This document shows, one piece after another, positions 1 to 64,000 of a stretch of DNA of 64,000 bases. The notes under the pieces were generated by a model. The model had not been told where the DNA came from and did no database searches. It saw nothing but the letters and a program-made list of their open reading frames with translations. Each line of letters opens with the position of its first letter. Positions within the stretch are counted from its first letter, which is position 1. A program made the position numbers and the translations under genes. This stretch comes from a virus. Lineage: Duplodnaviria; Caudoviricetes. The stretch lies in IMG/VR virus record IMGVR_UViG_3300034374_009547, one strand, 5' to 3'.

Positions 1-86
1 ACGGCGCTGAGAAAAAGGGCAAGCCAGAGACAGCCGATAAAGGTGCAGGTTCACCTCTAAACGGTGCTCCAAAAAGAGCGAAGTAA
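1..86 (+). CDS. 3' end of an upstream head-module gene (partial; possibly prohead core protein)
   Basis: Open frame ...GAEKKGKPETADKGAGSPLNGAPKRAK ending in TAA at 84-86; SD (AAGGA) for the next gene overlaps the stop. Identity inferred from position only. Confidence 0.5.
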   Translation, partial: GAEKKGKPETADKGAGSPLNGAPKRAK

Positions 87-96
87 GGACTGACGT

Positions 97-720
97 ATGA
101 GACTACTGAACGAACATTTGAGCTTTGATGCTGCTAAAATGGTTGTTGAGTCTGCCAACGAAGGCAAAGATCTTTACATGAAAGGTATTTGCATTCAAGG
201 CGGAGTACGCAACGCAAATCAGCGTGTTTATCCCGTTAACGAGATTGGCAGGGCTGTCACCACACTCAACGAACAAATTAGTGGTGGCTACTCAGTGTTA
301 GGCGAAGTAGATCATCCAGATGGACTTAATATTAACTTAGATCGTGTAAGCCATATGATTACAGAAATGTGGATGGATGGCCCAAACGGTTACGGTAAAC
401 TAAAAGTACTACCAACTCCGATGGGACAATTAGTTAAAACAATGCTAGAAAGCGGCGTTAAACTAGGTGTTTCATCGAGAGGTAGTGGTAATGTAAGCGA
501 AAGCGGTAACGGTGAAGTATCAGATTTTGAAATTATTACCGTAGACGTTGTGGCGCAGCCAAGTGCGCCAGGCGCATACCCAACACCGATATACGAACAC
601 CTTATGAACACCCGAGGAGGGTATAAGGCGTTCCAAACATCAAGGGAAGTTCAAGGCGACAAACAGGCACAAAAATATTTAAAAGAGAGCTTATTAGATG
701 TAATAAGCAAACTCCGCTAA
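97..720 (+). CDS. gp21: Prohead core protein protease (T4 gp21-like)
   Basis: Motifs NANQRVYP, LGEVDHP, GVSSRGSG, DVVAQPSAPGAYP typical of T4-like prohead proteases; upstream of scaffold and capsid genes. Confidence 0.95.
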   Translation: MRLLNEHLSFDAAKMVVESANEGKDLYMKGICIQGGVRNANQRVYPVNEIGRAVTTLNEQISGGYSVLGEVDHPDGLNINLDRVSHMITEMWMDGPNGYGKLKVLPTPMGQLVKTMLESGVKLGVSSRGSGNVSESGNGEVSDFEIITVDVVAQPSAPGAYPTPIYEHLMNTRGGYKAFQTSREVQGDKQAQKYLKESLLDVISKLR

Positions 721-737
721 CTAGGAGAGGATATAAA

Positions 738-1829
738 ATGTTAGATGCACTAAAATCACTCTTCGAAAACACTGCACTATCGGAAGAAGTGCGCTCAGAA
801 CTAGAAGAAGCATGGAACGCAAAGGTGAAAGAAAATCGCCTTCAGGTCACTGCGGAACTACGTGAAGAATTTGCTAAAAAGTATGAGCATGATAAAGACA
901 CAATGGTTGAAGCCATTGATGCTATGATGACTGAGAAACTTAGCGAAGAAATTGCAGAATTCCAAGAAGATCGTAAGCAATTAGCTGAAGCAAAAGCAAA
1001 ATTTGCTATTGCACAGCGTAAAAATGCTAATCTAATGAAATCATTTGTTAGTGAACAACTAGCAAAAGAAATCAAAGAACTACACTCAGATCAAAAAGCA
1101 ATGGCTGACAAGTTTGTTGCTCTAGAAGAGTTTGTAGTTGAGTCGCTTGCAAAAGAACTTGCAGAGTTTTATGAAGACAAAAAAGATCTTGCTGAAACAA
1201 AAGTACGTCTTGTACGTGAAGGCAAAGCTCATGTCAATAAAGTTAAAAAAGACTTTATTGAAAAAAGTGCAGCGTTGGTATCTGAAACCGTGTCAAAAGG
1301 TCTTAAAAAAGAGATCTCGGCACTTAAAGAAGATATTGATCAAGCACGTAAAAATGATTTCGGTCGTAAATTATTCGAAGCATTTGCTAACGAATATTCA
1401 CATAGCTATTTAAATGAGAAATCAGAAACAGCTAAACTTTTAAAAGTTATTGACGCAAAAGACAAGCAACTTTCAGAAGCTAAAAATGTGGCGGCGAAAG
1501 CAGTAAAACTTGTGGAAAACAAAGAATCGCAAATTAAAACAATTAACGAATCGGTGGCCCGCAAAGAAACAATTAGCGGTCTAATCTCACCATTGAGCAA
1601 AGACCAACAATCAATTATGATGGATTTACTGGAATCAGTTCAAACAGCAAAACTACGTTCTGCTTTTGATAAGTATCTACCGGCAGTATTAGACGGTAAA
1701 GGTCCAGCAAAACAAAAGGCAGTATTAGCAGAGGCAAAAGAAGTAACAGGCAACAGAACACAAAATGACGTAAAAGCAGACGTAGATCACAATGTGATTG
1801 ATATAAAACGTCTAGCTGGATTAAATTAA
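738..1829 (+). CDS. gp22: Prohead core scaffold protein (T4 gp22-like)
   Basis: E/K-rich coiled-coil protein between protease and major capsid genes; SD AGGAGAGG. Confidence 0.85.
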   Translation: MLDALKSLFENTALSEEVRSELEEAWNAKVKENRLQVTAELREEFAKKYEHDKDTMVEAIDAMMTEKLSEEIAEFQEDRKQLAEAKAKFAIAQRKNANLMKSFVSEQLAKEIKELHSDQKAMADKFVALEEFVVESLAKELAEFYEDKKDLAETKVRLVREGKAHVNKVKKDFIEKSAALVSETVSKGLKKEISALKEDIDQARKNDFGRKLFEAFANEYSHSYLNEKSETAKLLKVIDAKDKQLSEAKNVAAKAVKLVENKESQIKTINESVARKETISGLISPLSKDQQSIMMDLLESVQTAKLRSAFDKYLPAVLDGKGPAKQKAVLAEAKEVTGNRTQNDVKADVDHNVIDIKRLAGLN

Positions 1830-1839
1830 GGAGAAACCT

Positions 1840-3012
1840 ATGTCAGAACTACTAGAAAGTCGCTGGCAAGATACAAAAACAGCACTTCTTGAAGGCCTAT
1901 CAGGCAATAAGAAAGCAGTAATGGCTTCAACATTAGAAAATACTCGCAAGTATTTGGCTGAAACTGCAACTGCTGGTGCTACATCTGCCGGTAACATCGC
2001 AACACTTAACCGTGTTATCCTACCAGTGATTAGACGTGTTATGCCAACCGTCATCGCTAATGAAATCGTTGGTGTTCAACCAATGACTGGACCAGTTGGT
2101 CAAATTCACACACTACGTGTTCGCTACAGCGACACAGCAGGCTCAGGCGCAGCAGGCGCAGTAGCTGGTGAAGAAGCACTATCACCATTCAAAATCGCAG
2201 AAGCATATTCAGGTAATGCTACAACAGCAAAAGCTGATGCAACTGCGGCACTAGAAGGTGCAGCTGGTAACAGACTAAGCATCCAGATCTTGAAACAGAC
2301 CGTGGAAGCTAAATCACGTAAGCTATCAGCACGTTGGACATTTGAAGCGGCACAAGACGCTCAAGCACAACACGGTATCGACGTAGAAGCAGAAATCATG
2401 GCTGCACTAGCACAAGAGATTACTGCAGAAATCGACCAAGAGATTCTAGCATCTCTAAACACACTAGCAGGAACAGGTACAGACACATTTAACCAAGCGG
2501 CTGTATCAGGTACTGCAACATTCGTTGGTGACGAACATGCTGCACTAGCAGTATTAGTTAACCGCGCAGCAAACCGCATCGCACAGCGTACACGCCGTGG
2601 TGCAGGTAACTGGGCTGTTGTTTCACCAGCAATCCTAACCGTACTACAAAGTGCAACTACATCAGCATTTGCACGTACTACAGAGGGTACATTTGAAGCA
2701 CCGACAAACACAAAAATGGTTGGTACATTGAACAATGCAATGAAAGTATATGTAAACACATATGCAGCAGACGACGATGTACTAGTTGGTTACAAAGGTA
2801 CTAGCGAATCAGACGCAGCAGCGTTCTACTGCCCATACATCCCATTGATGAGCAGTGGCGTTGTACTAGATCCGACATCATTCGAACCAGTTGTGAGCTT
2901 CATGACACGTTACGGATATGTTGAGCTATCAAACACAGCATCGTCGCTAGGTAACGCAGCTGACTACCTAGAAAAGGTAGAAGTAAACAGCGGAAACCTA
3001 AGCTTCAGCTAA
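1840..3012 (+). CDS. gp23: Major capsid protein (T4 gp23-like)
   Basis: GVQPMTGPVGQIHTLR, AKSRKLSARWTFEAAQD, AAAFYCPYIPL, FMTRYG motifs; SD AAGGAG; probable maturation site LAE|T. Confidence 0.97.
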   Translation: MSELLESRWQDTKTALLEGLSGNKKAVMASTLENTRKYLAETATAGATSAGNIATLNRVILPVIRRVMPTVIANEIVGVQPMTGPVGQIHTLRVRYSDTAGSGAAGAVAGEEALSPFKIAEAYSGNATTAKADATAALEGAAGNRLSIQILKQTVEAKSRKLSARWTFEAAQDAQAQHGIDVEAEIMAALAQEITAEIDQEILASLNTLAGTGTDTFNQAAVSGTATFVGDEHAALAVLVNRAANRIAQRTRRGAGNWAVVSPAILTVLQSATTSAFARTTEGTFEAPTNTKMVGTLNNAMKVYVNTYAADDDVLVGYKGTSESDAAAFYCPYIPLMSSGVVLDPTSFEPVVSFMTRYGYVELSNTASSLGNAADYLEKVEVNSGNLSFS

Positions 3013-3032
3013 GTTTAAACTTATATGATTTT

Positions 3033-3060
3033 AAAATAGGCCCTACGGGGCCTATTTTTT
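3033..3060 (+). terminator. Rho-independent terminator after major capsid gene
   Basis: AAAATAGGCCC-TACG-GGGCCTATTTT hairpin running into a T-tract. Confidence 0.9.
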
Positions 3061-3074
3061 TGGTATATATTACA

Positions 3075-3914
3075 ATGAAGTTTAATGTTAATAAACATAT
3101 TGAATATAGAAACAATCGATTTACCAAAGTATCAATATCTAATCCTAAGTTATTAGGATTAGCTACAATAGAAATTAATCCAACAGAATTATGCAACAGA
3201 ACTTGTAGTTTTTGTCCTAGAGTTAATCCTTTATTATATCCAAATCGTAATTTAAATATGACAATAGAAACAGCTCAATTAATTGTTGAACAATTATTAG
3301 ATGCTGAGTATAATGGAGATATTAATATTACAGGATTTGGCGAACCATTATTAAATAAAGACATTGTACAAATATGTACTATATTTTCTAAACATTATCA
3401 TACTGAATTAATAACAAACGGCGATAATATTTTAAATGGTAAAATTACTTTACAAGATTTAGAATTCTTAGATTTATTAATTATTGATTGTTACGATGGC
3501 AAAGAACAAGTAAAAAAATTTAAAAATTTACTTAAAAATAAAAAAAATAAATTTATATTGCGTCCACATTATGACACTGGAGATCCTGCATTAATTAATC
3601 AATATGGATTTAACAACAGAGGTGGATTATTATACAAAAAATCTAACAGCAATCCTTGTTATATGCCGTCATATAAAGGATTTATAGATTGGAATGGAGA
3701 TGTAAGACTTTGTTGTAATGATTGGAGTAGGAAGCAATTACCATTTGGAAATATACATAATAATACATTTTCAAAAATATGGATGAATAATAATTTTGTA
3801 AAATTAAGACAAGAATTATACAACGGTAATAGAAATTTTAGTAATGCTTGCGAGACTTGTGATGTATGTGGTACAAAAGTAGGAAAAAATAGTGCTGAAT
3901 TATTTTTAAGCTAA
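3075..3914 (+). CDS. Radical SAM protein with SPASM/twitch domain
   Basis: CNRTCSFC (CxxxCxxC), GFGEPLL, C-terminal CYMP...LCCNDW...CETCDVC. ATG at 3075 preferred over the TTG at 3060 inside the terminator. Very AT-rich. Confidence 0.9.
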   Translation: MKFNVNKHIEYRNNRFTKVSISNPKLLGLATIEINPTELCNRTCSFCPRVNPLLYPNRNLNMTIETAQLIVEQLLDAEYNGDINITGFGEPLLNKDIVQICTIFSKHYHTELITNGDNILNGKITLQDLEFLDLLIIDCYDGKEQVKKFKNLLKNKKNKFILRPHYDTGDPALINQYGFNNRGGLLYKKSNSNPCYMPSYKGFIDWNGDVRLCCNDWSRKQLPFGNIHNNTFSKIWMNNNFVKLRQELYNGNRNFSNACETCDVCGTKVGKNSAELFLS

Positions 3915-3921
3915 GTACATA

Positions 3922-4623
3922 ATGGATATTAGTATTGAAAAAACTCCAAAACAAAAGTTAAGTAAATATGCAATTGATACTGCAAGCGGTATTAGTATTA
4001 CTCATTTGCCTAACACAAGTCTTTCAAAGGTAAAAGATGCAGCAATAGAAATTAATGATTTAGCTGGAAGTTCAAAAGCTATGGCACATATTGCTGCACG
4101 TAATATACAAAGTGAAACTGAACTACATGAAAATTGTATTGCAATGCGCAAAGCAGGTGTTGATAAAGTTTTACTTATTGGAGGCAGTACGTATCATGGA
4201 AAAGTTTTTCAAACATTTTATGAAGTAAGAGATGCTATAGAATCATATGGCTTTGATATGTATTGTGGTGTATATCCACAAAGTGAAACTTACTCTAACA
4301 TGGCATACACAAAGTATTTGCATTTTAAAGGAGGAATAAGTCAACTATGTTTCAATCCTAAAATGTTAAATACTTGGGAAAAGAAGACACGGTACGGTGT
4401 TGCAACTAACTGCTCTCTAGACGGTTTATGGAAATATGCAAAAATTTGTGGAATAACAGATAGTGTTGCTTATGCATTAGGCAATTTAAGAGGATTAACA
4501 TACGTTACTATGAAAGGATTTAACACGGTAAAGTTTGTAAAAGATTTAAGAAATGACAATCCTATACATCTTTATAATTTTGGAAAGTTAGATCAAACAC
4601 TATTACAATTGGAGATGATGTAA
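3922..4623 (+). CDS. Methylenetetrahydrofolate reductase-like (short MetF-like TIM barrel)
   Basis: ISITHLP, AHIAARNIQSETEL, AGVDKVLLIGG, GVYPQ and SQLCF resemble alphaproteobacterial-type MetF; shorter than typical. Confidence 0.65.
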   Translation: MDISIEKTPKQKLSKYAIDTASGISITHLPNTSLSKVKDAAIEINDLAGSSKAMAHIAARNIQSETELHENCIAMRKAGVDKVLLIGGSTYHGKVFQTFYEVRDAIESYGFDMYCGVYPQSETYSNMAYTKYLHFKGGISQLCFNPKMLNTWEKKTRYGVATNCSLDGLWKYAKICGITDSVAYALGNLRGLTYVTMKGFNTVKFVKDLRNDNPIHLYNFGKLDQTLLQLEMM

Positions 4624-4820
4624 TGCCAACAGGAACAATTTACAAATATAATAAAAATAGAAAGTTTAGTGTTATTAGACCTGATAACTGGAAAACAGGA
4701 TTAATTGATGTACTATTTGAAACAATTACTTTTGATGCAAAACTAGGTGATCGTGTTGAATACGATCAAATACAAATAAAAAGTAAAAGATATGCACAAA
4801 ATCTTAAAAAAATAGGTTGA
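4623..4820 (+). CDS. Cold-shock-domain-like (OB-fold) small protein
   Basis: 65 aa; GTIYKYNKNRKFSVI...DVLF...GDRVEYD...RYAQNL follows the CspA pattern with degenerate RNP1/RNP2. Confidence 0.65.
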   Translation: MPTGTIYKYNKNRKFSVIRPDNWKTGLIDVLFETITFDAKLGDRVEYDQIQIKSKRYAQNLKKIG

Positions 4821-4845
4821 CCTTTGTGTATTCTTTTGCTATATT
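4817..4845 (+). promoter_or_regulatory. Sigma70-type promoter
   Basis: TTGACC (4817-4822), 17 nt, TATATT (4840-4845); -35 overlaps the stop codon of the cold-shock-like gene. Confidence 0.75.
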
Positions 4846-4851
4846 AAGAAC

Positions 4852-5131
4852 ATAACAAAGACGACGGTCCGAGTTAGATAGTGCAAGGAAACGCTGCTTG
4901 GTAGAGGCAGTAACTTGGCTAGTAGTTGTAGTGACAGCGCATGAGCAAGGAGACTTGAAGATGTGTTTTTGGAAGTAACTATCCGATGCTAGGCTTCGCT
5001 TTTATGGAAGGATCTACAAAGGCGATTGTTGGTAATCCTTAATCCAACCTATCATATATTATTAATCGTAATACGCGATGCTGAACCTCGATTAATAAAT
5101 TAAAAAGGTCTACTCTGGTAGGCCTTTTTTT
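4852..5131 (+). ncRNA. Candidate structured non-coding RNA (~280 nt), family not recognised
   Basis: Lies between a sigma70 promoter and a terminator, no ORF of useful length, GC-richer than flanks, several nested stems (4869-76/4911-18; 4936-42/4961-67 with CAAG-GAGA-CTTG; 4926-31/5014-19; 5028-32/5044-48; 5059-68/5089-98). Confidence 0.6.
5102..5131 (+). terminator. Rho-independent terminator
   Basis: AAAAAGGTCTAC-TCTG-GTAGGCCTTTTTTT. Confidence 0.85.
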
Positions 5132-5161
5132 GTGAACATAATAACCCATTTTTATGTTTTT

Positions 5162-5169
5162 GATAAATA
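5162..5169 (+). promoter_or_regulatory. T4-like late promoter (GATAAATA)
   Basis: Matches the TATAAATA-type motif that recurs upstream of structural genes in this window. Confidence 0.7.
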
Positions 5170-5261
5170 CTTATGTTAAGGTAACGAGCCTCAACGAGGA
5201 CTTATGAGGACCCAACCTCGTAGACCATAGAACGGCAAATGATTAAAAAAAGGAGAAAATC

Positions 5262-5627
5262 ATGGGACGCCCAGTAAACAAAAGAAACTTCGGTACAACC
5301 GGTGTAGACGCAACACCAAAGGTGCCAATTAGATTCCACGACGGATCAAGTTTAATTGAAGGATATATTCTTTCACAAAGAGGAACAAATAAATTTAATT
5401 GTTCAAACGACGGTGACACAATCACAAGAGTATGCAGACTTACATCAGACGGTTCAGCACCAAACGCAAATTTCGAATGTCAACTAATTGGTATCGGTGC
5501 AGGCGGCGGTGCAATTGCAATTAAGAAATTGTTCAACAGAACAGCAGTAGATTACAATAACAATCGTTATACATGGACAACAGAAGACGACTCTACAGAA
5601 TCATTGCTAAGATTAACTGCAATTTAA
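5262..5627 (+). CDS. Hypothetical protein, probably virion-associated
   Basis: 121-aa ORF, SD AAGGAG, first gene after a late promoter, co-oriented with fibre genes. Confidence 0.75.
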   Translation: MGRPVNKRNFGTTGVDATPKVPIRFHDGSSLIEGYILSQRGTNKFNCSNDGDTITRVCRLTSDGSAPNANFECQLIGIGAGGGAIAIKKLFNRTAVDYNNNRYTWTTEDDSTESLLRLTAI

Positions 5628-5638
5628 GGAGTTAAACT

Positions 5639-6646
5639 ATGGGTATCTTTGTTAATCGAATAGGTGGTAACTACTACAAATTACAAGTTGATACAGGCGG
5701 AGATATTATTCTTGATGTCGGTACAACGGGTAAAGTTACCATTGACGGTGACTTAGATGTGTTAGGTGAACAAACCAGTGTTGGATCCACTCAACTTGTT
5801 GTAGACGATAATACTATTACCGTTAACAACGGAGAGACTGGAAATGGTATAACACTAGGAACTGCCGGACTTATTATGGATCGCGGTACTGATGATGATG
5901 CTCACTTCTTTTTTGATGAATCATTAGTCGGTAAAGGTGCTGAAATTGATGGTGCATTTGTAACAAGAATTGCCACAGGCGATTTAGTTAGCTTATACAC
6001 CAATGCAATATTAACAAACGGCGAGCCACTATATTTGGTAGGTACTGGTACAGGACTTGCAACGGTAACTGGTACAACTGATTATGAAAAACAAATTTGG
6101 AATTACACAGGCGATAACATTAACTTAGAACCTTTAAATCCAGATGGATTAGTTGCACCTAACGATGACGATGCTTTACTCAATGTAAAAGGTTTACAGG
6201 ACTATGTCCGAGACTATTTTGCAATTAACTTTCAAGAAAAAATTACCACAGGAACTTTAACTCCTACAAGAGTTGAAGCATTTGATACAGAAACTGGTGG
6301 AGTTACAAGTAGAGTTGAAATTAGTGTAGATGATACAATAATTGCAACTTTTTATGAAACTAGAGTAGAATTTGAAAATTTAAGATTTGACGATGACACT
6401 ATTACTAGTAACGGAATCAACGGTGATGTTGTGCTAAGAGCAGCAGGAACTGGATTTATTAAAATGGATGATTACACAAATTATACCATTCAAACAGATC
6501 CAGCTAGTCCTCCAACAGAAGGCACATTATTGTATAGTAAAACATTAGGAGATGGTGGTACAGGTTTGTATTTTAAAAATGAAGACGGGACATCAGACGA
6601 ATTGGTTAGTAGGAATAAAGCATTACTTTATAGTATTATATTTTAA
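5639..6646 (+). CDS. Putative tail fibre/baseplate-associated structural protein
   Basis: G/T/D-rich beta-strand content (VTIDGDLDVLGEQTSV, VDDNTITVN) like fibre shaft segments; SD AAGGAG. Confidence 0.6.
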   Translation: MGIFVNRIGGNYYKLQVDTGGDIILDVGTTGKVTIDGDLDVLGEQTSVGSTQLVVDDNTITVNNGETGNGITLGTAGLIMDRGTDDDAHFFFDESLVGKGAEIDGAFVTRIATGDLVSLYTNAILTNGEPLYLVGTGTGLATVTGTTDYEKQIWNYTGDNINLEPLNPDGLVAPNDDDALLNVKGLQDYVRDYFAINFQEKITTGTLTPTRVEAFDTETGGVTSRVEISVDDTIIATFYETRVEFENLRFDDDTITSNGINGDVVLRAAGTGFIKMDDYTNYTIQTDPASPPTEGTLLYSKTLGDGGTGLYFKNEDGTSDELVSRNKALLYSIIF

Positions 6647-6657
6647 GGATAAACAAC

Positions 6658-6990
6658 ATGGCAATAGTAAACGCAGCAATAGCAACAACAGATACGACAC
6701 TACTTACCGTGCCAGCAGGCAAGAAGTATGCTATCACTACTTTGCTTGTTTGTAATACTGCTACAGATGATGGTACAGGTGCAGGAGACACTAAGTTTGA
6801 TTGTCACGTCATACCTGATGGACAAAGTAAAGCAACAACAAATTTAATCATTAATGATTTAGAAGTTGCAGCAGCAGATACTTTTACGTTTGCAGCTGAA
6901 AGATTAATTTTAGAAGAAGGTGATAGAGTTGTAGTTGTTGGAACAACACCTACAAATTTAAGCGCCACACTTAGTTATTTGGAAGTTTAA
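6658..6990 (+). CDS. Small putative tail-associated structural protein
   Basis: 110 aa beta-rich ORF abutting the 3129-aa gene; SD AAGGA. Confidence 0.6.
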   Translation: MAIVNAAIATTDTTLLTVPAGKKYAITTLLVCNTATDDGTGAGDTKFDCHVIPDGQSKATTNLIINDLEVAAADTFTFAAERLILEEGDRVVVVGTTPTNLSATLSYLEV

Positions 6991-9900
6991 ATGAGTTTTA
7001 TTAAGAAGCAGTCATTACACAAAAGAAAAGTAGGAGATAAGTCATTTATTCTTACTGCCGACGGCAACATTGAGATGAATCTTGCTGCCGGTAAAACATT
7101 TACGGTAGATGCAGATTTCATAGCAACTGGAGATGTATCAGGTCCAAAAACAGAAAATGTTTTTTATGTTACAAAAGATGGTAGTGATGATAATGACGGC
7201 CGAAGTTCTGACGGTAAAGGTGCATTTGCAACAATTAAAAAAGCAGCTGAAGTAGCACCTTCTGGCTCAACAATCATTGTTGCACCAGGCGATTATTTTG
7301 AAGAAAATCCTATTACACTTAAAGACTTTGTAACCATTACAGGACAAGGTGAATTACGTAATACAAGATTATTTCCAAAAAATAATACATCAGACTTCTT
7401 CTATATGGGTAATGGCTGTTACTTGTATCAACTTACATTTAGGGCACTTCGTGCGCCAGGATGGTGTGTAAAGATTAGACCAGGTGCATTGGTTACAACA
7501 TCTCCTTATGTACAAAACTGCACAAATATGAACGGTCCTTGGTTAAACGACGGTACTGAATTTATACCGTTTGAAACCGTTCAAATTGAAGGAATTGAAC
7601 CGGGCGCAAGACCACTAACGTTAGCAGATAATCCAAGTCTTCCATTTGACAAACAAGTAAACTTAACCGGTGGCGGTGGCGGGATGTTTGTCGACGGCGA
7701 CCAATATGATCCAGCATCACTTGTGTTTTCATTTGTTGCAGACGCATTTACACAAATTGCTCAAGGTGGTCCAGGATTTGAAGTTACTAACTTTGGTTAT
7801 ACTCAGATTGTTAGTTGCTTCTCTGTTTTCTGTTCAACAGGATTCAAAACAACAAAAGGCGGCTATTTAAGTATCTCTAACTCGGTATCTGACTTTGGTA
7901 CATTTGGTTGTGTTGCAGATGGATTTTATCCAATTGCATATACACAAGCTGTGCCAACTGAAGATTATTTTAGTACCGTTGGTAGTATTACAATCAATCA
8001 ACCAGGAGTTGGATATACCAGCAATCCTACAATTACAATCGAATCCCCAGACGGTGCAGGTGGTGTAACAGCTACCGCTACTGGACAAGTCGACCTTACC
8101 ACAGGACAATTAGCTGCTATTACAATCACAAATAATGGTAGTGGATATACATCAGTACCAACCGTTACAATTACAGGCGGTGGCGCAACTATTCAAGCAG
8201 AAGGTACCGTAAACTTAACAACAAATAGTGTTATATCATTAGCAAGTTTACGAGATAAACCACAAACTGGTAGTATTATAAAATTTGATGACGACGATAC
8301 ATATTACTACATTACAGCAAACTCAATTACAAAGACGCCATTTAATTATAATGAAGAAACTTGTAAAAGAGATGTAAGACGTATTGTTGATGCTGTAACA
8401 GGTGATATTGTTTTAGGAACATATTATCAAACAACAGCAGCCGCTACTAGCTATTTACGTAGTACATCAACAAAGGTTATTTTAGATCAATTAGAACCTA
8501 CAATATATGCAATTGAAGCTGCTAGAGATCAAATGAAAGCAAGAACAACAAATCTTGCAATGAAAGAAGAAATTGATCAGCGTTTTAATATTATTACAAC
8601 AACTTTAGCAGCAGGTGACAGCACTGAAACAGAATTTGTTGGTAGTGACTTTGTAAATGCATTAAATGATATTAATAGTATTGATAATGAAATAATTGAA
8701 GCAAAAAATAACATTCTTGCTAATAGAGATTTTATTATAGAAGAACTTACTGCTTATATTAATGATCAGTTTACAGAACTAAGTTATAACCAAACAAAAT
8801 ATACTAGTGAAATGTCAGAATTTATTACAAGTATGGCATACTACGTAGGCTTTAATGGAAGCGATCATAAAGTTTTAAGGGCTGCTCGCGAATGGAGCAA
8901 TAGTAGAGCAAGATTTAATGATATGATGATATCTAGCTTTAGATATTTACAACAACGTTTCCTTGCATTATCTGAAGTACAAGCAAGTGCAGTTGCAGTT
9001 ACAAATGTTAATGAAGCATTTGAACAACTTGCAAACATTATTGACGAAGGCGATAGTGCAGGTATTACTACAGAATTTCCGGCAGCAGTTGGTACTAATC
9101 AAAATGAAATTGATGCTAGAGATCAATTAATTGCAAATATGGATTTCTTGAAAGCAGAATTTATTGCATATCTTGATAGCATTAACTCAACTATAAGTTA
9201 TACTCAAAGTAAGTTTGAACAAGATGTTGAAAATGCTGTAAATAGTGTAATTTACGATATTATGTACGGAGGTAATACTGCAACTAAAAAAGAAGCTGAT
9301 TATTACTTCAATAGCGAAACTTGGAGTTCTAATTATACTCAAGTTGAAAGACAAGCTATTATTGACTCATGGGCAAGAACACGTTTTGCAATGCAACGTA
9401 TTGTAAGAGGATTGTCAATTACTCCAACTACTGGTAATGCGCAAACACAAGATTTTACAAGTGGCACTGCAACTCAAATCGAAGCAAATATTGCTGATAG
9501 CTTGATTCAGTATTACGAAACCGTTTTGACCGATTTAGCATTAACTAATCTACCACTTGATGTTTTACCGTTATACGATGATGAATCTGTATTACAACAA
9601 GCAGCAGCAAATACTATTTTAGCACAAAGAGATAATTTCATTGAGGATGCAATTGCTTATAATTTAGCAAACAACCCAACTCTAACATATGATGTATCAA
9701 AATGTAAAAGAGATGTAGAATATATTATAGATGCAATATACAGCGATGCACAATTAGGCACAAACCATCGCAGTATTACTGCTGGTTTAGCTTACCAGAG
9801 AGCTAATGTTGCTTATTTGAATACAGAACAAAAACCTGCTACAATTATTGCTATGCGTGAAGCAAAACGTTTGTTAGTTGCAGCGGCAAATGGTAATTCA

Positions 9901-12900
9901 ACATTCCAAACTGATGTAAGCAATTTGTTCGATGTAGTGCTTGACATTATTGAATTTAATCAATTACCAAGTGAAGGAACCGTGTATCCTGAACCAGGGC
10001 CTGCAAGTACTGAATTAATTAATTCAACAAATCAACTAATTGCAAACAAAGATTTTTTAGTAGCTGAAGTTATTGCAAAGATTGCAGTAGATAACTTTGT
10101 TTATGATCAAGCAAAGTGCGAAAGAGATACTGGAATCATACTAGATGGTGTATATTATGATGCAGCATTTGGAACCAATTATAATGCAGTGACAAGCGGT
10201 CTTGCATATCAAAGAGGTAATAGTGCAAAAGTAATTAGTGATCAAATTACAGAAACCGTTGGTGCATTAACATTTGCAAAAGGTGAAGCAGCAACAGCTT
10301 TAGTATCTAATACTACCGCAGTGTCTAGAAGTAATGCAGCATTTGATGAAATTATTGATATTATTCAAAATGGAGCCGAAGGTACAGATCAAGCAGCAGA
10401 TCCTTTAACGTTTCCTAATCCAACAAGTGCAACCGCAGCACAAATTGCTGCAAAAGATCAACTACAGAATAACAGAGACTTCTTAGCAGCGGAAGCAGTA
10501 TCTTACATTCAAAATAACTATCAAAACTTTACTTATAATAGTGAAAAGTGTGAACGTGATGTTGGATTAATCATGGATGCTGTTGCACTTGATGTTGTAT
10601 TAGGAACAAACTTTAATGCAGTTACAGCAGGTTTAGCATATCAACGTGCAAGCAATGACTACTTACAAGACAATCAAAAAATACAAACACTTAGTGCTTT
10701 ACGTCAACTTAAAAAAGAAATAGTAGAAATTGGATTAAGTGACGATGCTGAACCATTAGCTGAAGCAGCTATGGACGAAGTTATTGATATTTTAGAAAAT
10801 GGTGTAATTAGTACTGATACAGCCGCGGACGCACTAGTATTTCCTGCACCTAGTAGTCTACCAACTGCAAATGCAGTTGAAGCAAAAGATCAACTTGTTG
10901 CAAACAAAGAGTTTATTAAAGACGAAATAATTGCATGGATTGGTGTAAACTATCCTGCTTTAACATATGATGCAGTAAAATGTGAACGTGATGTTGGATA
11001 TATTATTGATGCATTATGTCATGACATTTTATACGGTGGAAATAGTGCCACTAAAATTGCAGCAGAAAGTTACTTTGTTGGTGCTGCAAGTCAACTAGGA
11101 TCAGGTCAACAAGCTGCGACCGTAGCAGCATATCAGAGACTAAAAGATGTTGTTGGTGACGTAGTTATGGAATTATCTGTTGTTAAATCAGCAGGTAATG
11201 CGTTAAATCAAGATACTTCAGGAACACCAGCAAGTTCTACTGAAGCAGATGATGTAGAAGGTTTAGTTCAAATAATTGAAGATGTAATTGCAGCAGGAAA
11301 CATAAGCGGGTTACCTGCAACACAATATCCATCTTTAACTTGGGCTGCAAATGATTTACAAGAAGCATATAGTCAAATTAAAGGAAATAAAGAATTTGTA
11401 CAAGAGCGTATATTAATTCATATTGCAAATAATTTCCAAAGTTTTGATTATGATGAAGTAAAATGTCGTAGAGATGTAGGAATTATGATAGAAGCAGTTG
11501 CTTATGATGCAGCAATTGGTACAAATTACAATTCTGTAACAGCAGGTCTAGCCTATCAAAGAGCAAATAGTTCATATGTTTTAAGTGGACAAAACTTACA
11601 AACGGTGCTGGCAATTAGATATCTAAGAGATCAAATTGCAGCTAACGGAACTTTACAAAGTAGTTTTAGAAGTGCTACAACTGCTGGGTTTAATGAAATA
11701 ATTGATATTATCGAAAATGGTGTAGTAAGCACAGATACAGCAGCTGACGCTCTTGTATTTCCAGATCCTGGTATAGATGCAAATCAAGTCAATGCAAAAG
11801 ATAGAATGATTGCTAACAAAGAATATGCAGCAAAAGAAACTTCTGCATTTGTTACAAATAACTATCCAGCGGTAGTTTTTGATAGCACAAAATGTGAAAG
11901 AGACGTAAAATATATCATTGATGCATTATGTTATGATATTATGTATGGCGGCAATCTTGCAACTAAGCAAGCCGCAGAAAGTTACTTTGTTGGTGCTGCA
12001 AGTCAGTTAGGTGCTGGACAAGCTACCGCTACCGTTGCTGCATACAACGAATTAGCAAACTTGCTATCAGATATTGTTCAAAACATTGCTCATGCAAGTA
12101 ACGAACAAGTTGTTGTAACACAAGACACAAGCGGAAGCGCATCAGATGCAGGTACTGGTGGTGAAATACAAGACTTGTTACAAATAATTGAAGATGTTAT
12201 TGCAGCAGGAAATATTACTAATATTCCAGCAGATTCTAACACTGATATTACTTGGACTAGCGTATTAAATCAAGATAATTTTACTTCATTAGTTGCTACT
12301 ACAAGTGATTATCAAAATTTAGTTATAAACTATATAGAAAGAACATTTACAAGAACATTTACATTTAATGCTACAAAATGTAATAGAGATACCAAGTACA
12401 TTGTTGATGCTTTAACATATGATATTATTTACGGTGGTAATGCTGCAACACTTGATGCTGCTAGAAGCTATTATGTTGGAACAACAAGTCAAGTTACAGG
12501 ACAACAACAAGAAACAGCAAATGCTCTTGGATGGATTAAAACTTTATTAGGTGATGTGTTATTAGATGTTGCAGTTGCCGATCCAGAACAAACTGCCGAA
12601 ACACAAGATGTTACAGCAGGTGCAGCAAGTGCAACTGAAGTTACTAGAGCAGAAACATTATTACAAATTATTCAAGATGTTATTACTGATGGTTTAGATC
12701 AACTGCCAACAGAAACATTCCCTTCTACAGGGTGGATTTCTGCAGGAATTCAAACTGCAATTGATAACTTAGTAAGTGAAAAAACAACAATTGTTAATGA
12801 TACTATAAGTTACATTGAAACAACATATAATGGCTTCAGTTATGATATTGATAAGTGTTCAAGAGATACAGGATACATTATTGATGCTGTTACACACGAT

Positions 12901-15900
12901 TTACTTTATCAAGGCAACATTGCGACACTTATTGCAACTAGAGCTTATTTCTTAGGTACAGCTAATTATTTGCCAGATGAACAAAAAGATATAACCGTTG
13001 CAGCATATGAACATTTAGCTCAAGTTGCAGCTGATTGTATAGAAGGTACAGCAGTTACTCCGTCTGTAGGAAACACAGAACCACAAGTTCTTGGCGGAGC
13101 ATATGGTACATCTACAGAATCAGGTCAAGCTGTATTATTGTTTAGAATTCCAAAAAATGCAATTGACAACGGAACACTTGTAGGTACACCTGCTGAAATA
13201 CAACCAGATTTTGCTTGGTTGCCAGCAACTATAAAATCAGCAGCAACAGACATGTTAGCTCAAAAAGTTAATATTCAAAACGGTGTTATTTCTTATATTA
13301 CAGATAATTTAATTGATTTTGAATATAATATTGTAAAGTGTAAAAGAGATACAGGATACATTATTGAAGCATTAATATATGATTTAATGTATGGTGGTAA
13401 CAAACAAACACGTAGAGCTGCACAAGCATATTACAATGGTGCAATTTTAGGAGCAGCAAAAGTTGGTAATGCAGATCAAGTTTTAGTTACAGCATATTCA
13501 TATTACTACTTAGGTGATATATTAGCAAAAGTTGCAAAGAACGAAACGGTTACAAAAAGTTACAACAATACTGAAGTACAGGTAATTACAACACCCGATA
13601 GTGATGATACAACAGCAACTAGAATTGAATTGTTAATTGATAGAATAGCTTTAAGTGTTCTTGAAGGATACACAACAGGTTGGCAAGAGAATAATCATAA
13701 CTACGAATTAGGTAGTGGTGCTTACTTAACTGAAAGAAACACTATATTAGCAGACTTAGAAAGTATTGTAACAACAACAATTGACGACTTAAATGCTGAA
13801 TACGGTGGTGAAGCAACTATTACTATCTTCCCAGGTGTTATTAGTGTAACACAAGATAAAAAGGCAAATCTTTATAATGTTAGTACAATTTCTACATCGG
13901 GACATGCATTTGAATATGTAGGTGCAGGTGTTGATTATAATGCTCTACCTTTCTTTGGCGGCACAGCAATTTCAGAAAACGAAATTGTACAACTTAACCA
14001 AGGTAAAGTATTTGCTGGTGGTACGGTTGACCAAATTGGTAACTTTAGAGTTGGTGACTTATTTGCAGTTAATGCTCTAACAGGTGCGATTGATCTAAAT
14101 GCTAACCAAATTAGTTTAGAAGGCTTGACAAGTGTTGGTCCGTTTATTAGAAATGGTATTCCAGTTGGTGTCGAATTAAAAGAGGTTAGCGACAATACTA
14201 ACTTACTTGCAAGTACAGGTACTCAAGACTTCCAAACTGCTCCTACACAAAGAGCTGTTGGAATTTATGTAGAAAATAGATATCTAAACAAATTAACTGG
14301 TGGTACGGTTACTGGTAATATTGTATTGAACGGTGACTTTGATGTTAACGGTGATGTTATTAGTACTGATACAAGTGGTACATTTAACCTACTTAATACA
14401 AGTGCTACTACTATAGAAGCATTTGGTGATGCAACTACCATTAACATGGGTGCGCCTACAGGTACATTTACAATTAATCCAGATTTAGTTGTAGAAGGTG
14501 ATTTAACCGTTAATGGTGATATTGTACTTACAGGTGATTACTCACTAAACATTCCAGATGAGAGCTTACAAGCGTATAGCATCAGTACTGAAGGTAGCTT
14601 AGACTACGTTAGTATTAACACAAGAACAGACGAAGAAAAAATTACTTTTGGAGAAAGACCACAAGTTGAAATTCAAAATCTAATAGAGTCTACAAGCACT
14701 ACAACAGGTGCATTAGTAGTTGATGGCGGTGTTGGAATAGCAAAAAGTTTGTATGTAGGTATTGATTTTACTGCTAATGGTAATGTTATTCTTGGCGATG
14801 ATAGAGCAGTTGACACTCTTGATATTAATGCTACAACAGATATTGATGTTCCAGATAACGCAACCGATGTGTTTAGAATTCATGAAAATATTAATGATTA
14901 CATTAGTATAAACACAACAGATAATTCAGAAGTTGTAGAATTTGGCGCAACTCCTAATGTAATAATTCTAAATGCAGATGATGCTACTGATAATGTAACT
15001 GGTGCATTACAAGTTACAGGTGGTATTAGCACTCAAGTTAACGTTCATGCAGGACAAGATATTGTTGCTGACAGAGACATAATTGCAGACAGAGATATTG
15101 AAGTAAATGGTACTAATATCATTACTGACGAAACTGGAACATTTAATGTCTTTAACACAAACGCAACTACAATCAATGCATTTGGCGATGCTACTGCAAT
15201 CAACATTGGTGCAGATACCGGTACATTAACCGTTGCAAACGAAATAACAATTTTTGATAGTGTGGAAGCAATCCAAATTCCAGTCGGTACTGATTTAGAA
15301 CGTCCAACAGAAGCAACAGGTCAAATACGTTTTAACACTGACAGCACAAGTTTTGAAGGCTATGACGGAACAGCGTGGGGTAGCTTAGGCGGAGTAAGAG
15401 ATGTTGATCAAGATACATTTATTAGACCAGAATCTACTCCAGGTGCAGACGAAGATACTATTACATTCCATACAAACGATGTTCAAAGGATGTCATTAGG
15501 CAATACTTTGTTAAACATTGATGCTACCGTAAAAGTAACAATAGATAGCACAGAAGTATCATCTAATTATAACACAGGCGCATTAGTAGTAGCCGGAGGT
15601 GTTGGTATTGCTAAAGACTTGTATGTTCAAGGATTTATTAGTGGTAATAATTCGGGTGTGTTACAGCTAACAGATCTTGCAAGTGACAAGATTTTAATCA
15701 AAGCTGACACAATTGAATCTCCAGAATCTATTAAATGGATATCAAATGCACCTGATAGTGCAGCAGATGATATTGTTTATCCAATCAGTTTAGCACACCA
15801 TAGTGTAAGCGGATCGCCAGCTGTTGGAAGCGGTACAGGACTAAGATTTGAACTTGAAACATCAAACAGCAATTATGAAATTGGCGGACAAATTGATTCA

Positions 15901-16380
15901 ATTGTGCAAGACATAACTGGAAACCAAGAAGACTTTGACATGGTATTCAGCACTATGAATTCTGGTTCTGTTACTGAAAAGTTTAGACTGAGTGAAAATA
16001 CAGCAACAATTACAACAAGTTTACAAGTTAATCAAAACTTAACCGTAACAGGATTGTTAGACGCAGCAAGTATTACAGCAAGTATATATTCAGATGATAG
16101 TACTGAAATGCTTGATGCAATTAACAATAGACTTATTGTAACTACAGGTCAAATTGGTGAACTAACACTTACAACAGATCTTGAAGTACAATACGGTGGT
16201 ACTGGTGTAAGCACATTTACAACAAATGGTATACTTTATGGTAACACAGCAGATCCAGTACAAGTTACAGATGCAGCAGGTACAAGTGATGCAAGCGAAT
16301 CGTTCCAAATACTTACCGTAACAAGTGATGTTGATGCAACACCAGTTTGGACAGATACTATCGACGGTGGTAGCTTTTAA
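6991..16380 (+). CDS. Giant virion structural/fibre protein (3129 aa): pectin-lyase-like N-terminal region, 12 helical KCxRD repeats, fibre-like C-terminus
   Basis: YVTKDGSDDNDG...TIIVAPGDYFEENPI beta-helix-type start; repeats at about aa 450-2250; C-terminal TFNxxNTxATTI and STTTGALVVxGGVGIAK fibre motifs. Confidence 0.8.
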   Translation: MSFIKKQSLHKRKVGDKSFILTADGNIEMNLAAGKTFTVDADFIATGDVSGPKTENVFYVTKDGSDDNDGRSSDGKGAFATIKKAAEVAPSGSTIIVAPGDYFEENPITLKDFVTITGQGELRNTRLFPKNNTSDFFYMGNGCYLYQLTFRALRAPGWCVKIRPGALVTTSPYVQNCTNMNGPWLNDGTEFIPFETVQIEGIEPGARPLTLADNPSLPFDKQVNLTGGGGGMFVDGDQYDPASLVFSFVADAFTQIAQGGPGFEVTNFGYTQIVSCFSVFCSTGFKTTKGGYLSISNSVSDFGTFGCVADGFYPIAYTQAVPTEDYFSTVGSITINQPGVGYTSNPTITIESPDGAGGVTATATGQVDLTTGQLAAITITNNGSGYTSVPTVTITGGGATIQAEGTVNLTTNSVISLASLRDKPQTGSIIKFDDDDTYYYITANSITKTPFNYNEETCKRDVRRIVDAVTGDIVLGTYYQTTAAATSYLRSTSTKVILDQLEPTIYAIEAARDQMKARTTNLAMKEEIDQRFNIITTTLAAGDSTETEFVGSDFVNALNDINSIDNEIIEAKNNILANRDFIIEELTAYINDQFTELSYNQTKYTSEMSEFITSMAYYVGFNGSDHKVLRAAREWSNSRARFNDMMISSFRYLQQRFLALSEVQASAVAVTNVNEAFEQLANIIDEGDSAGITTEFPAAVGTNQNEIDARDQLIANMDFLKAEFIAYLDSINSTISYTQSKFEQDVENAVNSVIYDIMYGGNTATKKEADYYFNSETWSSNYTQVERQAIIDSWARTRFAMQRIVRGLSITPTTGNAQTQDFTSGTATQIEANIADSLIQYYETVLTDLALTNLPLDVLPLYDDESVLQQAAANTILAQRDNFIEDAIAYNLANNPTLTYDVSKCKRDVEYIIDAIYSDAQLGTNHRSITAGLAYQRANVAYLNTEQKPATIIAMREAKRLLVAAANGNSTFQTDVSNLFDVVLDIIEFNQLPSEGTVYPEPGPASTELINSTNQLIANKDFLVAEVIAKIAVDNFVYDQAKCERDTGIILDGVYYDAAFGTNYNAVTSGLAYQRGNSAKVISDQITETVGALTFAKGEAATALVSNTTAVSRSNAAFDEIIDIIQNGAEGTDQAADPLTFPNPTSATAAQIAAKDQLQNNRDFLAAEAVSYIQNNYQNFTYNSEKCERDVGLIMDAVALDVVLGTNFNAVTAGLAYQRASNDYLQDNQKIQTLSALRQLKKEIVEIGLSDDAEPLAEAAMDEVIDILENGVISTDTAADALVFPAPSSLPTANAVEAKDQLVANKEFIKDEIIAWIGVNYPALTYDAVKCERDVGYIIDALCHDILYGGNSATKIAAESYFVGAASQLGSGQQAATVAAYQRLKDVVGDVVMELSVVKSAGNALNQDTSGTPASSTEADDVEGLVQIIEDVIAAGNISGLPATQYPSLTWAANDLQEAYSQIKGNKEFVQERILIHIANNFQSFDYDEVKCRRDVGIMIEAVAYDAAIGTNYNSVTAGLAYQRANSSYVLSGQNLQTVLAIRYLRDQIAANGTLQSSFRSATTAGFNEIIDIIENGVVSTDTAADALVFPDPGIDANQVNAKDRMIANKEYAAKETSAFVTNNYPAVVFDSTKCERDVKYIIDALCYDIMYGGNLATKQAAESYFVGAASQLGAGQATATVAAYNELANLLSDIVQNIAHASNEQVVVTQDTSGSASDAGTGGEIQDLLQIIEDVIAAGNITNIPADSNTDITWTSVLNQDNFTSLVATTSDYQNLVINYIERTFTRTFTFNATKCNRDTKYIVDALTYDIIYGGNAATLDAARSYYVGTTSQVTGQQQETANALGWIKTLLGDVLLDVAVADPEQTAETQDVTAGAASATEVTRAETLLQIIQDVITDGLDQLPTETFPSTGWISAGIQTAIDNLVSEKTTIVNDTISYIETTYNGFSYDIDKCSRDTGYIIDAVTHDLLYQGNIATLIATRAYFLGTANYLPDEQKDITVAAYEHLAQVAADCIEGTAVTPSVGNTEPQVLGGAYGTSTESGQAVLLFRIPKNAIDNGTLVGTPAEIQPDFAWLPATIKSAATDMLAQKVNIQNGVISYITDNLIDFEYNIVKCKRDTGYIIEALIYDLMYGGNKQTRRAAQAYYNGAILGAAKVGNADQVLVTAYSYYYLGDILAKVAKNETVTKSYNNTEVQVITTPDSDDTTATRIELLIDRIALSVLEGYTTGWQENNHNYELGSGAYLTERNTILADLESIVTTTIDDLNAEYGGEATITIFPGVISVTQDKKANLYNVSTISTSGHAFEYVGAGVDYNALPFFGGTAISENEIVQLNQGKVFAGGTVDQIGNFRVGDLFAVNALTGAIDLNANQISLEGLTSVGPFIRNGIPVGVELKEVSDNTNLLASTGTQDFQTAPTQRAVGIYVENRYLNKLTGGTVTGNIVLNGDFDVNGDVISTDTSGTFNLLNTSATTIEAFGDATTINMGAPTGTFTINPDLVVEGDLTVNGDIVLTGDYSLNIPDESLQAYSISTEGSLDYVSINTRTDEEKITFGERPQVEIQNLIESTSTTTGALVVDGGVGIAKSLYVGIDFTANGNVILGDDRAVDTLDINATTDIDVPDNATDVFRIHENINDYISINTTDNSEVVEFGATPNVIILNADDATDNVTGALQVTGGISTQVNVHAGQDIVADRDIIADRDIEVNGTNIITDETGTFNVFNTNATTINAFGDATAINIGADTGTLTVANEITIFDSVEAIQIPVGTDLERPTEATGQIRFNTDSTSFEGYDGTAWGSLGGVRDVDQDTFIRPESTPGADEDTITFHTNDVQRMSLGNTLLNIDATVKVTIDSTEVSSNYNTGALVVAGGVGIAKDLYVQGFISGNNSGVLQLTDLASDKILIKADTIESPESIKWISNAPDSAADDIVYPISLAHHSVSGSPAVGSGTGLRFELETSNSNYEIGGQIDSIVQDITGNQEDFDMVFSTMNSGSVTEKFRLSENTATITTSLQVNQNLTVTGLLDAASITASIYSDDSTEMLDAINNRLIVTTGQIGELTLTTDLEVQYGGTGVSTFTTNGILYGNTADPVQVTDAAGTSDASESFQILTVTSDVDATPVWTDTIDGGSF
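8347..13800 (+). repeat. 12 tandem ~138-163-aa protein repeats with core Y(D/N)xxKCxRD(V/T)xxI(I/V)DAxxxDxx(YGGN/LGTN)
   Basis: Cys codons at 8362, 9703, 10117, 10549, 10981, 11464, 11893, 12379, 12856, 13339; degenerate Cys-less copies at 8800 and 9214. Confidence 0.9.
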
Positions 16381-16397
16381 TTAAGCTACTACTTTTT
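16369..16397 (+). terminator. Possible terminator hairpin overlapping the stop of the 3129-aa gene
   Basis: GGTAGCTT-TTAATT-AAGCTACT followed by ACTTTTT. Confidence 0.45.
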
Positions 16398-16404
16398 CTC
16401 CTAT

Positions 16405-16412
16405 GATAAATA
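16405..16412 (+). promoter_or_regulatory. T4-like late promoter (GATAAATA)
   Basis: Recurrent motif, 78 nt upstream of the 3617-aa gene. Confidence 0.7.
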
Positions 16413-16489
16413 ACATTACAGCGATTTCTATCGTGTAGTTTTGGGCGTCTATATAGACCTGACCCGTACCTAAATAGGAGGCATGCCGA

Positions 16490-19400
16490 ATGGCAACAAC
16501 AATTAGACACAAGCGAAGTGCGGTCGCGGGTAAGCAACCGTTAGTTTCTCAATTAGAATCAGGCGAATTAGCAATTAATACAGCAGATGGTAAAGTATAC
16601 CTATTGCGTGATGATAATACCGTACAAGATATTACTAAAAGAATTTTTGAAGGTAACTCAGAAGTAAAAGTTGATGACCTTGGCGATAGTACGGTAGCTC
16701 AAATTAGTGCTACGGTTAATGGTAATGAAGCATTAACAATCACTAATGCAGGATTTAATTTTAAAAATAATATAGATATTGAAAATGCAGGTACCTTAAC
16801 TTTTAGAGAACTTACAGCTTCAGGTGAAGACGGTGTAACTTTACAGCCTCCAAGTACACTAGACGCAGGTTATACTTTAACATTGCCACCTAACAAAGGT
16901 TCAGTCGGACAAATTTTAGCAGTTAATGCTAGTGGAGAATTGTTTTTTAATGACGCAGATATTTTTGGCGGAAACGTTCTCTATGTTTCGCAAGAGCAAG
17001 GTGACGATGAAAACGATGGACAAAGTGCTCCAGTTAAAACGGTTAAACGTGCATGTCAAATTGCCTCAGGACTAGTTTATAATTCAGATGGTAGTATCAA
17101 CTTCCGTAGAATCAACATCAAAGTTGCGGTTGGCGATTATACTGAACAAAACCCAATCATTGTTCCTGATAACACGGTTATTAAAGGTGATGGTTTGCGT
17201 GGTTGTATTATTCGCCCTGCAAACGCTAACTTAGATATTCTACGTGTCAGAAACGCTTGTTACTTTGGTGAATTTACTTTCCGTGATGGTGTCGACGATA
17301 ACTTCGTGCCATTGATTACAGGTGATTATTGTGTTGCATTTGATGATCCGGATGCAGTAGATGTGACAGATAGAAATACCTATCCAAACTTACCTAATAC
17401 TAAACCAACTATTACAACATCACCATATATTCAAAACTGCTCTATTCTTTCTTTCCTTGGGTTAAATGGTGCTAAGATCGATGGTAGTAAAGTTGAATCT
17501 CCTAACGTTCCTGTTAACCAAATTGAAGCAGAAAATCCAGTTGTTGGCGCAATACCTGAACAAGGTAAATCGATGGTTGCCAACGCATTTACCATGCTTT
17601 CGTTTGGTGGTACTGGGTGGCGACTAACTAACGATGCTTATGCACAGATCGTTTCGTGTTTCCAAATTTTCTTGCTTAACGGTGTGTATACACAATCAGG
17701 TGGTTATTGTTCAATTACTAACTCTGCTACAAACTTTGGTTTGTATGCTCTACGTTCAAGTGGTTATTCTCCAAAAGCATTCTCTTTTGACCGTTCGTTT
17801 GTAACTCAAACTGGTTCTAGTGAAGGTAAACAAACGGTTAGTGTTGTTGGTATTAATAGAGATGCTCCTGTTGAAGAATTTATTTTACGTTTTAGAGATC
17901 CAGATTATAAAACTGCTCATGATTTACTTCTTTCAAATAAACTATCTATTGCAGAAGATACGGTAACATGGATTAATGCACAAATTGCAGCTTCATCACC
18001 TAGTATATGGGCTGGATTTACATATAATGAAGACAAGTGTCGTAGAGATACTAGACTATTAGTTGATTCTATTAGATATGATATTATTTTTAATAGCAAT
18101 TATAGAACAATCAGTTCTGCACTTCGTTATTTTAGTGGAAGTTTTACAAATTTTGCAGACCAAAAAGATCAACATATTGCAGCGTTTGCACAAGCAAAAG
18201 CATACACAGCAAATATATTAAATGATGCAACTGCAACAAGTAGATCAAATGCACTTTGGGATGAAATTATTGACATTTTAACAAATGGTGATGCAAATAC
18301 CGTTCCAGGCGATGCTGTTGCTGATGCTTATAGTTTTCCTGATCCGACTAACTATAACACATCTTACCTAGTAGGATATGGTGATGCAAGAGATCAACTG
18401 CAAGCAAACAAACAATTTATTATTGATGAAATAACAGCTTGGATCGCTGTTCAAGTTGCTGCTGAAACTCCTCCTTTTGCTGGTTCATTTACATATGACG
18501 CAGCAAAATGTGAAAGAGACGTAGGATTAATTATAGACGCATTAATTTATGATATTACATATGGCGGCAACTTACAAACAAAACGTGCAGCAGAAGCATA
18601 CTTTGTTGGCACAACTGCACAATACGGAGCAAACCAAAAAGAAGAAACTATTGCAGCTTACGAAAGACTTAGAGACGTAATAGCTGATGTTATTTTAGAA
18701 GTAGCAGTTACTAAATCAACAGGTAATGCTCAAACACAAGATACAAGTAATACAGCAGGTAGTGCAGCAAGTAAAACATTTGCAGTGGCTAGAATTCAAG
18801 AAATTATTGATTTTATTGATGGTGGTGGTGTAAACGAAGTAACAACTATCGAGCCAGGCACAGATTGGGTTTCAGGTAATAATGAATTTGAAGCATATAA
18901 TAGACTTAACAACGAGGGTGCTGTTAATATTGCTCAAAATACAACTGAATGGATCAATGAACAAATTCAAGCCAATATTTGGTATGGATTTACATACGAT
19001 CAATCTAAGTGTCAACGTGATACACAATTGATTGTTGAAGCTGTTGCAAAAGATACTTGGGATACTGGTAACAGATATTCACGTAGTGCTGGCCTATCTT
19101 ATTATACACAAAACTTACAAGACTCGACTAGAATAAGCATTAGTGGACAAGAATTACAAACAATTGCAGCTATTGATCAAGCAGCAGTATATGCTAACAC
19201 GTACATTACTAGTACAAGTATTGCTGTACAAGATTTTGTTAATACTAGATTTGGAATCGTTACAACGGTTATTAATGATCCAAATGATTTACCACAACCA
19301 ACTGAAGTAAGTAGTGAAGGTGATATTACAAACTCTTACAAAACAACACCAACAGAAACAACGTTTAATGCTGCTACAAACGTAAACGCTGATACAAATA

Positions 19401-22400
19401 TTTTTACTATTACTAGTCATGGATTTACTAATGGACAAAAATTAATTTATGATTCTGATGGTAATACTCCTATTGTTGGACTTGATAACGAACAAACATA
19501 TTATGTTAAAATTTTAGATGCAAACGAGTTTACTCTTACGTTTGACGAATCAGGAGATTTTGATGTTGATATTAGAGCAGTAGGTGCAAATACTCACAAG
19601 TTCTTCTCAAATGTTATTGAATTTTTTGTTGAAGAAGTTTTAAGTTCACATCAAACATATCAAACACTTATATTAGAATCGGGCGCAGAAAGTTATAACT
19701 TTGTTCCAGGTAGACAAATTTCAGGTACTACAGGTGCTAACAACAATAGTGCTCTTGTTTATGAATGGGAACCAAGAGATCGCAGACTTGTTGTAAGTGT
19801 TGAAGAAGTAAGTGTTGGTGCGTCTACATTACGAGTTCAATTTGACGAAACAAGTATTATTAGTAGTGACCATTCACCAAGTCCTAACAACACAATTTCA
19901 ATTAACGAAGTTGCTGCTAAAACTGGTTTAGGTACAGCAACATTTAGTATTACAGCTACAGATGGTAGTGCAAGTTTAACTAATCTAGTTAACTTGCCAG
20001 AAAAACAATGTTGGTTCCATAGACCAAGTATTGTTAACTCATCATCGCATACTTGGGAATATGCAGGTTCGGGTACAGACTATAACGCTCTACCACAGAA
20101 CGGTGGTAATACAAAAGAAGAATTTGAACAATTCGAAGAACTGCCAGGGCGTGTGTACTCATCAGGTACAAACGAACTTGGTGACTTTAAAGTTGGTGAC
20201 TTTATTACAGCGTTCAACAGAACTGGTAACATTACATTTAGAAACAAAGTTCAGGTGGATGAACTTGATGCTTTGAGACTGAGCTTGTCAGATGTTGCTA
20301 TTGAAGAAATCTCAACAAGTGTTAACTTAGGTGACGACGAACTTGGTGGCCCGAGTGATTCACGCATGGTTACTCAGCTTGCTGTTAGATCGTTTATTTC
20401 CAACAGACTAGGTGGCTTTGTTGATAAGTCAGTTTCAACTGCGGCTGTTCCTGGTGCTATTGTTCAATTGAATACAAACGGTCAGCTTAATCCTGACTTG
20501 ATTCCAGCAACACGTCAGTTTACAAACACAAACTCAAATGGTTATTTAAGTAGACTACTATTGATTAACACTATTCCTGCAACAGACTTAAAAGCTGGTG
20601 ATATTGGTACTGAAAATTATGAACAAGTTGAATTAATTCTTAGTGGAAACATCACAGCAGCTGATGGCGCCACAATCACACAACCTGGTGTTGACGGTGC
20701 AATTGGTTATGCTAAAGGTTCGTATAGTGCTAGTGGAAACATTCTTGTTGCAACAATCGGCGAAGCATGGGATGCCAACGAAGATAGTACAGGCGATCCA
20801 TGGGAAGTAAGCGCAGGAAACTTATTTGTGAATGGCGTAGACAGCGGTGTAAATATAAGTTCAAAAGGCGTTAGTAGTGAAATTATTGACAATTTCTTCT
20901 TACGTAGTAGTAATTCAAGTCAGTATCTAGTATTAGATGTAGACGACACATATAACTTTACTACAGGAGTTACTATCAGTAACTTGGCAAGAACTAGTAA
21001 TGTTGTTACCGTAACAACTAGCACTGCTCATGGATTTAAAATTGGAAACGTGGCTAGAGTTTATACTAGCGACGACGAAACATTCATACAAAACGGAGAA
21101 GTTTTAACCGTTCCTACTAGTACTTCATTTACAATTGCAAATACAGGTATAGATGTTAGTAGTTTTGCAGTTACAGATGGAAAGGTTTACACAATTGTTA
21201 CATCTGCTGATGGAAATGCTCAAGGTGCTGTTACAGAATCTAGATTTGGCGTATTAACTAATATTGATAATACAAGCATCACAGCTGGTAGTGGTTATCT
21301 ACCATCTGGAGGTACTCTAGTGTACAAAGATGTTCCTTTGACTGCAAACACAGGCGTAGGAACTGGTGCTACAGCTGATATTACGGTTACAGCAGGAGCT
21401 GTTACAGATGTTGATATTGCAACTGGTGGTAGTGGATATGCAGTAGGAGATTTATTAAGTGCAAATAATTCTAATTTAGGAGGCGCAGGCTCTAGCTTCG
21501 AATGTGAAGTTGTAAGTGTAGAAAAACGTGCATATGTTGATATTTTAGGAGGTGAATTATTTGTTGCTAGTGCATCAAGTATTGACTTTGTTGAAGATAA
21601 TGATAGTGTTGACACAAAGAAAACTATTAACCTAGATGATACAAGAGGATTTAATTTCTTAGCAGGTACTACAGGCGGCGGCGGTGCTGTTGACTATATT
21701 GATTACAGAATTAATATTCCAAATCATGGATTTACAAGCGGTGATCCTTTAAAATATGATACATTAGGCAATGTTGCAATTGGTGGGTTGTTGAATGGAA
21801 ATGTATATTATGCAAAAAGTATCGACGCAAATAATATAGAATTATACGAAGGATTTTCTCTTTTAAACAAAGTTGAATTTACTAGTACACCTGCAAACAA
21901 CAACCATAATTTGACTAGATATGTAGTTAATGTTGTTGATAATAGTATTTTAGTTGAAGGACATGGATTAACAACAGGCGATGCTATCAGAATTGAAAGT
22001 TTAGACGACGGTTCTAGTGCAAATGTTCTTCCTGATATCACAGGAGACGCAATTACTAGTGGTAGTAGATTCTTTGTAGGATCTGTAACAACTAATTCAT
22101 TTACTTTGCACGAACTTAGAAGTGATGCATTGAGCAGTATTAATGACCTAGTAACAAACGCTAAAGATATCGACGATGTAGGTGTAGGTAGTGCAGATAT
22201 TATTGCAAACAACGTTAGTGTACAGGCAGTTGTAAACACATCGAGTAAAACAAAAGATAACTGGAGTACACTTGCTGTCACAAACATTGATGCAGAAAAT
22301 ATTATTTCAGGTACTATTTCTCCATCACGCTTAGGTGCAAGTGGTACACCAAACAGCGATACAGCATTATTTGGTGATAGTGGATACAAGGTTGTTGTGC

Positions 22401-25400
22401 AAACACTGAAAAAAGCAACAACAACAGACAATCCAATTACACTTACAGGCTCAAGTATAGGTGCAGAATTCTATGGTGATCCTGTAAACATTGGTATTGC
22501 AAACGTTGATTTTGATGCACTTGCAACATTCTCAAAACTAGGTACAGCAAGATTCTTACAAACACAATTTGATGTTGCAAGTGATGGTAGCGGACAAGTG
22601 TTTATCAAAGACGGTGTAGTAGATGCTGGTACACTTGACGGACTTGATAGTAGTTATTTCTTAAACCCTGCTAACTTAACTAGCCTTGTACCAGTTACAA
22701 GAGGTGGTACTGCTATCGGTACATATGCTATAGGTGATATACTTTATGCACAATCTTCAGGTTCATTAAATACTCTAAATATAGGTAGAGCAAATAACTT
22801 CTTAAAGTCAAATGGTACTACACCAGAATGGGGTACAGCACTTGACTTGTCAGAAGGTTTGGACGTTGGATCTGCAAAACTAAGCTCAACTAGTACAGGT
22901 ACAGGTAGCTTATATAATGAAAATGTAACAAGTTTAGATATTGGCGGCGCAGCAACAAATATTAAAATTGGTAGTGTTGATGTAACTAGAAACTTGTTAC
23001 CATTTATTGATGGGTACGAAGCTACTATTTCTCAAAGTGTTGTTGTTAATTTAGGAAGTTTAACTGCTAACACAAATGATCCAGTAGCCAACGGTGAAAC
23101 TGAAGTTCCAATGGCAGACACAAGCTCAATACTTGTTGGTATGCTTGTTACTGGCAGTGGTAGTATTCCTGCAAATACAACGGTTAGTGGTGTTACAGAT
23201 GATTACATTTACTTGAGTGCAAATACAACAGGAACTATCTTTAGTGGTACTACACTAACCTTTACTTATACACCGTTTACAATTGGTGTACGTGATGGTG
23301 ATACTATCAACTTAAACGGCACAACGGTAACTAATTTAGACGGTAGCTGGCCTGTAATTGGTGCAACAAGTATTGCTACATCATTTACAATTAGAACAAC
23401 ATCTAATGTGACAGCTGATCCTAATGATGTTGTACAAGGTACAGCTACTATTGATGCTAACATGGTTATTAAAACACCAAAAGTTATTATTGGTGCTGCT
23501 GAAGCAAGTACAAGTCCAACAAATGCATCACTAGAAGGTAGTGATGGTATTGGTACTGATGTTGCTGGCGGATCTATGACAATTGAAGCAGGTATCGGTA
23601 CAGGTAATTCAACAGGCGCAGATATTATCTTTAAAACAGGTGAAGTTTCTACTACAAGCAATAATCCTCAAACATCAACAGAACGTTTGAGAATTGATAC
23701 TAGTGGTAAAGCAACCTTCACTGGTGAAGTAGAAGTTAACAACACTATTAGTACAACTGAAACCACGGTTGCTCTTTTAGACGATACTGCAACTACAATT
23801 AATATGGGCGGCGCTGCAACTACCGTCGAAATTGGTGCAGCTACAGGTACAACTACAATCCATAACAATGTTGATATTGATTTAGATTTAAATGTAGATG
23901 GTAGTGATATAACAACTAATCAAACAGGTACATTTAATCTGATTAATACAAACGCTACAACACTTAACATAGGTGGTGCAGCTACAACAATTAACATGGG
24001 TACAGGTGGTGATGGCGGTGGTACTACTACTATTGGACATGATTTAGTTGTTACAGGCGATCTTACCGTAAACGGCAATACAACAACAATCAATAGTACA
24101 ACATTGACCGTTGATGACTTGAATATCGTTATAGCAAGTGGTGCTGCAAGTGCAGCAGCAGCTAATGGTGCTGGATTAACAATTGATGGTGCAAATGTAA
24201 CATTTACATATGACAGCGGTCAAGATAGAATGGATCTTAATGAAGATCTAAACTTAGAATCTGGTAACGCATTCTTTATAAATGATCAAAGTGTGTTAAA
24301 TGCCACAACACTTGGTGCAGCAGTAGTAAACTCTAGTTTACAAACTCTAGGTACAATTAGTACAGGTATATGGCAAGGTACAATTATTTCTCCAACCTAC
24401 GGTGGTACAGGAATAAACAATGGTACTAAAACTATTACTTTAGGCGGAAATTTAACAACAAGTGGTGCATTTAATAGTACATTTACTATGACAGGTGCAA
24501 CAAGTGTTACATTCCCAACAAGCGGTACACTTGCAATTACAGGTAATCCGTTAAGTCAGTTTGCGTCTACAACAAGTGCTCAATTACGTGGAGTGTTAAG
24601 TGACGAAACAGGTACAGGTGTTGCAGTGTTTGGTACAAGTCCAACATTTACAACAGGTATTAATGCTGCAAGCACAACTATGGCATTGTTTGATACAACA
24701 GCAACTACATTAAACTTAGCTAGAGCTGCAACATCAATTACAATAGGTGCTACAACAGGTACTACAAACATTAGACATAACTTAAATGTTACAGGCGATC
24801 TAGACATAGATGGTGGTGACTTAACATTTAGTGATGCAAGTATTAATATTGCAAACACTACACCAACTACAATTACCATGGGTAATGCAGCAACAACATT
24901 TACATTAGGTGCTACAACAGGTACTTTAACCGTTAGAAATGCTACTACAACACTTAATGGTAATTTGAACGTTAACGGAAACACAATTGATACTGACGAA
25001 ACAGGTACATTTAATCTTGTAAAAGATAACGTAACAACGTTAGCATTTGCACAAGCAGCAACTGAAATAGTTGTTGGCGAAACCAAAGCAGCAGCAGATC
25101 TTGCTGGTGCGCTAGGTGAAATGGTTGTTAGACTAGATTTACGAACCAATAACGACATGTACATTGATGGTGATCTATTTGTTAGCCAAATTAACAACAC
25201 ACCAATTGGTAACGTAACTCCGAGTACAGGTGCATTTACTACACTTGCTGCAAATAACTTTGTAACATTCACTGATGCAACAAATGCAACAGGTGCAACA
25301 TTTGCAACAGGAACAGCAGCAGTAAAAATTACAGGCGGGTTGTACGTTGCAAAAGATATACGTGCAGATAATTTTATTGGTGATATGGATGCTAGTTACT

Positions 25401-27343
25401 TAACAAGTGGTATAATTCCAGATGCACGTATTCAATCAAGTGGTGTTACACAGCACCAATTGGATATCACAGGTACTGGTGCGCTAAACGCAGGTAGTAT
25501 TACAAGTGGCTTTGGCAACATCAACATTGGTACAAGTATCTTCTCAGGTAATGGTAGTGGATTAACAACGCTAAATGCAAGCAACTTATCAAGTGGTACC
25601 GTTGCAGATGCACGTATTCAATCAAGCAGTATTACACAACACCAAGGAGATATCACAGGTACTGGCGCACTAAACAGCGGTAGTATTACAAATGGATTTG
25701 GTAGCATTGATATTGGTACTGACATATTTACTGGTAATGGTAGCGGACTTACAACTCTAAATGCAAGTAACTTGTCAAGCGGTACCGTAAGCGGTAGTAG
25801 ACTTGGTGGAAATCAGTCAATGGCAGGTGTAAAAACATTTAGCGACACAACTGCTTCTACAAGTACTACAACAGGTGCAGTAAAAATTGCAGGCGGTTTA
25901 GGTGTTGCAGGCGACTTATATGCAGGTACACTTAACGGTAATGGTGCCGGATTAACCAGTCTAAATGCTTCTAATTTAGGTAGTGGAACCGTGCCTAACG
26001 CACGTATCAGTGGTACATACAGCAACATAACTGGTACAGGTGCTCTTAATGCAGGTGAGATTACAAGCGGCTTTGGTAACATCAATATTGGTACAAGTAC
26101 ATTTACTGGTAACGGTAGTGGATTGACCAGCGTTAATGCTGCTACACTTGATGGCATTGATAGTTTAAGTTTCCTACGTAGTGACCAAGCAGACACAATG
26201 ACCGGACTACTTACACTTAATCATGCTGGTAATGAAATGTTACGTATGCAAGATACTGCTGCTGATGGATCGCCATATATTACATGGTATCAAGCAGGAA
26301 CACGTAGAGGTTACATCCAATATGTTGACGGCGGTGATAGAATGTATATTGCTAACGAAGGTGGAAGTACTGCTATCGATCTTGACGGAGGTGTTAACGG
26401 ACTTATCTTTAGAAATGGCGCAAATGCCTACACCGTTTGGCACAGCGGTAACGATGGTGCAGGTAGCGGACTAAGTGCTGATAACCTAGATGGTATTAGT
26501 TCAGGTAGTTTCTTACGCAGTGATGCTGATGATAGTTTCTCAGGAACACTTAGTGGTGCCGGTGCTATCAATATTACAGGTAACGTAACTGCTAATGCAT
26601 TTAGTGGTGACGGTAGTGGACTTACTGGTATTAGTGCAGACGATGCTAATACACTAGACGGTATTGATAGCAGTCAGTTCTTACGTAGCGATCAAAATGA
26701 CACAATGGATGCAGGAGTCAACACTACACTAACTATTTTGTCAGACGACACCGGTGCGTCAACTATTCAGTTGTACGGAAACAGCCAAGGTACTGGTAGA
26801 GTTTATGTAGGACAAAGTAGTGCATACGGTGGTGGTATTGAATACAACGGTGATAACTCTCCAGCAACAACTGGCGCTGGTAGTGATTACATCACACTAT
26901 GGCGTAGAGATAACGGCACAGATAGTTGGACAGGTAGAAACCAGTATAACAGCAACAACTGGGAGTTTAGAGGCGAAGTTACAGCGTATGCGTCAGATGC
27001 TAGACTCAAAGATGTTACAGGCAATATTGATAATGCTATAGAAAAAGTCAAAGCACTAAACGGTGTAATTTATACTTGGAATGATACTGCATATGAAAAA
27101 GGTTTAAAAACTTACGCAGATGATAAAGCACCAGAAGCTGGTTTGCTTGCCCAAGAAGTTCAAAAAGTATTACCAGAAGTAGTTGTACCTGCTCCGTTTG
27201 ATAAAGAATACCTAACTATCAAATATGAGCGTGTTGTACCACTACTTGTTGAAGCAATCAAAGAGCAACAAGCACAGATTGATGCTCAAGCAACGGAGAT
27301 TGCAGAACTACGTGAAATGGTACAAAAACTACTGGATAAATAA
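16490..27343 (+). CDS. Giant tail fibre protein (3617 aa) with C-terminal intramolecular chaperone (peptidase S74)
   Basis: N-terminal HKRS...GELAINTADGKVY anchor motif; beta-helix-like region paralogous to the 3129-aa protein; 3 KCxRD repeats; LDGIDSxxFLRSD fibre repeats; C-terminal SDARLKD...AGLLAQEVQKVLPEVV...YERVVPLLVEAIKEQQ. Confidence 0.9.
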   Translation: MATTIRHKRSAVAGKQPLVSQLESGELAINTADGKVYLLRDDNTVQDITKRIFEGNSEVKVDDLGDSTVAQISATVNGNEALTITNAGFNFKNNIDIENAGTLTFRELTASGEDGVTLQPPSTLDAGYTLTLPPNKGSVGQILAVNASGELFFNDADIFGGNVLYVSQEQGDDENDGQSAPVKTVKRACQIASGLVYNSDGSINFRRINIKVAVGDYTEQNPIIVPDNTVIKGDGLRGCIIRPANANLDILRVRNACYFGEFTFRDGVDDNFVPLITGDYCVAFDDPDAVDVTDRNTYPNLPNTKPTITTSPYIQNCSILSFLGLNGAKIDGSKVESPNVPVNQIEAENPVVGAIPEQGKSMVANAFTMLSFGGTGWRLTNDAYAQIVSCFQIFLLNGVYTQSGGYCSITNSATNFGLYALRSSGYSPKAFSFDRSFVTQTGSSEGKQTVSVVGINRDAPVEEFILRFRDPDYKTAHDLLLSNKLSIAEDTVTWINAQIAASSPSIWAGFTYNEDKCRRDTRLLVDSIRYDIIFNSNYRTISSALRYFSGSFTNFADQKDQHIAAFAQAKAYTANILNDATATSRSNALWDEIIDILTNGDANTVPGDAVADAYSFPDPTNYNTSYLVGYGDARDQLQANKQFIIDEITAWIAVQVAAETPPFAGSFTYDAAKCERDVGLIIDALIYDITYGGNLQTKRAAEAYFVGTTAQYGANQKEETIAAYERLRDVIADVILEVAVTKSTGNAQTQDTSNTAGSAASKTFAVARIQEIIDFIDGGGVNEVTTIEPGTDWVSGNNEFEAYNRLNNEGAVNIAQNTTEWINEQIQANIWYGFTYDQSKCQRDTQLIVEAVAKDTWDTGNRYSRSAGLSYYTQNLQDSTRISISGQELQTIAAIDQAAVYANTYITSTSIAVQDFVNTRFGIVTTVINDPNDLPQPTEVSSEGDITNSYKTTPTETTFNAATNVNADTNIFTITSHGFTNGQKLIYDSDGNTPIVGLDNEQTYYVKILDANEFTLTFDESGDFDVDIRAVGANTHKFFSNVIEFFVEEVLSSHQTYQTLILESGAESYNFVPGRQISGTTGANNNSALVYEWEPRDRRLVVSVEEVSVGASTLRVQFDETSIISSDHSPSPNNTISINEVAAKTGLGTATFSITATDGSASLTNLVNLPEKQCWFHRPSIVNSSSHTWEYAGSGTDYNALPQNGGNTKEEFEQFEELPGRVYSSGTNELGDFKVGDFITAFNRTGNITFRNKVQVDELDALRLSLSDVAIEEISTSVNLGDDELGGPSDSRMVTQLAVRSFISNRLGGFVDKSVSTAAVPGAIVQLNTNGQLNPDLIPATRQFTNTNSNGYLSRLLLINTIPATDLKAGDIGTENYEQVELILSGNITAADGATITQPGVDGAIGYAKGSYSASGNILVATIGEAWDANEDSTGDPWEVSAGNLFVNGVDSGVNISSKGVSSEIIDNFFLRSSNSSQYLVLDVDDTYNFTTGVTISNLARTSNVVTVTTSTAHGFKIGNVARVYTSDDETFIQNGEVLTVPTSTSFTIANTGIDVSSFAVTDGKVYTIVTSADGNAQGAVTESRFGVLTNIDNTSITAGSGYLPSGGTLVYKDVPLTANTGVGTGATADITVTAGAVTDVDIATGGSGYAVGDLLSANNSNLGGAGSSFECEVVSVEKRAYVDILGGELFVASASSIDFVEDNDSVDTKKTINLDDTRGFNFLAGTTGGGGAVDYIDYRINIPNHGFTSGDPLKYDTLGNVAIGGLLNGNVYYAKSIDANNIELYEGFSLLNKVEFTSTPANNNHNLTRYVVNVVDNSILVEGHGLTTGDAIRIESLDDGSSANVLPDITGDAITSGSRFFVGSVTTNSFTLHELRSDALSSINDLVTNAKDIDDVGVGSADIIANNVSVQAVVNTSSKTKDNWSTLAVTNIDAENIISGTISPSRLGASGTPNSDTALFGDSGYKVVVQTLKKATTTDNPITLTGSSIGAEFYGDPVNIGIANVDFDALATFSKLGTARFLQTQFDVASDGSGQVFIKDGVVDAGTLDGLDSSYFLNPANLTSLVPVTRGGTAIGTYAIGDILYAQSSGSLNTLNIGRANNFLKSNGTTPEWGTALDLSEGLDVGSAKLSSTSTGTGSLYNENVTSLDIGGAATNIKIGSVDVTRNLLPFIDGYEATISQSVVVNLGSLTANTNDPVANGETEVPMADTSSILVGMLVTGSGSIPANTTVSGVTDDYIYLSANTTGTIFSGTTLTFTYTPFTIGVRDGDTINLNGTTVTNLDGSWPVIGATSIATSFTIRTTSNVTADPNDVVQGTATIDANMVIKTPKVIIGAAEASTSPTNASLEGSDGIGTDVAGGSMTIEAGIGTGNSTGADIIFKTGEVSTTSNNPQTSTERLRIDTSGKATFTGEVEVNNTISTTETTVALLDDTATTINMGGAATTVEIGAATGTTTIHNNVDIDLDLNVDGSDITTNQTGTFNLINTNATTLNIGGAATTINMGTGGDGGGTTTIGHDLVVTGDLTVNGNTTTINSTTLTVDDLNIVIASGAASAAAANGAGLTIDGANVTFTYDSGQDRMDLNEDLNLESGNAFFINDQSVLNATTLGAAVVNSSLQTLGTISTGIWQGTIISPTYGGTGINNGTKTITLGGNLTTSGAFNSTFTMTGATSVTFPTSGTLAITGNPLSQFASTTSAQLRGVLSDETGTGVAVFGTSPTFTTGINAASTTMALFDTTATTLNLARAATSITIGATTGTTNIRHNLNVTGDLDIDGGDLTFSDASINIANTTPTTITMGNAATTFTLGATTGTLTVRNATTTLNGNLNVNGNTIDTDETGTFNLVKDNVTTLAFAQAATEIVVGETKAAADLAGALGEMVVRLDLRTNNDMYIDGDLFVSQINNTPIGNVTPSTGAFTTLAANNFVTFTDATNATGATFATGTAAVKITGGLYVAKDIRADNFIGDMDASYLTSGIIPDARIQSSGVTQHQLDITGTGALNAGSITSGFGNINIGTSIFSGNGSGLTTLNASNLSSGTVADARIQSSSITQHQGDITGTGALNSGSITNGFGSIDIGTDIFTGNGSGLTTLNASNLSSGTVSGSRLGGNQSMAGVKTFSDTTASTSTTTGAVKIAGGLGVAGDLYAGTLNGNGAGLTSLNASNLGSGTVPNARISGTYSNITGTGALNAGEITSGFGNINIGTSTFTGNGSGLTSVNAATLDGIDSLSFLRSDQADTMTGLLTLNHAGNEMLRMQDTAADGSPYITWYQAGTRRGYIQYVDGGDRMYIANEGGSTAIDLDGGVNGLIFRNGANAYTVWHSGNDGAGSGLSADNLDGISSGSFLRSDADDSFSGTLSGAGAINITGNVTANAFSGDGSGLTGISADDANTLDGIDSSQFLRSDQNDTMDAGVNTTLTILSDDTGASTIQLYGNSQGTGRVYVGQSSAYGGGIEYNGDNSPATTGAGSDYITLWRRDNGTDSWTGRNQYNSNNWEFRGEVTAYASDARLKDVTGNIDNAIEKVKALNGVIYTWNDTAYEKGLKTYADDKAPEAGLLAQEVQKVLPEVVVPAPFDKEYLTIKYERVVPLLVEAIKEQQAQIDAQATEIAELREMVQKLLDK
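25390..26710 (+). repeat. Fibre-shaft repeats (GNGxGLTxLNASNLxSGT and LDGIxSxxFLRSD)
   Basis: Four GNG(S/A)GLT(T/S)(L/V)NA copies and three LDGI(D/S)SxxFLRSD copies visible in the translation. Confidence 0.8.
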
Positions 27344-27348
27344 AATTA

Positions 27349-27377
27349 AGATAGCCGGATTTTTCGGCTATCTATTT
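27349..27377 (+). terminator. Terminator-like hairpin after the tail fibre gene
   Basis: AGATAGCCGG-ATTTT-TCGGCTATCT then ATTT. Confidence 0.7.
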
Positions 27378-27404
27378 GACACAATGTAAATAGTATGTTA
27401 TTAT
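27376..27404 (+). promoter_or_regulatory. Sigma70-type promoter with a late-like TGTAAATA in its spacer
   Basis: TTGACA (27376-81), 17 nt, TATTAT (27399-404); TGTAAATA at 27385-92. Confidence 0.75.
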
Positions 27405-27423
27405 AGAGTAAATAGGAAATAAT

Positions 27424-27603
27424 ATGGCACTACCAGCAACTGGATCTACGATTAGTATGACAAACATCAACAATTATTTTGTTGCTGGTGGTTTTACATC
27501 TTCTTTTGTTTTAAGTGTATTAGGTACATACATCGGAATTTCTGCTGGTACTACAATAAGTATGAGTAGTTCGTTTGGTGGTTATTATTTCCCAGCAACT
27601 TAG
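27424..27603 (+). CDS. Small uncharged Ser/Thr/Gly-rich protein (59 aa), absent from the ORF track
   Basis: MALPATGSTISMTNINNYFVAGGFTSSFVLSVLGTYIGISAGTTISMSSSFGGYYFPAT*; SD AGGA; its stop TAG overlaps the SD (AGGAG) of the next gene. Confidence 0.8.
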   Translation: MALPATGSTISMTNINNYFVAGGFTSSFVLSVLGTYIGISAGTTISMSSSFGGYYFPAT

Positions 27604-27611
27604 GAGTTACA

Positions 27612-27992
27612 ATGAAATCTTTATACGAAGTGTTAAACATTGATTTAGCACAAGAATATACTAAAACTAGAAAACTAGCAAAATTACAAACACTAGAAAT
27701 CAGCGATGCTCAACTAGAAATTGAAGTTAAAAAAGCAATTGATAGCATGGATATTCCAGACGACGACGATCGTTATCATTGGATTCAAAAACTAGGTCAC
27801 GCAGCAGGTGCAGATTTGCTTACTATTGGTAAAGTACAACCTGAAAATATGCTTGCAATGGCAGCATTAAATGCTGATGATTTTCAAGAAGCAGTAAAAG
27901 TAGCTACAGGTACTGCACGTAATTGGAACAAACAAACTATTGAAGCTGAAAAGCAACTAGCAGAAGAATCTATGCCAACAACTATCTTGTAA
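27612..27992 (+). CDS. Hypothetical protein (126 aa, helical)
   Basis: SD AGGAG; translationally coupled to the downstream glycosyltransferase (TAATG overlap). Confidence 0.8.
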   Translation: MKSLYEVLNIDLAQEYTKTRKLAKLQTLEISDAQLEIEVKKAIDSMDIPDDDDRYHWIQKLGHAAGADLLTIGKVQPENMLAMAALNADDFQEAVKVATGTARNWNKQTIEAEKQLAEESMPTTIL

Positions 27993-28576
27993 TGAAACTA
28001 GCAATTTGTGTTCCAACAAGAGACACGGTACATACATTATTTGCAGTAAGTTTGTGTAATCTTACAAACACACTTACAAAAAACAATATAGATTTTAATG
28101 TCCATATTGTTGCAGGAAGTGTAATATGCAATAGTCGAACTAGATTAGCCAAAGAAGCATTAGAAACAGGTGCAACACATTTGCTTTGGTTAGATAGTGA
28201 TATGGCTTTTGCATCAAATGTTGTAGAACAACTACTAAACCACAACAAAGACATAGTGGCTGCAAATTACAGCACACGGTATGCTCCTTATCAAAGTGTT
28301 GCTTTTGTAGACCCTGACGATATGGATTGTAGATTAAATGCAACCAATGGTTTACATAAAGTTTGGGCTGTAGGCATGGGTTGTATGCTTGTAAAATCAC
28401 AAGTTTACAAAGATTTACCAAAGCCTTGGTTTGATCACGAATATAATAAAAAATTAGACAACTTCAGCGGCGAGGATATATATTTTTGTAATCAGGCGAT
28501 GCATCACGGTTATGAAGTATATGTTGATGCAGATGTAAAATTATCGCATATAGGAATAAAGGCAAACACATTATGA
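27992..28576 (+). CDS. Glycosyltransferase, GT-A fold (GT2-like)
   Basis: ICVPTRD, RTRLAKEAL, LLWLDSDM (DxD), GMGCMLV, GEDIYFC, SHIG. Confidence 0.85.
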   Translation: MKLAICVPTRDTVHTLFAVSLCNLTNTLTKNNIDFNVHIVAGSVICNSRTRLAKEALETGATHLLWLDSDMAFASNVVEQLLNHNKDIVAANYSTRYAPYQSVAFVDPDDMDCRLNATNGLHKVWAVGMGCMLVKSQVYKDLPKPWFDHEYNKKLDNFSGEDIYFCNQAMHHGYEVYVDADVKLSHIGIKANTL

Positions 28577-31206
28577 CAACAGCTTTTTCAGTTTTTGATA
28601 AATTTCAAACTAATCTTCACAATGGACAAGATTATTTAAAAAATCACATATTTGATAAATTTCCTATTTTATATACAGATAATCCAAATGATTTAACACA
28701 AGTTTGGGATAGAAATCTTGATACTGAATATGTTTGGCTTGTTGATAAAAACATAAAAATTTATGATAGTTTTCCTTGGTTTTTTAGACCAAAGCCTGAT
28801 GCACAAGTAGCAATTCATGCCTATCCATATGTTTATAAAAAAAGTAGAGATGTTAAAGACTGGAACAGAGTAAGATTAGTTCCTACAAAACCAGGAGAAT
28901 ATGAAGTAACTCAACATCCTCACATTTGTGGACATTATGATCCATACAAAGGTGTTGACAAGTTTGATATCTTTTACATTGGAAAAAACAAAGACAATTT
29001 AAAGCAACTTGAAGAAAGAGGTTTGAGTATACAGGTTGTTGAAGACTATGAATCTGCTAGACAACAAAGTTATACTGATATGTTTTGGATTGTTTATGAT
29101 GACACCGTTGTAAGAGAAACTTTTAAATTTAGTTATACACCTGACGAATGGAGCACAGATTTTGTTCATGTGTTTGGAAATGGTGATATTGATACATTAG
29201 ATGGAATTGCTCTGTGTCCAAAAAGTTACAATCCTAGCAAAAAAGAATTAGACAATAGATTTTTTATTAATAAAAAAGAAATAAGAATTTTAGCAAGTAA
29301 TCCAAGAAAATACGATAAGTTTGAAATGGACAACTATCAATCATATCTACATATGATGCGTCATAGTACCACAGATTTATTTTGGGGAATTCCTAAGGAT
29401 ATTGTAATTGATGATAATTTTAAATTTGATTTTTATATTCCATATCACAATGTTGCAGATAAAAAACAAAATCATGCTTGGCTAAATGGTAACAAATATG
29501 ACGGAATTTATTTGTTCAGCAAAGAAGCAATCATTACAGAAAATGAATTTAACTATAGATTTTTAGTTAATAAAATTGAACATGATGTTGTAGCAAGTAA
29601 ACCAAAAGACTTTGAAAGATTTACAATCGATACTTACGAACAATATAGAAGTGCAATTGAAAGCTGCGGTACAAGTATGTTTTGGGCTATCCCTAGTGAC
29701 GTAAAAGTATCACCGGATTTTGCTTGGGATGAATATATTAACAATCTTGATAGTTTAGATAGAAGTACTAACCATGTATTTTTAAACGGTGATAGTTACG
29801 ATGGTATTGTGTTAATGAACACAAAAGAATTTGTAAATGATAAAGAAATTAGACATAGATTTTATACCAATAAAAAAGAACATGAAGTAATTGCAAGTAC
29901 ACCAAAACCTTACGATAAATTTACAATTGATACATACGAAGATTACACTACAGCATTGTATCATACAGAATCTGAAATGTTTTGGGGTGTCCCTAGTGAT
30001 GTTAATGTTGCTGAAGATTTTGACTTTAGTTTATATTTTAGCTATCATAATCAATACGATCGTAATATGAATCACGTGTTTTTAAATGGAGAAAATTATG
30101 ATGGTATTGTTTTATATAGTAAAAACTTATTAGTTAGTGAAAAAGAAATTGAACATAGGTTCTACATTAAGAAAAAAGAATGGGAAGTAATTGCAAGTAA
30201 TCCTAAACCTTTCCCTGTGTATACAATTAATGATTATGAAGATTATTTGAATGTAAAAAATGAAACTAGTGCTGATATGTTTTATATGATTAATGATAAT
30301 ATAAATTTGAAAGATGAATTTAATTTTGATTTGTATATTAGTCATCATAATCAGTACGAACGTAAAATTAATCATGTTTGGAAAAATGGAGAATTTTATG
30401 ATGGTGTTGCACTTACAAGTAAACACATCAATTTAAGTCAAAGAGAAATTGATTATAGATTTTATGCTGTAAAAAAAGAATACGAAGAAATTGCAAGTTT
30501 ACCTGTGCCTTATGATATTGTTTTTATTCAAAACGGTGAGCCAAATGCTGACGAAAACTATGCTACACTTTTACAAAGATTTCCCCGTGCTAAACGTGTT
30601 CAAAACATCAAAGGTATACACCAAGCACACCAACGAGCAGCAGAACTTGTTGACACTGAAATGTTTTGGGTTGTAGACGCAGATGCAGAAATATTAGAAG
30701 AATTTGATTTTAATTATTATGTTCCTGCATACGATATTGATGGTAAGGATACCGTACATGTATGGCGTAGTTTCAACCCTGTTAACGGATTGGTATACGG
30801 GTATGGTGGAGTTAAATTATTGCCAACAAGGCTAACACGTACAATGGATATGACTACAACTGACATGACTACAAGTATCAGTGATAAGTTTAAAAGTATT
30901 CCTGCAATGAGTAATGTTACAAACTTTAATACAGATGCCTATAGTGCATGGCGCAGCGGATTTAGAGAATGCGCAAAGTTAGCAAGTAAAACAATTGCAA
31001 GACAGGAAGACGACGAAACTGAATTTAGACTTAATGCTTGGTGTACCAGAGGCGACGATAAACCGTTTGGTAGAGCAGCAATTGCTGGTGCAAAAGCAGG
31101 TCGAGAATTTGGCGAAACTTACAAAGACAATAAAGAAGAATTAGAAAAAATTAACAATTTTCATTGGTTACACGACCAGTTTATAAAATTATATCAATCA
31201 ACTTAA
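28573..31206 (+). CDS. 877-aa protein of seven ~100-aa GT-A-like units; only the last keeps a DxD motif
   Basis: FWxxxxD...F(D/N/K)F units at 28732, 29083, 29380, 29680, 29980, 30280, 30664; last unit FWVVDADAEI followed by YGYGGVKLLP and AWRSGFRECAKL. Confidence 0.7.
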   Translation: MTTAFSVFDKFQTNLHNGQDYLKNHIFDKFPILYTDNPNDLTQVWDRNLDTEYVWLVDKNIKIYDSFPWFFRPKPDAQVAIHAYPYVYKKSRDVKDWNRVRLVPTKPGEYEVTQHPHICGHYDPYKGVDKFDIFYIGKNKDNLKQLEERGLSIQVVEDYESARQQSYTDMFWIVYDDTVVRETFKFSYTPDEWSTDFVHVFGNGDIDTLDGIALCPKSYNPSKKELDNRFFINKKEIRILASNPRKYDKFEMDNYQSYLHMMRHSTTDLFWGIPKDIVIDDNFKFDFYIPYHNVADKKQNHAWLNGNKYDGIYLFSKEAIITENEFNYRFLVNKIEHDVVASKPKDFERFTIDTYEQYRSAIESCGTSMFWAIPSDVKVSPDFAWDEYINNLDSLDRSTNHVFLNGDSYDGIVLMNTKEFVNDKEIRHRFYTNKKEHEVIASTPKPYDKFTIDTYEDYTTALYHTESEMFWGVPSDVNVAEDFDFSLYFSYHNQYDRNMNHVFLNGENYDGIVLYSKNLLVSEKEIEHRFYIKKKEWEVIASNPKPFPVYTINDYEDYLNVKNETSADMFYMINDNINLKDEFNFDLYISHHNQYERKINHVWKNGEFYDGVALTSKHINLSQREIDYRFYAVKKEYEEIASLPVPYDIVFIQNGEPNADENYATLLQRFPRAKRVQNIKGIHQAHQRAAELVDTEMFWVVDADAEILEEFDFNYYVPAYDIDGKDTVHVWRSFNPVNGLVYGYGGVKLLPTRLTRTMDMTTTDMTTSISDKFKSIPAMSNVTNFNTDAYSAWRSGFRECAKLASKTIARQEDDETEFRLNAWCTRGDDKPFGRAAIAGAKAGREFGETYKDNKEELEKINNFHWLHDQFIKLYQST

Positions 31207-31615
31207 ACAAATCTAATAATTTAGTTCTATTTCTTTTAACACGTAATGTATTTTGTAATCCGTGATGCAATGGCTTTGGCCACTTATCAAATGAAGTCCA
31301 AGCATATCCATCGTGTTCTCCGTTTAGCTTAGGCATAAATTCTTCTTGCACTATACACAAATATGTGTGAAAATGGAAGTGTTCGTCATTACTAATAAAT
31401 GTTTCTAATGGAATAGTTTTTTTAATATTAGGTATAAAAGATATTTCTTCTTGTATTTCACGTTTCAATCCTTCCCAAGGTGTTTCGGTTCCTTCGTTAG
31501 TACCGCCAACTAATCCCCATAGGTTTTTTGCTTTACCCTGAGTACGATGTAAAAATAAAAAACGTTTTGTTTCTAATGAATAAAATAGTGCACCACTACA
31601 AATAATTTTCTGCAT
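31181..31615 (-). CDS. NUDIX hydrolase
   Basis: NUDIX box GGTNEGTETPWEGLKREIQEEI; EHDGYAW; ATG at 31615 preferred. Confidence 0.9.
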   Translation of the reverse strand: MQKIICSGALFYSLETKRFLFLHRTQGKAKNLWGLVGGTNEGTETPWEGLKREIQEEISFIPNIKKTIPLETFISNDEHFHFHTYLCIVQEEFMPKLNGEHDGYAWTSFDKWPKPLHHGLQNTLRVKRNRTKLLDLFKLIDIIL

Positions 31616-31628
31616 AAAAATAATTATT

Positions 31629-33335
31629 TTATAATTGTATACGCCATGTTCCTCTTGGATAATATCCATCTACACTGCTTTGCCAATAATATTGATTCCA
31701 ATAATATTGTTGTCCATTATCTAAATTAGTAATATATGTTTTTCCAGATTCACTAGCATCAAAAACAATATTCCATTTTGATCCGTCCCATTCGATAATG
31801 TCATTCGCATCTGCTACAAAGTCAGAGTTGTCTAAATTTTTCCACGCATCTGCTCCATCTTCGTTTAAGTTTAAGATGTAAACAATTTTGTCATCAACTG
31901 ATGGCATTTCGTCTAAGTCTATTACAAACTTATCATCAATATTACGTGACGTTGAAGAAACAGGAATATCATTAATAACAACTTGCCAACTTGTTACCGT
32001 GTCTGCTCTGCGTCCAGGAGTTGACCCTGATGCAGATTCAGCAACATAATAATCTATATCTGTATCAATTCTTGTTGATGCTGTTTCTACGGTAAAGCGT
32101 CTTTCAACTTTGAAACCAATTGGATCTAGTGTAAGTAATCTATAACCAGCAGTTTTTGTAGATGGATTGAATACTTTAGGATTAATAATTTTGTTAATAC
32201 TTCCTGATGTAGTAACCGGACCTTCTATAATAGTGTCGCTAGGTAAAGTGTCAACATCCCATATTATATCAATTAGTTTATCATTATCAGCATTTAATGT
32301 AAATGTTCCTACAATTTCATTTATTAATTCAGCACGTTTTAATCTAAGCTGACTAATACCAGGTTGGTATCTTGCTGGCAATTCTGCTTCTAAAATATTA
32401 AGCCAACTAATATCTCCAACACGCAAACTTCTGTTTTTAGCAATTTTACCTGTTTCGTCTTCTACAATTAAGTCAAAATTTCTATAACTTACAACGATAG
32501 GATTATTCAAATCAAATCTGCCATCTTGTCCTGTTGCTACAATTGTATTCAATCTAATTCCATCTTCGTTTACTAGAGTTCCATCTGGTAATACGGTTAC
32601 TCCACTTGCTGCCCCAACATTGTTATCTGTTGAAGGATTAAATCCTTCTAAACTAATTGTACCTGCGTCTTGGTTAAAAATACTTGTAATAATATCTGTA
32701 ATGATTCCAAGTTTTTTAACTTTGACAGGTGGCGAAATGTAAACAGGCGCAGTAAATCCAAGTGTTGCAACATCAATTTCAGTTTCGGTTCCTGTAGGAA
32801 TAGTTCTATTACTAAAGTTAATATTTTCTAATTGTAATACGCTTAAACTTGTCCAATCGATATAATTGTCTGTGGTTTGAAATTCTAAGTCAGGATTAAA
32901 CAACATAAAAATTTGTTCAAGTATTTGTAGTTTTTGATCAGTACTTGTACTCCAAACATCTACATTGACACTTAATGTATATGGTGTTGGATGCAATCTT
33001 TCTACGGTATATCCTTTTGCTTGTTCGGTTGAATACTCACCTGTGGCAGTATCATAAGCTCTTTCTCTAAGATTAATTTTGCTTACATAACTGCTATCAC
33101 TTAGTCTAGATCTATCCATCTGGAAGCCAGTAATATAAACACCCATACGCGGAGCACTTGGCAGTTTGTTTTCGCTGTTGTCTCTAATTATACTTGCTAC
33201 TTGTCTAGTTATATCACCATACATAACAGGAACTTCACGTAAATCCCCATCAGCATCTTTGTAACTGAATTTACTAAATGCTCTTACAATTTGAGTTATA
33301 TACCTACGTATTTGTCCGTCATAAAAATATTGCAT
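31629..33335 (-). CDS. gp15: Tail terminator/sheath stabiliser (T4 gp15-like) with long C-terminal extension
   Basis: YFYDGQIRRY, VPVMYG, PRMGVYITG, PTPYTLSVNVDVW, LQILEQIFMLFNP. Confidence 0.75.
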   Translation of the reverse strand: MQYFYDGQIRRYITQIVRAFSKFSYKDADGDLREVPVMYGDITRQVASIIRDNSENKLPSAPRMGVYITGFQMDRSRLSDSSYVSKINLRERAYDTATGEYSTEQAKGYTVERLHPTPYTLSVNVDVWSTSTDQKLQILEQIFMLFNPDLEFQTTDNYIDWTSLSVLQLENINFSNRTIPTGTETEIDVATLGFTAPVYISPPVKVKKLGIITDIITSIFNQDAGTISLEGFNPSTDNNVGAASGVTVLPDGTLVNEDGIRLNTIVATGQDGRFDLNNPIVVSYRNFDLIVEDETGKIAKNRSLRVGDISWLNILEAELPARYQPGISQLRLKRAELINEIVGTFTLNADNDKLIDIIWDVDTLPSDTIIEGPVTTSGSINKIINPKVFNPSTKTAGYRLLTLDPIGFKVERRFTVETASTRIDTDIDYYVAESASGSTPGRRADTVTSWQVVINDIPVSSTSRNIDDKFVIDLDEMPSVDDKIVYILNLNEDGADAWKNLDNSDFVADANDIIEWDGSKWNIVFDASESGKTYITNLDNGQQYYWNQYYWQSSVDGYYPRGTWRIQL

Positions 33336-34489
33336 TAATTATTAGCCTTTGCTCTAAGTGCTTTACTCAATGATTGTCTCTCGACAACTTCTTCTCCAGC
33401 AATGGTATTTACATTTGTATTGTTTATAAACGAACCTTTTAGAGTATCTTTGTCTTTTGTTGGTGTTAGTGTTGTTCTCACTTTATCCTCTACCTTTCTC
33501 CAACTATTTCCATCATATCTAAATAATCTATTTGGAGATAAATCTATACGTAAAAAATAATCACCCTCGCCTGCTTGCGATGGAAAGCCTGTTCCCTGTC
33601 CGTACAATGCACCATTTGGTGGAATACCGTCACCAACTAAATAACCAATATATCCTGTTCCGTTAGGACTTTCAAAAACTTGATCAGATGTTATAAGTTC
33701 GTCAGAAATTAATGTTTCTTGGTCAACGGTAACAATAGCCATTTCTCCATCTTCTGTAACACTTAATGTGTAAAATTGTGTTGTTTCATAACCACTGAGT
33801 CTTGCATTTTCTTCTGCTTGTTGGATGATAGCTTCGTTTATTTGCATTTCTTTTTCGTAAGTGCTTAAAACATCACGTAAAGTATTACTACTACCTTCTT
33901 CTGCAGGTAAATCTAAAATATCTTTGTATTCTTGTGAATCCATTATTTGTTTGCATTTTAGTCGATACAAATGCGGATACCAAGTTTGTGAAAATCCTTC
34001 TGCTGCTCGTGTAACATCTTCTACAACATAAAATCTTTTTAACGCAACACTGAAGTCATTTAAAGCATATTCATCAATCATATGTGGTAATTCTATAACA
34101 TCGCCACTCATTATTTTTCTGCCTAAAGTTTTTACACTGCTGGCAATATGTATTGTCAAAAATATTGTATCATTTTGTAAAAATAAGCCAAATTGACTTA
34201 AATCAAAATCAGTATCTTGAACATTATAATGACCTCTGAGTGTGTAAATATCGTTGTCATATTTTCTATCTCTGTTTTCTAGAAATAACAAGTCTTGAAT
34301 GTTTGTTTCTGAAATTACATCGTATATAGGTTGTTCGATAGTTGCATCATCTGCTGATACATTCTTTGGACCGATATATTTGTGTATATTTAAATCTGTA
34401 CCGCCAACCGTGAATTGTTCATAGATAATACTATCTAAAAAGTCAAAGTCTTTGGATTTTTCCGGTCTATATAAACTTAATCTAGGCAT
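33335..34489 (-). CDS. gp14: Neck protein (T4 gp14-like head closure)
   Basis: LENRDRKYD, DLSQFGLFLQND, SGDVIELPH, YRLKC; position between gp13 and gp15. Confidence 0.75.
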   Translation of the reverse strand: MPRLSLYRPEKSKDFDFLDSIIYEQFTVGGTDLNIHKYIGPKNVSADDATIEQPIYDVISETNIQDLLFLENRDRKYDNDIYTLRGHYNVQDTDFDLSQFGLFLQNDTIFLTIHIASSVKTLGRKIMSGDVIELPHMIDEYALNDFSVALKRFYVVEDVTRAAEGFSQTWYPHLYRLKCKQIMDSQEYKDILDLPAEEGSSNTLRDVLSTYEKEMQINEAIIQQAEENARLSGYETTQFYTLSVTEDGEMAIVTVDQETLISDELITSDQVFESPNGTGYIGYLVGDGIPPNGALYGQGTGFPSQAGEGDYFLRIDLSPNRLFRYDGNSWRKVEDKVRTTLTPTKDKDTLKGSFINNTNVNTIAGEEVVERQSLSKALRAKANN

Positions 34490-34494
34490 ATGTA

Positions 34495-34515
34495 TATTTA
34501 TCGTTACGATAAATA
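34495..34515. promoter_or_regulatory. Back-to-back divergent late promoters forming a 9-bp inverted repeat
   Basis: TATTTATCG-TTA-CGATAAATA: GATAAATA on the minus strand (34495-502) towards gp14 and on the plus strand (34508-15) towards gp13. Confidence 0.8.
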
Positions 34516-34530
34516 CTAGTGGAGAACAAT

Positions 34531-35292
34531 ATGGCAGACTTGACTACTGAAAAACAAGAAATTTTTGATTACGTAAATGCATTCCTCGGCGGAGGCATGG
34601 TAGATGTTGAACTTGATCCAATACACTACGAAACAGCACTTGTAAAAAGTTTAAGTAAATTTAGACAAAGAAGTGAAAATAGTGTAGAAGAAAGTTATTT
34701 GGTAATTGCACTAAATCCAGATCAAAACGAATATACATTGCCAAATGAAGTTATCGAAGTTAGACAACTATTTAGACGCAATGTAGGTAGTAGATTAGGT
34801 GCTAGTGCTGATGGCGGCAGTTTGTTTGAACCATTTAACTTAGCTTACACAAATACATATTTGTTAGCAGGTAGCGGCATCGGTGGTCTAGCAACTTATG
34901 ATTTCTTTGCACAACAACAAGAACTAGTAGGTCGTATGTTTGGTAGTTTTCTTGAATTTTATTGGAATACTAGTACAAAAAAATTAACTATATTACAACG
35001 TCCTAGAGCCGATGAAGAAATTTTAGCATATTGCTATAATCATAGACCTGACTTTGAACTATTCAAAGATTACAAAGCATATCAGTGGATTAAAGATTAT
35101 ACTTTAGCTAACTGCAAATATATGTTAGGTGAAGCACGTAGCAAATTTGCAACCATAGCTGGACCAGGAGGTGGTACTACACTGAATGGCGATACATTAA
35201 AAGCCGAAGCACAAGCCGAAATGGAAAAATTAGAAAAAGAACTAGATACAGCAGTTGCAGGCGGTACAGGTTATACGTTCTTAATTGGCTAA
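34531..35292 (+). CDS. gp13: Neck protein (T4 gp13-like head-tail adaptor)
   Basis: GGGMVDVEL, WIKDYTLANCKYMLGEARSKF, GPGGGTTLNG; SD GGAG supports ATG at 34531. Confidence 0.8.
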   Translation: MADLTTEKQEIFDYVNAFLGGGMVDVELDPIHYETALVKSLSKFRQRSENSVEESYLVIALNPDQNEYTLPNEVIEVRQLFRRNVGSRLGASADGGSLFEPFNLAYTNTYLLAGSGIGGLATYDFFAQQQELVGRMFGSFLEFYWNTSTKKLTILQRPRADEEILAYCYNHRPDFELFKDYKAYQWIKDYTLANCKYMLGEARSKFATIAGPGGGTTLNGDTLKAEAQAEMEKLEKELDTAVAGGTGYTFLIG

Positions 35293-35564
35293 AGATCGTT
35301 ATCGTGAATGTACAATTGAATTAATGCATAATGCAAAATTTTCATTAAATCTTTTCGAGCATCTTCTGCTGTACCTTTTTTTCCATAGCGATTAGAATAC
35401 TTGTCAACATTGCCCATGCAAAAACCAGTTCCGTGTCCTCTATCAATAATTACTTCAGTTGATTGAAATTTATTGGTACTATAATGTCCATCATATGTTT
35501 TGTCAATGTATGCTTGGAATTCATCAATGTATTTTTTTTCGTCAAATTTATAATCAATGCTCAT
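35289..35564 (-). CDS. DUF3310/SaV-like small protein (nucleotide kinase-like family)
   Basis: HY...GFCMGNVDKYSNRYGKKG...DLMKILHYA; SD AAGGA before ATG 35564; own sigma70 promoter. Confidence 0.7.
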   Translation of the reverse strand: MSIDYKFDEKKYIDEFQAYIDKTYDGHYSTNKFQSTEVIIDRGHGTGFCMGNVDKYSNRYGKKGTAEDARKDLMKILHYALIQLYIHDNDL

Positions 35565-35582
35565 AGTAAATCCTTTTCTATT

Positions 35583-35611
35583 ATAATACATGATACAAGT
35601 TGTAAAGTCAA
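35583..35611 (-). promoter_or_regulatory. Sigma70-type promoter (minus strand)
   Basis: TTGACT (35611-06), 17 nt, TATTAT (35588-83). Confidence 0.8.
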
Positions 35612-35662
35612 TAATAAAATGCGCACATAACGGCTAAAACCCCCTATTTTCTACCATAAGTA

Positions 35663-35670
35663 GATAAATA
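35663..35670 (+). promoter_or_regulatory. T4-like late promoter (GATAAATA)
   Basis: Upstream of the tail sheath gene. Confidence 0.75.
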
Positions 35671-35705
35671 TTATTGATAGACATAATCCATAGGAGAAAT
35701 AAAAA

Positions 35706-38700
35706 ATGGCATTAACATCACCAGGCGTAGAGGTCAGCGTAATTGACGAGAGTTTTTACACTCCGGCTGAACCAGGTACAACACCTATTATTTTTGTTGC
35801 AACAGCAGAAAATAAACTAAATGGTGCAGGCACAGGAATAGCACCAGGAACAACCGCAGCAAATGCGGGTAAAGTATATCTAATGACATCACAACGTGAC
35901 TTAGTAGAAACATTTGGTGATCCATTATTTTATACAGATACAAATAATAATCCAATACATGGCGGAGAACAGAACGAATATGGCTTACAAGCCGCATATT
36001 CATATCTAGGTGTAAGTAACAGAGCATGGGTAGTTAGAGCTGATATTGATTTATCAGCATTGAATGCAAGTTCAACTGCAACAGCAGCAGATCCTGAAAA
36101 TGGTACATACTGGTTAGATACACAAACTACATCATGGGGTGTATTTGAATGGAACGGAAGTGCGCTATCAACTTCAAATACATCAGGACAAACATTTACT
36201 AACAAGGCTCCTATTGTTATTACTGATTCAACAAAAGTTGCAAGTTCAAGTCCTTACACACCAAATGGTAGTGTAGGTCAGCCAGGTGAATATGCTATCG
36301 TTGCAATTTCAACAATACCACGTTTATGGTACAAAAACTCAAGTGGTACTTGGGTGCAAGTAGGAAGTGCAAACTGGAAGGCATCATGGCCTTCAGTAAG
36401 TAGTTCAGGTTCGACTGCACCAGGCGCAGGCGAAGACTTTACTCTAAATGGTGCAACTATCACAACATCTGGTACAACATTCACAACACTTGCTAGTGAT
36501 ATTGAAGGTGCAGGCGTTACCGGTGTAACAGCAGCAGTAGTAGATGGTGTATTAGAAATATACAATGACGGAACTGGAACTGATAGTATTATCCTTGTTG
36601 ACGGTACAGGAACACCGTTAGCAGATGCAGGTATTTCAGCAGGCACATATTATGCTCCTAAGTTACAAGCATCAAAACATACTAGTGTTCCAGAATACAA
36701 AACATCAGATTCAAATCCTCGTCCAACTGGAAGTATTTGGGTTAAAACAACAGAACCAAACTCAGGCGCACGTTGGAGAACCAAAGTATGGAACGGCGAT
36801 ACAGCAACATGGGATGCAGTTGATGCACCAATTTTTGATAATGGCGCAAGTGCAATTTATGAATTAGACAAAGCAGGTGGTGGTGCTAACTTACTTCCAG
36901 CAAATCTTTATGTAAAAACAAACGTAACTGAAGCAGCAACTAATCTTGCTAATTTTACAATTTACAAAAGAGCAGCAGCAGGCCGCACAAAAATTGTAGG
37001 TACAGCAGTAAGTTCTGTTGCAGTAGCAACATATAGTGTAACAATCCAAGAAACTATTAAAAATTCAGCTGCTTATGCATCAGCACGTACGGTATCAATC
37101 ACAACTACAGGTGCATCAACAGATGCGGAAGTAGTTGCAACACAAATTAACGCAGCAGGTTTTGCTAACATTGTTGCAAGTGTTGATAGCACAAACAGAG
37201 TTGTAATTGAACATACCTTAGGTGGAGAAATTCGTATTACTGATACAGATGGACTACTACCATTAATTGGTTTTACAAAATACAACTACTCAACTAAAGC
37301 TGGAACAGCAAACTTATATGCTTGGCCAGGTGCAAGTTCTAACCAATATGAAGCAAGTTTGTGGACTGAATTAACATACACAGCAAGCAATGATGCACCA
37401 ACTGCTCTTGCAGCACAAGGAGCATTATGGTATAGTAGTGTTGTTGATGAAGTAGATATGCTTGTACACGATGGCACTAAGTGGGTTGGGCTATTACATA
37501 GCGATTCTCCATACTATGCAGGTGGTGTAGCAGCTGATCAACCAGATCCAAAAGGTCCAATTGTAAGTGCAACTGAGCCAGATGAGCAATCAGACGGTAC
37601 AGCACTTAAAACAGGCGATATTTGGATTAGCACAGCAGATTTAGATAATTATCCAACAATTTATCGTTACAATGGTAACTTAGCATCTTGGATTTTACTA
37701 GACGCTACAGATCAAACAACTGAAAACGGTGTACTATTTGCAGATGCACGTTGGAGTATTAACGGCGGTTCATCGTCAGCACATGAAGCAGGAACTATTG
37801 CCGATCTGTTAACAAGTTCTTTTGTTGATCCAGATGCTCCAGATCCAGCACTATATCCAAAAGGTATGTTGTTATGGAACCTACGTAGAAGTGGCTTTAA
37901 CGTAAAACGTTTTGAGCGCAACTATATTGATTTAACAGCTGACAACACACGCTTTGGCGACGAAGATATGTCAACATATTATCCACATCGTTGGGTAACA
38001 GAATCAGCTAACGAATCAGACGGTAAAGGTAGTTTTGGACGTAAGGCACAGCGTAAAGTTGTTGTACAAAAATTACAATCATTACTAAATGAAAATCAAG
38101 ACATACGTGATGACGAATCAAGAACATTTAACTTGATTGCAACACCAGGTTATCCTGAACTAATTGGTGAAATGATCACACTTAACTATGACAGAGGCTT
38201 AACAGCATTTGTTGTTGGTGATTCGCCGATGCGTTTAACAAGCGATGCAACTTCATTAAACGAATGGGCAACAAACGTTAACACAGCAGTTGAAGACAAC
38301 GATAATGGATTAGTAAGTAGAGATGAATATCTAGGCGTTTACTATCCAAGTGGTTTTACAAGTGACAACGCAGGTAACAATGTAGTTGTTCCGGCTTCAC
38401 ATATGGTGCTAAGAACTATTGCACTTAATGACCAAGTTGCTTATCCATGGTTTGCACCAGCAGGTACAAGACGTGGTGGCGTAACAAACGCAACTTCAAC
38501 AGGTTACATTAACAGCGAAGGCGAATTTGTTGCAGCAGCACTTAACGAAGGCACAAGAGATACATTGTATCAAAACAATGTAAACCCAATTACATTCTTG
38601 AGCGGAGCAGGCTTAGTTGTGTTTGGACAGAAAACTCGTGCAAGAAATGCAAGTGCATTAGACAGAGTTAACGTAGCTAGACTTGTAATTTACTTACGTA

Positions 38701-38978
38701 GTCAACTTAACACACTAGCTAAACCATACTTGTTTGAACCAAATGATAAGATTACCCGTGATGAAATTAAACAACAGGTAGAAAGTTTAATGGTTGAACT
38801 AGTTGGTCTAAGAGCACTATATGACTTCCTAGTTGTATGTGACGAAACAAACAACACTCCTGCTAGAATTGATAGAAATGAGCTTTATGTAGATATTGCT
38901 ATTGAACCAGTCAAAGCAGTTGAATTTATTTACATTCCGCTACGTATCAAGAACACAGGAGAGATCGCAGGTCTATAA
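35706..38978 (+). CDS. gp18: Contractile tail sheath protein (T4 gp18-like), 1090 aa with large insertions
   Basis: SPGVEVSVIDES, YPWFAPAGTRRG, LYQNNVNPI, FGQKT, ALDRVNVARL, FLVVCDETNN, PVKAVEFIYI. Confidence 0.95.
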   Translation: MALTSPGVEVSVIDESFYTPAEPGTTPIIFVATAENKLNGAGTGIAPGTTAANAGKVYLMTSQRDLVETFGDPLFYTDTNNNPIHGGEQNEYGLQAAYSYLGVSNRAWVVRADIDLSALNASSTATAADPENGTYWLDTQTTSWGVFEWNGSALSTSNTSGQTFTNKAPIVITDSTKVASSSPYTPNGSVGQPGEYAIVAISTIPRLWYKNSSGTWVQVGSANWKASWPSVSSSGSTAPGAGEDFTLNGATITTSGTTFTTLASDIEGAGVTGVTAAVVDGVLEIYNDGTGTDSIILVDGTGTPLADAGISAGTYYAPKLQASKHTSVPEYKTSDSNPRPTGSIWVKTTEPNSGARWRTKVWNGDTATWDAVDAPIFDNGASAIYELDKAGGGANLLPANLYVKTNVTEAATNLANFTIYKRAAAGRTKIVGTAVSSVAVATYSVTIQETIKNSAAYASARTVSITTTGASTDAEVVATQINAAGFANIVASVDSTNRVVIEHTLGGEIRITDTDGLLPLIGFTKYNYSTKAGTANLYAWPGASSNQYEASLWTELTYTASNDAPTALAAQGALWYSSVVDEVDMLVHDGTKWVGLLHSDSPYYAGGVAADQPDPKGPIVSATEPDEQSDGTALKTGDIWISTADLDNYPTIYRYNGNLASWILLDATDQTTENGVLFADARWSINGGSSSAHEAGTIADLLTSSFVDPDAPDPALYPKGMLLWNLRRSGFNVKRFERNYIDLTADNTRFGDEDMSTYYPHRWVTESANESDGKGSFGRKAQRKVVVQKLQSLLNENQDIRDDESRTFNLIATPGYPELIGEMITLNYDRGLTAFVVGDSPMRLTSDATSLNEWATNVNTAVEDNDNGLVSRDEYLGVYYPSGFTSDNAGNNVVVPASHMVLRTIALNDQVAYPWFAPAGTRRGGVTNATSTGYINSEGEFVAAALNEGTRDTLYQNNVNPITFLSGAGLVVFGQKTRARNASALDRVNVARLVIYLRSQLNTLAKPYLFEPNDKITRDEIKQQVESLMVELVGLRALYDFLVVCDETNNTPARIDRNELYVDIAIEPVKAVEFIYIPLRIKNTGEIAGL

Positions 38979-39010
38979 AAATTGGGGTCAAGGAAACTTG
39001 GCCCTAATTT
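38979..39010 (+). terminator. 14-bp hairpin with GAAA tetraloop (terminator or mRNA-stabilising stem)
   Basis: AAATTGGGGTCAAG-GAAA-CTTGGCCCTAATTT, directly followed by a late promoter. Confidence 0.7.
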
Positions 39011-39018
39011 GATAAATA
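39011..39018 (+). promoter_or_regulatory. T4-like late promoter (GATAAATA)
   Basis: Upstream of the tail tube gene. Confidence 0.75.
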
Positions 39019-39042
39019 CTTGTGTATTAAGGAGAACAATAG

Positions 39043-39681
39043 ATGGCAATCTCAACACTATTAAATTTAACGGTACCATTAGCTAATGATACAACATCAA
39101 GCTCACAAGGCTTGTTGATGCCTAAGCTACAATATCGTTTCCGTGTTACATTAGAAAACTTTGGTATTTCAGGTGACACTCAAGAACTTACAAAACAAGT
39201 TATTGATGCTACTCGTCCTACTTTGAGTTTTGATCCAATTGTACTTGAAGTGTACAACTCAAAAATTCATATGGCGGGTAAACACACATGGAACACCGTG
39301 TCATTAAACTTACGTGATGATGTAAGTGGTAATGTGCAAAAACTAGTTGGTGAACAACTACAGAAACAATTTGACTTTTTTGAACAAGCAAGCGCAGCTA
39401 CTGGCCAAGATTACAAATTCTTACAAAGAATTGAAGTCCTTGATGGTGGTAACGGTACAAACACTCCAGCAGTGCTTGAAACTTGGGAACTATATGGATG
39501 TTTCCTAACACAAGTTGATTACGGCAGCATGTCATATGGTGAATCAAACCCAATGACGGTTGCACTAACAATTCAATACGATAATGCAGTGCAACTTGAT
39601 CAAGGTGTTGGTACACCAAATGGGTTCCAAGATAGAACCATTGATAGCGGCACTGGTGCAACAGGCGCAGCAGCTCTTTAA
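39043..39681 (+). CDS. gp19: Tail tube protein (T4 gp19-like)
   Basis: PKLQYRFRV, AGKHTWNTVSLNLRDD, WELYGCF, ALTIQYDNA; follows the sheath gene. Confidence 0.9.
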   Translation: MAISTLLNLTVPLANDTTSSSQGLLMPKLQYRFRVTLENFGISGDTQELTKQVIDATRPTLSFDPIVLEVYNSKIHMAGKHTWNTVSLNLRDDVSGNVQKLVGEQLQKQFDFFEQASAATGQDYKFLQRIEVLDGGNGTNTPAVLETWELYGCFLTQVDYGSMSYGESNPMTVALTIQYDNAVQLDQGVGTPNGFQDRTIDSGTGATGAAAL

Positions 39682-39701
39682 TAATTAAATGAGATTGTCT
39701 T

Positions 39702-39734
39702 AAATAAGGAGTCTTTACGGCTCCTTATTTTTTT
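39702..39734 (+). terminator. Rho-independent terminator
   Basis: AAATAAGGAGTC-TTTAC-GGCTCCTTATTT plus T-tract. Confidence 0.85.
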
Positions 39735-39747
39735 GGATAAATACTAT

Positions 39748-41055
39748 ATGGCAAGTAAACTTTATGATAATTTTAGTGGTAGAGGAAATCCTAAAGGTAT
39801 TTTAGGAGACTTTCAACATGCTGCCGAGCTTTATAGAAAAAATAACTTTAGACTAAGTCCTAAAGTTAAATTTTTATATCACGTTGTATTGAATATAAAT
39901 CCAATTGCACTTGCATCGTTAGGATCGAGTATACAAAGTGCTTTAAGTACAAGAGAGATAAATCTACTTGCACAAACCGTTGACTTGCCAACATATACAA
40001 CTCAAATGGAAACAAAGAATCAATACAACAGAAAAAAACTTGTGCAAACAAAACTTAATTATGATCCTGTGTCTTTAATTTTCCATGATGATAATGCAGG
40101 ATTAACTACACTACTCTGGGAAGCATATTACAGATATTATTTTCAAGATGGCAACTATTCTACTAGAACATCAACAGGTAGACCAAATTCCTATCGTGTT
40201 GGACTATATGATCCTGAACCATTAAACTTGTATAGGCACGGTCTTGATAGATATAATTTTACAGAAGCACCGTTTTTTGATAGCATAGTTATACATCAAC
40301 TACATCCGCAAAATGAAATATCAAAATTTACAAGTTATACACTTGTTAATCCATTAATTGAAAGTCATAGACATGATACTTTAGATCAAACATCCGGAAG
40401 TGGATTAATGAAAAACACAATGTCTATTCAATATGAAACCGTGCTGTATAATAGAGGTACTACTACACAAGATAATCCTGCAGGATTTGGAGATGATGCA
40501 CATTATGATACAACACCAAGTCCATATGCTTATAGCTCGGCTAACGAAAGCGATGTAACACCTTTTGAAAATAACAGCATAAGTTTAGAGGGTTGGGCAG
40601 GAATATTTTTTGATGCTGTGTTAAAAACAATTACACAATCTGATTTACAAAATCAACGTAGTGTAATTGACAAGCAAGCAATTACACCTCCTATAACAAC
40701 TAATCAACCATTGAGTTTGTTTAATAATGTTATTGTTCCTAGACCAGATACAATAACAGGCACAACTCAAACATCTGCAACAAATACAAACTGGGCATCA
40801 GTACTTAATGGCATAGCAAAAGACAAAAACACTTTAACTAATCAGCAAAAATTAAATGATTTTAGTAGAGTAGCATTTGGACTAGCAGACAACGATAGCG
40901 GTAGAAGTATATTTGAAAGTAAACTTGCATATGATAATCTTTCAGACGCTGCTACTTTACAAGTTCAAACAGCAGTTACTTTAAATGCAAACGAAATTGC
41001 AAACGGTAATGTACAAGGACTTAGAAACGATTTACAAAAACTAGGAATATTATAA
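39748..41055 (+). CDS. Tail-tube-fold baseplate protein (gp48/gp54-like tube initiator), probably leaderless
   Basis: QTVDLPTY...YNRKKLVQTKLNYDPVSLIFHDD resembles the gp19 fold; ATG 4 nt after GATAAATA (39736-43), no SD. Confidence 0.6.
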   Translation: MASKLYDNFSGRGNPKGILGDFQHAAELYRKNNFRLSPKVKFLYHVVLNINPIALASLGSSIQSALSTREINLLAQTVDLPTYTTQMETKNQYNRKKLVQTKLNYDPVSLIFHDDNAGLTTLLWEAYYRYYFQDGNYSTRTSTGRPNSYRVGLYDPEPLNLYRHGLDRYNFTEAPFFDSIVIHQLHPQNEISKFTSYTLVNPLIESHRHDTLDQTSGSGLMKNTMSIQYETVLYNRGTTTQDNPAGFGDDAHYDTTPSPYAYSSANESDVTPFENNSISLEGWAGIFFDAVLKTITQSDLQNQRSVIDKQAITPPITTNQPLSLFNNVIVPRPDTITGTTQTSATNTNWASVLNGIAKDKNTLTNQQKLNDFSRVAFGLADNDSGRSIFESKLAYDNLSDAATLQVQTAVTLNANEIANGNVQGLRNDLQKLGIL

Positions 41056-41056
41056 T

Positions 41057-41431
41057 ATGAGTTCAGTAACAGATGCAAGTATTAATCCATCAACAGATAG
41101 TGCAAGTGAAATAAAACAATTCTTTGATCAGTATTTTTCTAATCCAATACAATATTCTAGTAACGAAGTTGATAGTGTTGTAGGATTTTTTACAAAACGT
41201 GGTTTTGATCAACAAGCCAGTATCAGTGTAGCAACTACATTATTACAACAAGCAAAAGTAGAAAAGAAACCAATCTTTCAATTATTAGATACACTGAAAG
41301 GTTTAGATAGTATACAATTAAGTAAATTAATTGCAGCAATACTTAATAGTAATCGTAGTTATACAAGTGCTTTAGGATATGTTAATAATGAAAATGGTGA
41401 AACAACCGAAAGTAGGAACATTATTGTTTAA
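41057..41431 (+). CDS. Hypothetical protein (124 aa)
   Basis: Coupled ORF in the tail/baseplate operon. Confidence 0.75.
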   Translation: MSSVTDASINPSTDSASEIKQFFDQYFSNPIQYSSNEVDSVVGFFTKRGFDQQASISVATTLLQQAKVEKKPIFQLLDTLKGLDSIQLSKLIAAILNSNRSYTSALGYVNNENGETTESRNIIV

Positions 41432-41868
41432 TGGCACGCTTTGCACAAGGAAAGTATACTTTAAAAAATCCTTCTAAGTACATTGGTGGTAGAACACCGA
41501 CTTATAGAAGTAGTTGGGAATTTGCTTTCATGCGTATGTGTGATACTAATGAAAGTATTACAAAATGGGCCAGTGAAGCAATAAAGATTCCATACAGAAA
41601 TCCTTTAAGTGGAAAATTTACAATCTACGTTCCAGATTTTTTTGTTGTTTACACTGATAGAAATGGCAAGCAACATGTAGAACTTATAGAAGTAAAACCT
41701 AGTAATCACACTCTTAAAGAAAAAACTGGCCGCAGTAGAACTAACCAATTACATTTTGCAGTTAATCAAGCCAAATGGACTGCTGCTAGAGCATATTGTA
41801 AACAAAAAGGTATGACGTTTAGAATAGTTACTGAAAATGAAATGTTTCACCAAGGTAAAAGAAGATGA
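41431..41868 (+). CDS. gp4: Head completion nuclease (T4 gp4-like, TnsA-type PD-(D/E)xK)
   Basis: YRSSWEFAFM, WASEAIKIPY, YVPDF, IEVKP, NQAKWTAARAYC. Confidence 0.9.
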   Translation: MARFAQGKYTLKNPSKYIGGRTPTYRSSWEFAFMRMCDTNESITKWASEAIKIPYRNPLSGKFTIYVPDFFVVYTDRNGKQHVELIEVKPSNHTLKEKTGRSRTNQLHFAVNQAKWTAARAYCKQKGMTFRIVTENEMFHQGKRR

Positions 41869-42431
41869 AAATAGCATTTGTTCATATTCCTAAAACAGGA
41901 GGTGCAAGTGTTTATCGTTGGTGGTATAAAAATTTAAGAAATTCTAACTTTCAATTTGTAAGAAACGGACATGAATTCATAGGAAACATAAAAGAAGATT
42001 ACGATAAAAGTTTTACAATAACAAGAAATACATGGAATAGATTAATAAGTCTTTATGTATTTCAAGAACAAAAATGTTATCAAAAAATAAGAAAAAATCA
42101 CAAAGTAGATTTTTATAAAGATATTTTAAATGCATGGAATAAAGGAATAGAATACTATATTGAATATAGTCTTGACAATAATTTTAATGGAACACATTGT
42201 CAAATAGAATATACAAAAGGTGTAGAACATATATTTTCAACTGAAAACTTGAAACAAGATTTTGCTACTATACAACAATGGGCCGATTGTTATATTCCTT
42301 TAGAAAAAAATGTGCATGTTGGAAAATATAATAAAAAAGAATTTATGACAAAAAAATTTATAGACTTTGTGGGTAATAAATTTCAAAAAGAAATAGAATA
42401 CTTTTCCTATGCTCCTATACTAGATAAATAA
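41865..42431 (+). CDS. Sulfotransferase family 2-like protein
   Basis: FVHIPKTGGASV (5'-PSB loop), RNTWNRLISLY (3'-PB); very AT-rich. Confidence 0.8.
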   Translation: MKIAFVHIPKTGGASVYRWWYKNLRNSNFQFVRNGHEFIGNIKEDYDKSFTITRNTWNRLISLYVFQEQKCYQKIRKNHKVDFYKDILNAWNKGIEYYIEYSLDNNFNGTHCQIEYTKGVEHIFSTENLKQDFATIQQWADCYIPLEKNVHVGKYNKKEFMTKKFIDFVGNKFQKEIEYFSYAPILDK

Positions 42432-42456
42432 TAGTAGCATATAATGGATAACTACT

Positions 42457-42948
42457 ATGACAAAAAAATTAGAAGAATTGTTAAATTTACCTGATAACCA
42501 AGACATTGTTGATGAACAACAAGAAAAAGCAGAAGCAGCAGTTATTTCACATGAAGATACATTCCGTGATATTGCAGAGTTTGACAAAATAGCAAGTGCA
42601 TTGCCTGCTGTAAAAGGTTTAGGTGATTTGGCAGACAAAGAACTAAATGAAGTTGCTGACAAAGCAATGACTGCATATGACGACCTAATGGACTTGGGTA
42701 TGAATGTTGAAAGTCGTTATAGTGGCAGAGTTTTTGAAGTTGCAGGTACTATGTTAAAAACCAGTCTTGATGCAAAAGTTGCAAAACTAGATAAAAAACT
42801 TAAAATGGTAGAACTACAACTTAAAAAAGAAAAAATGGATAGAGACAGCGGATCCGGTGATGGCGGTATTACTGAAGGCGAAGGGTTTGTAGTTACAGAT
42901 AGAAATAGTCTTTTACAAAAGCTAAAAGGACTTGATAATGATAAATAG
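42457..42948 (+). CDS. Putative terminase small subunit (gp16-like)
   Basis: Helical; RVFEVAGTMLK resembles RAYEVAGQLIK of T4-like gp16 homologues; C-terminal VVTDRNSLL; late promoter at 42423-30. Confidence 0.55.
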   Translation: MTKKLEELLNLPDNQDIVDEQQEKAEAAVISHEDTFRDIAEFDKIASALPAVKGLGDLADKELNEVADKAMTAYDDLMDLGMNVESRYSGRVFEVAGTMLKTSLDAKVAKLDKKLKMVELQLKKEKMDRDSGSGDGGITEGEGFVVTDRNSLLQKLKGLDNDK

Positions 42949-42970
42949 TAGTATAGTTTAGGATACGACA

Positions 42971-43525
42971 ATGAAAAAATTTGCAGATTATTTAATTGAA
43001 TCTAAAAAAACATATGAATTTAAAATCGGAGTTGCTGGCGAGCTGCCTGAAGATTTTGAAAACCGCATGGAAACTGCACTACAAAAGTTTGCTTGTACAA
43101 AGATGAGTGCAGGTAAAAAAACACCTATTCAAGAACGTCCGTTGGACTTTCCTCAATTACAAAATACAGACGTTACCTACTATGAAGTAGAATGTTCATA
43201 TCCTACAACAATACAAGTTTTACAAGAATACATTGGTAGTTGCTGTGCTATTCCTCAAAGCCACATTATTGTACGTAATCCAAACGAACCACAAGAACTA
43301 TATCAGCAAGAAGATACAAAAGACGAATATGTAGCAAAACTTACACAAGAAGACATGGGCGGAGAAAGCGCACAAGAAGATGCAGGCAGCGCTCGTGTTA
43401 TGAATTTGTTGAAAGAATTAGAAACAGCCCGTAAAGAAAGATCAAACGATTATGTTGGTGAGGCTCCTGCAGGAGAGAGCAAAGATATCGGCGATGCTGA
43501 AAACAGCAAGGCAGTGTTATCATGA
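42971..43525 (+). CDS. Hypothetical protein (acidic; possible prohead/core component)
   Basis: MKKFADYLIE start resembles protease-processed internal head proteins; late promoter at 42940-47; SD AGGA. Confidence 0.65.
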   Translation: MKKFADYLIESKKTYEFKIGVAGELPEDFENRMETALQKFACTKMSAGKKTPIQERPLDFPQLQNTDVTYYEVECSYPTTIQVLQEYIGSCCAIPQSHIIVRNPNEPQELYQQEDTKDEYVAKLTQEDMGGESAQEDAGSARVMNLLKELETARKERSNDYVGEAPAGESKDIGDAENSKAVLS

Positions 43526-44976
43526 AACGTAAAGAAATCCTAACAGAAAATCCTCTAGCAATTGCACTTATGGGCGCACTAGTTGGTATGGGACTAGAAA
43601 AAGAAAAAGCAAAAAAAGCAGCAGCACAAGCTGTAAATCAAGCACAATCAGGTAAAGCAGCACCAGCAGCAGCAACAGCACCACAGGGTGCAGATTATAA
43701 TCAAATTATGAAACGTGGCAGTAGAGGCGAAGGTGTTAAGCAACTACAAATAAACTTAGGTATGACAGGTCCAGAAGTTGATGGTATTTTTGGTCCTGCT
43801 ACAGAAAAAGCAGTTAAAACATTTCAACAAAATTCAGGTGCAAAGGTTGATGGTATTGTTGGTCCAGAAACTAGAGGCATGATTGAAAAATATGCAGGTA
43901 ATAATGATGAACCAGCAGCAAGTTCTCCTCCACAAAGTACAACCCCAAGTTCAACAAAGCCGTGGAGAGCTGTAAATCCTCAACCACCAGGTTATGGACG
44001 TCAAGTAAATAAAATTCTAATTACAGATGGTAGTAGATATTATTATGTAGGTGCCGAACCAGAAAATGGAAAATATACAGGCGGTGGACCAGTAAAGATA
44101 GGTGCCGACGGCAAACCAACTGGTATTGAAAATTTAAAAGGATTTCAAACTGATGCTGATAACGTAGACATGAGCGGGGTAAAGGAGTCAATTATGACAG
44201 ACAAAAAACAATTAGACGAAGCAAGCATTAACATTAATGGTGCTGATGCAAGTGAAGTAGCAGAAATACTACGTATGATGCAACTAGCAGGAGCACCGGG
44301 TGCAAAAGTAGTTGAACCAGACGATATTAATCCAGGTCCAAAACCTTGCCCAATATGCGGAAAGATTCACGGTCCAAGTCAACCAATGGGCGGCTGTGGT
44401 GCAAAACCAAAAGAGCCAGGCATGGGCGATATGATCAAATTAATGGCCCCAGAAGAAGCAGTTGCAGAAGGCGAAGATAAAATAAACAATCCAGCATATT
44501 TAGATATAATAAAAAATTTACTAATGCGAGCAAAAAGCACTGAAGAATTTAAAGATTATCTAAACAATGAAATGGACGAAGATCCTAAATTTGGACAATG
44601 GATGAATTATTATGCAAAACACACTCCACTAGGTAAAAGAGCAATAAACGTTTATTTCGGTCGTGACGTAATAGGCGAAGAAGAAGATTATGACGGTGAT
44701 TTTCAAGATGCTAGTACAGAGCCAGATGAAACATATATGAATGATGTTAGTGCTAGTATTCCAGCAGGAAATGACATGCACAAAGAAAAAGGATCATACC
44801 CAGCAACAGCAGGTGGTGACAATCCTATGAATACCAAAGAAAGCATCAAGGCAAGATTGTTACAAGCTCTTTCAGAAAAGAAAGCAAAACCAGATTATAT
44901 TGATATTGACGGTGACGGTGACAAAAAAGAGCCAATGAAAAAAGCCATCAAAGATAAAGAGAAAAAGAAGGACTAA
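43522..44976 (+). CDS. Putative internal head/core protein with peptidoglycan-binding domain and C-terminal DxDxDG motif
   Basis: MKRGSRGEGVKQLQ...VDGIFGPATEKAVKTFQQ...VDGIVGPET (PG_binding_1); PDYIDIDGDGDKKEPMKKA. Confidence 0.75.
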   Translation: MKRKEILTENPLAIALMGALVGMGLEKEKAKKAAAQAVNQAQSGKAAPAAATAPQGADYNQIMKRGSRGEGVKQLQINLGMTGPEVDGIFGPATEKAVKTFQQNSGAKVDGIVGPETRGMIEKYAGNNDEPAASSPPQSTTPSSTKPWRAVNPQPPGYGRQVNKILITDGSRYYYVGAEPENGKYTGGGPVKIGADGKPTGIENLKGFQTDADNVDMSGVKESIMTDKKQLDEASININGADASEVAEILRMMQLAGAPGAKVVEPDDINPGPKPCPICGKIHGPSQPMGGCGAKPKEPGMGDMIKLMAPEEAVAEGEDKINNPAYLDIIKNLLMRAKSTEEFKDYLNNEMDEDPKFGQWMNYYAKHTPLGKRAINVYFGRDVIGEEEDYDGDFQDASTEPDETYMNDVSASIPAGNDMHKEKGSYPATAGGDNPMNTKESIKARLLQALSEKKAKPDYIDIDGDGDKKEPMKKAIKDKEKKKD

Positions 44977-44994
44977 TTCATCCCCCCAGAACTC

Positions 44995-45021
44995 AATAGC
45001 GCCTTAGGGCGCTATTTTTTT
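44995..45021 (+). terminator. Rho-independent terminator
   Basis: AATAGCGCC-TTAG-GGCGCTATT plus T-tract. Confidence 0.9.
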
Positions 45022-45034
45022 GGTTAAATACAAC

Positions 45035-46615
45035 ATGAGTAAAAGTTTAGACGGTGTATTAACAAAAAAAGCAAATCAGAAAGAAACATATACAGAAACA
45101 CAAATTCAAGATCTATTGAATTGTATGGATCCTGATGAAGGTTACTTGTATTTTGCAAAACGATTTGCACACATTCAGCATCCAGTAAAAGGAAAACTTT
45201 TGTTTGATCCTTACGAATATCAGTTGAGGTTGATGCATTCGTATCATAATTTTAGATTTAATATTAATATGATGCCTAGACAAACAGGTAAAACTACATG
45301 TGCTAGTATATATTTGTGTTGGTATGCAATGTTCAATCCAGATCAAACTATTCTTATTGCAGCACACAAATACACAGGTGCGCAGGAGATTATGCAGCGT
45401 ATACGCTATGTATATGAACTATGTCCTGATTACATAAGAGCAGGTGTAACTAGTTATAATAAAGGTAGTATTGAGTTTGAAAATGGGTCACGTATTATCA
45501 GTCAAACAACAACAGGCACTACTGGACGTGGTTTGTCTATCTCGCTACTATATTGTGACGAGTTTGCGTTTGTGCAACCAAACATTGCTGAAGAATTTTG
45601 GACTTCAATTTCGCCTACACTAGCAACAGGTGGTAGAGCTATTATTACAAGCACACCAAACTCAGACGAAGATACATTTGCAGTTATATGGAAACAAGCT
45701 GAACAAAAGTTTGATGAGCATGGAAATGAACAAGAAATTGGTATAAATGGTTTTCACGCTTATAGAGCTCATTGGAGTGAACACCCCGACCGTGACGACG
45801 AATGGAAAGTTAATGAAATAGGTCGTATTGGTGAAGAAATGTTTCGTAGAGAATATGGCTGTGAATTTTTAATCTTTGATGAAACACTGATCAATAGTAT
45901 AAAACTTGCTGCAATGGAAGGCATTGAACCTACATTGCATATGGGTCAAGTGCGATGGTACAAAAAACCTGATGCAAAAAAATCTTATGTTATAGGATTA
46001 GATCCTGCTATGGGAACAGGTGGAGATTTTGCTGCTATACAAGTGATAGAACTGCCTACATATGAACAAGTTGCTGAGTGGCAACATAACACTACAGCTA
46101 TTCCAGGACAAATTAGGGTTTTGCGAGATATTTGTAGTTATATTGCAGAAGAAACAAAAACTACTTCTAATATTTATTGGAGCGTTGAAAACAATGGTAT
46201 AGGAGAAGCAGCACTACTTGTAATACAAGATTTTGGCGAAGAAAACATTCCTGGATTATTCATTAGTGAACCAATACGAAAAGGTCATGTAAGAAAATTT
46301 AGAAAAGGTTTTAATACTACACATGGAAGTAAAACTACAAGTTGTGCTAGATTAAAAACAATGATTGAAAATGATAAACTAATATTAAAAAGTAAGCCTT
46401 GTATTAGTGAACTTAAAGCATACATAGCAGCAGGTAGTAGTTTTCAAGCAAAACCAGGACATCATGATGATTTAATTAGCAGTTTAATTTTAACATTAAG
46501 AATAATGAGCGTTATGAAAGATTGGGATCCTACGGTTTATAATACGTTTAGCCAAATTGAAGCAGATGAAGAATATGAAATGCCCATGCCTATCTTCGTA
46601 AGTAGCAGTTATTGA
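45035..46615 (+). CDS. gp17: Terminase large subunit (T4 gp17-like)
   Basis: PRQTGKTT (Walker A), LLYCDEFAF (Walker B), ITSTPN, GLDPAMGTGGDFA, HHDDLIS; ATG 45035 sits 4 nt after GTTAAATA. Confidence 0.95.
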   Translation: MSKSLDGVLTKKANQKETYTETQIQDLLNCMDPDEGYLYFAKRFAHIQHPVKGKLLFDPYEYQLRLMHSYHNFRFNINMMPRQTGKTTCASIYLCWYAMFNPDQTILIAAHKYTGAQEIMQRIRYVYELCPDYIRAGVTSYNKGSIEFENGSRIISQTTTGTTGRGLSISLLYCDEFAFVQPNIAEEFWTSISPTLATGGRAIITSTPNSDEDTFAVIWKQAEQKFDEHGNEQEIGINGFHAYRAHWSEHPDRDDEWKVNEIGRIGEEMFRREYGCEFLIFDETLINSIKLAAMEGIEPTLHMGQVRWYKKPDAKKSYVIGLDPAMGTGGDFAAIQVIELPTYEQVAEWQHNTTAIPGQIRVLRDICSYIAEETKTTSNIYWSVENNGIGEAALLVIQDFGEENIPGLFISEPIRKGHVRKFRKGFNTTHGSKTTSCARLKTMIENDKLILKSKPCISELKAYIAAGSSFQAKPGHHDDLISSLILTLRIMSVMKDWDPTVYNTFSQIEADEEYEMPMPIFVSSSY

Positions 46616-46628
46616 TAAATAGTATACA

Positions 46629-48851
46629 ATGAGAAATTTAAATACCGTAGCAGAACAATTATTTAATGAAATTAGAGGACGTTATTCAAGCGTGTCAATC
46701 GGCGATGCTGATGGTAACATTACCAATGAACCTAAGCAAGCAAGATTTTATGAATTTGATTTTAAATCAGGAATGCAGGATTTAGGAAAAGTAAGTGTAA
46801 CACTTGACGAAGAATCTGGTGTTACAATTATGTATAATAATAATTTTACAGAAAATGCACTAGTAAGTGAAAAACAAGATTGGTATAATTTTTTAAAAAA
46901 TATTAGAATGTTTGCAAAAAAACGTTTATTAAATTTCGAAGTAAGAGATATTAATAAATCAAATCTAACTAAACGTGATTATTCTTATCTAGCTAAAAAT
47001 CGTAGCGGAGATCAAACTATGGCTGAGTCTAAAATGTACGGCAGTAATAAAACAAGTTTTCAAAAAATTGGTAATGCAAAATTATCAATTAAACATACAA
47101 AACCTATGGAAGAAAGTGAAAGTAGAACAAAAAATATTGGTTCTATTTACATCGAAAATAACCAAGGTGAAAAATTTAAATATCCTTACAAACATCTTAG
47201 TGGTGCAAGAGCTTTAGCTATGCATGTTAGCGAAGGTGGCAATCCTTATGACGACTTTGGTAAACACATTACAGGTTTAAGTGAAGAACTATCTAATCTC
47301 CGCAAGTTCAAAACTTATATGGGCCGTAGCAGTGTAATGGCAGAAAGCCTTGCTGAACATATGGATATTGTTAATGAAAGAATTGCAACAATTAAAAAGT
47401 CTATACAAAATCTTCAAAAGGAATCTCATTACAAACAAGCATTTGAAGAATTTGTACCAATTGAAGACATAGAAGTACCAGAAGATATATCAGCTAATTG
47501 GATCGACCAATTAACCGTAAAACAATTTAATGAAGAATTAAAAGATGTATTTCCATACATTTACAATTTAGTTAGTGAAAATACAAAACCAGAAGAAATA
47601 ACTTTTGAAGACATTTTTTATGAAGCAAAAGATACAATGATAAAAACACAACCTGGTGAAGATTCTGTATCGCAAGTTGCACAAAGATTCAGAGTGCCTG
47701 CAGAAAAAATGAAAGATTTTATTCAAGACGTCATCGAAGTTAATGGGTTAGATAGTGACAAACTACAACCAGGAATAGATTTGGTTATACCAGCAGGTTA
47801 TATTCCTGGTAATGTATCATCGAGTCCAAGACCGCAAATGAGACCAACTAATAATACAAATATCGGCAGTACAGAAATAGCACCAAATGGTCAAGTTACA
47901 GGCAGCACAAGAGGCTTCAATACAGAGTCTGCAATTGATGCTGCATTTGATAAATTGTTAGGACAATTTGCAGATAATTTTAGTGCGCAAGTAGAAGGCG
48001 ATACAGATGAAGGCAACGCATACGCACATGCTGTAAGACAAGCAAAAATGAATGGCGCTAAAAAAGGCGACAAAATAGATCATCCAGATTCAGACGAAGA
48101 TGATATTGTAATTGAAAAAGACAAAACACCATTAGGCGAGTTTATACTAAGTTACTTTGATAGACAAACAGGCCAGTTTCCAAAAGGCGAAACAGCAGTA
48201 TTGACCAGTGTAGAAAAAGACTATGGCGATCAATACGTCAAACCAGCAAGTCAGTTCATAGAACGTCTAGGTCAAGTATACGAAAAATATCAACAGAAAA
48301 AACTAGGACAAGTTAATTTAGACGAAGCAGGTGCCGGAGACTTTGAATCTCAATTCAGACGTATTCAACAAAGAGGTGGCAACGTAGCAGTTAGTATACA
48401 TGGACTTCTTAAAGACTCTGGGTTAGATGCAGATCAAATTATGGGATTTGATCCTAATGTTCCGAGCAACCGTACTAAAGTTAACCAATTTCAACAAGGT
48501 AATCAAGAAGAAGTTTTACAAAAAGCACAGCAGGCATTGGGCAGCGCACAAGGCGGACAAGCACAGCCAGCAGCAGGTAGTGCGCAAGGCGGACAAGATT
48601 TAGGCAATGGCTTCCAAAAAATAAAACATCCACAATATGGTGATGCTATATTGGATACTCAAAGCGGAAGTGTTATTTTTGTAAATGCAGGAAAATTAAG
48701 ATCTCCAGGCAAATATGCAGTTTTACAAAGAAATGGAAAAATTCAAACGACAAACCAATTAGGACCGATGTCTACACAAGCAATGCAAGATGCAGGTTTA
48801 GGCGAGTCACAAAATTTAAACAGAATTCAAGAGTTAGCCGGTTTAAGATAA
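46629..48851 (+). CDS. Putative virion/core protein with an internal LysM-like domain
   Basis: QPGEDSVSQVAQRF...IEVNGLDSDKLQPGIDLVIP (LysM); ATG 7 nt after GATAAATA (46614-21). Confidence 0.65.
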   Translation: MRNLNTVAEQLFNEIRGRYSSVSIGDADGNITNEPKQARFYEFDFKSGMQDLGKVSVTLDEESGVTIMYNNNFTENALVSEKQDWYNFLKNIRMFAKKRLLNFEVRDINKSNLTKRDYSYLAKNRSGDQTMAESKMYGSNKTSFQKIGNAKLSIKHTKPMEESESRTKNIGSIYIENNQGEKFKYPYKHLSGARALAMHVSEGGNPYDDFGKHITGLSEELSNLRKFKTYMGRSSVMAESLAEHMDIVNERIATIKKSIQNLQKESHYKQAFEEFVPIEDIEVPEDISANWIDQLTVKQFNEELKDVFPYIYNLVSENTKPEEITFEDIFYEAKDTMIKTQPGEDSVSQVAQRFRVPAEKMKDFIQDVIEVNGLDSDKLQPGIDLVIPAGYIPGNVSSSPRPQMRPTNNTNIGSTEIAPNGQVTGSTRGFNTESAIDAAFDKLLGQFADNFSAQVEGDTDEGNAYAHAVRQAKMNGAKKGDKIDHPDSDEDDIVIEKDKTPLGEFILSYFDRQTGQFPKGETAVLTSVEKDYGDQYVKPASQFIERLGQVYEKYQQKKLGQVNLDEAGAGDFESQFRRIQQRGGNVAVSIHGLLKDSGLDADQIMGFDPNVPSNRTKVNQFQQGNQEEVLQKAQQALGSAQGGQAQPAAGSAQGGQDLGNGFQKIKHPQYGDAILDTQSGSVIFVNAGKLRSPGKYAVLQRNGKIQTTNQLGPMSTQAMQDAGLGESQNLNRIQELAGLR

Positions 48852-48887
48852 TCGGCTAACCATTTGAAAATATTGTCAAAAAAATAG

Positions 48888-48916
48888 TTGACAAGATAAA
48901 TAACATTGTGTAGTAT
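48888..48916 (+). promoter_or_regulatory. Sigma70-type promoter with nested late promoter
   Basis: TTGACA (48888-93), 17 nt containing GATAAATA (48895-902), TAGTAT (48911-16). Confidence 0.8.
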
Positions 48917-48975
48917 AGTAATTGTGCTGCACACTAAAGGCACATAGAACATAGGCAATATAAGGAGGCATAACT

Positions 48976-49965
48976 ATGGCATCATTAGCAGAAATTAGAG
49001 CAAAGCTCAAAGAACAAGAAAATCGTTCAAGCGGTGGCAACACAGGCGGCGATAACGCAATTTACCCATTTTGGAATATGAAAGAAGGCGATCAGGCAAC
49101 CCTGCGCTTCTTGCCTGACGGCGATGATTCAAACACTTTCTTTTGGAAAGAGCGTTTGATGATTAAACTTCCATTTGCTGGTGTAAAAGGCGAAACTGAC
49201 TCACGTCCAGTACAAGTACAAGTACCATGCATGGAAATGTATGGCGAATCTTGCCCAATCTTGCAAGAAGTACGTGGCTGGTTTAAAGATCCAAGTTTAG
49301 AAGATATGGGTCGTAAGTATTGGAAGAAACGTAGTTATATCTTCCAAGGTTTTGTTGTAGATGATCCATTGAAAGAAGATTCACAACCAGAAAATCCTAT
49401 TCGTAGATTTATTATTGGTCCGCAAATCTTCCAACTAATCAAAGCAGCACTAATGGACCCAGATATGGAAGAACTGCCAACAGATTATACTGCTGGTGTA
49501 GACTTCCGTCTTGCTAAAGGTTCAAAAGGTGGTTATGCAGATTACGGCGCAAGTAATTGGGCACGTAGAGAGCGTCCACTAGGTGATGCAGAGATGGCAG
49601 CAGTGAACACACACGGGTTGTTTAATCTAAATGATTTCCTTCCTAAAAAGCCAGGCGAAGTAGAACTTAAAGTTCTTACTGAAATGTTTGAAGCAAGTGT
49701 TGACGGTGAAGCATATGATGCAGAGCGTTGGAGTAATTACTTCCGTCCTGCAGGTATGGCAGCACGTACAGGTGATCCAAACACAGCACCTGCTCCGACA
49801 CCTGCTCCACAACCAGCAGCACCTGCACCTGCACCAGCAGCAGTTGAAGATGATATTCCTTTTAAATCAAATGAGGAAGTAGCAGCTGAAGCAGCACCAG
49901 CAGAAAACGCCGGCGGCGGCGCACAAGACATCCTAGCGATGATTCGTGCTCGTCAAGGACAATAA
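48976..49965 (+). CDS. gp32: Single-stranded DNA-binding protein (T4 gp32-like)
   Basis: ATLRFLP, CPILQE, YWKKRSY, IIGPQIF, GVDFRLAK; SD AAGGAGG. Confidence 0.9.
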   Translation: MASLAEIRAKLKEQENRSSGGNTGGDNAIYPFWNMKEGDQATLRFLPDGDDSNTFFWKERLMIKLPFAGVKGETDSRPVQVQVPCMEMYGESCPILQEVRGWFKDPSLEDMGRKYWKKRSYIFQGFVVDDPLKEDSQPENPIRRFIIGPQIFQLIKAALMDPDMEELPTDYTAGVDFRLAKGSKGGYADYGASNWARRERPLGDAEMAAVNTHGLFNLNDFLPKKPGEVELKVLTEMFEASVDGEAYDAERWSNYFRPAGMAARTGDPNTAPAPTPAPQPAAPAPAPAAVEDDIPFKSNEEVAAEAAPAENAGGGAQDILAMIRARQGQ

Positions 49966-49967
49966 TA

Positions 49968-49991
49968 GAAAGGGCTTCGGCCCTTTCCTTT
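49968..49991 (+). terminator. Terminator-like hairpin with C(UUCG)G loop
   Basis: GAAAGGGC-TTCG-GCCCTTTC followed by CTTTGCTTTTT. Confidence 0.8.
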
Positions 49992-50014
49992 GCTTTTTAG
50001 AATAGGAGATATGT

Positions 50015-51109
50015 ATGGCTACTAAAGCATTCGATCCTTCAAAGTTTCGAAACTCATTAACAAAATCTATTAAAGGTATGAGTGCAGGCTTTAATGATCC
50101 ACAAGATTGGATCAGCACAGGCAACTATGCACTTAACTATCTGCTAAGTGGTGATTTCCGCAAAGGTATTCCGCTAGGTAAAGTAAGCGTGTTTGCAGGC
50201 GAATCAGGCGCAGGCAAGTCTTACATTGTGTCTGGTAATATTGTAAAGTCAGCACAAGAGCAAGACATCTTTGTGGTGCTTATTGACTCAGAAAACGCAC
50301 TAGATCAAACATGGCTAGAAGCATTAGGTGTTGACTGCGATGACAGCAAACTACTAAAACTTAACATGGCAATGATTGACGATGTTGCTAAAACTATTAG
50401 CACATTTATGGATGATTATAAATCAATGAACGAAGAAGATCGTCCTAAAGTATTGTTTGTTGTTGACTCATTAGGTATGCTTATGTCACCAACTGAAGTA
50501 AATCAGTTTGAAGCAGGTGATATGAAGGGTGATATGGGTCGTAAGGCAAAAGCACTGAAGGCATTGGTTACTAACTGCGTAAATATGTTTGGTAGTTACA
50601 ATGTTGGTATGTGTGTTACTAACCACACTTATGCATCGCAGGATATGTTTGATCCAGATGATAAGATTTCAGGTGGTAGTGGCTTTGTGTATGCAAGTTC
50701 AATGGTTGTAGCAATGAAAAAGCTGAAACTAAAAGAAGATGCAGACGGCAACAAAACATCACAAGTACACGGTATTAGAGCAGCGTGTAAGGTTATGAAA
50801 ACACGTTACGCTAAACCGTTTGAAGCAGTACAAGTGAAGATTCCTTATGAAACAGGAATGGATCCATATTCAGGCATGTTTGATTTGCTTGAAGCAAAAG
50901 GACTGCTTGAAAAACAAGGTAATCGCTACAAGTATGTTGATAGCGAAGGAAATGAAACACTAGAATATCGTAAAAACTGGACAGGTGAACTACTCGAAAT
51001 GATTATGGCCGATTTACCGGCAAAAGAAGCACAAATGGTAAATATCGCTAACGCAACCGACGAAGAAGTTGTGATTGATCATAACGAGGAGTTAGCTGAG
51101 AATGAATGA
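50015..51109 (+). CDS. uvsX: RecA-like recombinase UvsX
   Basis: FAGESGAGKS (Walker A), IDSENA, VVDSLGM, GDMGRKAK, NHTY, SGGSGFVYASS. Confidence 0.95.
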   Translation: MATKAFDPSKFRNSLTKSIKGMSAGFNDPQDWISTGNYALNYLLSGDFRKGIPLGKVSVFAGESGAGKSYIVSGNIVKSAQEQDIFVVLIDSENALDQTWLEALGVDCDDSKLLKLNMAMIDDVAKTISTFMDDYKSMNEEDRPKVLFVVDSLGMLMSPTEVNQFEAGDMKGDMGRKAKALKALVTNCVNMFGSYNVGMCVTNHTYASQDMFDPDDKISGGSGFVYASSMVVAMKKLKLKEDADGNKTSQVHGIRAACKVMKTRYAKPFEAVQVKIPYETGMDPYSGMFDLLEAKGLLEKQGNRYKYVDSEGNETLEYRKNWTGELLEMIMADLPAKEAQMVNIANATDEEVVIDHNEELAENE

Positions 51110-51326
51110 AGAATTTGTTTCTGATCTATGGAACTTGTTTAAAGAATATTTGGATAAAAAGCATATTGAATTAGCAGCAGAAAGATATGTAGATACTCTT
51201 ATTGATTACGGAGTTTCGGATATTCAGTTGCAAGAAATGTTAGGCGGTGATAAAACACTTGATGCTGCAATTCAATATTACTTAGAGTTAGACGACGATA
51301 ACGATGACGACGATTGGGATGAATAA
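51102..51326 (+). CDS. Small acidic hypothetical protein
   Basis: 74-aa ORF coupled to uvsX and uvsY. Confidence 0.7.
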   Translation: MNEEFVSDLWNLFKEYLDKKHIELAAERYVDTLIDYGVSDIQLQEMLGGDKTLDAAIQYYLELDDDNDDDDWDE

Positions 51327-51781
51327 TGGGTTGGTACAGCCAAGTAAGCAGAGATATATCACAAATTCCTTCTGCTATACAATACTTTGAAACTGAACTA
51401 GTTCAAGCAAAACAAGAATGTAAGTTACACGGTAATGTTGAAAAACAAGCATCAATGATGCCAGGTATTGTCGAGCATAGATTTAATCAGTTACAAGAAA
51501 TTGAAGCCATATTAGAATTCTTAAACATTGAACTGCGTAAACTACGCAGTTCTTTTTTCAAAAAATATCTTGAAAATTATCAAAGAGCATTATCAAGCCG
51601 AGATGTAGAAAAGTATGTTGATGGCGAACAAGATGTATGTGATTATGAAAAAATTATAAACGAATTTGCACTTATGCGTAACAAATGGTTAGGTGTGTTA
51701 AAAGCACTAGATCAGAAACAATGGCAGATAACTAATATTGTAAAACTAAGAGTAGCAGGTATGGAAGATGCAAGTTTATAA
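51326..51781 (+). CDS. uvsY: Recombination mediator UvsY-like
   Basis: LSSRDVEKYVDGE...KALDQKQWQITNIVKLR; follows uvsX. Confidence 0.8.
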   Translation: MGWYSQVSRDISQIPSAIQYFETELVQAKQECKLHGNVEKQASMMPGIVEHRFNQLQEIEAILEFLNIELRKLRSSFFKKYLENYQRALSSRDVEKYVDGEQDVCDYEKIINEFALMRNKWLGVLKALDQKQWQITNIVKLRVAGMEDASL

Positions 51782-51784
51782 ATA
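51777..51784 (+). promoter_or_regulatory. Consensus T4 late promoter TATAAATA
   Basis: Overlaps the uvsY stop and precedes the sugar-modification island. Confidence 0.75.
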
Positions 51785-51806
51785 ACTTACGGAGTATAAA
51801 ATATAT

Positions 51807-52748
51807 ATGGGAAAATATCGTGTTTCTGGGGTACTTAATCCAACAGAAAGTATTAAAGCAAGTAACATTACTAAATGGCACAAAGGTGATAGAGTTGACT
51901 ATTGGCCAAAAGATATGATGGCTGAAAATAATGTTAACGGAGTGTTAAATGAATTGTTTTCTGCATACGGACCTCCAAAACCTATTTTTAGACCACAAGA
52001 TAAAGTTTTGACTATGGGAAGTTGCTTTGCATTACGCATTAGAGAATGGATGGAAAAGAACGGAAGAGGCACAGAAGCACTTTTTATTCCAGAAGGATTA
52101 AACAATAGTTTTGCAGTAAGACAATTTATAGAATGGGCATTAACAGGTAATCGTAGTCACGATGCTTATTGGTATGATGAATTAGCAGACGGTGTAGGTA
52201 AATGGGAATCTCCTGAAGAGCAAGAACAAATAAAAAAACATTTTATCAATCACAACGGATTTGTTATTACTTTTGGTTTAGCAGAAGTTTGGAAAGACAA
52301 AGAAACCGGAGGCGTATTTTGGAGAGGTGTGCCTAATGATATGTTTGATCCCAACAAACACGAATCTGTTGTTAGTACCGTAGAAGAAAATATTGCAAAT
52401 ATAAAAACAATTGTTGAGTTGTTAAGAAAATACTGCGGCAATAAACCTATTATTATTACACTAAGTCCTGTACCACTTAATGCTACATTTCAAGAAAGAC
52501 CATGTGTAGTTAGTGATTGTGTAAGCAAAAGTATATTACGTGTTTCAATAGACGAAGCATTAAGAAACATTAATGATAAAAATGTATATTACTGGCCTAG
52601 TTTTGAATATGTTAAATGGATTCCTAGCCATATGCCAATTGTAACATTTGGTGGCAAAAAAGGAAAGAAAATTACTGATAGTAGACATGTAGCAGAGACT
52701 GCTGTATCAAACATTATTAGTAATTTTGCTAAAAAGTTTTTTATATAA
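51807..52748 (+). CDS. GSCFA-domain protein (SGNH-hydrolase-like)
   Basis: TMGSCFA, ITFGLAEVW, ITLSPVPL, SKSILR, YWPSFE. Confidence 0.85.
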   Translation: MGKYRVSGVLNPTESIKASNITKWHKGDRVDYWPKDMMAENNVNGVLNELFSAYGPPKPIFRPQDKVLTMGSCFALRIREWMEKNGRGTEALFIPEGLNNSFAVRQFIEWALTGNRSHDAYWYDELADGVGKWESPEEQEQIKKHFINHNGFVITFGLAEVWKDKETGGVFWRGVPNDMFDPNKHESVVSTVEENIANIKTIVELLRKYCGNKPIIITLSPVPLNATFQERPCVVSDCVSKSILRVSIDEALRNINDKNVYYWPSFEYVKWIPSHMPIVTFGGKKGKKITDSRHVAETAVSNIISNFAKKFFI

Positions 52749-52758
52749 GGTGTAAGAA

Positions 52759-53421
52759 ATGGATACTGATCTCCTTTATGGTTGGCATGTATTACAAGGT
52801 GATAGTACTCTAGAGAGAGCTTTTAATAAATCTAAAATTTCAACTATTTTAGATTATCAAAAAGATCAATTAGATACAGCAATATCTTTTTGTAAAAACT
52901 TTAGACATACTATTGACATTGGAGCCAATTATGGACTAATGTCGGCTAATATGTCTAATATATTTAAAAAAGTTTCTGCATTTGAAATAGTTCCTGAAAT
53001 TAATGCTTGCTTTAAAATGAATGCAAAAAAATTTAATTTACAAAATGTAGAAATATATGACTGCGGATTAGGCGACAAAAAAGAAAAAGTTTCTATAAAT
53101 TTTAATCCTAAAAGTACCTTTTCAACTCATATTAGTACAAATCAAGAAAATACTACCAAGGTAAAAATTTCTACATTAGATTCATTTAATTTTACAAATG
53201 TAGATTTTATTAAAATTGATGCAGAAGGGTTTGAACCTTTTATTATCAAAGGTGGTTTAAAAACAATTTTAAAATATAAACCTGTAATTCTTTATGAAAG
53301 AAAAGGACATGAAAAAAGATATGGATTTCAAAAAAATTCAGTACTAGATATTTTATCTCGCCATGGATATACAGAGTTAGCTAATATAGGAAGCAAAAAT
53401 GCTTTGATAGGTGTGAAATGA
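52759..53421 (+). CDS. FkbM-family methyltransferase
   Basis: IDIGANYG, AFEIVP, TLDSFNFTNVDFIKIDAEGFE. Confidence 0.9.
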   Translation: MDTDLLYGWHVLQGDSTLERAFNKSKISTILDYQKDQLDTAISFCKNFRHTIDIGANYGLMSANMSNIFKKVSAFEIVPEINACFKMNAKKFNLQNVEIYDCGLGDKKEKVSINFNPKSTFSTHISTNQENTTKVKISTLDSFNFTNVDFIKIDAEGFEPFIIKGGLKTILKYKPVILYERKGHEKRYGFQKNSVLDILSRHGYTELANIGSKNALIGVK

Positions 53422-54038
53422 AAAAAGTATTTGAATACTGGATGCCAGATACAGATGAACACTTTGAAAGATTAATTGCAAAAAGAGTTAAAAATGGTGG
53501 CCCGCCGCAGTATCAAGATGATGTAAGAGATGAAGCATACAAGTATGTAAGTGACTTTAACATTGCAGTTGACATAGGTGCTAATGTTGGTCTGTGGTCT
53601 AAACCTCTTACAGAAAAGTTTAACCAAGTAATAGCTTACGAACCTCTTGAGCAAGTATATTCGTGCTTAGAAAGAAATGTAAGTGGACTGCCTGTACAAA
53701 TTCATAAACACGCATTAGGCAGTGTTAATGATGTAGTTGAAATGGTATTTGACGAAGAAAACACAGGCGGCAGTTTTGTTAGTGAAATTGGCACCGGTAG
53801 TATTCAAATTAAAAGATTAGATGATTTAAATTTACCAAAGTTTGGATTATTAAAAATTGATTGTGAAAGACATGAATTAGAAGTGTTAAAAGGCGCAATG
53901 GATACTATCCTTAGATACAAACCAATTATAGTATGTGAACAGCAAGCTGACACAGATCAATGTGCAGGTATGTATTTGAAATCTTTTGGCGCCAGAGAAA
54001 TAACAAACGTAAGGAAAGACTATATCTTTGGATGGTAA
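53418..54038 (+). CDS. FkbM-family methyltransferase (second copy)
   Basis: VDIGANVG, AYEP, RLDDLNLPKFGLLKIDCERHE. Confidence 0.9.
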   Translation: MKKVFEYWMPDTDEHFERLIAKRVKNGGPPQYQDDVRDEAYKYVSDFNIAVDIGANVGLWSKPLTEKFNQVIAYEPLEQVYSCLERNVSGLPVQIHKHALGSVNDVVEMVFDEENTGGSFVSEIGTGSIQIKRLDDLNLPKFGLLKIDCERHELEVLKGAMDTILRYKPIIVCEQQADTDQCAGMYLKSFGAREITNVRKDYIFGW

Positions 54039-54897
54039 AATTTTATTAACTGGTTCACACGGATTTATTGGCAGTCATTACTACAAACATTTACAAAAAC
54101 AAAATGCATATGTAGTACCTTACGATAAAAAAATCCGCGGTGAAGATTTATCAGATAAAAATACTACACAATTATTACCTGACTATGATATTGTAGTACA
54201 CCTTGCTGCAACTAATGGCACTAAATTATTTTATGAACAGCCAACTGATGTACTAATAAATAATACACTACCAACAATAAATTTAATTGAACGTTATAAA
54301 AATACCAATACTAAATTTGTTTTTGCTAGTACTTGTGAAATATTTAATGGAGCAATTGATGCAGGTTATTACCATGTGCCAACTGATGAGCAAGTACCGG
54401 TTGTGTTTAACGACATTACGAATCCAAGATGGAGTTATAGCATTCCGAAAGCTCTAGGTGAAAACCTAGTAGCAAACAGCGGATTAGATTATTTAATTAT
54501 TAGATATTTTAATGTTTATGGTCCAGGACAAGTAGATCATTTCGTCAACGAATTTGTAGAACGCTGTAAACGTGGCGAGTATTATATTAAAGGCGATGAT
54601 ACTAGAAGTTTTTGTTATATAGATGATGCAGTGCAAATGACTGACATTCTTATCAAAAAATCTTGTAGTAACATAGTGCATGTTGGAAATGACAACGAAG
54701 TAAAGATAAGCGTAGTAGCAAAACTTATTATGGGCTTTATGGGTATAAATCCTGACAAGTTACAAATACTACCAGGTCCAGAAGGCAGTGCAAAACGTAG
54801 ATGTCCTGATACAACACTAGTACAAATGCTAACAGGATTTACTAATTATACTCCTTTAGACGTTGGACTTAAAAAAACAATAGAAAGTTTATTATGA
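54028..54897 (+). CDS. NAD-dependent nucleotide-sugar epimerase/dehydratase (extended SDR; UDP-glucuronate decarboxylase/epimerase-like)
   Basis: TGSHGFIG, HLAA, FASTCE, YSIPK (YxxxK), RYFNVYGP, RSFCYIDD, RRCPD. Confidence 0.85.
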   Translation: MDGKILLTGSHGFIGSHYYKHLQKQNAYVVPYDKKIRGEDLSDKNTTQLLPDYDIVVHLAATNGTKLFYEQPTDVLINNTLPTINLIERYKNTNTKFVFASTCEIFNGAIDAGYYHVPTDEQVPVVFNDITNPRWSYSIPKALGENLVANSGLDYLIIRYFNVYGPGQVDHFVNEFVERCKRGEYYIKGDDTRSFCYIDDAVQMTDILIKKSCSNIVHVGNDNEVKISVVAKLIMGFMGINPDKLQILPGPEGSAKRRCPDTTLVQMLTGFTNYTPLDVGLKKTIESLL

Positions 54898-55637
54898 TTA
54901 TAGGTGTAGTAGGTATAGGTGTTGTTGGAAAAGCAAATGTTAACGGCTTTAAAAGGTTAGGACACACCGTACTTGAGCACGATGTCAAATATAATACAGC
55001 TTTAAGAGATGTGTTGACTGCAGAAATTATTTTTATTTGCACTCCTGAAGACCAAGTTAATAATGTTGTAAAAGATATTAGCCTGTATGATTATAAAGGA
55101 GTAGTAGCAATTCGAAGCACAACTACTCCGGGTACTACAGATGAACTAATAAAAAAACATAACATAGATATTTGTTTTGTACCTGAATTTCTTAGACAAA
55201 ATTATGCTGACAAAGATTTTGAACAATGTGATTTATTAGCTATTGGTACAAATAATTTAAAAATAGGACGTAAAGTAAGAAACGCTTTTGGTAAGTTACC
55301 TAAAAATGTAGATTATATGATGCCAGCAGAAGCAGAAATATTGAAATTATATAATAACTCTTATGCAGCACTTAGAGTTGTGTTTGCTAATATTATGTAC
55401 GATATTGCCAACAAATATGATGCAGATTATAGTGTTATAAAAAATGCGTATAAAAAAACAAATAAAACAAGTGGAAATTATTTAGATGTAAATAAAAATT
55501 TACGTGGTTATAGCGGTGCCTGTTTACCTAAAGACACTTTAGCTCTTTCTAAATTAATTAATGATCTTAAATTAGATTACACACTTGTACAATCGATTCA
55601 TAACGATAATTTAAAATTACCAAAAAATAAAACTTAG
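54894..55637 (+). CDS. UDP-glucose/GDP-mannose dehydrogenase family protein, short form
   Basis: GIGVVG, IRSTTTPGTT, PEFLR, AEILKLYNNSY, GYSGACLPKD; ends at 247 aa. Confidence 0.85.
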   Translation: MIIGVVGIGVVGKANVNGFKRLGHTVLEHDVKYNTALRDVLTAEIIFICTPEDQVNNVVKDISLYDYKGVVAIRSTTTPGTTDELIKKHNIDICFVPEFLRQNYADKDFEQCDLLAIGTNNLKIGRKVRNAFGKLPKNVDYMMPAEAEILKLYNNSYAALRVVFANIMYDIANKYDADYSVIKNAYKKTNKTSGNYLDVNKNLRGYSGACLPKDTLALSKLINDLKLDYTLVQSIHNDNLKLPKNKT

Positions 55638-55660
55638 TAAAGTACGCATATAAATACTAC

Positions 55661-56428
55661 ATGAAAGTAGTACTAGTTACAGGTGGATTTGATCCTCTAC
55701 ATTCCGGGCACATTGCCTATTTTAAAGCAGCACGAGAACTTGGAGATCACTTAGTAGTTGGTCTTAATTCTGATGCTTGGCTTACACGCAAAAAGGGTCG
55801 TCCGTTTATGTCAATTGATGAACGGGCTGCCATTGTTAAAGAACTAGAATGTGTAGATGAAGTTATAGCATTTGACGATAACGACAACACAGCATGTCTT
55901 GCTATAGGGCAAGTTTTATCTACAAAGGCAAGTAGTTGGAAACTTATCTTTGCTAATGGCGGTGATAGAACAAATAAAACAACACCAGAATTTGAAACTT
56001 GGGGCAATCATCCTGATGTTGAATTTGCCTGGGGTGTTGGCGGTAAAGATAAGAAAAACTCAAGCAGTTGGATACTCAAAGATTGGAGTCAACCTACAAC
56101 AGAACGTGCTTGGGGCAAATACACTATATTAGATAAAGGTGAAGGTTGGCAAGTTAAACAACTTGAGTTTGCAGCAGGTAAAGCACTTAGTGATCAACGA
56201 CACTTTAAACGCAGCGAACACTGGCACGTTGTTAATGGCGTTATCAATATGTTCCTTGAAGATAAAATAGGAAGAAGAACTAGCACACTATTAACGCCAG
56301 GTGATAGTATTGACATTCCAATAGGCTATTGGCATAAGGCTGTAAATTTAGATAACAAAGCAGCAAAAGTTATAGAAGTCTGGATGGGTAAAGAATTAAG
56401 TGAAGAAGATATAGAAAGAAGAGATTAA
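55661..56428 (+). CDS. Cytidylyltransferase-like (RfaE/TagD-type) fused to a cupin (mannose-6-P isomerase type II C-terminal-like)
   Basis: TGGFDPLHSGH (HxGH), FANGGDR, GVGGKDKKNSSS; then ERAWGKY, LSDQRHFKRSEHW, IPIGYWH; ATG 4 nt after TATAAATA (55649-56). Confidence 0.9.
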   Translation: MKVVLVTGGFDPLHSGHIAYFKAARELGDHLVVGLNSDAWLTRKKGRPFMSIDERAAIVKELECVDEVIAFDDNDNTACLAIGQVLSTKASSWKLIFANGGDRTNKTTPEFETWGNHPDVEFAWGVGGKDKKNSSSWILKDWSQPTTERAWGKYTILDKGEGWQVKQLEFAAGKALSDQRHFKRSEHWHVVNGVINMFLEDKIGRRTSTLLTPGDSIDIPIGYWHKAVNLDNKAAKVIEVWMGKELSEEDIERRD

Positions 56429-58107
56429 TGAAAGTATTTGTAGGATGGGATAGCAGAGAAGATATTGCTTATCAAGTTTGTAAAAGTAGTATTGAAGAAA
56501 CAAGTAGTGTACCTGTAGAAATTATTCCATTGAAACAAAAGTCACTGAGAGGTGACGGTGTATACACTCGTGAAATAGATCAACTCGCAAGCACAGAATT
56601 TACATTTACAAGATTTTTAATTCCGCATTTGTGTAACTATGAAGGTTGGGCATTGTTTATTGACTGCGATTTTGTTTTTCTAGAAGATATTAAACTGCTT
56701 TGGGATCAACGTGACGAAAGCAAAGCTGTAATGTGTGCTCATCATGATTATACACCTAAACCTGGGTCAACTAAAATGGATGGACAAGTACAACACGCTT
56801 ATCCAAGAAAAAATTGGTCGAGTATGATGCTAATAAATTGTGGTCATCCTGGTAATGCTAAATTAACTTTAGATGTAGTAAATGACATGGCAAGAACTGG
56901 TGCATACTTTCATAGATTTAGCTGGTTAAAAGACGAAGAAGTAGGTGAGCTTAGTCATGAATGGAATTGGCTAGTAGGTTGGTATGAAGAACCGGTTGAT
57001 GGAAAGCCAAAAGCACTACATTACACAGAAGGCGGACCTTGGTTTGATGATTATGCTACCTGTGAATATAATATAGAATGGTATAGAGCTCATATTCAAT
57101 ATGCTAAAAAAATGGAGCAAAGTTATCAATATAAGTTATATAGGGAACGTAACAAAGAAATAGATGTCGACGATTTATCCTATACGGAGTCAAAAAAAAA
57201 ATTAATTAAGCAATTTTTAAATAACTTAATTGATCCTACCCAAGTTTATTTTAAAAATGAAACAATAGAGAATGATGATGATATGGGAATAAAAACTGCT
57301 GCAATTGCTGTGCAAAAAGAAGAATTTAATTTAGAAAAAAAGGGATTAGAATACGATCCTTATCTGAAAGCATTTATAAATGGCAGCGGCGGTTTTATTA
57401 GCGACTTTGATAGAGAACAATATACAGATAACACTCTTGTTATTAGAGGCTTAGGCGGCGGTGGACAAAAAGCAATAAAATATTGTTTAGAAAATAAAAG
57501 AGATTTCTACGCAATTGATACTGGTTATATCCAACCAGGAACAAAAAAAGAATACCATCGTATTACAAAAAATAGTTTACAAGCATTAAATTTTAAACCT
57601 ATGGCAAGCGATCGTTTAGCAAAATTAAATTGGAAACCTGGCAAACCAAAAACTGGAAGTAAAATTTTAGTTGTTCCTCCGAGCGAAAAAGTTATGAAAT
57701 TTTACGATCAAGATCTTGATGCTTGGATGAAATTAACAATTGAAAACATCAAAAAACATACTGATCGTCCTATTGAAGTTAGATTAAAACCAGGAAGATC
57801 AGAAAGAGTTACAAAAAACACAATTTGGGATGCTATGGCTAATGATGTGTATTGCCTAGTAACATTTAATAGTATTGCTGCATCAGAAGCATTCTTATTT
57901 GGATTGCCTGCTATTGCACTAGCACCAAATGCTGCTAGTGCATTTTGCAATACTAGTATTGCAGACATTGAAAACAATTTACGTATACCTCATAGATCAA
58001 CACAAGTAGAACTTGCAAATTTTTTAAGTTATAATCAATTTACACAAGCAGAAATGAAAGACGGAACAGCATGGAGAATTCTCACAGAAAATTATGAAAG
58101 TAGTTAG
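56428..58107 (+). CDS. Two-domain glycosyltransferase: GT8-like N-terminus plus capsule-biosynthesis (KpsC/KpsS-like) C-terminus
   Basis: FVGWDSRE, STEFTFTRF, FIDCDF, YPRKNWSS, HYTEGGPW; C-terminal RPIEVRLKP, CLVTFNSIAASEAFLFGLP. Confidence 0.75.
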   Translation: MKVFVGWDSREDIAYQVCKSSIEETSSVPVEIIPLKQKSLRGDGVYTREIDQLASTEFTFTRFLIPHLCNYEGWALFIDCDFVFLEDIKLLWDQRDESKAVMCAHHDYTPKPGSTKMDGQVQHAYPRKNWSSMMLINCGHPGNAKLTLDVVNDMARTGAYFHRFSWLKDEEVGELSHEWNWLVGWYEEPVDGKPKALHYTEGGPWFDDYATCEYNIEWYRAHIQYAKKMEQSYQYKLYRERNKEIDVDDLSYTESKKKLIKQFLNNLIDPTQVYFKNETIENDDDMGIKTAAIAVQKEEFNLEKKGLEYDPYLKAFINGSGGFISDFDREQYTDNTLVIRGLGGGGQKAIKYCLENKRDFYAIDTGYIQPGTKKEYHRITKNSLQALNFKPMASDRLAKLNWKPGKPKTGSKILVVPPSEKVMKFYDQDLDAWMKLTIENIKKHTDRPIEVRLKPGRSERVTKNTIWDAMANDVYCLVTFNSIAASEAFLFGLPAIALAPNAASAFCNTSIADIENNLRIPHRSTQVELANFLSYNQFTQAEMKDGTAWRILTENYESS

Positions 58108-59023
58108 TTATCTAAGTGTTGTTCCTACTAAAAACAGCAATCAACAAAAAACAGAATTACTAAGAAGGTATGTAGAAGGCGTTCAAAAAAATGGTGACAC
58201 TGGTATACTACACACAGGCTATCAACTTATCCCTGCAGATGTAGCAGTAATTCAAGGATGGGTGTATGAAAATAAAGCACCTGTACATTTAAAGTTACGT
58301 AATGATGTTATAGAATATCAAAAATTGCGAGACAGGTATACGTGTGCTGCTGATGCAAATTTATTAAATTATGCAAACAAACAAAATCCATTAGGATATC
58401 TACGGTATAGTTTTAATGGAGTTTTCCCTCATACTGGAATATATTGTGATAATAACATAGATGTTCAACGATGGAATAAAATTTCTGCAAATTATAAGAT
58501 AAAGATAGAACCAACAAAAAGAAAAGGTAAATGGATTATACTTATGCTCCAACGAAACGGAGGTTGGAGTATGCAAGGAGAAGATGTACAAGATTGGGCA
58601 TTAAAAACTATAAAAAGAATACGCAAATACACAGATAGACCTATTCTAATAAGAGCACATCCTGGCGACCAAAAAGCACAGCATTATCTAAATGAAAGAC
58701 GCACTAGACTAAAAAATTTACCAGGAGTAAAAATATCTCCAATTGGCAGAAGTTTAGAAGAAGATTTAACTAAATGTTGGGCAGTTGTAAATCATAATAG
58801 TAGTGCAGTAGTTGGTCCTATGATACAAGGCTATCATACATTTATTACAGATGCAGGAGCAAGTCAATGTAGAGACGCTGCAAATACCGAATTGCAGTAT
58901 ATCGAGAATCCTTTAGAATTTGATAGAGAAAAATGGGCTCAACGAATAAGTATGTTTACTTGGAACTTTGCAGAATTATCATCTGGTGAATGCTGGTCAC
59001 ATATGAAAAATTATTGCCAATAA
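58094..59023 (+). CDS. Capsule-biosynthesis-like (KpsC/KpsS-type) glycosyltransferase
   Basis: RPILIRAHPGD, WAVVNHNSSAVVGPMIQG, WNFAELSSG. Confidence 0.6.
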   Translation: MKVVSYLSVVPTKNSNQQKTELLRRYVEGVQKNGDTGILHTGYQLIPADVAVIQGWVYENKAPVHLKLRNDVIEYQKLRDRYTCAADANLLNYANKQNPLGYLRYSFNGVFPHTGIYCDNNIDVQRWNKISANYKIKIEPTKRKGKWIILMLQRNGGWSMQGEDVQDWALKTIKRIRKYTDRPILIRAHPGDQKAQHYLNERRTRLKNLPGVKISPIGRSLEEDLTKCWAVVNHNSSAVVGPMIQGYHTFITDAGASQCRDAANTELQYIENPLEFDREKWAQRISMFTWNFAELSSGECWSHMKNYCQ

Positions 59024-59835
59024 GATTCATTGCGTTGCACAATTAAATCTTTAGGTTTGTTACTTTTACCTACTTCTTTTCTGTCACCTTTTAGGTGATC
59101 AAAATATTTTCCTAAATCGCTATTAATCATAGGATGTCCTTCACCGTTAATCAAGTTACCACTTATATTGTAATACTTGCTTTGAGGACTTTTACTTTGT
59201 ATTGTTTTTCTAACTTCTTCAAATACATAACTATCGTGCCATTCTTCCATTTTGAAAATTCCGTTTTCTGCATCTTCGTAAACACGTTCAAATTCTTTTA
59301 AAAAGTTTTGCCCAATTTTAGTTTTCAAATTAATACCGTAGAAGCCGCACTCTGGCCATTTCTTACCTCTACCCAAATAGCTCATCCATGCTTGTTCTGG
59401 ACAAAATCTTGCAATGTCGTTGTATGTTGCAGGTGAATGTACATATGTATCTGCATCTAACCAAATTAACCAATCTGTATTACAACGTTGTGCAGCATCA
59501 AACACAGCATACACTTTGTTAGCAAAACGTATGGCATGCCATTTAAATTCTTTATGCCAGTCTCTTGGTCTACGTGCTTTTATCTCAGGTGGACATTTAC
59601 CATTTGCTTTTGGTACATTTTTCCATCGTTCCTTAAACGCAACAAGTTTTGGAAGTTCTGCTTTTTGATCTAAAATTATAATACGACTATCATTTGTTTG
59701 CGGTACGCAATCTTCTGCATATAAGTACAATGTAAATTGTTTATCAATGTTTTTACTAAAACTATCGATAAATCGTTGCCCGTACAAGTCAAGTACAGGT
59801 TTATGAAAAGTTGAAACAAATGAAATAGTTTGCAC
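59011..59835 (-). CDS. GT-A-fold glycosyltransferase
   Basis: FANKVYA, IWLDADT (DxD), ECGF, EEWHDSYVF, DHLKG; GTG start with SD AAGGA. Confidence 0.7.
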   Translation of the reverse strand: MQTISFVSTFHKPVLDLYGQRFIDSFSKNIDKQFTLYLYAEDCVPQTNDSRIIILDQKAELPKLVAFKERWKNVPKANGKCPPEIKARRPRDWHKEFKWHAIRFANKVYAVFDAAQRCNTDWLIWLDADTYVHSPATYNDIARFCPEQAWMSYLGRGKKWPECGFYGINLKTKIGQNFLKEFERVYEDAENGIFKMEEWHDSYVFEEVRKTIQSKSPQSKYYNISGNLINGEGHPMINSDLGKYFDHLKGDRKEVGKSNKPKDLIVQRNESYWQ

Positions 59836-59847
59836 AATAAAGTCCTT

Positions 59848-59872
59848 GTTAAATAATACTGGAGTATTTACA
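59848..59872. promoter_or_regulatory. Face-to-face late-type promoters
   Basis: GTTAAATA on plus (59848-55) and TGTAAATA on minus (59872-65) between divergent genes. Confidence 0.55.
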
Positions 59873-59873
59873 A

Positions 59874-60719
59874 ATGAGATTTAGTTTATTTCCGCAATTT
59901 GGTGCAATGAACAGCAAACCTGTCTTTGAAGCATTTGAACACAGCTTACGCAAAGCTGGCCATATGGTAGAATACGATAGTATGCACGCCGATGTAGCTG
60001 TTATATGGAGCGTGTTATTTCACGGCAGAATGGCTGCAAATAAACCTATTTGGGATTACTATACAAAGACAGGTAAAAAAGTTATTGTATTAGAAGTTGG
60101 CGGAATCAAAAGAGGAACAACATGGAAGGTAGGACTTAATGGTATTAATCGTGATGGTTATTTTGGCAATACTGGTGCCAGCGGTGATCGTGCTACTGCG
60201 CTCGAAATAAATCTTAAACAATGGAAAGACGAAGGCGAGTATATATTAATATGCGGCCAACATGATAAAAGTCTACAATGGCAGAATATGCCACGTATGA
60301 GTCATTGGATAATGAATATAATAGATGAAGTACAAAGGTATTGTGATAAACCAATTGTTTTTAGACCACATCCAAGATGTAGATTAGATCACATTGAAAG
60401 ACAATACAAAAATGTTTATAGAGACGATCCTATAAAACTTGATAATACATACGACGACTATAATTTAAGTTTTAAAGATTGTCATGCTGTAATAAGTTGG
60501 AGTAGTAATCCAGGACCGCAAGCTATATTAGCAGGTGTTCCAGTTTTTTGTGGTCCAAGTAGTTTAGCATATGATGTAGGTAACAAAGATATTAGTACAA
60601 TAAAATATCCATTAAAACCAAATAGAAAACAATGGCTTAACGATTACGCTTGGACTGAATTTACTATAGAAGAAATAGCCAACGGTATCCCTTTGAAAAG
60701 ATTGACTTCTCGCTTATAA
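59874..60719 (+). CDS. Capsule-biosynthesis-like (KpsC/KpsS-type) glycosyltransferase, third paralogue
   Basis: KPIVFRPHP, AVISWSSNPGPQAILAGVP, FTIEEIANG; SD GGAG. Confidence 0.6.
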   Translation: MRFSLFPQFGAMNSKPVFEAFEHSLRKAGHMVEYDSMHADVAVIWSVLFHGRMAANKPIWDYYTKTGKKVIVLEVGGIKRGTTWKVGLNGINRDGYFGNTGASGDRATALEINLKQWKDEGEYILICGQHDKSLQWQNMPRMSHWIMNIIDEVQRYCDKPIVFRPHPRCRLDHIERQYKNVYRDDPIKLDNTYDDYNLSFKDCHAVISWSSNPGPQAILAGVPVFCGPSSLAYDVGNKDISTIKYPLKPNRKQWLNDYAWTEFTIEEIANGIPLKRLTSRL

Positions 60720-60730
60720 TTTGTTATACT
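60702..60730 (+). promoter_or_regulatory. Sigma70-type promoter; predicted start site coincides with ATG
   Basis: TTGACT (60702-07), 17 nt, TATACT (60725-30), ATG at 60737. Confidence 0.8.
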
Positions 60731-60736
60731 TAACGT

Positions 60737-61921
60737 ATGGAATTTATAGAAGATTATCTACAACATATTTGTGAAAAAAAGCTAGATAGCTTTAACAGGG
60801 TTGATTCAATTTACTTTAGTATTTACAAACAAGTTACTAAAGGAATTGGATTGACAGATAGGCAATACAATCTTATACACAAAAAAATAAGTGAATATTT
60901 TGACATTAGCGTAGATGTACAAACAAAAATACCTATGCGCAAAATTGATAGAAGCAAGTATATAAAGTTAGTTGATACATCAGATGTCTATGGACACGAT
61001 AATGTTTATGAAAGTTACAAATCTAAATGGACATGGATTAAAGTACGGTTTCCTTTTAGTAAAAAAGATATTTGTAAAATTGAAAAATTAAAATATGATG
61101 TTGGCATAAGTGAATACTATCATAGTAAAGGTTCTCACGAACACTATTTTAAATTGTCTTACATTAATGCATTTCATGTTTGTAAATATTTTAAAAATAC
61201 AGAATTTGATATTGCAGATGATATTTTATTATATGCAGATGAAACAAAAAAAGTATTAGAAAACAGAGACAATCATGTTCCTATGCTTAGTGGAAATACA
61301 ATAATCAATGTACATGATAACATTACTAATCTAACAAAAAATTTAACTTACATACAAAAAGTTGATCAACATATAAGATACGGTTATGAAATACAAAGAA
61401 TTAAACCACGCTATCTTATAGAAAAAATTGCATATAGAAATAATCGTATTGTTCCTGTTGATCCAAATGAAAACAGCCTGTATGATATTGCAAAAGCAAT
61501 AAATACTTTGCAAAGATTTCCTTTGCTTGTATTAATTGATACTGATTTACCAAATTCTAGTATGTATGAACAAATAGTAGAATGGCACACTGCTTTTTCT
61601 AATTTTGTTGAAGTTAAACAACAAAGTGTTTTGTTTAGAGTAGAAACAAAAGATATTGAAAATAATTCATTAAATGATTTTGTAAAAGATAAACAACTAA
61701 ACAATTGGGTTGACGAAAACACAAAAGTAGTGTATATTAAAAAGAACAAATTACCTAAATTACTAATCGATAGTTTTAAACCAATTTGTGCTGTTAGTAA
61801 AACTGCTACAAGATGGGGTGGTAATTTAGGTGCGTATGTAGATCATAATTGTGATTGTGTTATTGTACATGAAACAATCGATTATGGATTTTACAAAGGA
61901 AGATTTAGTGACAACCTGTAA
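60737..61921 (+). CDS. Hypothetical protein (394 aa)
   Basis: Long AT-rich ORF preceding and overlapping uvsW; no motif recognised. Confidence 0.75.
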   Translation: MEFIEDYLQHICEKKLDSFNRVDSIYFSIYKQVTKGIGLTDRQYNLIHKKISEYFDISVDVQTKIPMRKIDRSKYIKLVDTSDVYGHDNVYESYKSKWTWIKVRFPFSKKDICKIEKLKYDVGISEYYHSKGSHEHYFKLSYINAFHVCKYFKNTEFDIADDILLYADETKKVLENRDNHVPMLSGNTIINVHDNITNLTKNLTYIQKVDQHIRYGYEIQRIKPRYLIEKIAYRNNRIVPVDPNENSLYDIAKAINTLQRFPLLVLIDTDLPNSSMYEQIVEWHTAFSNFVEVKQQSVLFRVETKDIENNSLNDFVKDKQLNNWVDENTKVVYIKKNKLPKLLIDSFKPICAVSKTATRWGGNLGAYVDHNCDCVIVHETIDYGFYKGRFSDNL

Positions 61922-63371
61922 ACTTATTATCGAGGATGAAGTAAACATCAAACTAGAAGGATTAGATGTAGATGTACGGAGAAAGTTATCAAATGCTCTC
62001 AAGTTCGATGTGCCATACGCACGATATATGCCGCAGTATAAACTTGGACGTTGGGACGGCAAAGTTGCTTTTTTTGGTATTGGGGGTACAGGCTATGTTA
62101 ATCATCTTGACGTCATTGTGGATGTACTTGAAAAAAACAGAGTAAGCATTGTAGACATTGAAGACAATCGTCATCCTATTCAACTTGACTTTCCACAAGT
62201 AACTGAACGCTATTGGGCAGATCAAGGTGTATGTTGGCCTAAAGGACATCCAGCCGAAGGCGAAGAAATCATTCTGCGTGACTATCAAGTAGAAGCAATC
62301 AATAACTTTGCAAACAATCCACAGAGTCTACAACAGATTGCTACAGGTGCAGGCAAGACTATTACTACTGCTACACTATCACATATGAGTGAAAAGTATG
62401 GACGCAGTTTGGTTATTGTCCCCAATAAGTCGCTAGTTGAGCAAACTGAAGAAGACTATATTAACTGCGGCTTAGATGTAGGTGTATACTTTGGTGATAG
62501 AAAGATGTTAAACAAAACACATACTATTTGTACATGGCAAAGTTTAAACATACTTGACAAACGACACAAAGATGGCGAAGCAGTATTATCACTAGCAGAG
62601 TTTTTAGAAGGTGTTAGCACGGTAATTGTAGACGAGGTACACCAAGCAAAAGCAGAAGTATTAAAAAACTTACTAACACGCAACTTGCGTAATGCTCCAA
62701 TACGTTGGGGATTAACTGGCACCATACCTAAAGAGAAGTTTGAATTTGAATCAATACATGCAAGTTTAGGTCCAGTTATTGGAGAAATTACAGCAAAAGA
62801 ATTACAAGACAAAGGTGTACTATCGCAATGTCATGTTAATATTGTACAACTTATTGATACGGTAGCACATAATAATTATCAAGAAGAATTAAAATACTTA
62901 ACAACAAATAAAGCAAGAATTGAATATATAGGCAAATTATTAAACACGGTAAAACAATCAGGCAATACTCTAATACTTGTTGATAGGATTTCAGCAGGCG
63001 AGATCCTACAAGAACTTATTCCAGGATCTACTTTTGTTAAAGGTGATGTTAAACTAAAGGATAGAAAAGATGCATATGACGAAATTAACACGGCAGATAA
63101 TCAAGTGGTTATTGCCACTTATGGTGTTGCTGCTGTTGGTATTAATATCCCTCGCATCTTTAATTTGGTTCTTATTGAACCCGGAAAATCTTTTGTTAGA
63201 GTTATTCAAAGTATAGGCAGAGGCGTAAGAAAGGCAAAGGACAAAGACTTCGTACAAATATGGGATCTTACAAGCACTTGTAAGTTTGCGAAGCGGCACC
63301 TTACTCAACGTAAAAAGTTTTACAAAGAGGCGCAGTATCCATTTACAATAGAAAAAGTAGATTGGAATTAA
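61908..63371 (+). CDS. uvsW: SF2 DNA helicase (T4 UvsW-like)
   Basis: LRDYQ, ATGAGKT, VDEVH, GLTGT, ATYGVAAVGINI, QSIGRGVR; GTG at 61908 with SD AAGGA preferred over 61851. Confidence 0.92.
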   Translation: MTTCKLIIEDEVNIKLEGLDVDVRRKLSNALKFDVPYARYMPQYKLGRWDGKVAFFGIGGTGYVNHLDVIVDVLEKNRVSIVDIEDNRHPIQLDFPQVTERYWADQGVCWPKGHPAEGEEIILRDYQVEAINNFANNPQSLQQIATGAGKTITTATLSHMSEKYGRSLVIVPNKSLVEQTEEDYINCGLDVGVYFGDRKMLNKTHTICTWQSLNILDKRHKDGEAVLSLAEFLEGVSTVIVDEVHQAKAEVLKNLLTRNLRNAPIRWGLTGTIPKEKFEFESIHASLGPVIGEITAKELQDKGVLSQCHVNIVQLIDTVAHNNYQEELKYLTTNKARIEYIGKLLNTVKQSGNTLILVDRISAGEILQELIPGSTFVKGDVKLKDRKDAYDEINTADNQVVIATYGVAAVGINIPRIFNLVLIEPGKSFVRVIQSIGRGVRKAKDKDFVQIWDLTSTCKFAKRHLTQRKKFYKEAQYPFTIEKVDWN

Positions 63372-63878
63372 ATGAATATACTTACACTAGAAAACAAAAG
63401 TTTTAATTTAAATCAATTACCGGACGAAGTTGACGATACAATGAGGTTTAGTGTACTAGATAATAGCAATCCTCAAGATCCTGATTTCTTTTTTAATCCA
63501 TTAATATTTTTAGAAAGTTTTAACTCACCAGCAGCAGTAATTGAAATCAACGGTAATGAAATTGTAATGCCTTTAGATTGGTGTATTGCAGTTGGTTGTA
63601 GTCATGCAGGAAGTGACTTAGAAGTACTACCTTTAACAAGTTTAAATGAAAGAGGTTTTGAAGCATTCCTTTTTAATCCACTTACAGGTTATCAACCAAA
63701 ATTTGGTACAATTGAAATAGTTAATTTTTATAATGATGTTAAATGGTATTTTCCAAAAATGAAAAACGGGCAATTGTTAAGTGTGCCAATTACAGAAGGT
63801 GAAAATCCTTTCTGTGCATACTTTGTTAAAGATATTAGTAGACAATGCGAAATTGTTGACTTTGGTAAATTATTATAG
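63372..63878 (+). CDS. Hypothetical protein (168 aa)
   Basis: ORF abutting uvsW; no motif recognised. Confidence 0.75.
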   Translation: MNILTLENKSFNLNQLPDEVDDTMRFSVLDNSNPQDPDFFFNPLIFLESFNSPAAVIEINGNEIVMPLDWCIAVGCSHAGSDLEVLPLTSLNERGFEAFLFNPLTGYQPKFGTIEIVNFYNDVKWYFPKMKNGQLLSVPITEGENPFCAYFVKDISRQCEIVDFGKLL

Positions 63879-63887
63879 GAGAACAAA

Positions 63888-64000
63888 ATGAAAGCAGGAA
63901 AGATTTGGGGACAAACTGAACTTATCCACGCTAACGGTGTGTTAGAGTTTCACCGTATTGAATTCAAAGGTGGCTACAAGTGTAGCGAACACGAACACAG
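63888..64000 (+). CDS. Cupin-fold protein, 5' part (runs off the window)
   Basis: SD AGGAG; MKAGKIWGQTELIHANGVLEFHRIEFKGGYKCSEHEH. Confidence 0.6.
   Translation, partial: MKAGKIWGQTELIHANGVLEFHRIEFKGGYKCSEHEH

Follow-up and report, generated by a model that had tools for sequence, protein, structure and literature searches.

Loss of a short restriction site from a phage genome is a textbook observation: staphylococcal phage K is without GATC and Bacillus phages are without GGCC. Bacteria that carry such a system often have its site depleted in their own DNA too, though less strongly. Many Type II sites are pentanucleotides centred on W, such as CCWGG, GGWCC, GCWGC, GAWTC and CGWCG, and the HpyCH4III/TaaI/Bst4CI class recognises ACN^GT. 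A survey by Rusinov et al. (2018, PMC6286503) found that avoidance falls almost exclusively on orthodox Type II sites in non-temperate dsDNA phages, and that roughly one viral genome in ten shows it in complete or near-complete form. Here we describe the purge of a five-base word, ACWGT, which is its own reverse complement (a pseudo-palindrome). The window, as we call the whole stretch of 64,000 bases analysed, comes from an uncultured estuarine jumbo (giant) phage, and a sequencing-run search showed that this phage recurs in many metagenomes labelled freshwater, aquatic or marine.

Neither ACAGT (0 copies) nor ACTGT (0 copies) is present in the window. A 3rd-order Markov model predicts 92.3 ACWGT sites and base composition 132.1, while shuffling synonymous codons inside genes gives 108.6 ± 6.5 (minimum 87 in 500 shuffles). 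The window-wide avoidance claimed by a first-pass annotation is therefore borne out, with no copy against the 92–132 expected under the Markov, codon-shuffled and composition models. The same annotation had called for 5-mers to be counted against a codon-shuffled expectation, and ACWGT proved to be the most depleted of all. When 5-mers of the window are ranked by depletion it comes lowest (z = −9.6, the next word having z = −3.8), and it is the only outlier. A shorter motif or dinucleotide bias had been named there as an alternative cause, but it fails: shorter words are still common in the window (CAGT/ACTG, 397 times; ACAG/CTGT, 471 times) and do not explain the depletion, and the Markov and codon-shuffled models absorb composition. 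ACWGT is missing from the 2.8 kb of non-coding DNA, from all three reading frames, from both strands and from genes of either orientation. The ACWGT-free stretch spans the entire window (1..64000) and belongs to at least 111,459 contiguous bases, reaching from ~28.1 kb before the window to ~19.3 kb past its end. In this longer sequence, with flanks taken from public assemblies, the count is 0 versus 172 (Markov) or 234 (composition) expected, and the site density of relatives applied to the same length gives an expectation of about 350–380 sites.

Codon choice follows the word closely. Threonine is encoded by ACA or ACT in 1,516 of 1,688 cases (90%), yet these two codons are missing from the 75 Thr-Val junctions, where the rare ACC (47) or ACG (28) takes their place; the ACC-GT at 538..542 (+ strand) is one example. 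This reversal had been reported in the first-pass annotation, as had a lack of AGT after NAC, and full counts agree on both points, AGT following NAC 0 times and NAT 70 times. Its eleven example coordinates were partly accurate, nine lying within 3 bases of an ACSGT and two (1267 and 25797) not. TGT never follows NAC in the window, and CAG is used in 0 of 53 cases where CAR is preceded by A and followed by T. ACCGT and ACGGT, described earlier as abundant and tolerated, are indeed so: codon shuffles yield 84.9 ± 7.7 copies of ACSGT, and the window has 162. This ~2-fold enrichment indicates that the selective agent distinguishes W from S. The excess over codon-shuffled expectation is distributed over several products, namely ACSGT (+77), GCWGT/ACWGC (+63), AGWGT/ACWCT (+43) and ATWGT/ACWAT (+38), and such mixed escape routes fit any change that destroys the word, not one mutational process. 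We conclude that the target of selection is the word in the DNA and that, in whichever of the three reading frames it would fall, it has been removed through synonymous changes.

The word is frequent in related phages. Two long relatives, taken as whole records, carry 452 ACWGT sites in 132.6 kb and 584 in 186.3 kb (3.1–3.4 per kb), and counts are normal at 75 of 80 terminase-linked loci and at 80 of 80 capsid-linked loci (about 155 of 160 related loci). Among these loci, the purge is common only to L031, L033, L038 and part of L001; an AU test on a single origin of the two ACWGT-free terminase clades gave p = 0.31. At orthologous positions where some relative has ACWGT, none of 250 is kept in the window, versus 4–14% for control motifs, which supports the purge and carries little information on the mutational route.

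Sister lineages have purged other palindromes. Genome-wide, G004 has 0 CATG against 392 expected and 55 AGCT against 373, and further purges are seen for GTAC (0 observed, 137 expected), AGCT (0/61) and AATT (0/43, L007). Per locus, GCGC is found 0 times where 7–10 are expected and GTWAC 2–3 times where 15–31 are expected; CGCG, CTAG, GCWGC and CTGCAG are likewise purged in some sister loci. Where sites persist in these purges, they number 1–3. Most of the purged words are classical Type IIP specificities. GTWAC was reported by Hiraoka et al. (2022, PMC8919816) as a marine motif that carries methylation and has no entry in REBASE. A GTAC-free sibling has normal ACWGT counts (57 sites in 21 kb) and shares its water samples with the window phage, so the difference follows host, not habitat. 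The ACWGT purge is thus a lineage trait, one case within a family-wide patchwork of palindrome purges.

Comparison with close relatives allows individual replacements to be read. The terminase region (44974..48317, + strand) is 99.25% identical to the IMG/VR contig L001 and neither copy has ACWGT, while L001 has 5 sites in the part more diverged from the window. Where L001 has ACAGT (GAC AGT, Asp-Ser), the window has ACTCA (GAC TCA, Asp-Ser; 50286..50290, + strand), a synonymous three-base switch of the serine codon. The ACTGT of L001 (AAC TGT) corresponds to ACTGC (AAC TGC, Asn-Cys) at 50574..50578 (+), also synonymous, and at 53659..53663 (+) the window has ATTCG (TAT TCG, Tyr-Ser) for ACAGT (TAC AGT), with both codons altered and the protein unchanged. 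Another contig, L093, has 15 ACWGT sites in its first 3 kb and then none, a switch that resembles that of L001. The ACWGT-bearing parts of L093 and L001 are poor in AATT, and the status of each contig as a single molecule is putative. The mosaic contig L082/L180 has 27–29 ACWGT sites, none of them beyond the boundary at which it becomes 98.6% identical to the window; we dropped it as a recombinant, since its junction is unique to one assembly and may be an assembly chimera.

We infer that the ACWGT purge is probably the avoidance of a host restriction system recognising this word. The first-pass annotation had proposed selection by a W-specific host defence, and this is supported, with good though not full confidence, by relatives that keep 3.1–3.4 sites per kb and by sisters that have each purged another palindrome. 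The host, or a common strain of it, would carry a defence that cuts DNA at this five-base pseudo-palindrome, most likely an orthodox Type II restriction-modification system. The phage lineage has been selected to lose every ACWGT from its genome, and incoming unmethylated DNA with no sites could not be cleaved. The structural and replication genes of the phage are T4-like, and no integrase is present in the 111 kb inspected of this partial genome. No enzyme or methylase specific for ACWGT was found in the full-text literature searched, where the word appears only in primers and unrelated uses, and ACWGT, ACAGT and ACTGT are absent from the supplements of a methylome survey of 230 genomes (PMC4752239). 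The SAM synthetase of the phage, about 50% identical to proteins of many phyla, is uninformative for host prediction. If a 7-deazaguanine modification replaced every G of the phage DNA, removing a site that contains G might be superfluous; a search of five relatives, each represented by a partial record, gave no match to the TGT/DpdA family (PF01702).

Could such a depletion arise without a defence? Mutational decay, such as would follow if a methylated C within ACWGT were deaminated, compositional bias or a sequencing or assembly artefact could each deplete the word, and some platforms are known to miscall modified motifs systematically. However, the same sequence was independently assembled in many JGI and ENA samples, its replacements are multi-base codon switches that preserve the protein, and composition is already accounted for in the expectations. 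Zero sites versus 170–380 expected is far outside any mutational equilibrium. Word positions 2 and 4 do differ most often from relatives, but per-position patterns are similar in control motifs, and the C>T/G>A products ATWGT/ACWAT show a modest excess (z = 2.9) compared with ACSGT (z = 10). These explanations are very improbable and close to refuted. A host defence other than classical Type II restriction is unlikely, whether a Type III or Type IIS enzyme reading asymmetric ACAGT in either orientation or an RNA-cutting toxin reading ACWGU in transcripts. ACAGT on either strand makes up the same set as ACWGT, so an asymmetric site and a pseudo-palindrome are indistinguishable from sequence alone, and 42 of the 47 genes in the window lie on one strand. 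Every sister purge nevertheless concerns a true palindrome, which points to dimeric DNA recognition; an RNA toxin would not require the purging of non-coding DNA or of both W variants; and a bias in orientation is enough to make Type III sites harmless, their avoidance being very rare (PMC6286503).

The agent might instead be the phage's own. If the phage encoded a nuclease specific for ACWGT but no matching methylase, a site-free genome would confer self-immunity while DNA of the host or of rival phages was destroyed. The absolute purge is in line with this, and some restriction enzymes that recognise five bases belong to the GIY-YIG group, yet we consider it unlikely given the gene content. 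The only nucleases seen were a homing endonuclease of 141 aa that resembles SegE and a pair similar to gp46/47, and no restriction-type nuclease gene without a methylase was found in the 111 kb inspected, out of a 201.7-kb contig (JGI 3300025828 Ga0208547_1000001) and a genome perhaps near 350 kb, going by completeness estimates for relatives. Four orphan ORFs at 58094..61921 (309, 274, 281 and 394 aa, the second on the minus strand) were checked as candidate nucleases and had no match in Pfam, PHROGs, PADLOC or NCBIfam; the orphan ORFs of the window have counterparts of the same size and order at the corresponding place in the GTAC-purged sibling, which retains ACWGT. Extended to the family, a phage-borne agent requires that ~ten sister lineages each have a distinct nuclease gene, and the residual sites in sister purges fit a self-encoded nuclease poorly, being more easily tolerated by a host enzyme. 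That every sister lineage carries its own methylase-less nuclease matched to its purged palindrome, the purge being self-immunity, seems quite improbable; if true, jumbo phages would wield restriction enzymes as weapons rather than evade them.

Under host restriction avoidance, the reading that we prefer, the purge implies an abundant estuarine bacterium with an ACWGT-specific defence, a specificity of which we found no description. The patchwork of palindromes lost by similar, co-occurring jumbo phages would then amount to barcodes of host restriction specificities. Such barcodes could be matched to methylated motifs in long-read metagenomes and so help to pair uncultured phages with their hosts. 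The patchwork may also serve as a natural series for the rate and completeness of phage genome rewriting under restriction pressure. As the mechanism is textbook, the value of these observations is that of a resource and a pointer, not of a new principle.

The site-purge phenomenon is already known; the new elements are the motif, ACWGT, and the way in which purges of different words are distributed over the family. Like the restriction-site avoidance described for lytic dsDNA phages (PMC6286503), the present case involves a short palindrome that is wholly or almost wholly lost, by synonymous change, in a lineage-specific manner and in a phage of putatively virulent type. It differs in that ACWGT was not found as a described specificity and in that ~ten palindromes are purged across uncultured jumbo-phage sisters. 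With the HpyCH4III/TaaI/Bst4CI class, ACWGT shares the outer AC..GT and the length of five bases. Unlike the sites of that class, ACSGT is here enriched about two-fold, so the central base is read as W; this enrichment (162 versus 85 expected) rules out an HpyCH4III-type enzyme recognising ACNGT, as the first-pass annotation had argued from the tolerance of the S variants. In layout, ACWGT matches the W-centred Type II sites and GTWAC, with two defined bases, a central W and two defined bases, and two of these W-centred words, GCWGC and GTWAC, are themselves purged in sister lineages.

ACWGT (ACAGT plus ACTGT, a set that is its own reverse complement) is missing from the entire window. A full count found zero copies of either word in 64,000 bases, bearing out the window-wide avoidance proposed in the first-pass annotation. 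A third-order Markov model predicts 92 copies and base composition 132. When synonymous codons were permuted within each gene, 500 shuffles gave 108.6 ± 6.5 copies, with a minimum of 87. With a z score of −9.6, ACWGT was the sole outlier among all 5-mers (next, −3.8). The 4-mers that it contains are frequent (CAGT/ACTG, 397; ACAG/CTGT, 471), so neither a shorter word nor dinucleotide bias accounts for the gap. The absence extends to a composite of 111,459 contiguous bases, built outwards from the window through public contigs encoding exactly identical proteins, where 172 (Markov) or 234 (composition) copies are expected and none occurs.

Codon choice reflects this avoidance. Although 90% of Thr codons in the window are ACA or ACT, all 75 Thr–Val junctions are written with ACC or ACG, as the first-pass annotation had claimed for the dozens it checked; nine of its eleven example positions check out and two do not. 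It was also right that AGT is shunned at NAC–Ser junctions (0 after NAC vs 70 after NAT). TGT never follows NAC, and CAG is used in 0 of 53 positions that follow a codon-final A and precede a codon-initial T. Where ACWGT is present in a relative, the window instead carries sequence that leaves the protein unchanged, in some cases through Ser codon changes of several bases (GAC AGT in the relative and GAC TCA in the window; TAC AGT and TAT TCG, respectively). The excess over shuffled expectation was +77 for ACSGT (ACCGT and ACGGT), +63 for GCWGT/ACWGC, +43 for AGWGT/ACWCT and +38 for ATWGT/ACWAT. The reported tolerance of the S-centred variants thus proved to be an excess of nearly twofold (162 vs 85 expected from shuffling). 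The agent therefore tells a central W from S, which excludes an ACNGT enzyme, the class that had already been argued against.

The window belongs to an uncultured T4-like jumbo phage. Its genes code for a prohead protease, a gp23-type major capsid protein, tail sheath and tube proteins, a large terminase, a gp32-like SSB, a RecA/UvsX-like protein, sugar-tailoring enzymes, a helicase and two giant proteins (3,129 and 3,617 aa). The nearest cultured relative is Pseudomonas phage PA5oct (52% terminase protein identity). The window lies within a 201,730-base JGI contig and was assembled in many further JGI and ENA samples; the sequence also occurs in about 20 metagenome runs (15 studies; freshwater, aquatic or marine labels). 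Judged by CheckV estimates for its relatives, the complete genome would measure about 350 kb. Both Gs of ACWGT precede a T; if this phage modified G in certain contexts only, for example by a 7-deazaguanine (DpdA-type) pathway, the site might, speculatively, be left unprotected. Five partial records of relatives contained no PF01702 (TGT/DpdA) member. Just past the window end, a SAM synthetase gene adjoins genes for KDO-8-P synthase and CMP-KDO synthetase (L081:11127-12203 and neighbours); in a GTAC-purged sibling phage, other genes occupy this position.

Hundreds of relatives are present in IMG/VR. Among 80 terminase-linked loci (protein identity 81–89%, except L001, whose terminase is identical to the window's), ACWGT was normal or slightly raised in 75. 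It was absent only from L031, L033 and L038, a second clade, and from the stretch of L001 that matches the window at 99% identity. A single origin of both ACWGT-free terminase clades was not rejected (AU test, p = 0.31). All 80 capsid-linked loci, with protein identity up to 95%, had normal ACWGT, and the whole records of two relatives, 132.6 and 186.3 kb long, contained 452 and 584 copies, respectively. Two loci, L001 (5200-8474) and L093 (1-3000), change abruptly between ACWGT-free and ACWGT-rich sequence; their ACWGT-bearing parts are depleted in AATT (8 observed/26 expected and 2/19, respectively). These switches could reflect recombination between differently purged lineages or assembly chimeras.

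The most informative result is that a different palindrome is purged in each sister lineage. The whole record of one relative, G004, lacks CATG (0 observed/392 expected) and is depleted in AGCT (55/373). Elsewhere, the purged word is GTAC (L013-L017, 0/137), AGCT (L018 and L025, 0/61), AATT (L007, 0/43), GCGC (L002, L003 and L006, 0/7–10 per locus) or GTWAC (L027-L030 and L051, 2–3/15–31 per locus), and further loci are purged of CGCG, CTAG, GCWGC or CTGCAG. Without exception the purged words are palindromic, and most of them match classical Type II specificities; a published study of marine metagenomes reported GTWAC as methylated and without a REBASE match (PMC8919816). The sibling shares 68–82% nucleotide identity and identical gene order with the window phage and co-occurs with it in the same samples; it has 0 of 63 expected GTAC and normal ACWGT (57 in 21 kb).

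Other word biases were observed. CTTA/TAAG, AACC/GGTT and CACA/TGTG, which are not palindromic, occur less often than expected in the window phage and in the long records of relatives G001 and G004 (L265-L281; z −7 to −12), a family-wide bias unrelated to the lineage-specific purges. The most depleted 6-mer in the window, TAAATA/TATTTA (65 observed vs 107 expected), resembles the T4 late-promoter core TATAAATA and may for that reason be excluded from coding sequence. Milder palindrome depletion over 111 kb of the window phage (CATG, 236 vs 377 expected; AGCT, 263 vs 394; GTGCAC, 3 vs 24; GCTAGC, 0 vs 11; also CTGCAG and AAGCTT) suggests that other restriction systems were encountered in the past or act more weakly.

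What, then, removed ACWGT? A sequencing or assembly artefact was rejected because the window sequence recurs in independent assemblies. Mutational bias was also rejected, since the excess is distributed over several escape routes, deamination products are not dominant and the replacements preserve the proteins. The chief alternative is that the phage encodes its own nuclease without a methylase, the site-free genome then providing self-immunity. In the 111 kb inspected, of a genome spanning at least the 201,730-base contig, nucleases were limited to a small SegE-like homing endonuclease and a gp46/47-like pair. Orphan ORFs of this region, checked as possible nucleases, had no match in Pfam, PHROGs, PADLOC or NCBIfam; four lie at 58094-61921, one on the opposite strand. 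The window's orphan ORFs are matched in size and order by ORFs of the sibling, those for the four at the corresponding place, and the sibling keeps ACWGT. Self-nucleases also fit poorly with the residual sites left by the sister purges, and we consider this explanation unlikely.

The probable cause is that the phage avoids a Type II-like host system that specifically recognises ACWGT. Closely related phages would infect hosts or host strains with differing, mobile restriction-modification systems. The patchwork of palindromes is the pattern expected under such systems and agrees with published work (PMC6286503), and we therefore favor host avoidance. Neither the searchable literature nor the supplementary data of a 230-genome methylome survey (PMC4752239) yielded an ACWGT-specific enzyme or methylase, REBASE being outside the search, and the recognition word appears undescribed. 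The purge is mainly valuable as a handle for host–phage pairing and for the discovery of new restriction specificities. Rusinov et al. (PMC6286503) found site avoidance almost confined to orthodox Type II sites in non-temperate dsDNA phages, and complete or nearly so in about one-tenth of viral genomes. We conclude that the ACWGT purge is a genuine instance of this known phenomenon, very clean and well controlled.

Follow-up and report, generated by a model that had tools for sequence, protein, structure and literature searches.

An uncultured aquatic T4-like jumbo phage almost certainly encodes, at positions 4850–5057 of the window (the whole 64,000-nt stretch of DNA that was analysed), a divergent member of the manA RNA family (RF01745). 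The finding is thus of a known family, in the form of a divergent member scoring below threshold, and not of a new class of RNA. Its nine-helix fold is shown by covariation. The unit in which it lies, with a sigma70-type promoter on its 5′ side and an intrinsic terminator on its 3′ side, very probably gives rise to a free-standing RNA product. Taken as a whole, the observations are best explained, on balance, by a free-standing, sigma70-driven manA RNA that multimerises through covarying loops.

Identity and fold of the RNA

A permissive Rfam scan of 4700–5300 yielded a manA match at 4858–5058 that spans the full model, 1–192, with 39.2 bits and an E value of 1.2e-8. The score is under the Rfam gathering threshold of 55.2, and it is because of this that the RNA escaped both the default scan and the first-pass annotation, which had taken it for a member of a novel family. 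The Rfam search that had been suggested as a check did return no family at gathering thresholds across the 64-kb window, but the match below threshold removes the novelty. Other sub-threshold Rfam matches, MicC, PhrS and STnc40 among them, cover the terminator or a hairpin only and were dismissed. The manA RNA motif was first described by Weinberg et al. 2010 (Genome Biol 11:R31; PMC2864571).

The assignment to manA rests on this full-length match, on homologues at the same locus that score above gathering, and on the reciprocal recognition of an annotated manA by a model built around the window. The comparison set consisted of 64 IMG/VR loci with a gene for a relative of the 121-aa protein that is encoded 3′ of the unit. 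More than 26 of these 64 have, at the corresponding position, a homologue of window 4853–5062 (nhmmer, E down to 1e-60), and conservation among the same-locus homologues ends after 5062. Against two of them, L001 and L006, the first nhmmer pass gave E values of 6e-23 and 1.4e-23, and with a profile these became ~1e-53. The orthologous RNA is manA above gathering in L046 (89.3 bits), L018 (85.3), L062 (66.5), L012 (62.5), L001 (59.0) and L006 (55.4). A covariance model made from the window and 15 relatives, R1, scores 217 bits at the window and recovers 51 further copies from IMG/VR contigs collected by a short pattern. It matches L018 and L046 with 86–87 bits, L012 and L013 with 45–46 bits, and the annotated manA of Synechococcus phage S-CREM1 (OP535465, 10215–10429) with 59.1 bits and E 7e-17. 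L025 has a canonical manA by eye, yet was unmatched by R1 at default filters. Searches with blastn against GenBank phages gave zero matches both for window 4600–5700 and for the canonical manA of L046. Just 11 of the 37 R1-positive loci scanned pass Rfam gathering and the other 26 are below it; with ~70% of one large manA subgroup under the Rfam threshold, the family must be more widespread in aquatic phages than annotation indicates.

The core and its helices are as follows.

4850–5057, + strand: manA-family RNA core, P1–P9 (RF01745 match, R1, covariation)
4853–62/4867–76, + strand: P1, manA core helix
4877–81/5049–53, + strand: P2, closing helix of the manA core
4884–87/4914–17 plus 4894–99/4905–10, + strand: P3, manA core helix
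4919–24/4987–92, + strand: P4, manA core helix
4925,4927/4934,4935, + strand: P5, manA core helix
4937–42/4961–66 plus 4946–49/4954–57, + strand: P6, manA core helix
4950–4953, + strand: loop L6, GNRA tetraloop GAGA on the extended P6 (GAGA or GAAA in most homologues)
4969–73/4982–86, + strand: P7, manA core helix
4996–5002/5019–25, + strand: P8, manA core helix
5028–32/5044–48, + strand: P9, manA core helix

All the manA consensus helices can form in the window, P1 with a 3×3 internal loop. In the covariation alignment, which was fitted to the model and so favours the structure, 92.0% of the cells of the manA-derived structure are in standard pairs among 65 distinct homologues; the margin is very large, as shuffles have 63.3% of cells paired, with 0 of 500 reaching the observed value, and slid controls, in which the 3′ partners were moved by 1–3 columns, have 36–44%. 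Double-sided changes are present at 58 of the 60 pairs. The collection of homologues and test of covariation that the first-pass annotation had proposed therefore came out in favour of its view that the RNA is structured. The closing helix, P2, is formed by GAUAG 4877–81 and CUAUC 5049–53 and encloses the entire multi-stem core; in P2 the four inner pairs reach 100% pairing and have double changes. In Rfam's structure line the brackets mark nesting and denote no pseudoknot.

Folding energy is in keeping with a structured noncoding RNA on the + strand, as had been claimed, and so are the homologues in dozens of related phage contigs and the strong covariation. Relative to shuffles the + strand has a z of −2.46 (4 of 200), and the − strand folds no better than its own shuffles (z −1.14). 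The manA core, of ~206 nt, has a G+C content of 43% versus 35% for the window. Several of the pairings that had been picked out from the letters are part of the supported fold, namely the CTGC/GCAG hairpin, AGCGCAT/ATGTGTT with its CAAG-GAGA-CTTG cap, TTGGA/TCCGA and GTTGG/CCAAC. Three others had to be given up because they conflict with the covariation-supported fold: CCGAGTTA/TAACTTGG and TTGTAG/CTACAA show background pairing (61–74%, with few double changes), as does the proposed pseudoknot GATAGT/ACTATC (4978–83; 61–74%), whose GATAG pairs instead with CTATC at 5049–5053.

The transcription unit and its surroundings

The elements on either side of the core are these.

4817–4845, + strand: sigma70-type promoter (−35 TTGACC 4817–4822, 17-nt spacer, extended −10 TGc-TATATT 4837–4845)
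5059–5098, + strand: perfect 10-bp hairpin, a 40-nt insertion between manA core and terminator
5102–5131, + strand: intrinsic terminator (A-tract, stem GGTCTAC 5107–5113/GTAGGCC 5118–5124, loop TCTG, T7 5125–5131)
5163–5169, + strand: ATAAATA box, T4-late-promoter-like, assigned to the 121-aa gene (GATAAATAC at 5162–5170)
5188–5264, + strand: probable freshwater-2 RNA motif (RF02980), leader of the 121-aa gene 5262–5627, outside the manA unit

The description of this region as an ORF-less unit running from promoter to terminator was accurate. There is no credible ORF in window 4817–5131, the ORFs that overlap 4852–5131 having 25–36 aa only. In a promoter scan the sequence at 4817–4845 scored 10/12 plus TG, and transcription is predicted to start near 4852; the type of promoter would be in accord with early expression. 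A TTGACx-16/17-TATAxT box is found at a constant distance 5′ of P1 in all 21 of 21 unique syntenic loci, and before the manA RNA in 55 of the 65 distinct homologues. The terminator stem (5107–13/5118–24) is present in both folds and absent from the list of a simple scanner. Among the 65, ~38 have a hairpin and T-run at most ~45 nt 3′ of the manA core. The 10-bp stem at 5059–5098 that had also been reported does exist as a hairpin, but it is a single copy in the window and is missing from every homologous locus. It was considered as a mobile or repeated element and this was rejected, the hairpin being unique in the window and its two IMG/VR matches being in unrelated AT-rich coding sequence.

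RNA libraries provide hints of expression. The window stretch is present in 14 freshwater-metagenome DNA runs and six metatranscriptome runs, and the expression data are Logan contigs over 4400–5700, which come without strand and without ends and are poor in abundance. Contigs identical to the window at 4870–5076 and 4870–5091, from two metatranscriptome studies, extend from the manA core into the hairpin (to 5076 and 5091); their k-mer depths are 119 and 30, and those of flanking-gene contigs 3–20, all these values being k-mer means of contigs that partly include a related strain. A contig of the related strain, with nine differences from the window RNA, has depths of 522 and 87. The shared start at 4870 was entertained as an RNA end and set aside, being probably a strain-variant branch point in assembly. 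One low-depth contig (4521–4884; n=1) crosses the promoter, and 5104–5147 is uncovered in four RNA runs, though holes in contig data prove nothing. The proposed look into metatranscriptomes did reveal short contigs inside the unit. [A strain variant over window 4900–4966, in RNA runs X15 and X18, has the compensatory changes 4926 T>C with 4934 A>G and 4948 A>T with 4955 T>A, and its L3 loop has GGU>UAC.]

The T4 late promoter is TATAAATA. A TAAATA box occurs no more than 137 nt 5′ of the ATG in 40 of 40 unique upstream regions of the 121-aa gene family, and at 73–101 nt in 39 of the 40; it is also there in loci that have no manA. Contigs of the downstream gene begin at 5185 in three studies, ~16 nt 3′ of the ATAAATA box, which is a weak hint of a separate downstream 5′ end. 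The leader of the gene is a probable freshwater-2 motif that matches the full RF02980 model with 44.9 bits (E 1.2e-5), below its gathering threshold of 49.9. It is an element separate from manA, behind its own TAAATA box, and the RF02980 consensus ends in AAGGAGAAAAcAAAUG just as the window copy ends at the start codon, ATG 5262. At the orthologous site freshwater-2 is above gathering in 12 of the 20 related loci scanned, plus 5 further loci, and it precedes the 121-aa gene in relatives with manA and in relatives without. This arrangement suggests that freshwater-2 leads a late transcript of the phage. Within window 5137–5264, 3′ of the terminator, there is also a conserved box, CATAATAACCCATTTTT, which in relatives reads CATTATAACCCATTTTT. 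A tblastn search of phages with the 121-aa protein gave zero matches.

The window has 15 copies of ATAAATA on its + strand versus two on the − strand. The + strand sites are at 5163, 16406, 27336, 34509, 35664, 39012, 39737, 42424, 42941, 46615, 48896, 51778, 54256, 55650 and 61499, and with a strand bias that matches gene orientation they are likely to be a map of the late promoters of the phage.

The capsid protein encoded at 1840–3012 is Gp23-like (Pfam E 3e-101), its nearest relatives, at 65–69% identity, being those of Rak2/GAP32/CBB-type jumbo phages. The manA unit behaves like a cassette: in L012–L017 it alone separates the capsid gene from the 121-aa gene, in L021, L022 and L032 it is missing, and in the window three extra genes accompany it. 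Directly behind the major capsid gene of the window, at 3060–3914, is a radical SAM/SPASM-domain gene (PF04055, PF13186), and two ORFs without known family (233 aa and 65 aa) come after it; this block of genes is missing in relatives, e.g. L021 and L032.

Elsewhere manA keeps different company. In S-CREM1 and in several of the loci it is 1–8 nt from tRNA genes, as follows.

OP535465, 10132–10501: manA of S-CREM1 (10215–10429) with tRNA-Leu and tRNA-Asn on its two sides
L107, 3186–3553: manA with tRNA on both sides
L138, 8617–8909: manA with tRNA on one side
L101, 3368–3660: manA with tRNA on one side
L116, 185–469: manA with tRNA on one side
L110, 4151–4439: manA with tRNA on one side
L080, 105–395: manA with tRNA on one side

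At such distances tRNA processing would release a discrete RNA. Two further RNA elements were encountered on contigs that carry manA. Five related phage contigs have a glutamine riboswitch (RF01739, above gathering) 140–300 nt 5′ of manA, on its strand (L018:2214–2264, L046:2298–2345, L067:2812–2861(−), L118:1573–1622(−) and L139:3026–3075(−)), the recurring order being glutamine riboswitch, manA and, often, freshwater-2; none was found in the window. tmRNA-like genes of permuted type, detected by ARAGORN and with the tags ANDNRAPAMAIAA and ANYNNFALAA, are on manA-carrying phage contigs (L085:12895–13351, L132:4524–4829, L077:9273–9578).

Loop pairing, self-assembly and the alternatives

Four of the hairpin loops form two complementary pairs.

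4928–4933, + strand: loop L5, GUAGUG, with UAGU complementary to ACUA of L7
4974–4981, + strand: loop L7, AGUAACUA, partner of L5, with UAACUA at 4976–81
5009–5012, + strand: loop L8, AGGA, within AAGGAU at 5008–13, partner of L9
5033–5043, + strand: loop L9, UAAUCCUUAAU, with UCCU at 5036–39, partner of L8

Across the homologues the L5-L7 pair takes the forms UAGU/ACUA, UGGU/ACCA, UGU/ACA, UGC/GCA and UAU/AUA, a covariation that 0 of 500 partner shuffles attain. For the L8-L9 pair the forms are AGGAU/AUCCU, AUGA/UCAU, CAGA/UCUG, GAGAG/UUCUC, GCUGAU/AUCAGU, GUGG/UCAC, AUGGAAU/AUUCCAU and GGUA/UACC. Counting of L8-L9 by fixed columns of the covariance model alignment is blurred by loop register, giving 63% paired overall and 75–90% for the central pairs, and for that reason a local-helix test with swapped partners was used. 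The mean helix is 4.19 bp for cognate loops versus 3.39 ± 0.12 for swapped partners (0 of 500), and helices of at least 4 bp are formed by 67% of cognate versus 37% of swapped combinations. Covariation thus shows the complementarity of both pairs to be under selection. The pseudoknot previously put forward between AAGGA(U) 5008–13 and (A)UCCUU 5035–40 is this L8-L9 pair, and the picture of a multi-stem RNA with loops that kiss has held, both in the manA helices and in the L8-L9 covariation. Complementarity between loops also figures in Weinberg et al. 2010, where it is labelled 'pseudoknot?'. The covariation is compatible with pairing within one molecule or between molecules.

Pairing between molecules has a precedent. 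According to a recent preprint (bioRxiv 10.64898/2026.07.01.735769, 1 July 2026), manA RNAs examined by cryo-EM form pentamers that close into decamers, and one manA forms a 60-subunit T=1 cage of ~430 Å. The pentamers are described there as joined by the intermolecular kissing loops L5-L7′ and L8-L9′, with L8-L9′ in the cage-forming manA, and another variant as having the contacts L6-P6′ (GNRA/receptor), L5-L7′ and L3-L8′. These oligomers were seen in vitro only, with RNA at mg/mL and 10 mM Mg, and with other manA sequences than that of the window. From a count of the hairpins, the covarying loops of the window would be the L5-L7′ and L8-L9′ loops of the preprint.

The mechanism favoured would have host sigma70 RNA polymerase start at ~4852, from the near-consensus extended −10 promoter, as the sequence and the conservation of the box suggest. 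Termination at 5107–5131 would then free an RNA of ~280 nt, for which the RNA-library contigs are supporting hints. The RNA would fold into the nine-helix manA core attested by covariation; L5 would pair with L7 and L8 with L9, between molecules if the cryo-EM structures of its relatives are a guide, and copies would associate into closed oligomers built of pentamers and acting in trans. That the window RNA does form an oligomer in the infected cell is a plausible component of this scheme, but one on which we would not rely.

The alternative that fares best, and which we still consider unlikely, is that manA is free-standing and acts as a monomer, for instance as a decoy or binding partner of a host or phage protein or of a metabolite. 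In that case the L5-L7 and L8-L9 pairings would be tertiary contacts inside one molecule, and oligomers an in vitro effect. Everything that speaks for a discrete RNA serves this alternative equally, loop covariation fits pairing within a molecule equally well, P8 and P9 adjoin at a distance of 2 nt, and the assemblies reported in the preprint were made at high concentrations of RNA and Mg. However, the cryo-EM models of several manA variants, as the preprint presents them, have the loops paired between subunits and not within one, and this favours multimerisation.

A cis-acting manA, as a riboswitch or leader in which binding of a small molecule sets read-through of the terminator (5107–5131), and with it early expression of the 121-aa and structural genes, is less probable again. 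The family was put forward as cis-regulatory, a riboswitch candidate, by Weinberg et al. 2010 (PMC2864571), and a terminator 3′ of manA, as in the window, fits a read-through switch. In several phages (L084, L076, L101, L102, L096) the end of manA is 7–25 nt before a ribosome binding site and ATG, as a cis riboswitch would have it, and the family may act in cis in some settings. There is also a slight excess of complementarity between the 3′ part of manA and the 5′ arm of its cognate terminator (−6.9 versus −6.3 kcal/mol with those of others; 6 of 200 swaps), a comparison that is confounded by relatedness; it could reflect an antiterminator or mere relatedness. Against such a switch, the sequences of the terminator stems are unrelated among lineages while the 3′ end of manA stays constant, and in the window a stable hairpin of 40 nt intervenes between core and terminator. 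Moreover a late-type box and a leader belonging to the 121-aa gene itself are conserved whether or not manA is present, manA inside tRNA arrays has no gene to regulate, and no manA ligand is described in the papers found. Conservation of promoter and terminator, the separate box and freshwater-2 before the downstream gene, and the occurrence of manA in tRNA arrays are the reasons for preferring a discrete RNA to a leader. The notion of the first-pass annotation that the RNA belongs to a new family, unrelated to any described, can be put aside, since the lack of a gathering-level Rfam match and of blastn matches in GenBank phages is outweighed by the full-length manA match below threshold (39.2 bits), the same-locus homologues above it and the reciprocal match with the manA of S-CREM1.

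Comparison with the manA family and other RNA multimers

Rfam files manA as a cis-regulator, and the 2026 preprint presents decamers and a cage of 60 subunits, made in vitro of RNA alone, without giving them a biological setting. In many phages manA stands as a self-contained gene, having either a promoter and terminator of its own or tRNA genes on its flanks, and it also appears as short, deep metatranscriptome contigs; the loops that make intermolecular contacts in vitro covary in nature. More tentative, and less likely than not, is the general proposition that phages have in manA a gene whose RNA product self-assembles, and not a riboswitch. Its free, abundant transcript, made from its own early promoter and terminator or cut from tRNA arrays, would have intermolecular kissing loops maintained by selection, and would give ring- or cage-like particles in infected cells that serve the phage, e.g. 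by sequestering or scaffolding. For testing this, the unit in the window would be a clean natural example. With this locus and its relatives the existence of RNA cages in infected cells becomes a directly testable question.

The window RNA and RF01745 have an identical order and nesting of helices. Shared between them are the P1 hairpin with a GACG-type loop, the closing helix, P3, the three-hairpin junction, P8 and P9; the junction loops GURGUR, GNRA and ACYA are common to both, as are the L5-L7 and L8-L9 complementarities. The carrier is in both cases a T4-like aquatic phage. Within manA the subgroup to which the window belongs is set apart by GUGCAAGGAA...AACUUG in P3, by a P1 of greater length and by a second stem that extends P6, and the 40-nt hairpin tail is confined to the window. 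Whereas the window has a promoter-to-terminator unit, manA in Rfam is of type Cis-reg, with a position in the 5′ UTR of a gene, a trait that belongs to the annotation and not to the fold, and the capsid of the window phage is Rak2/GAP32-like instead of that of a classical cyanomyovirus.

Compared with the other natural RNA-only multimers that the preprint lists, manA, at ~200 nt, is much shorter. Should the window RNA assemble, it would be one more phage-borne structured RNA in which, as in those RNA-only multimers, conserved loops make RNA-RNA contacts.
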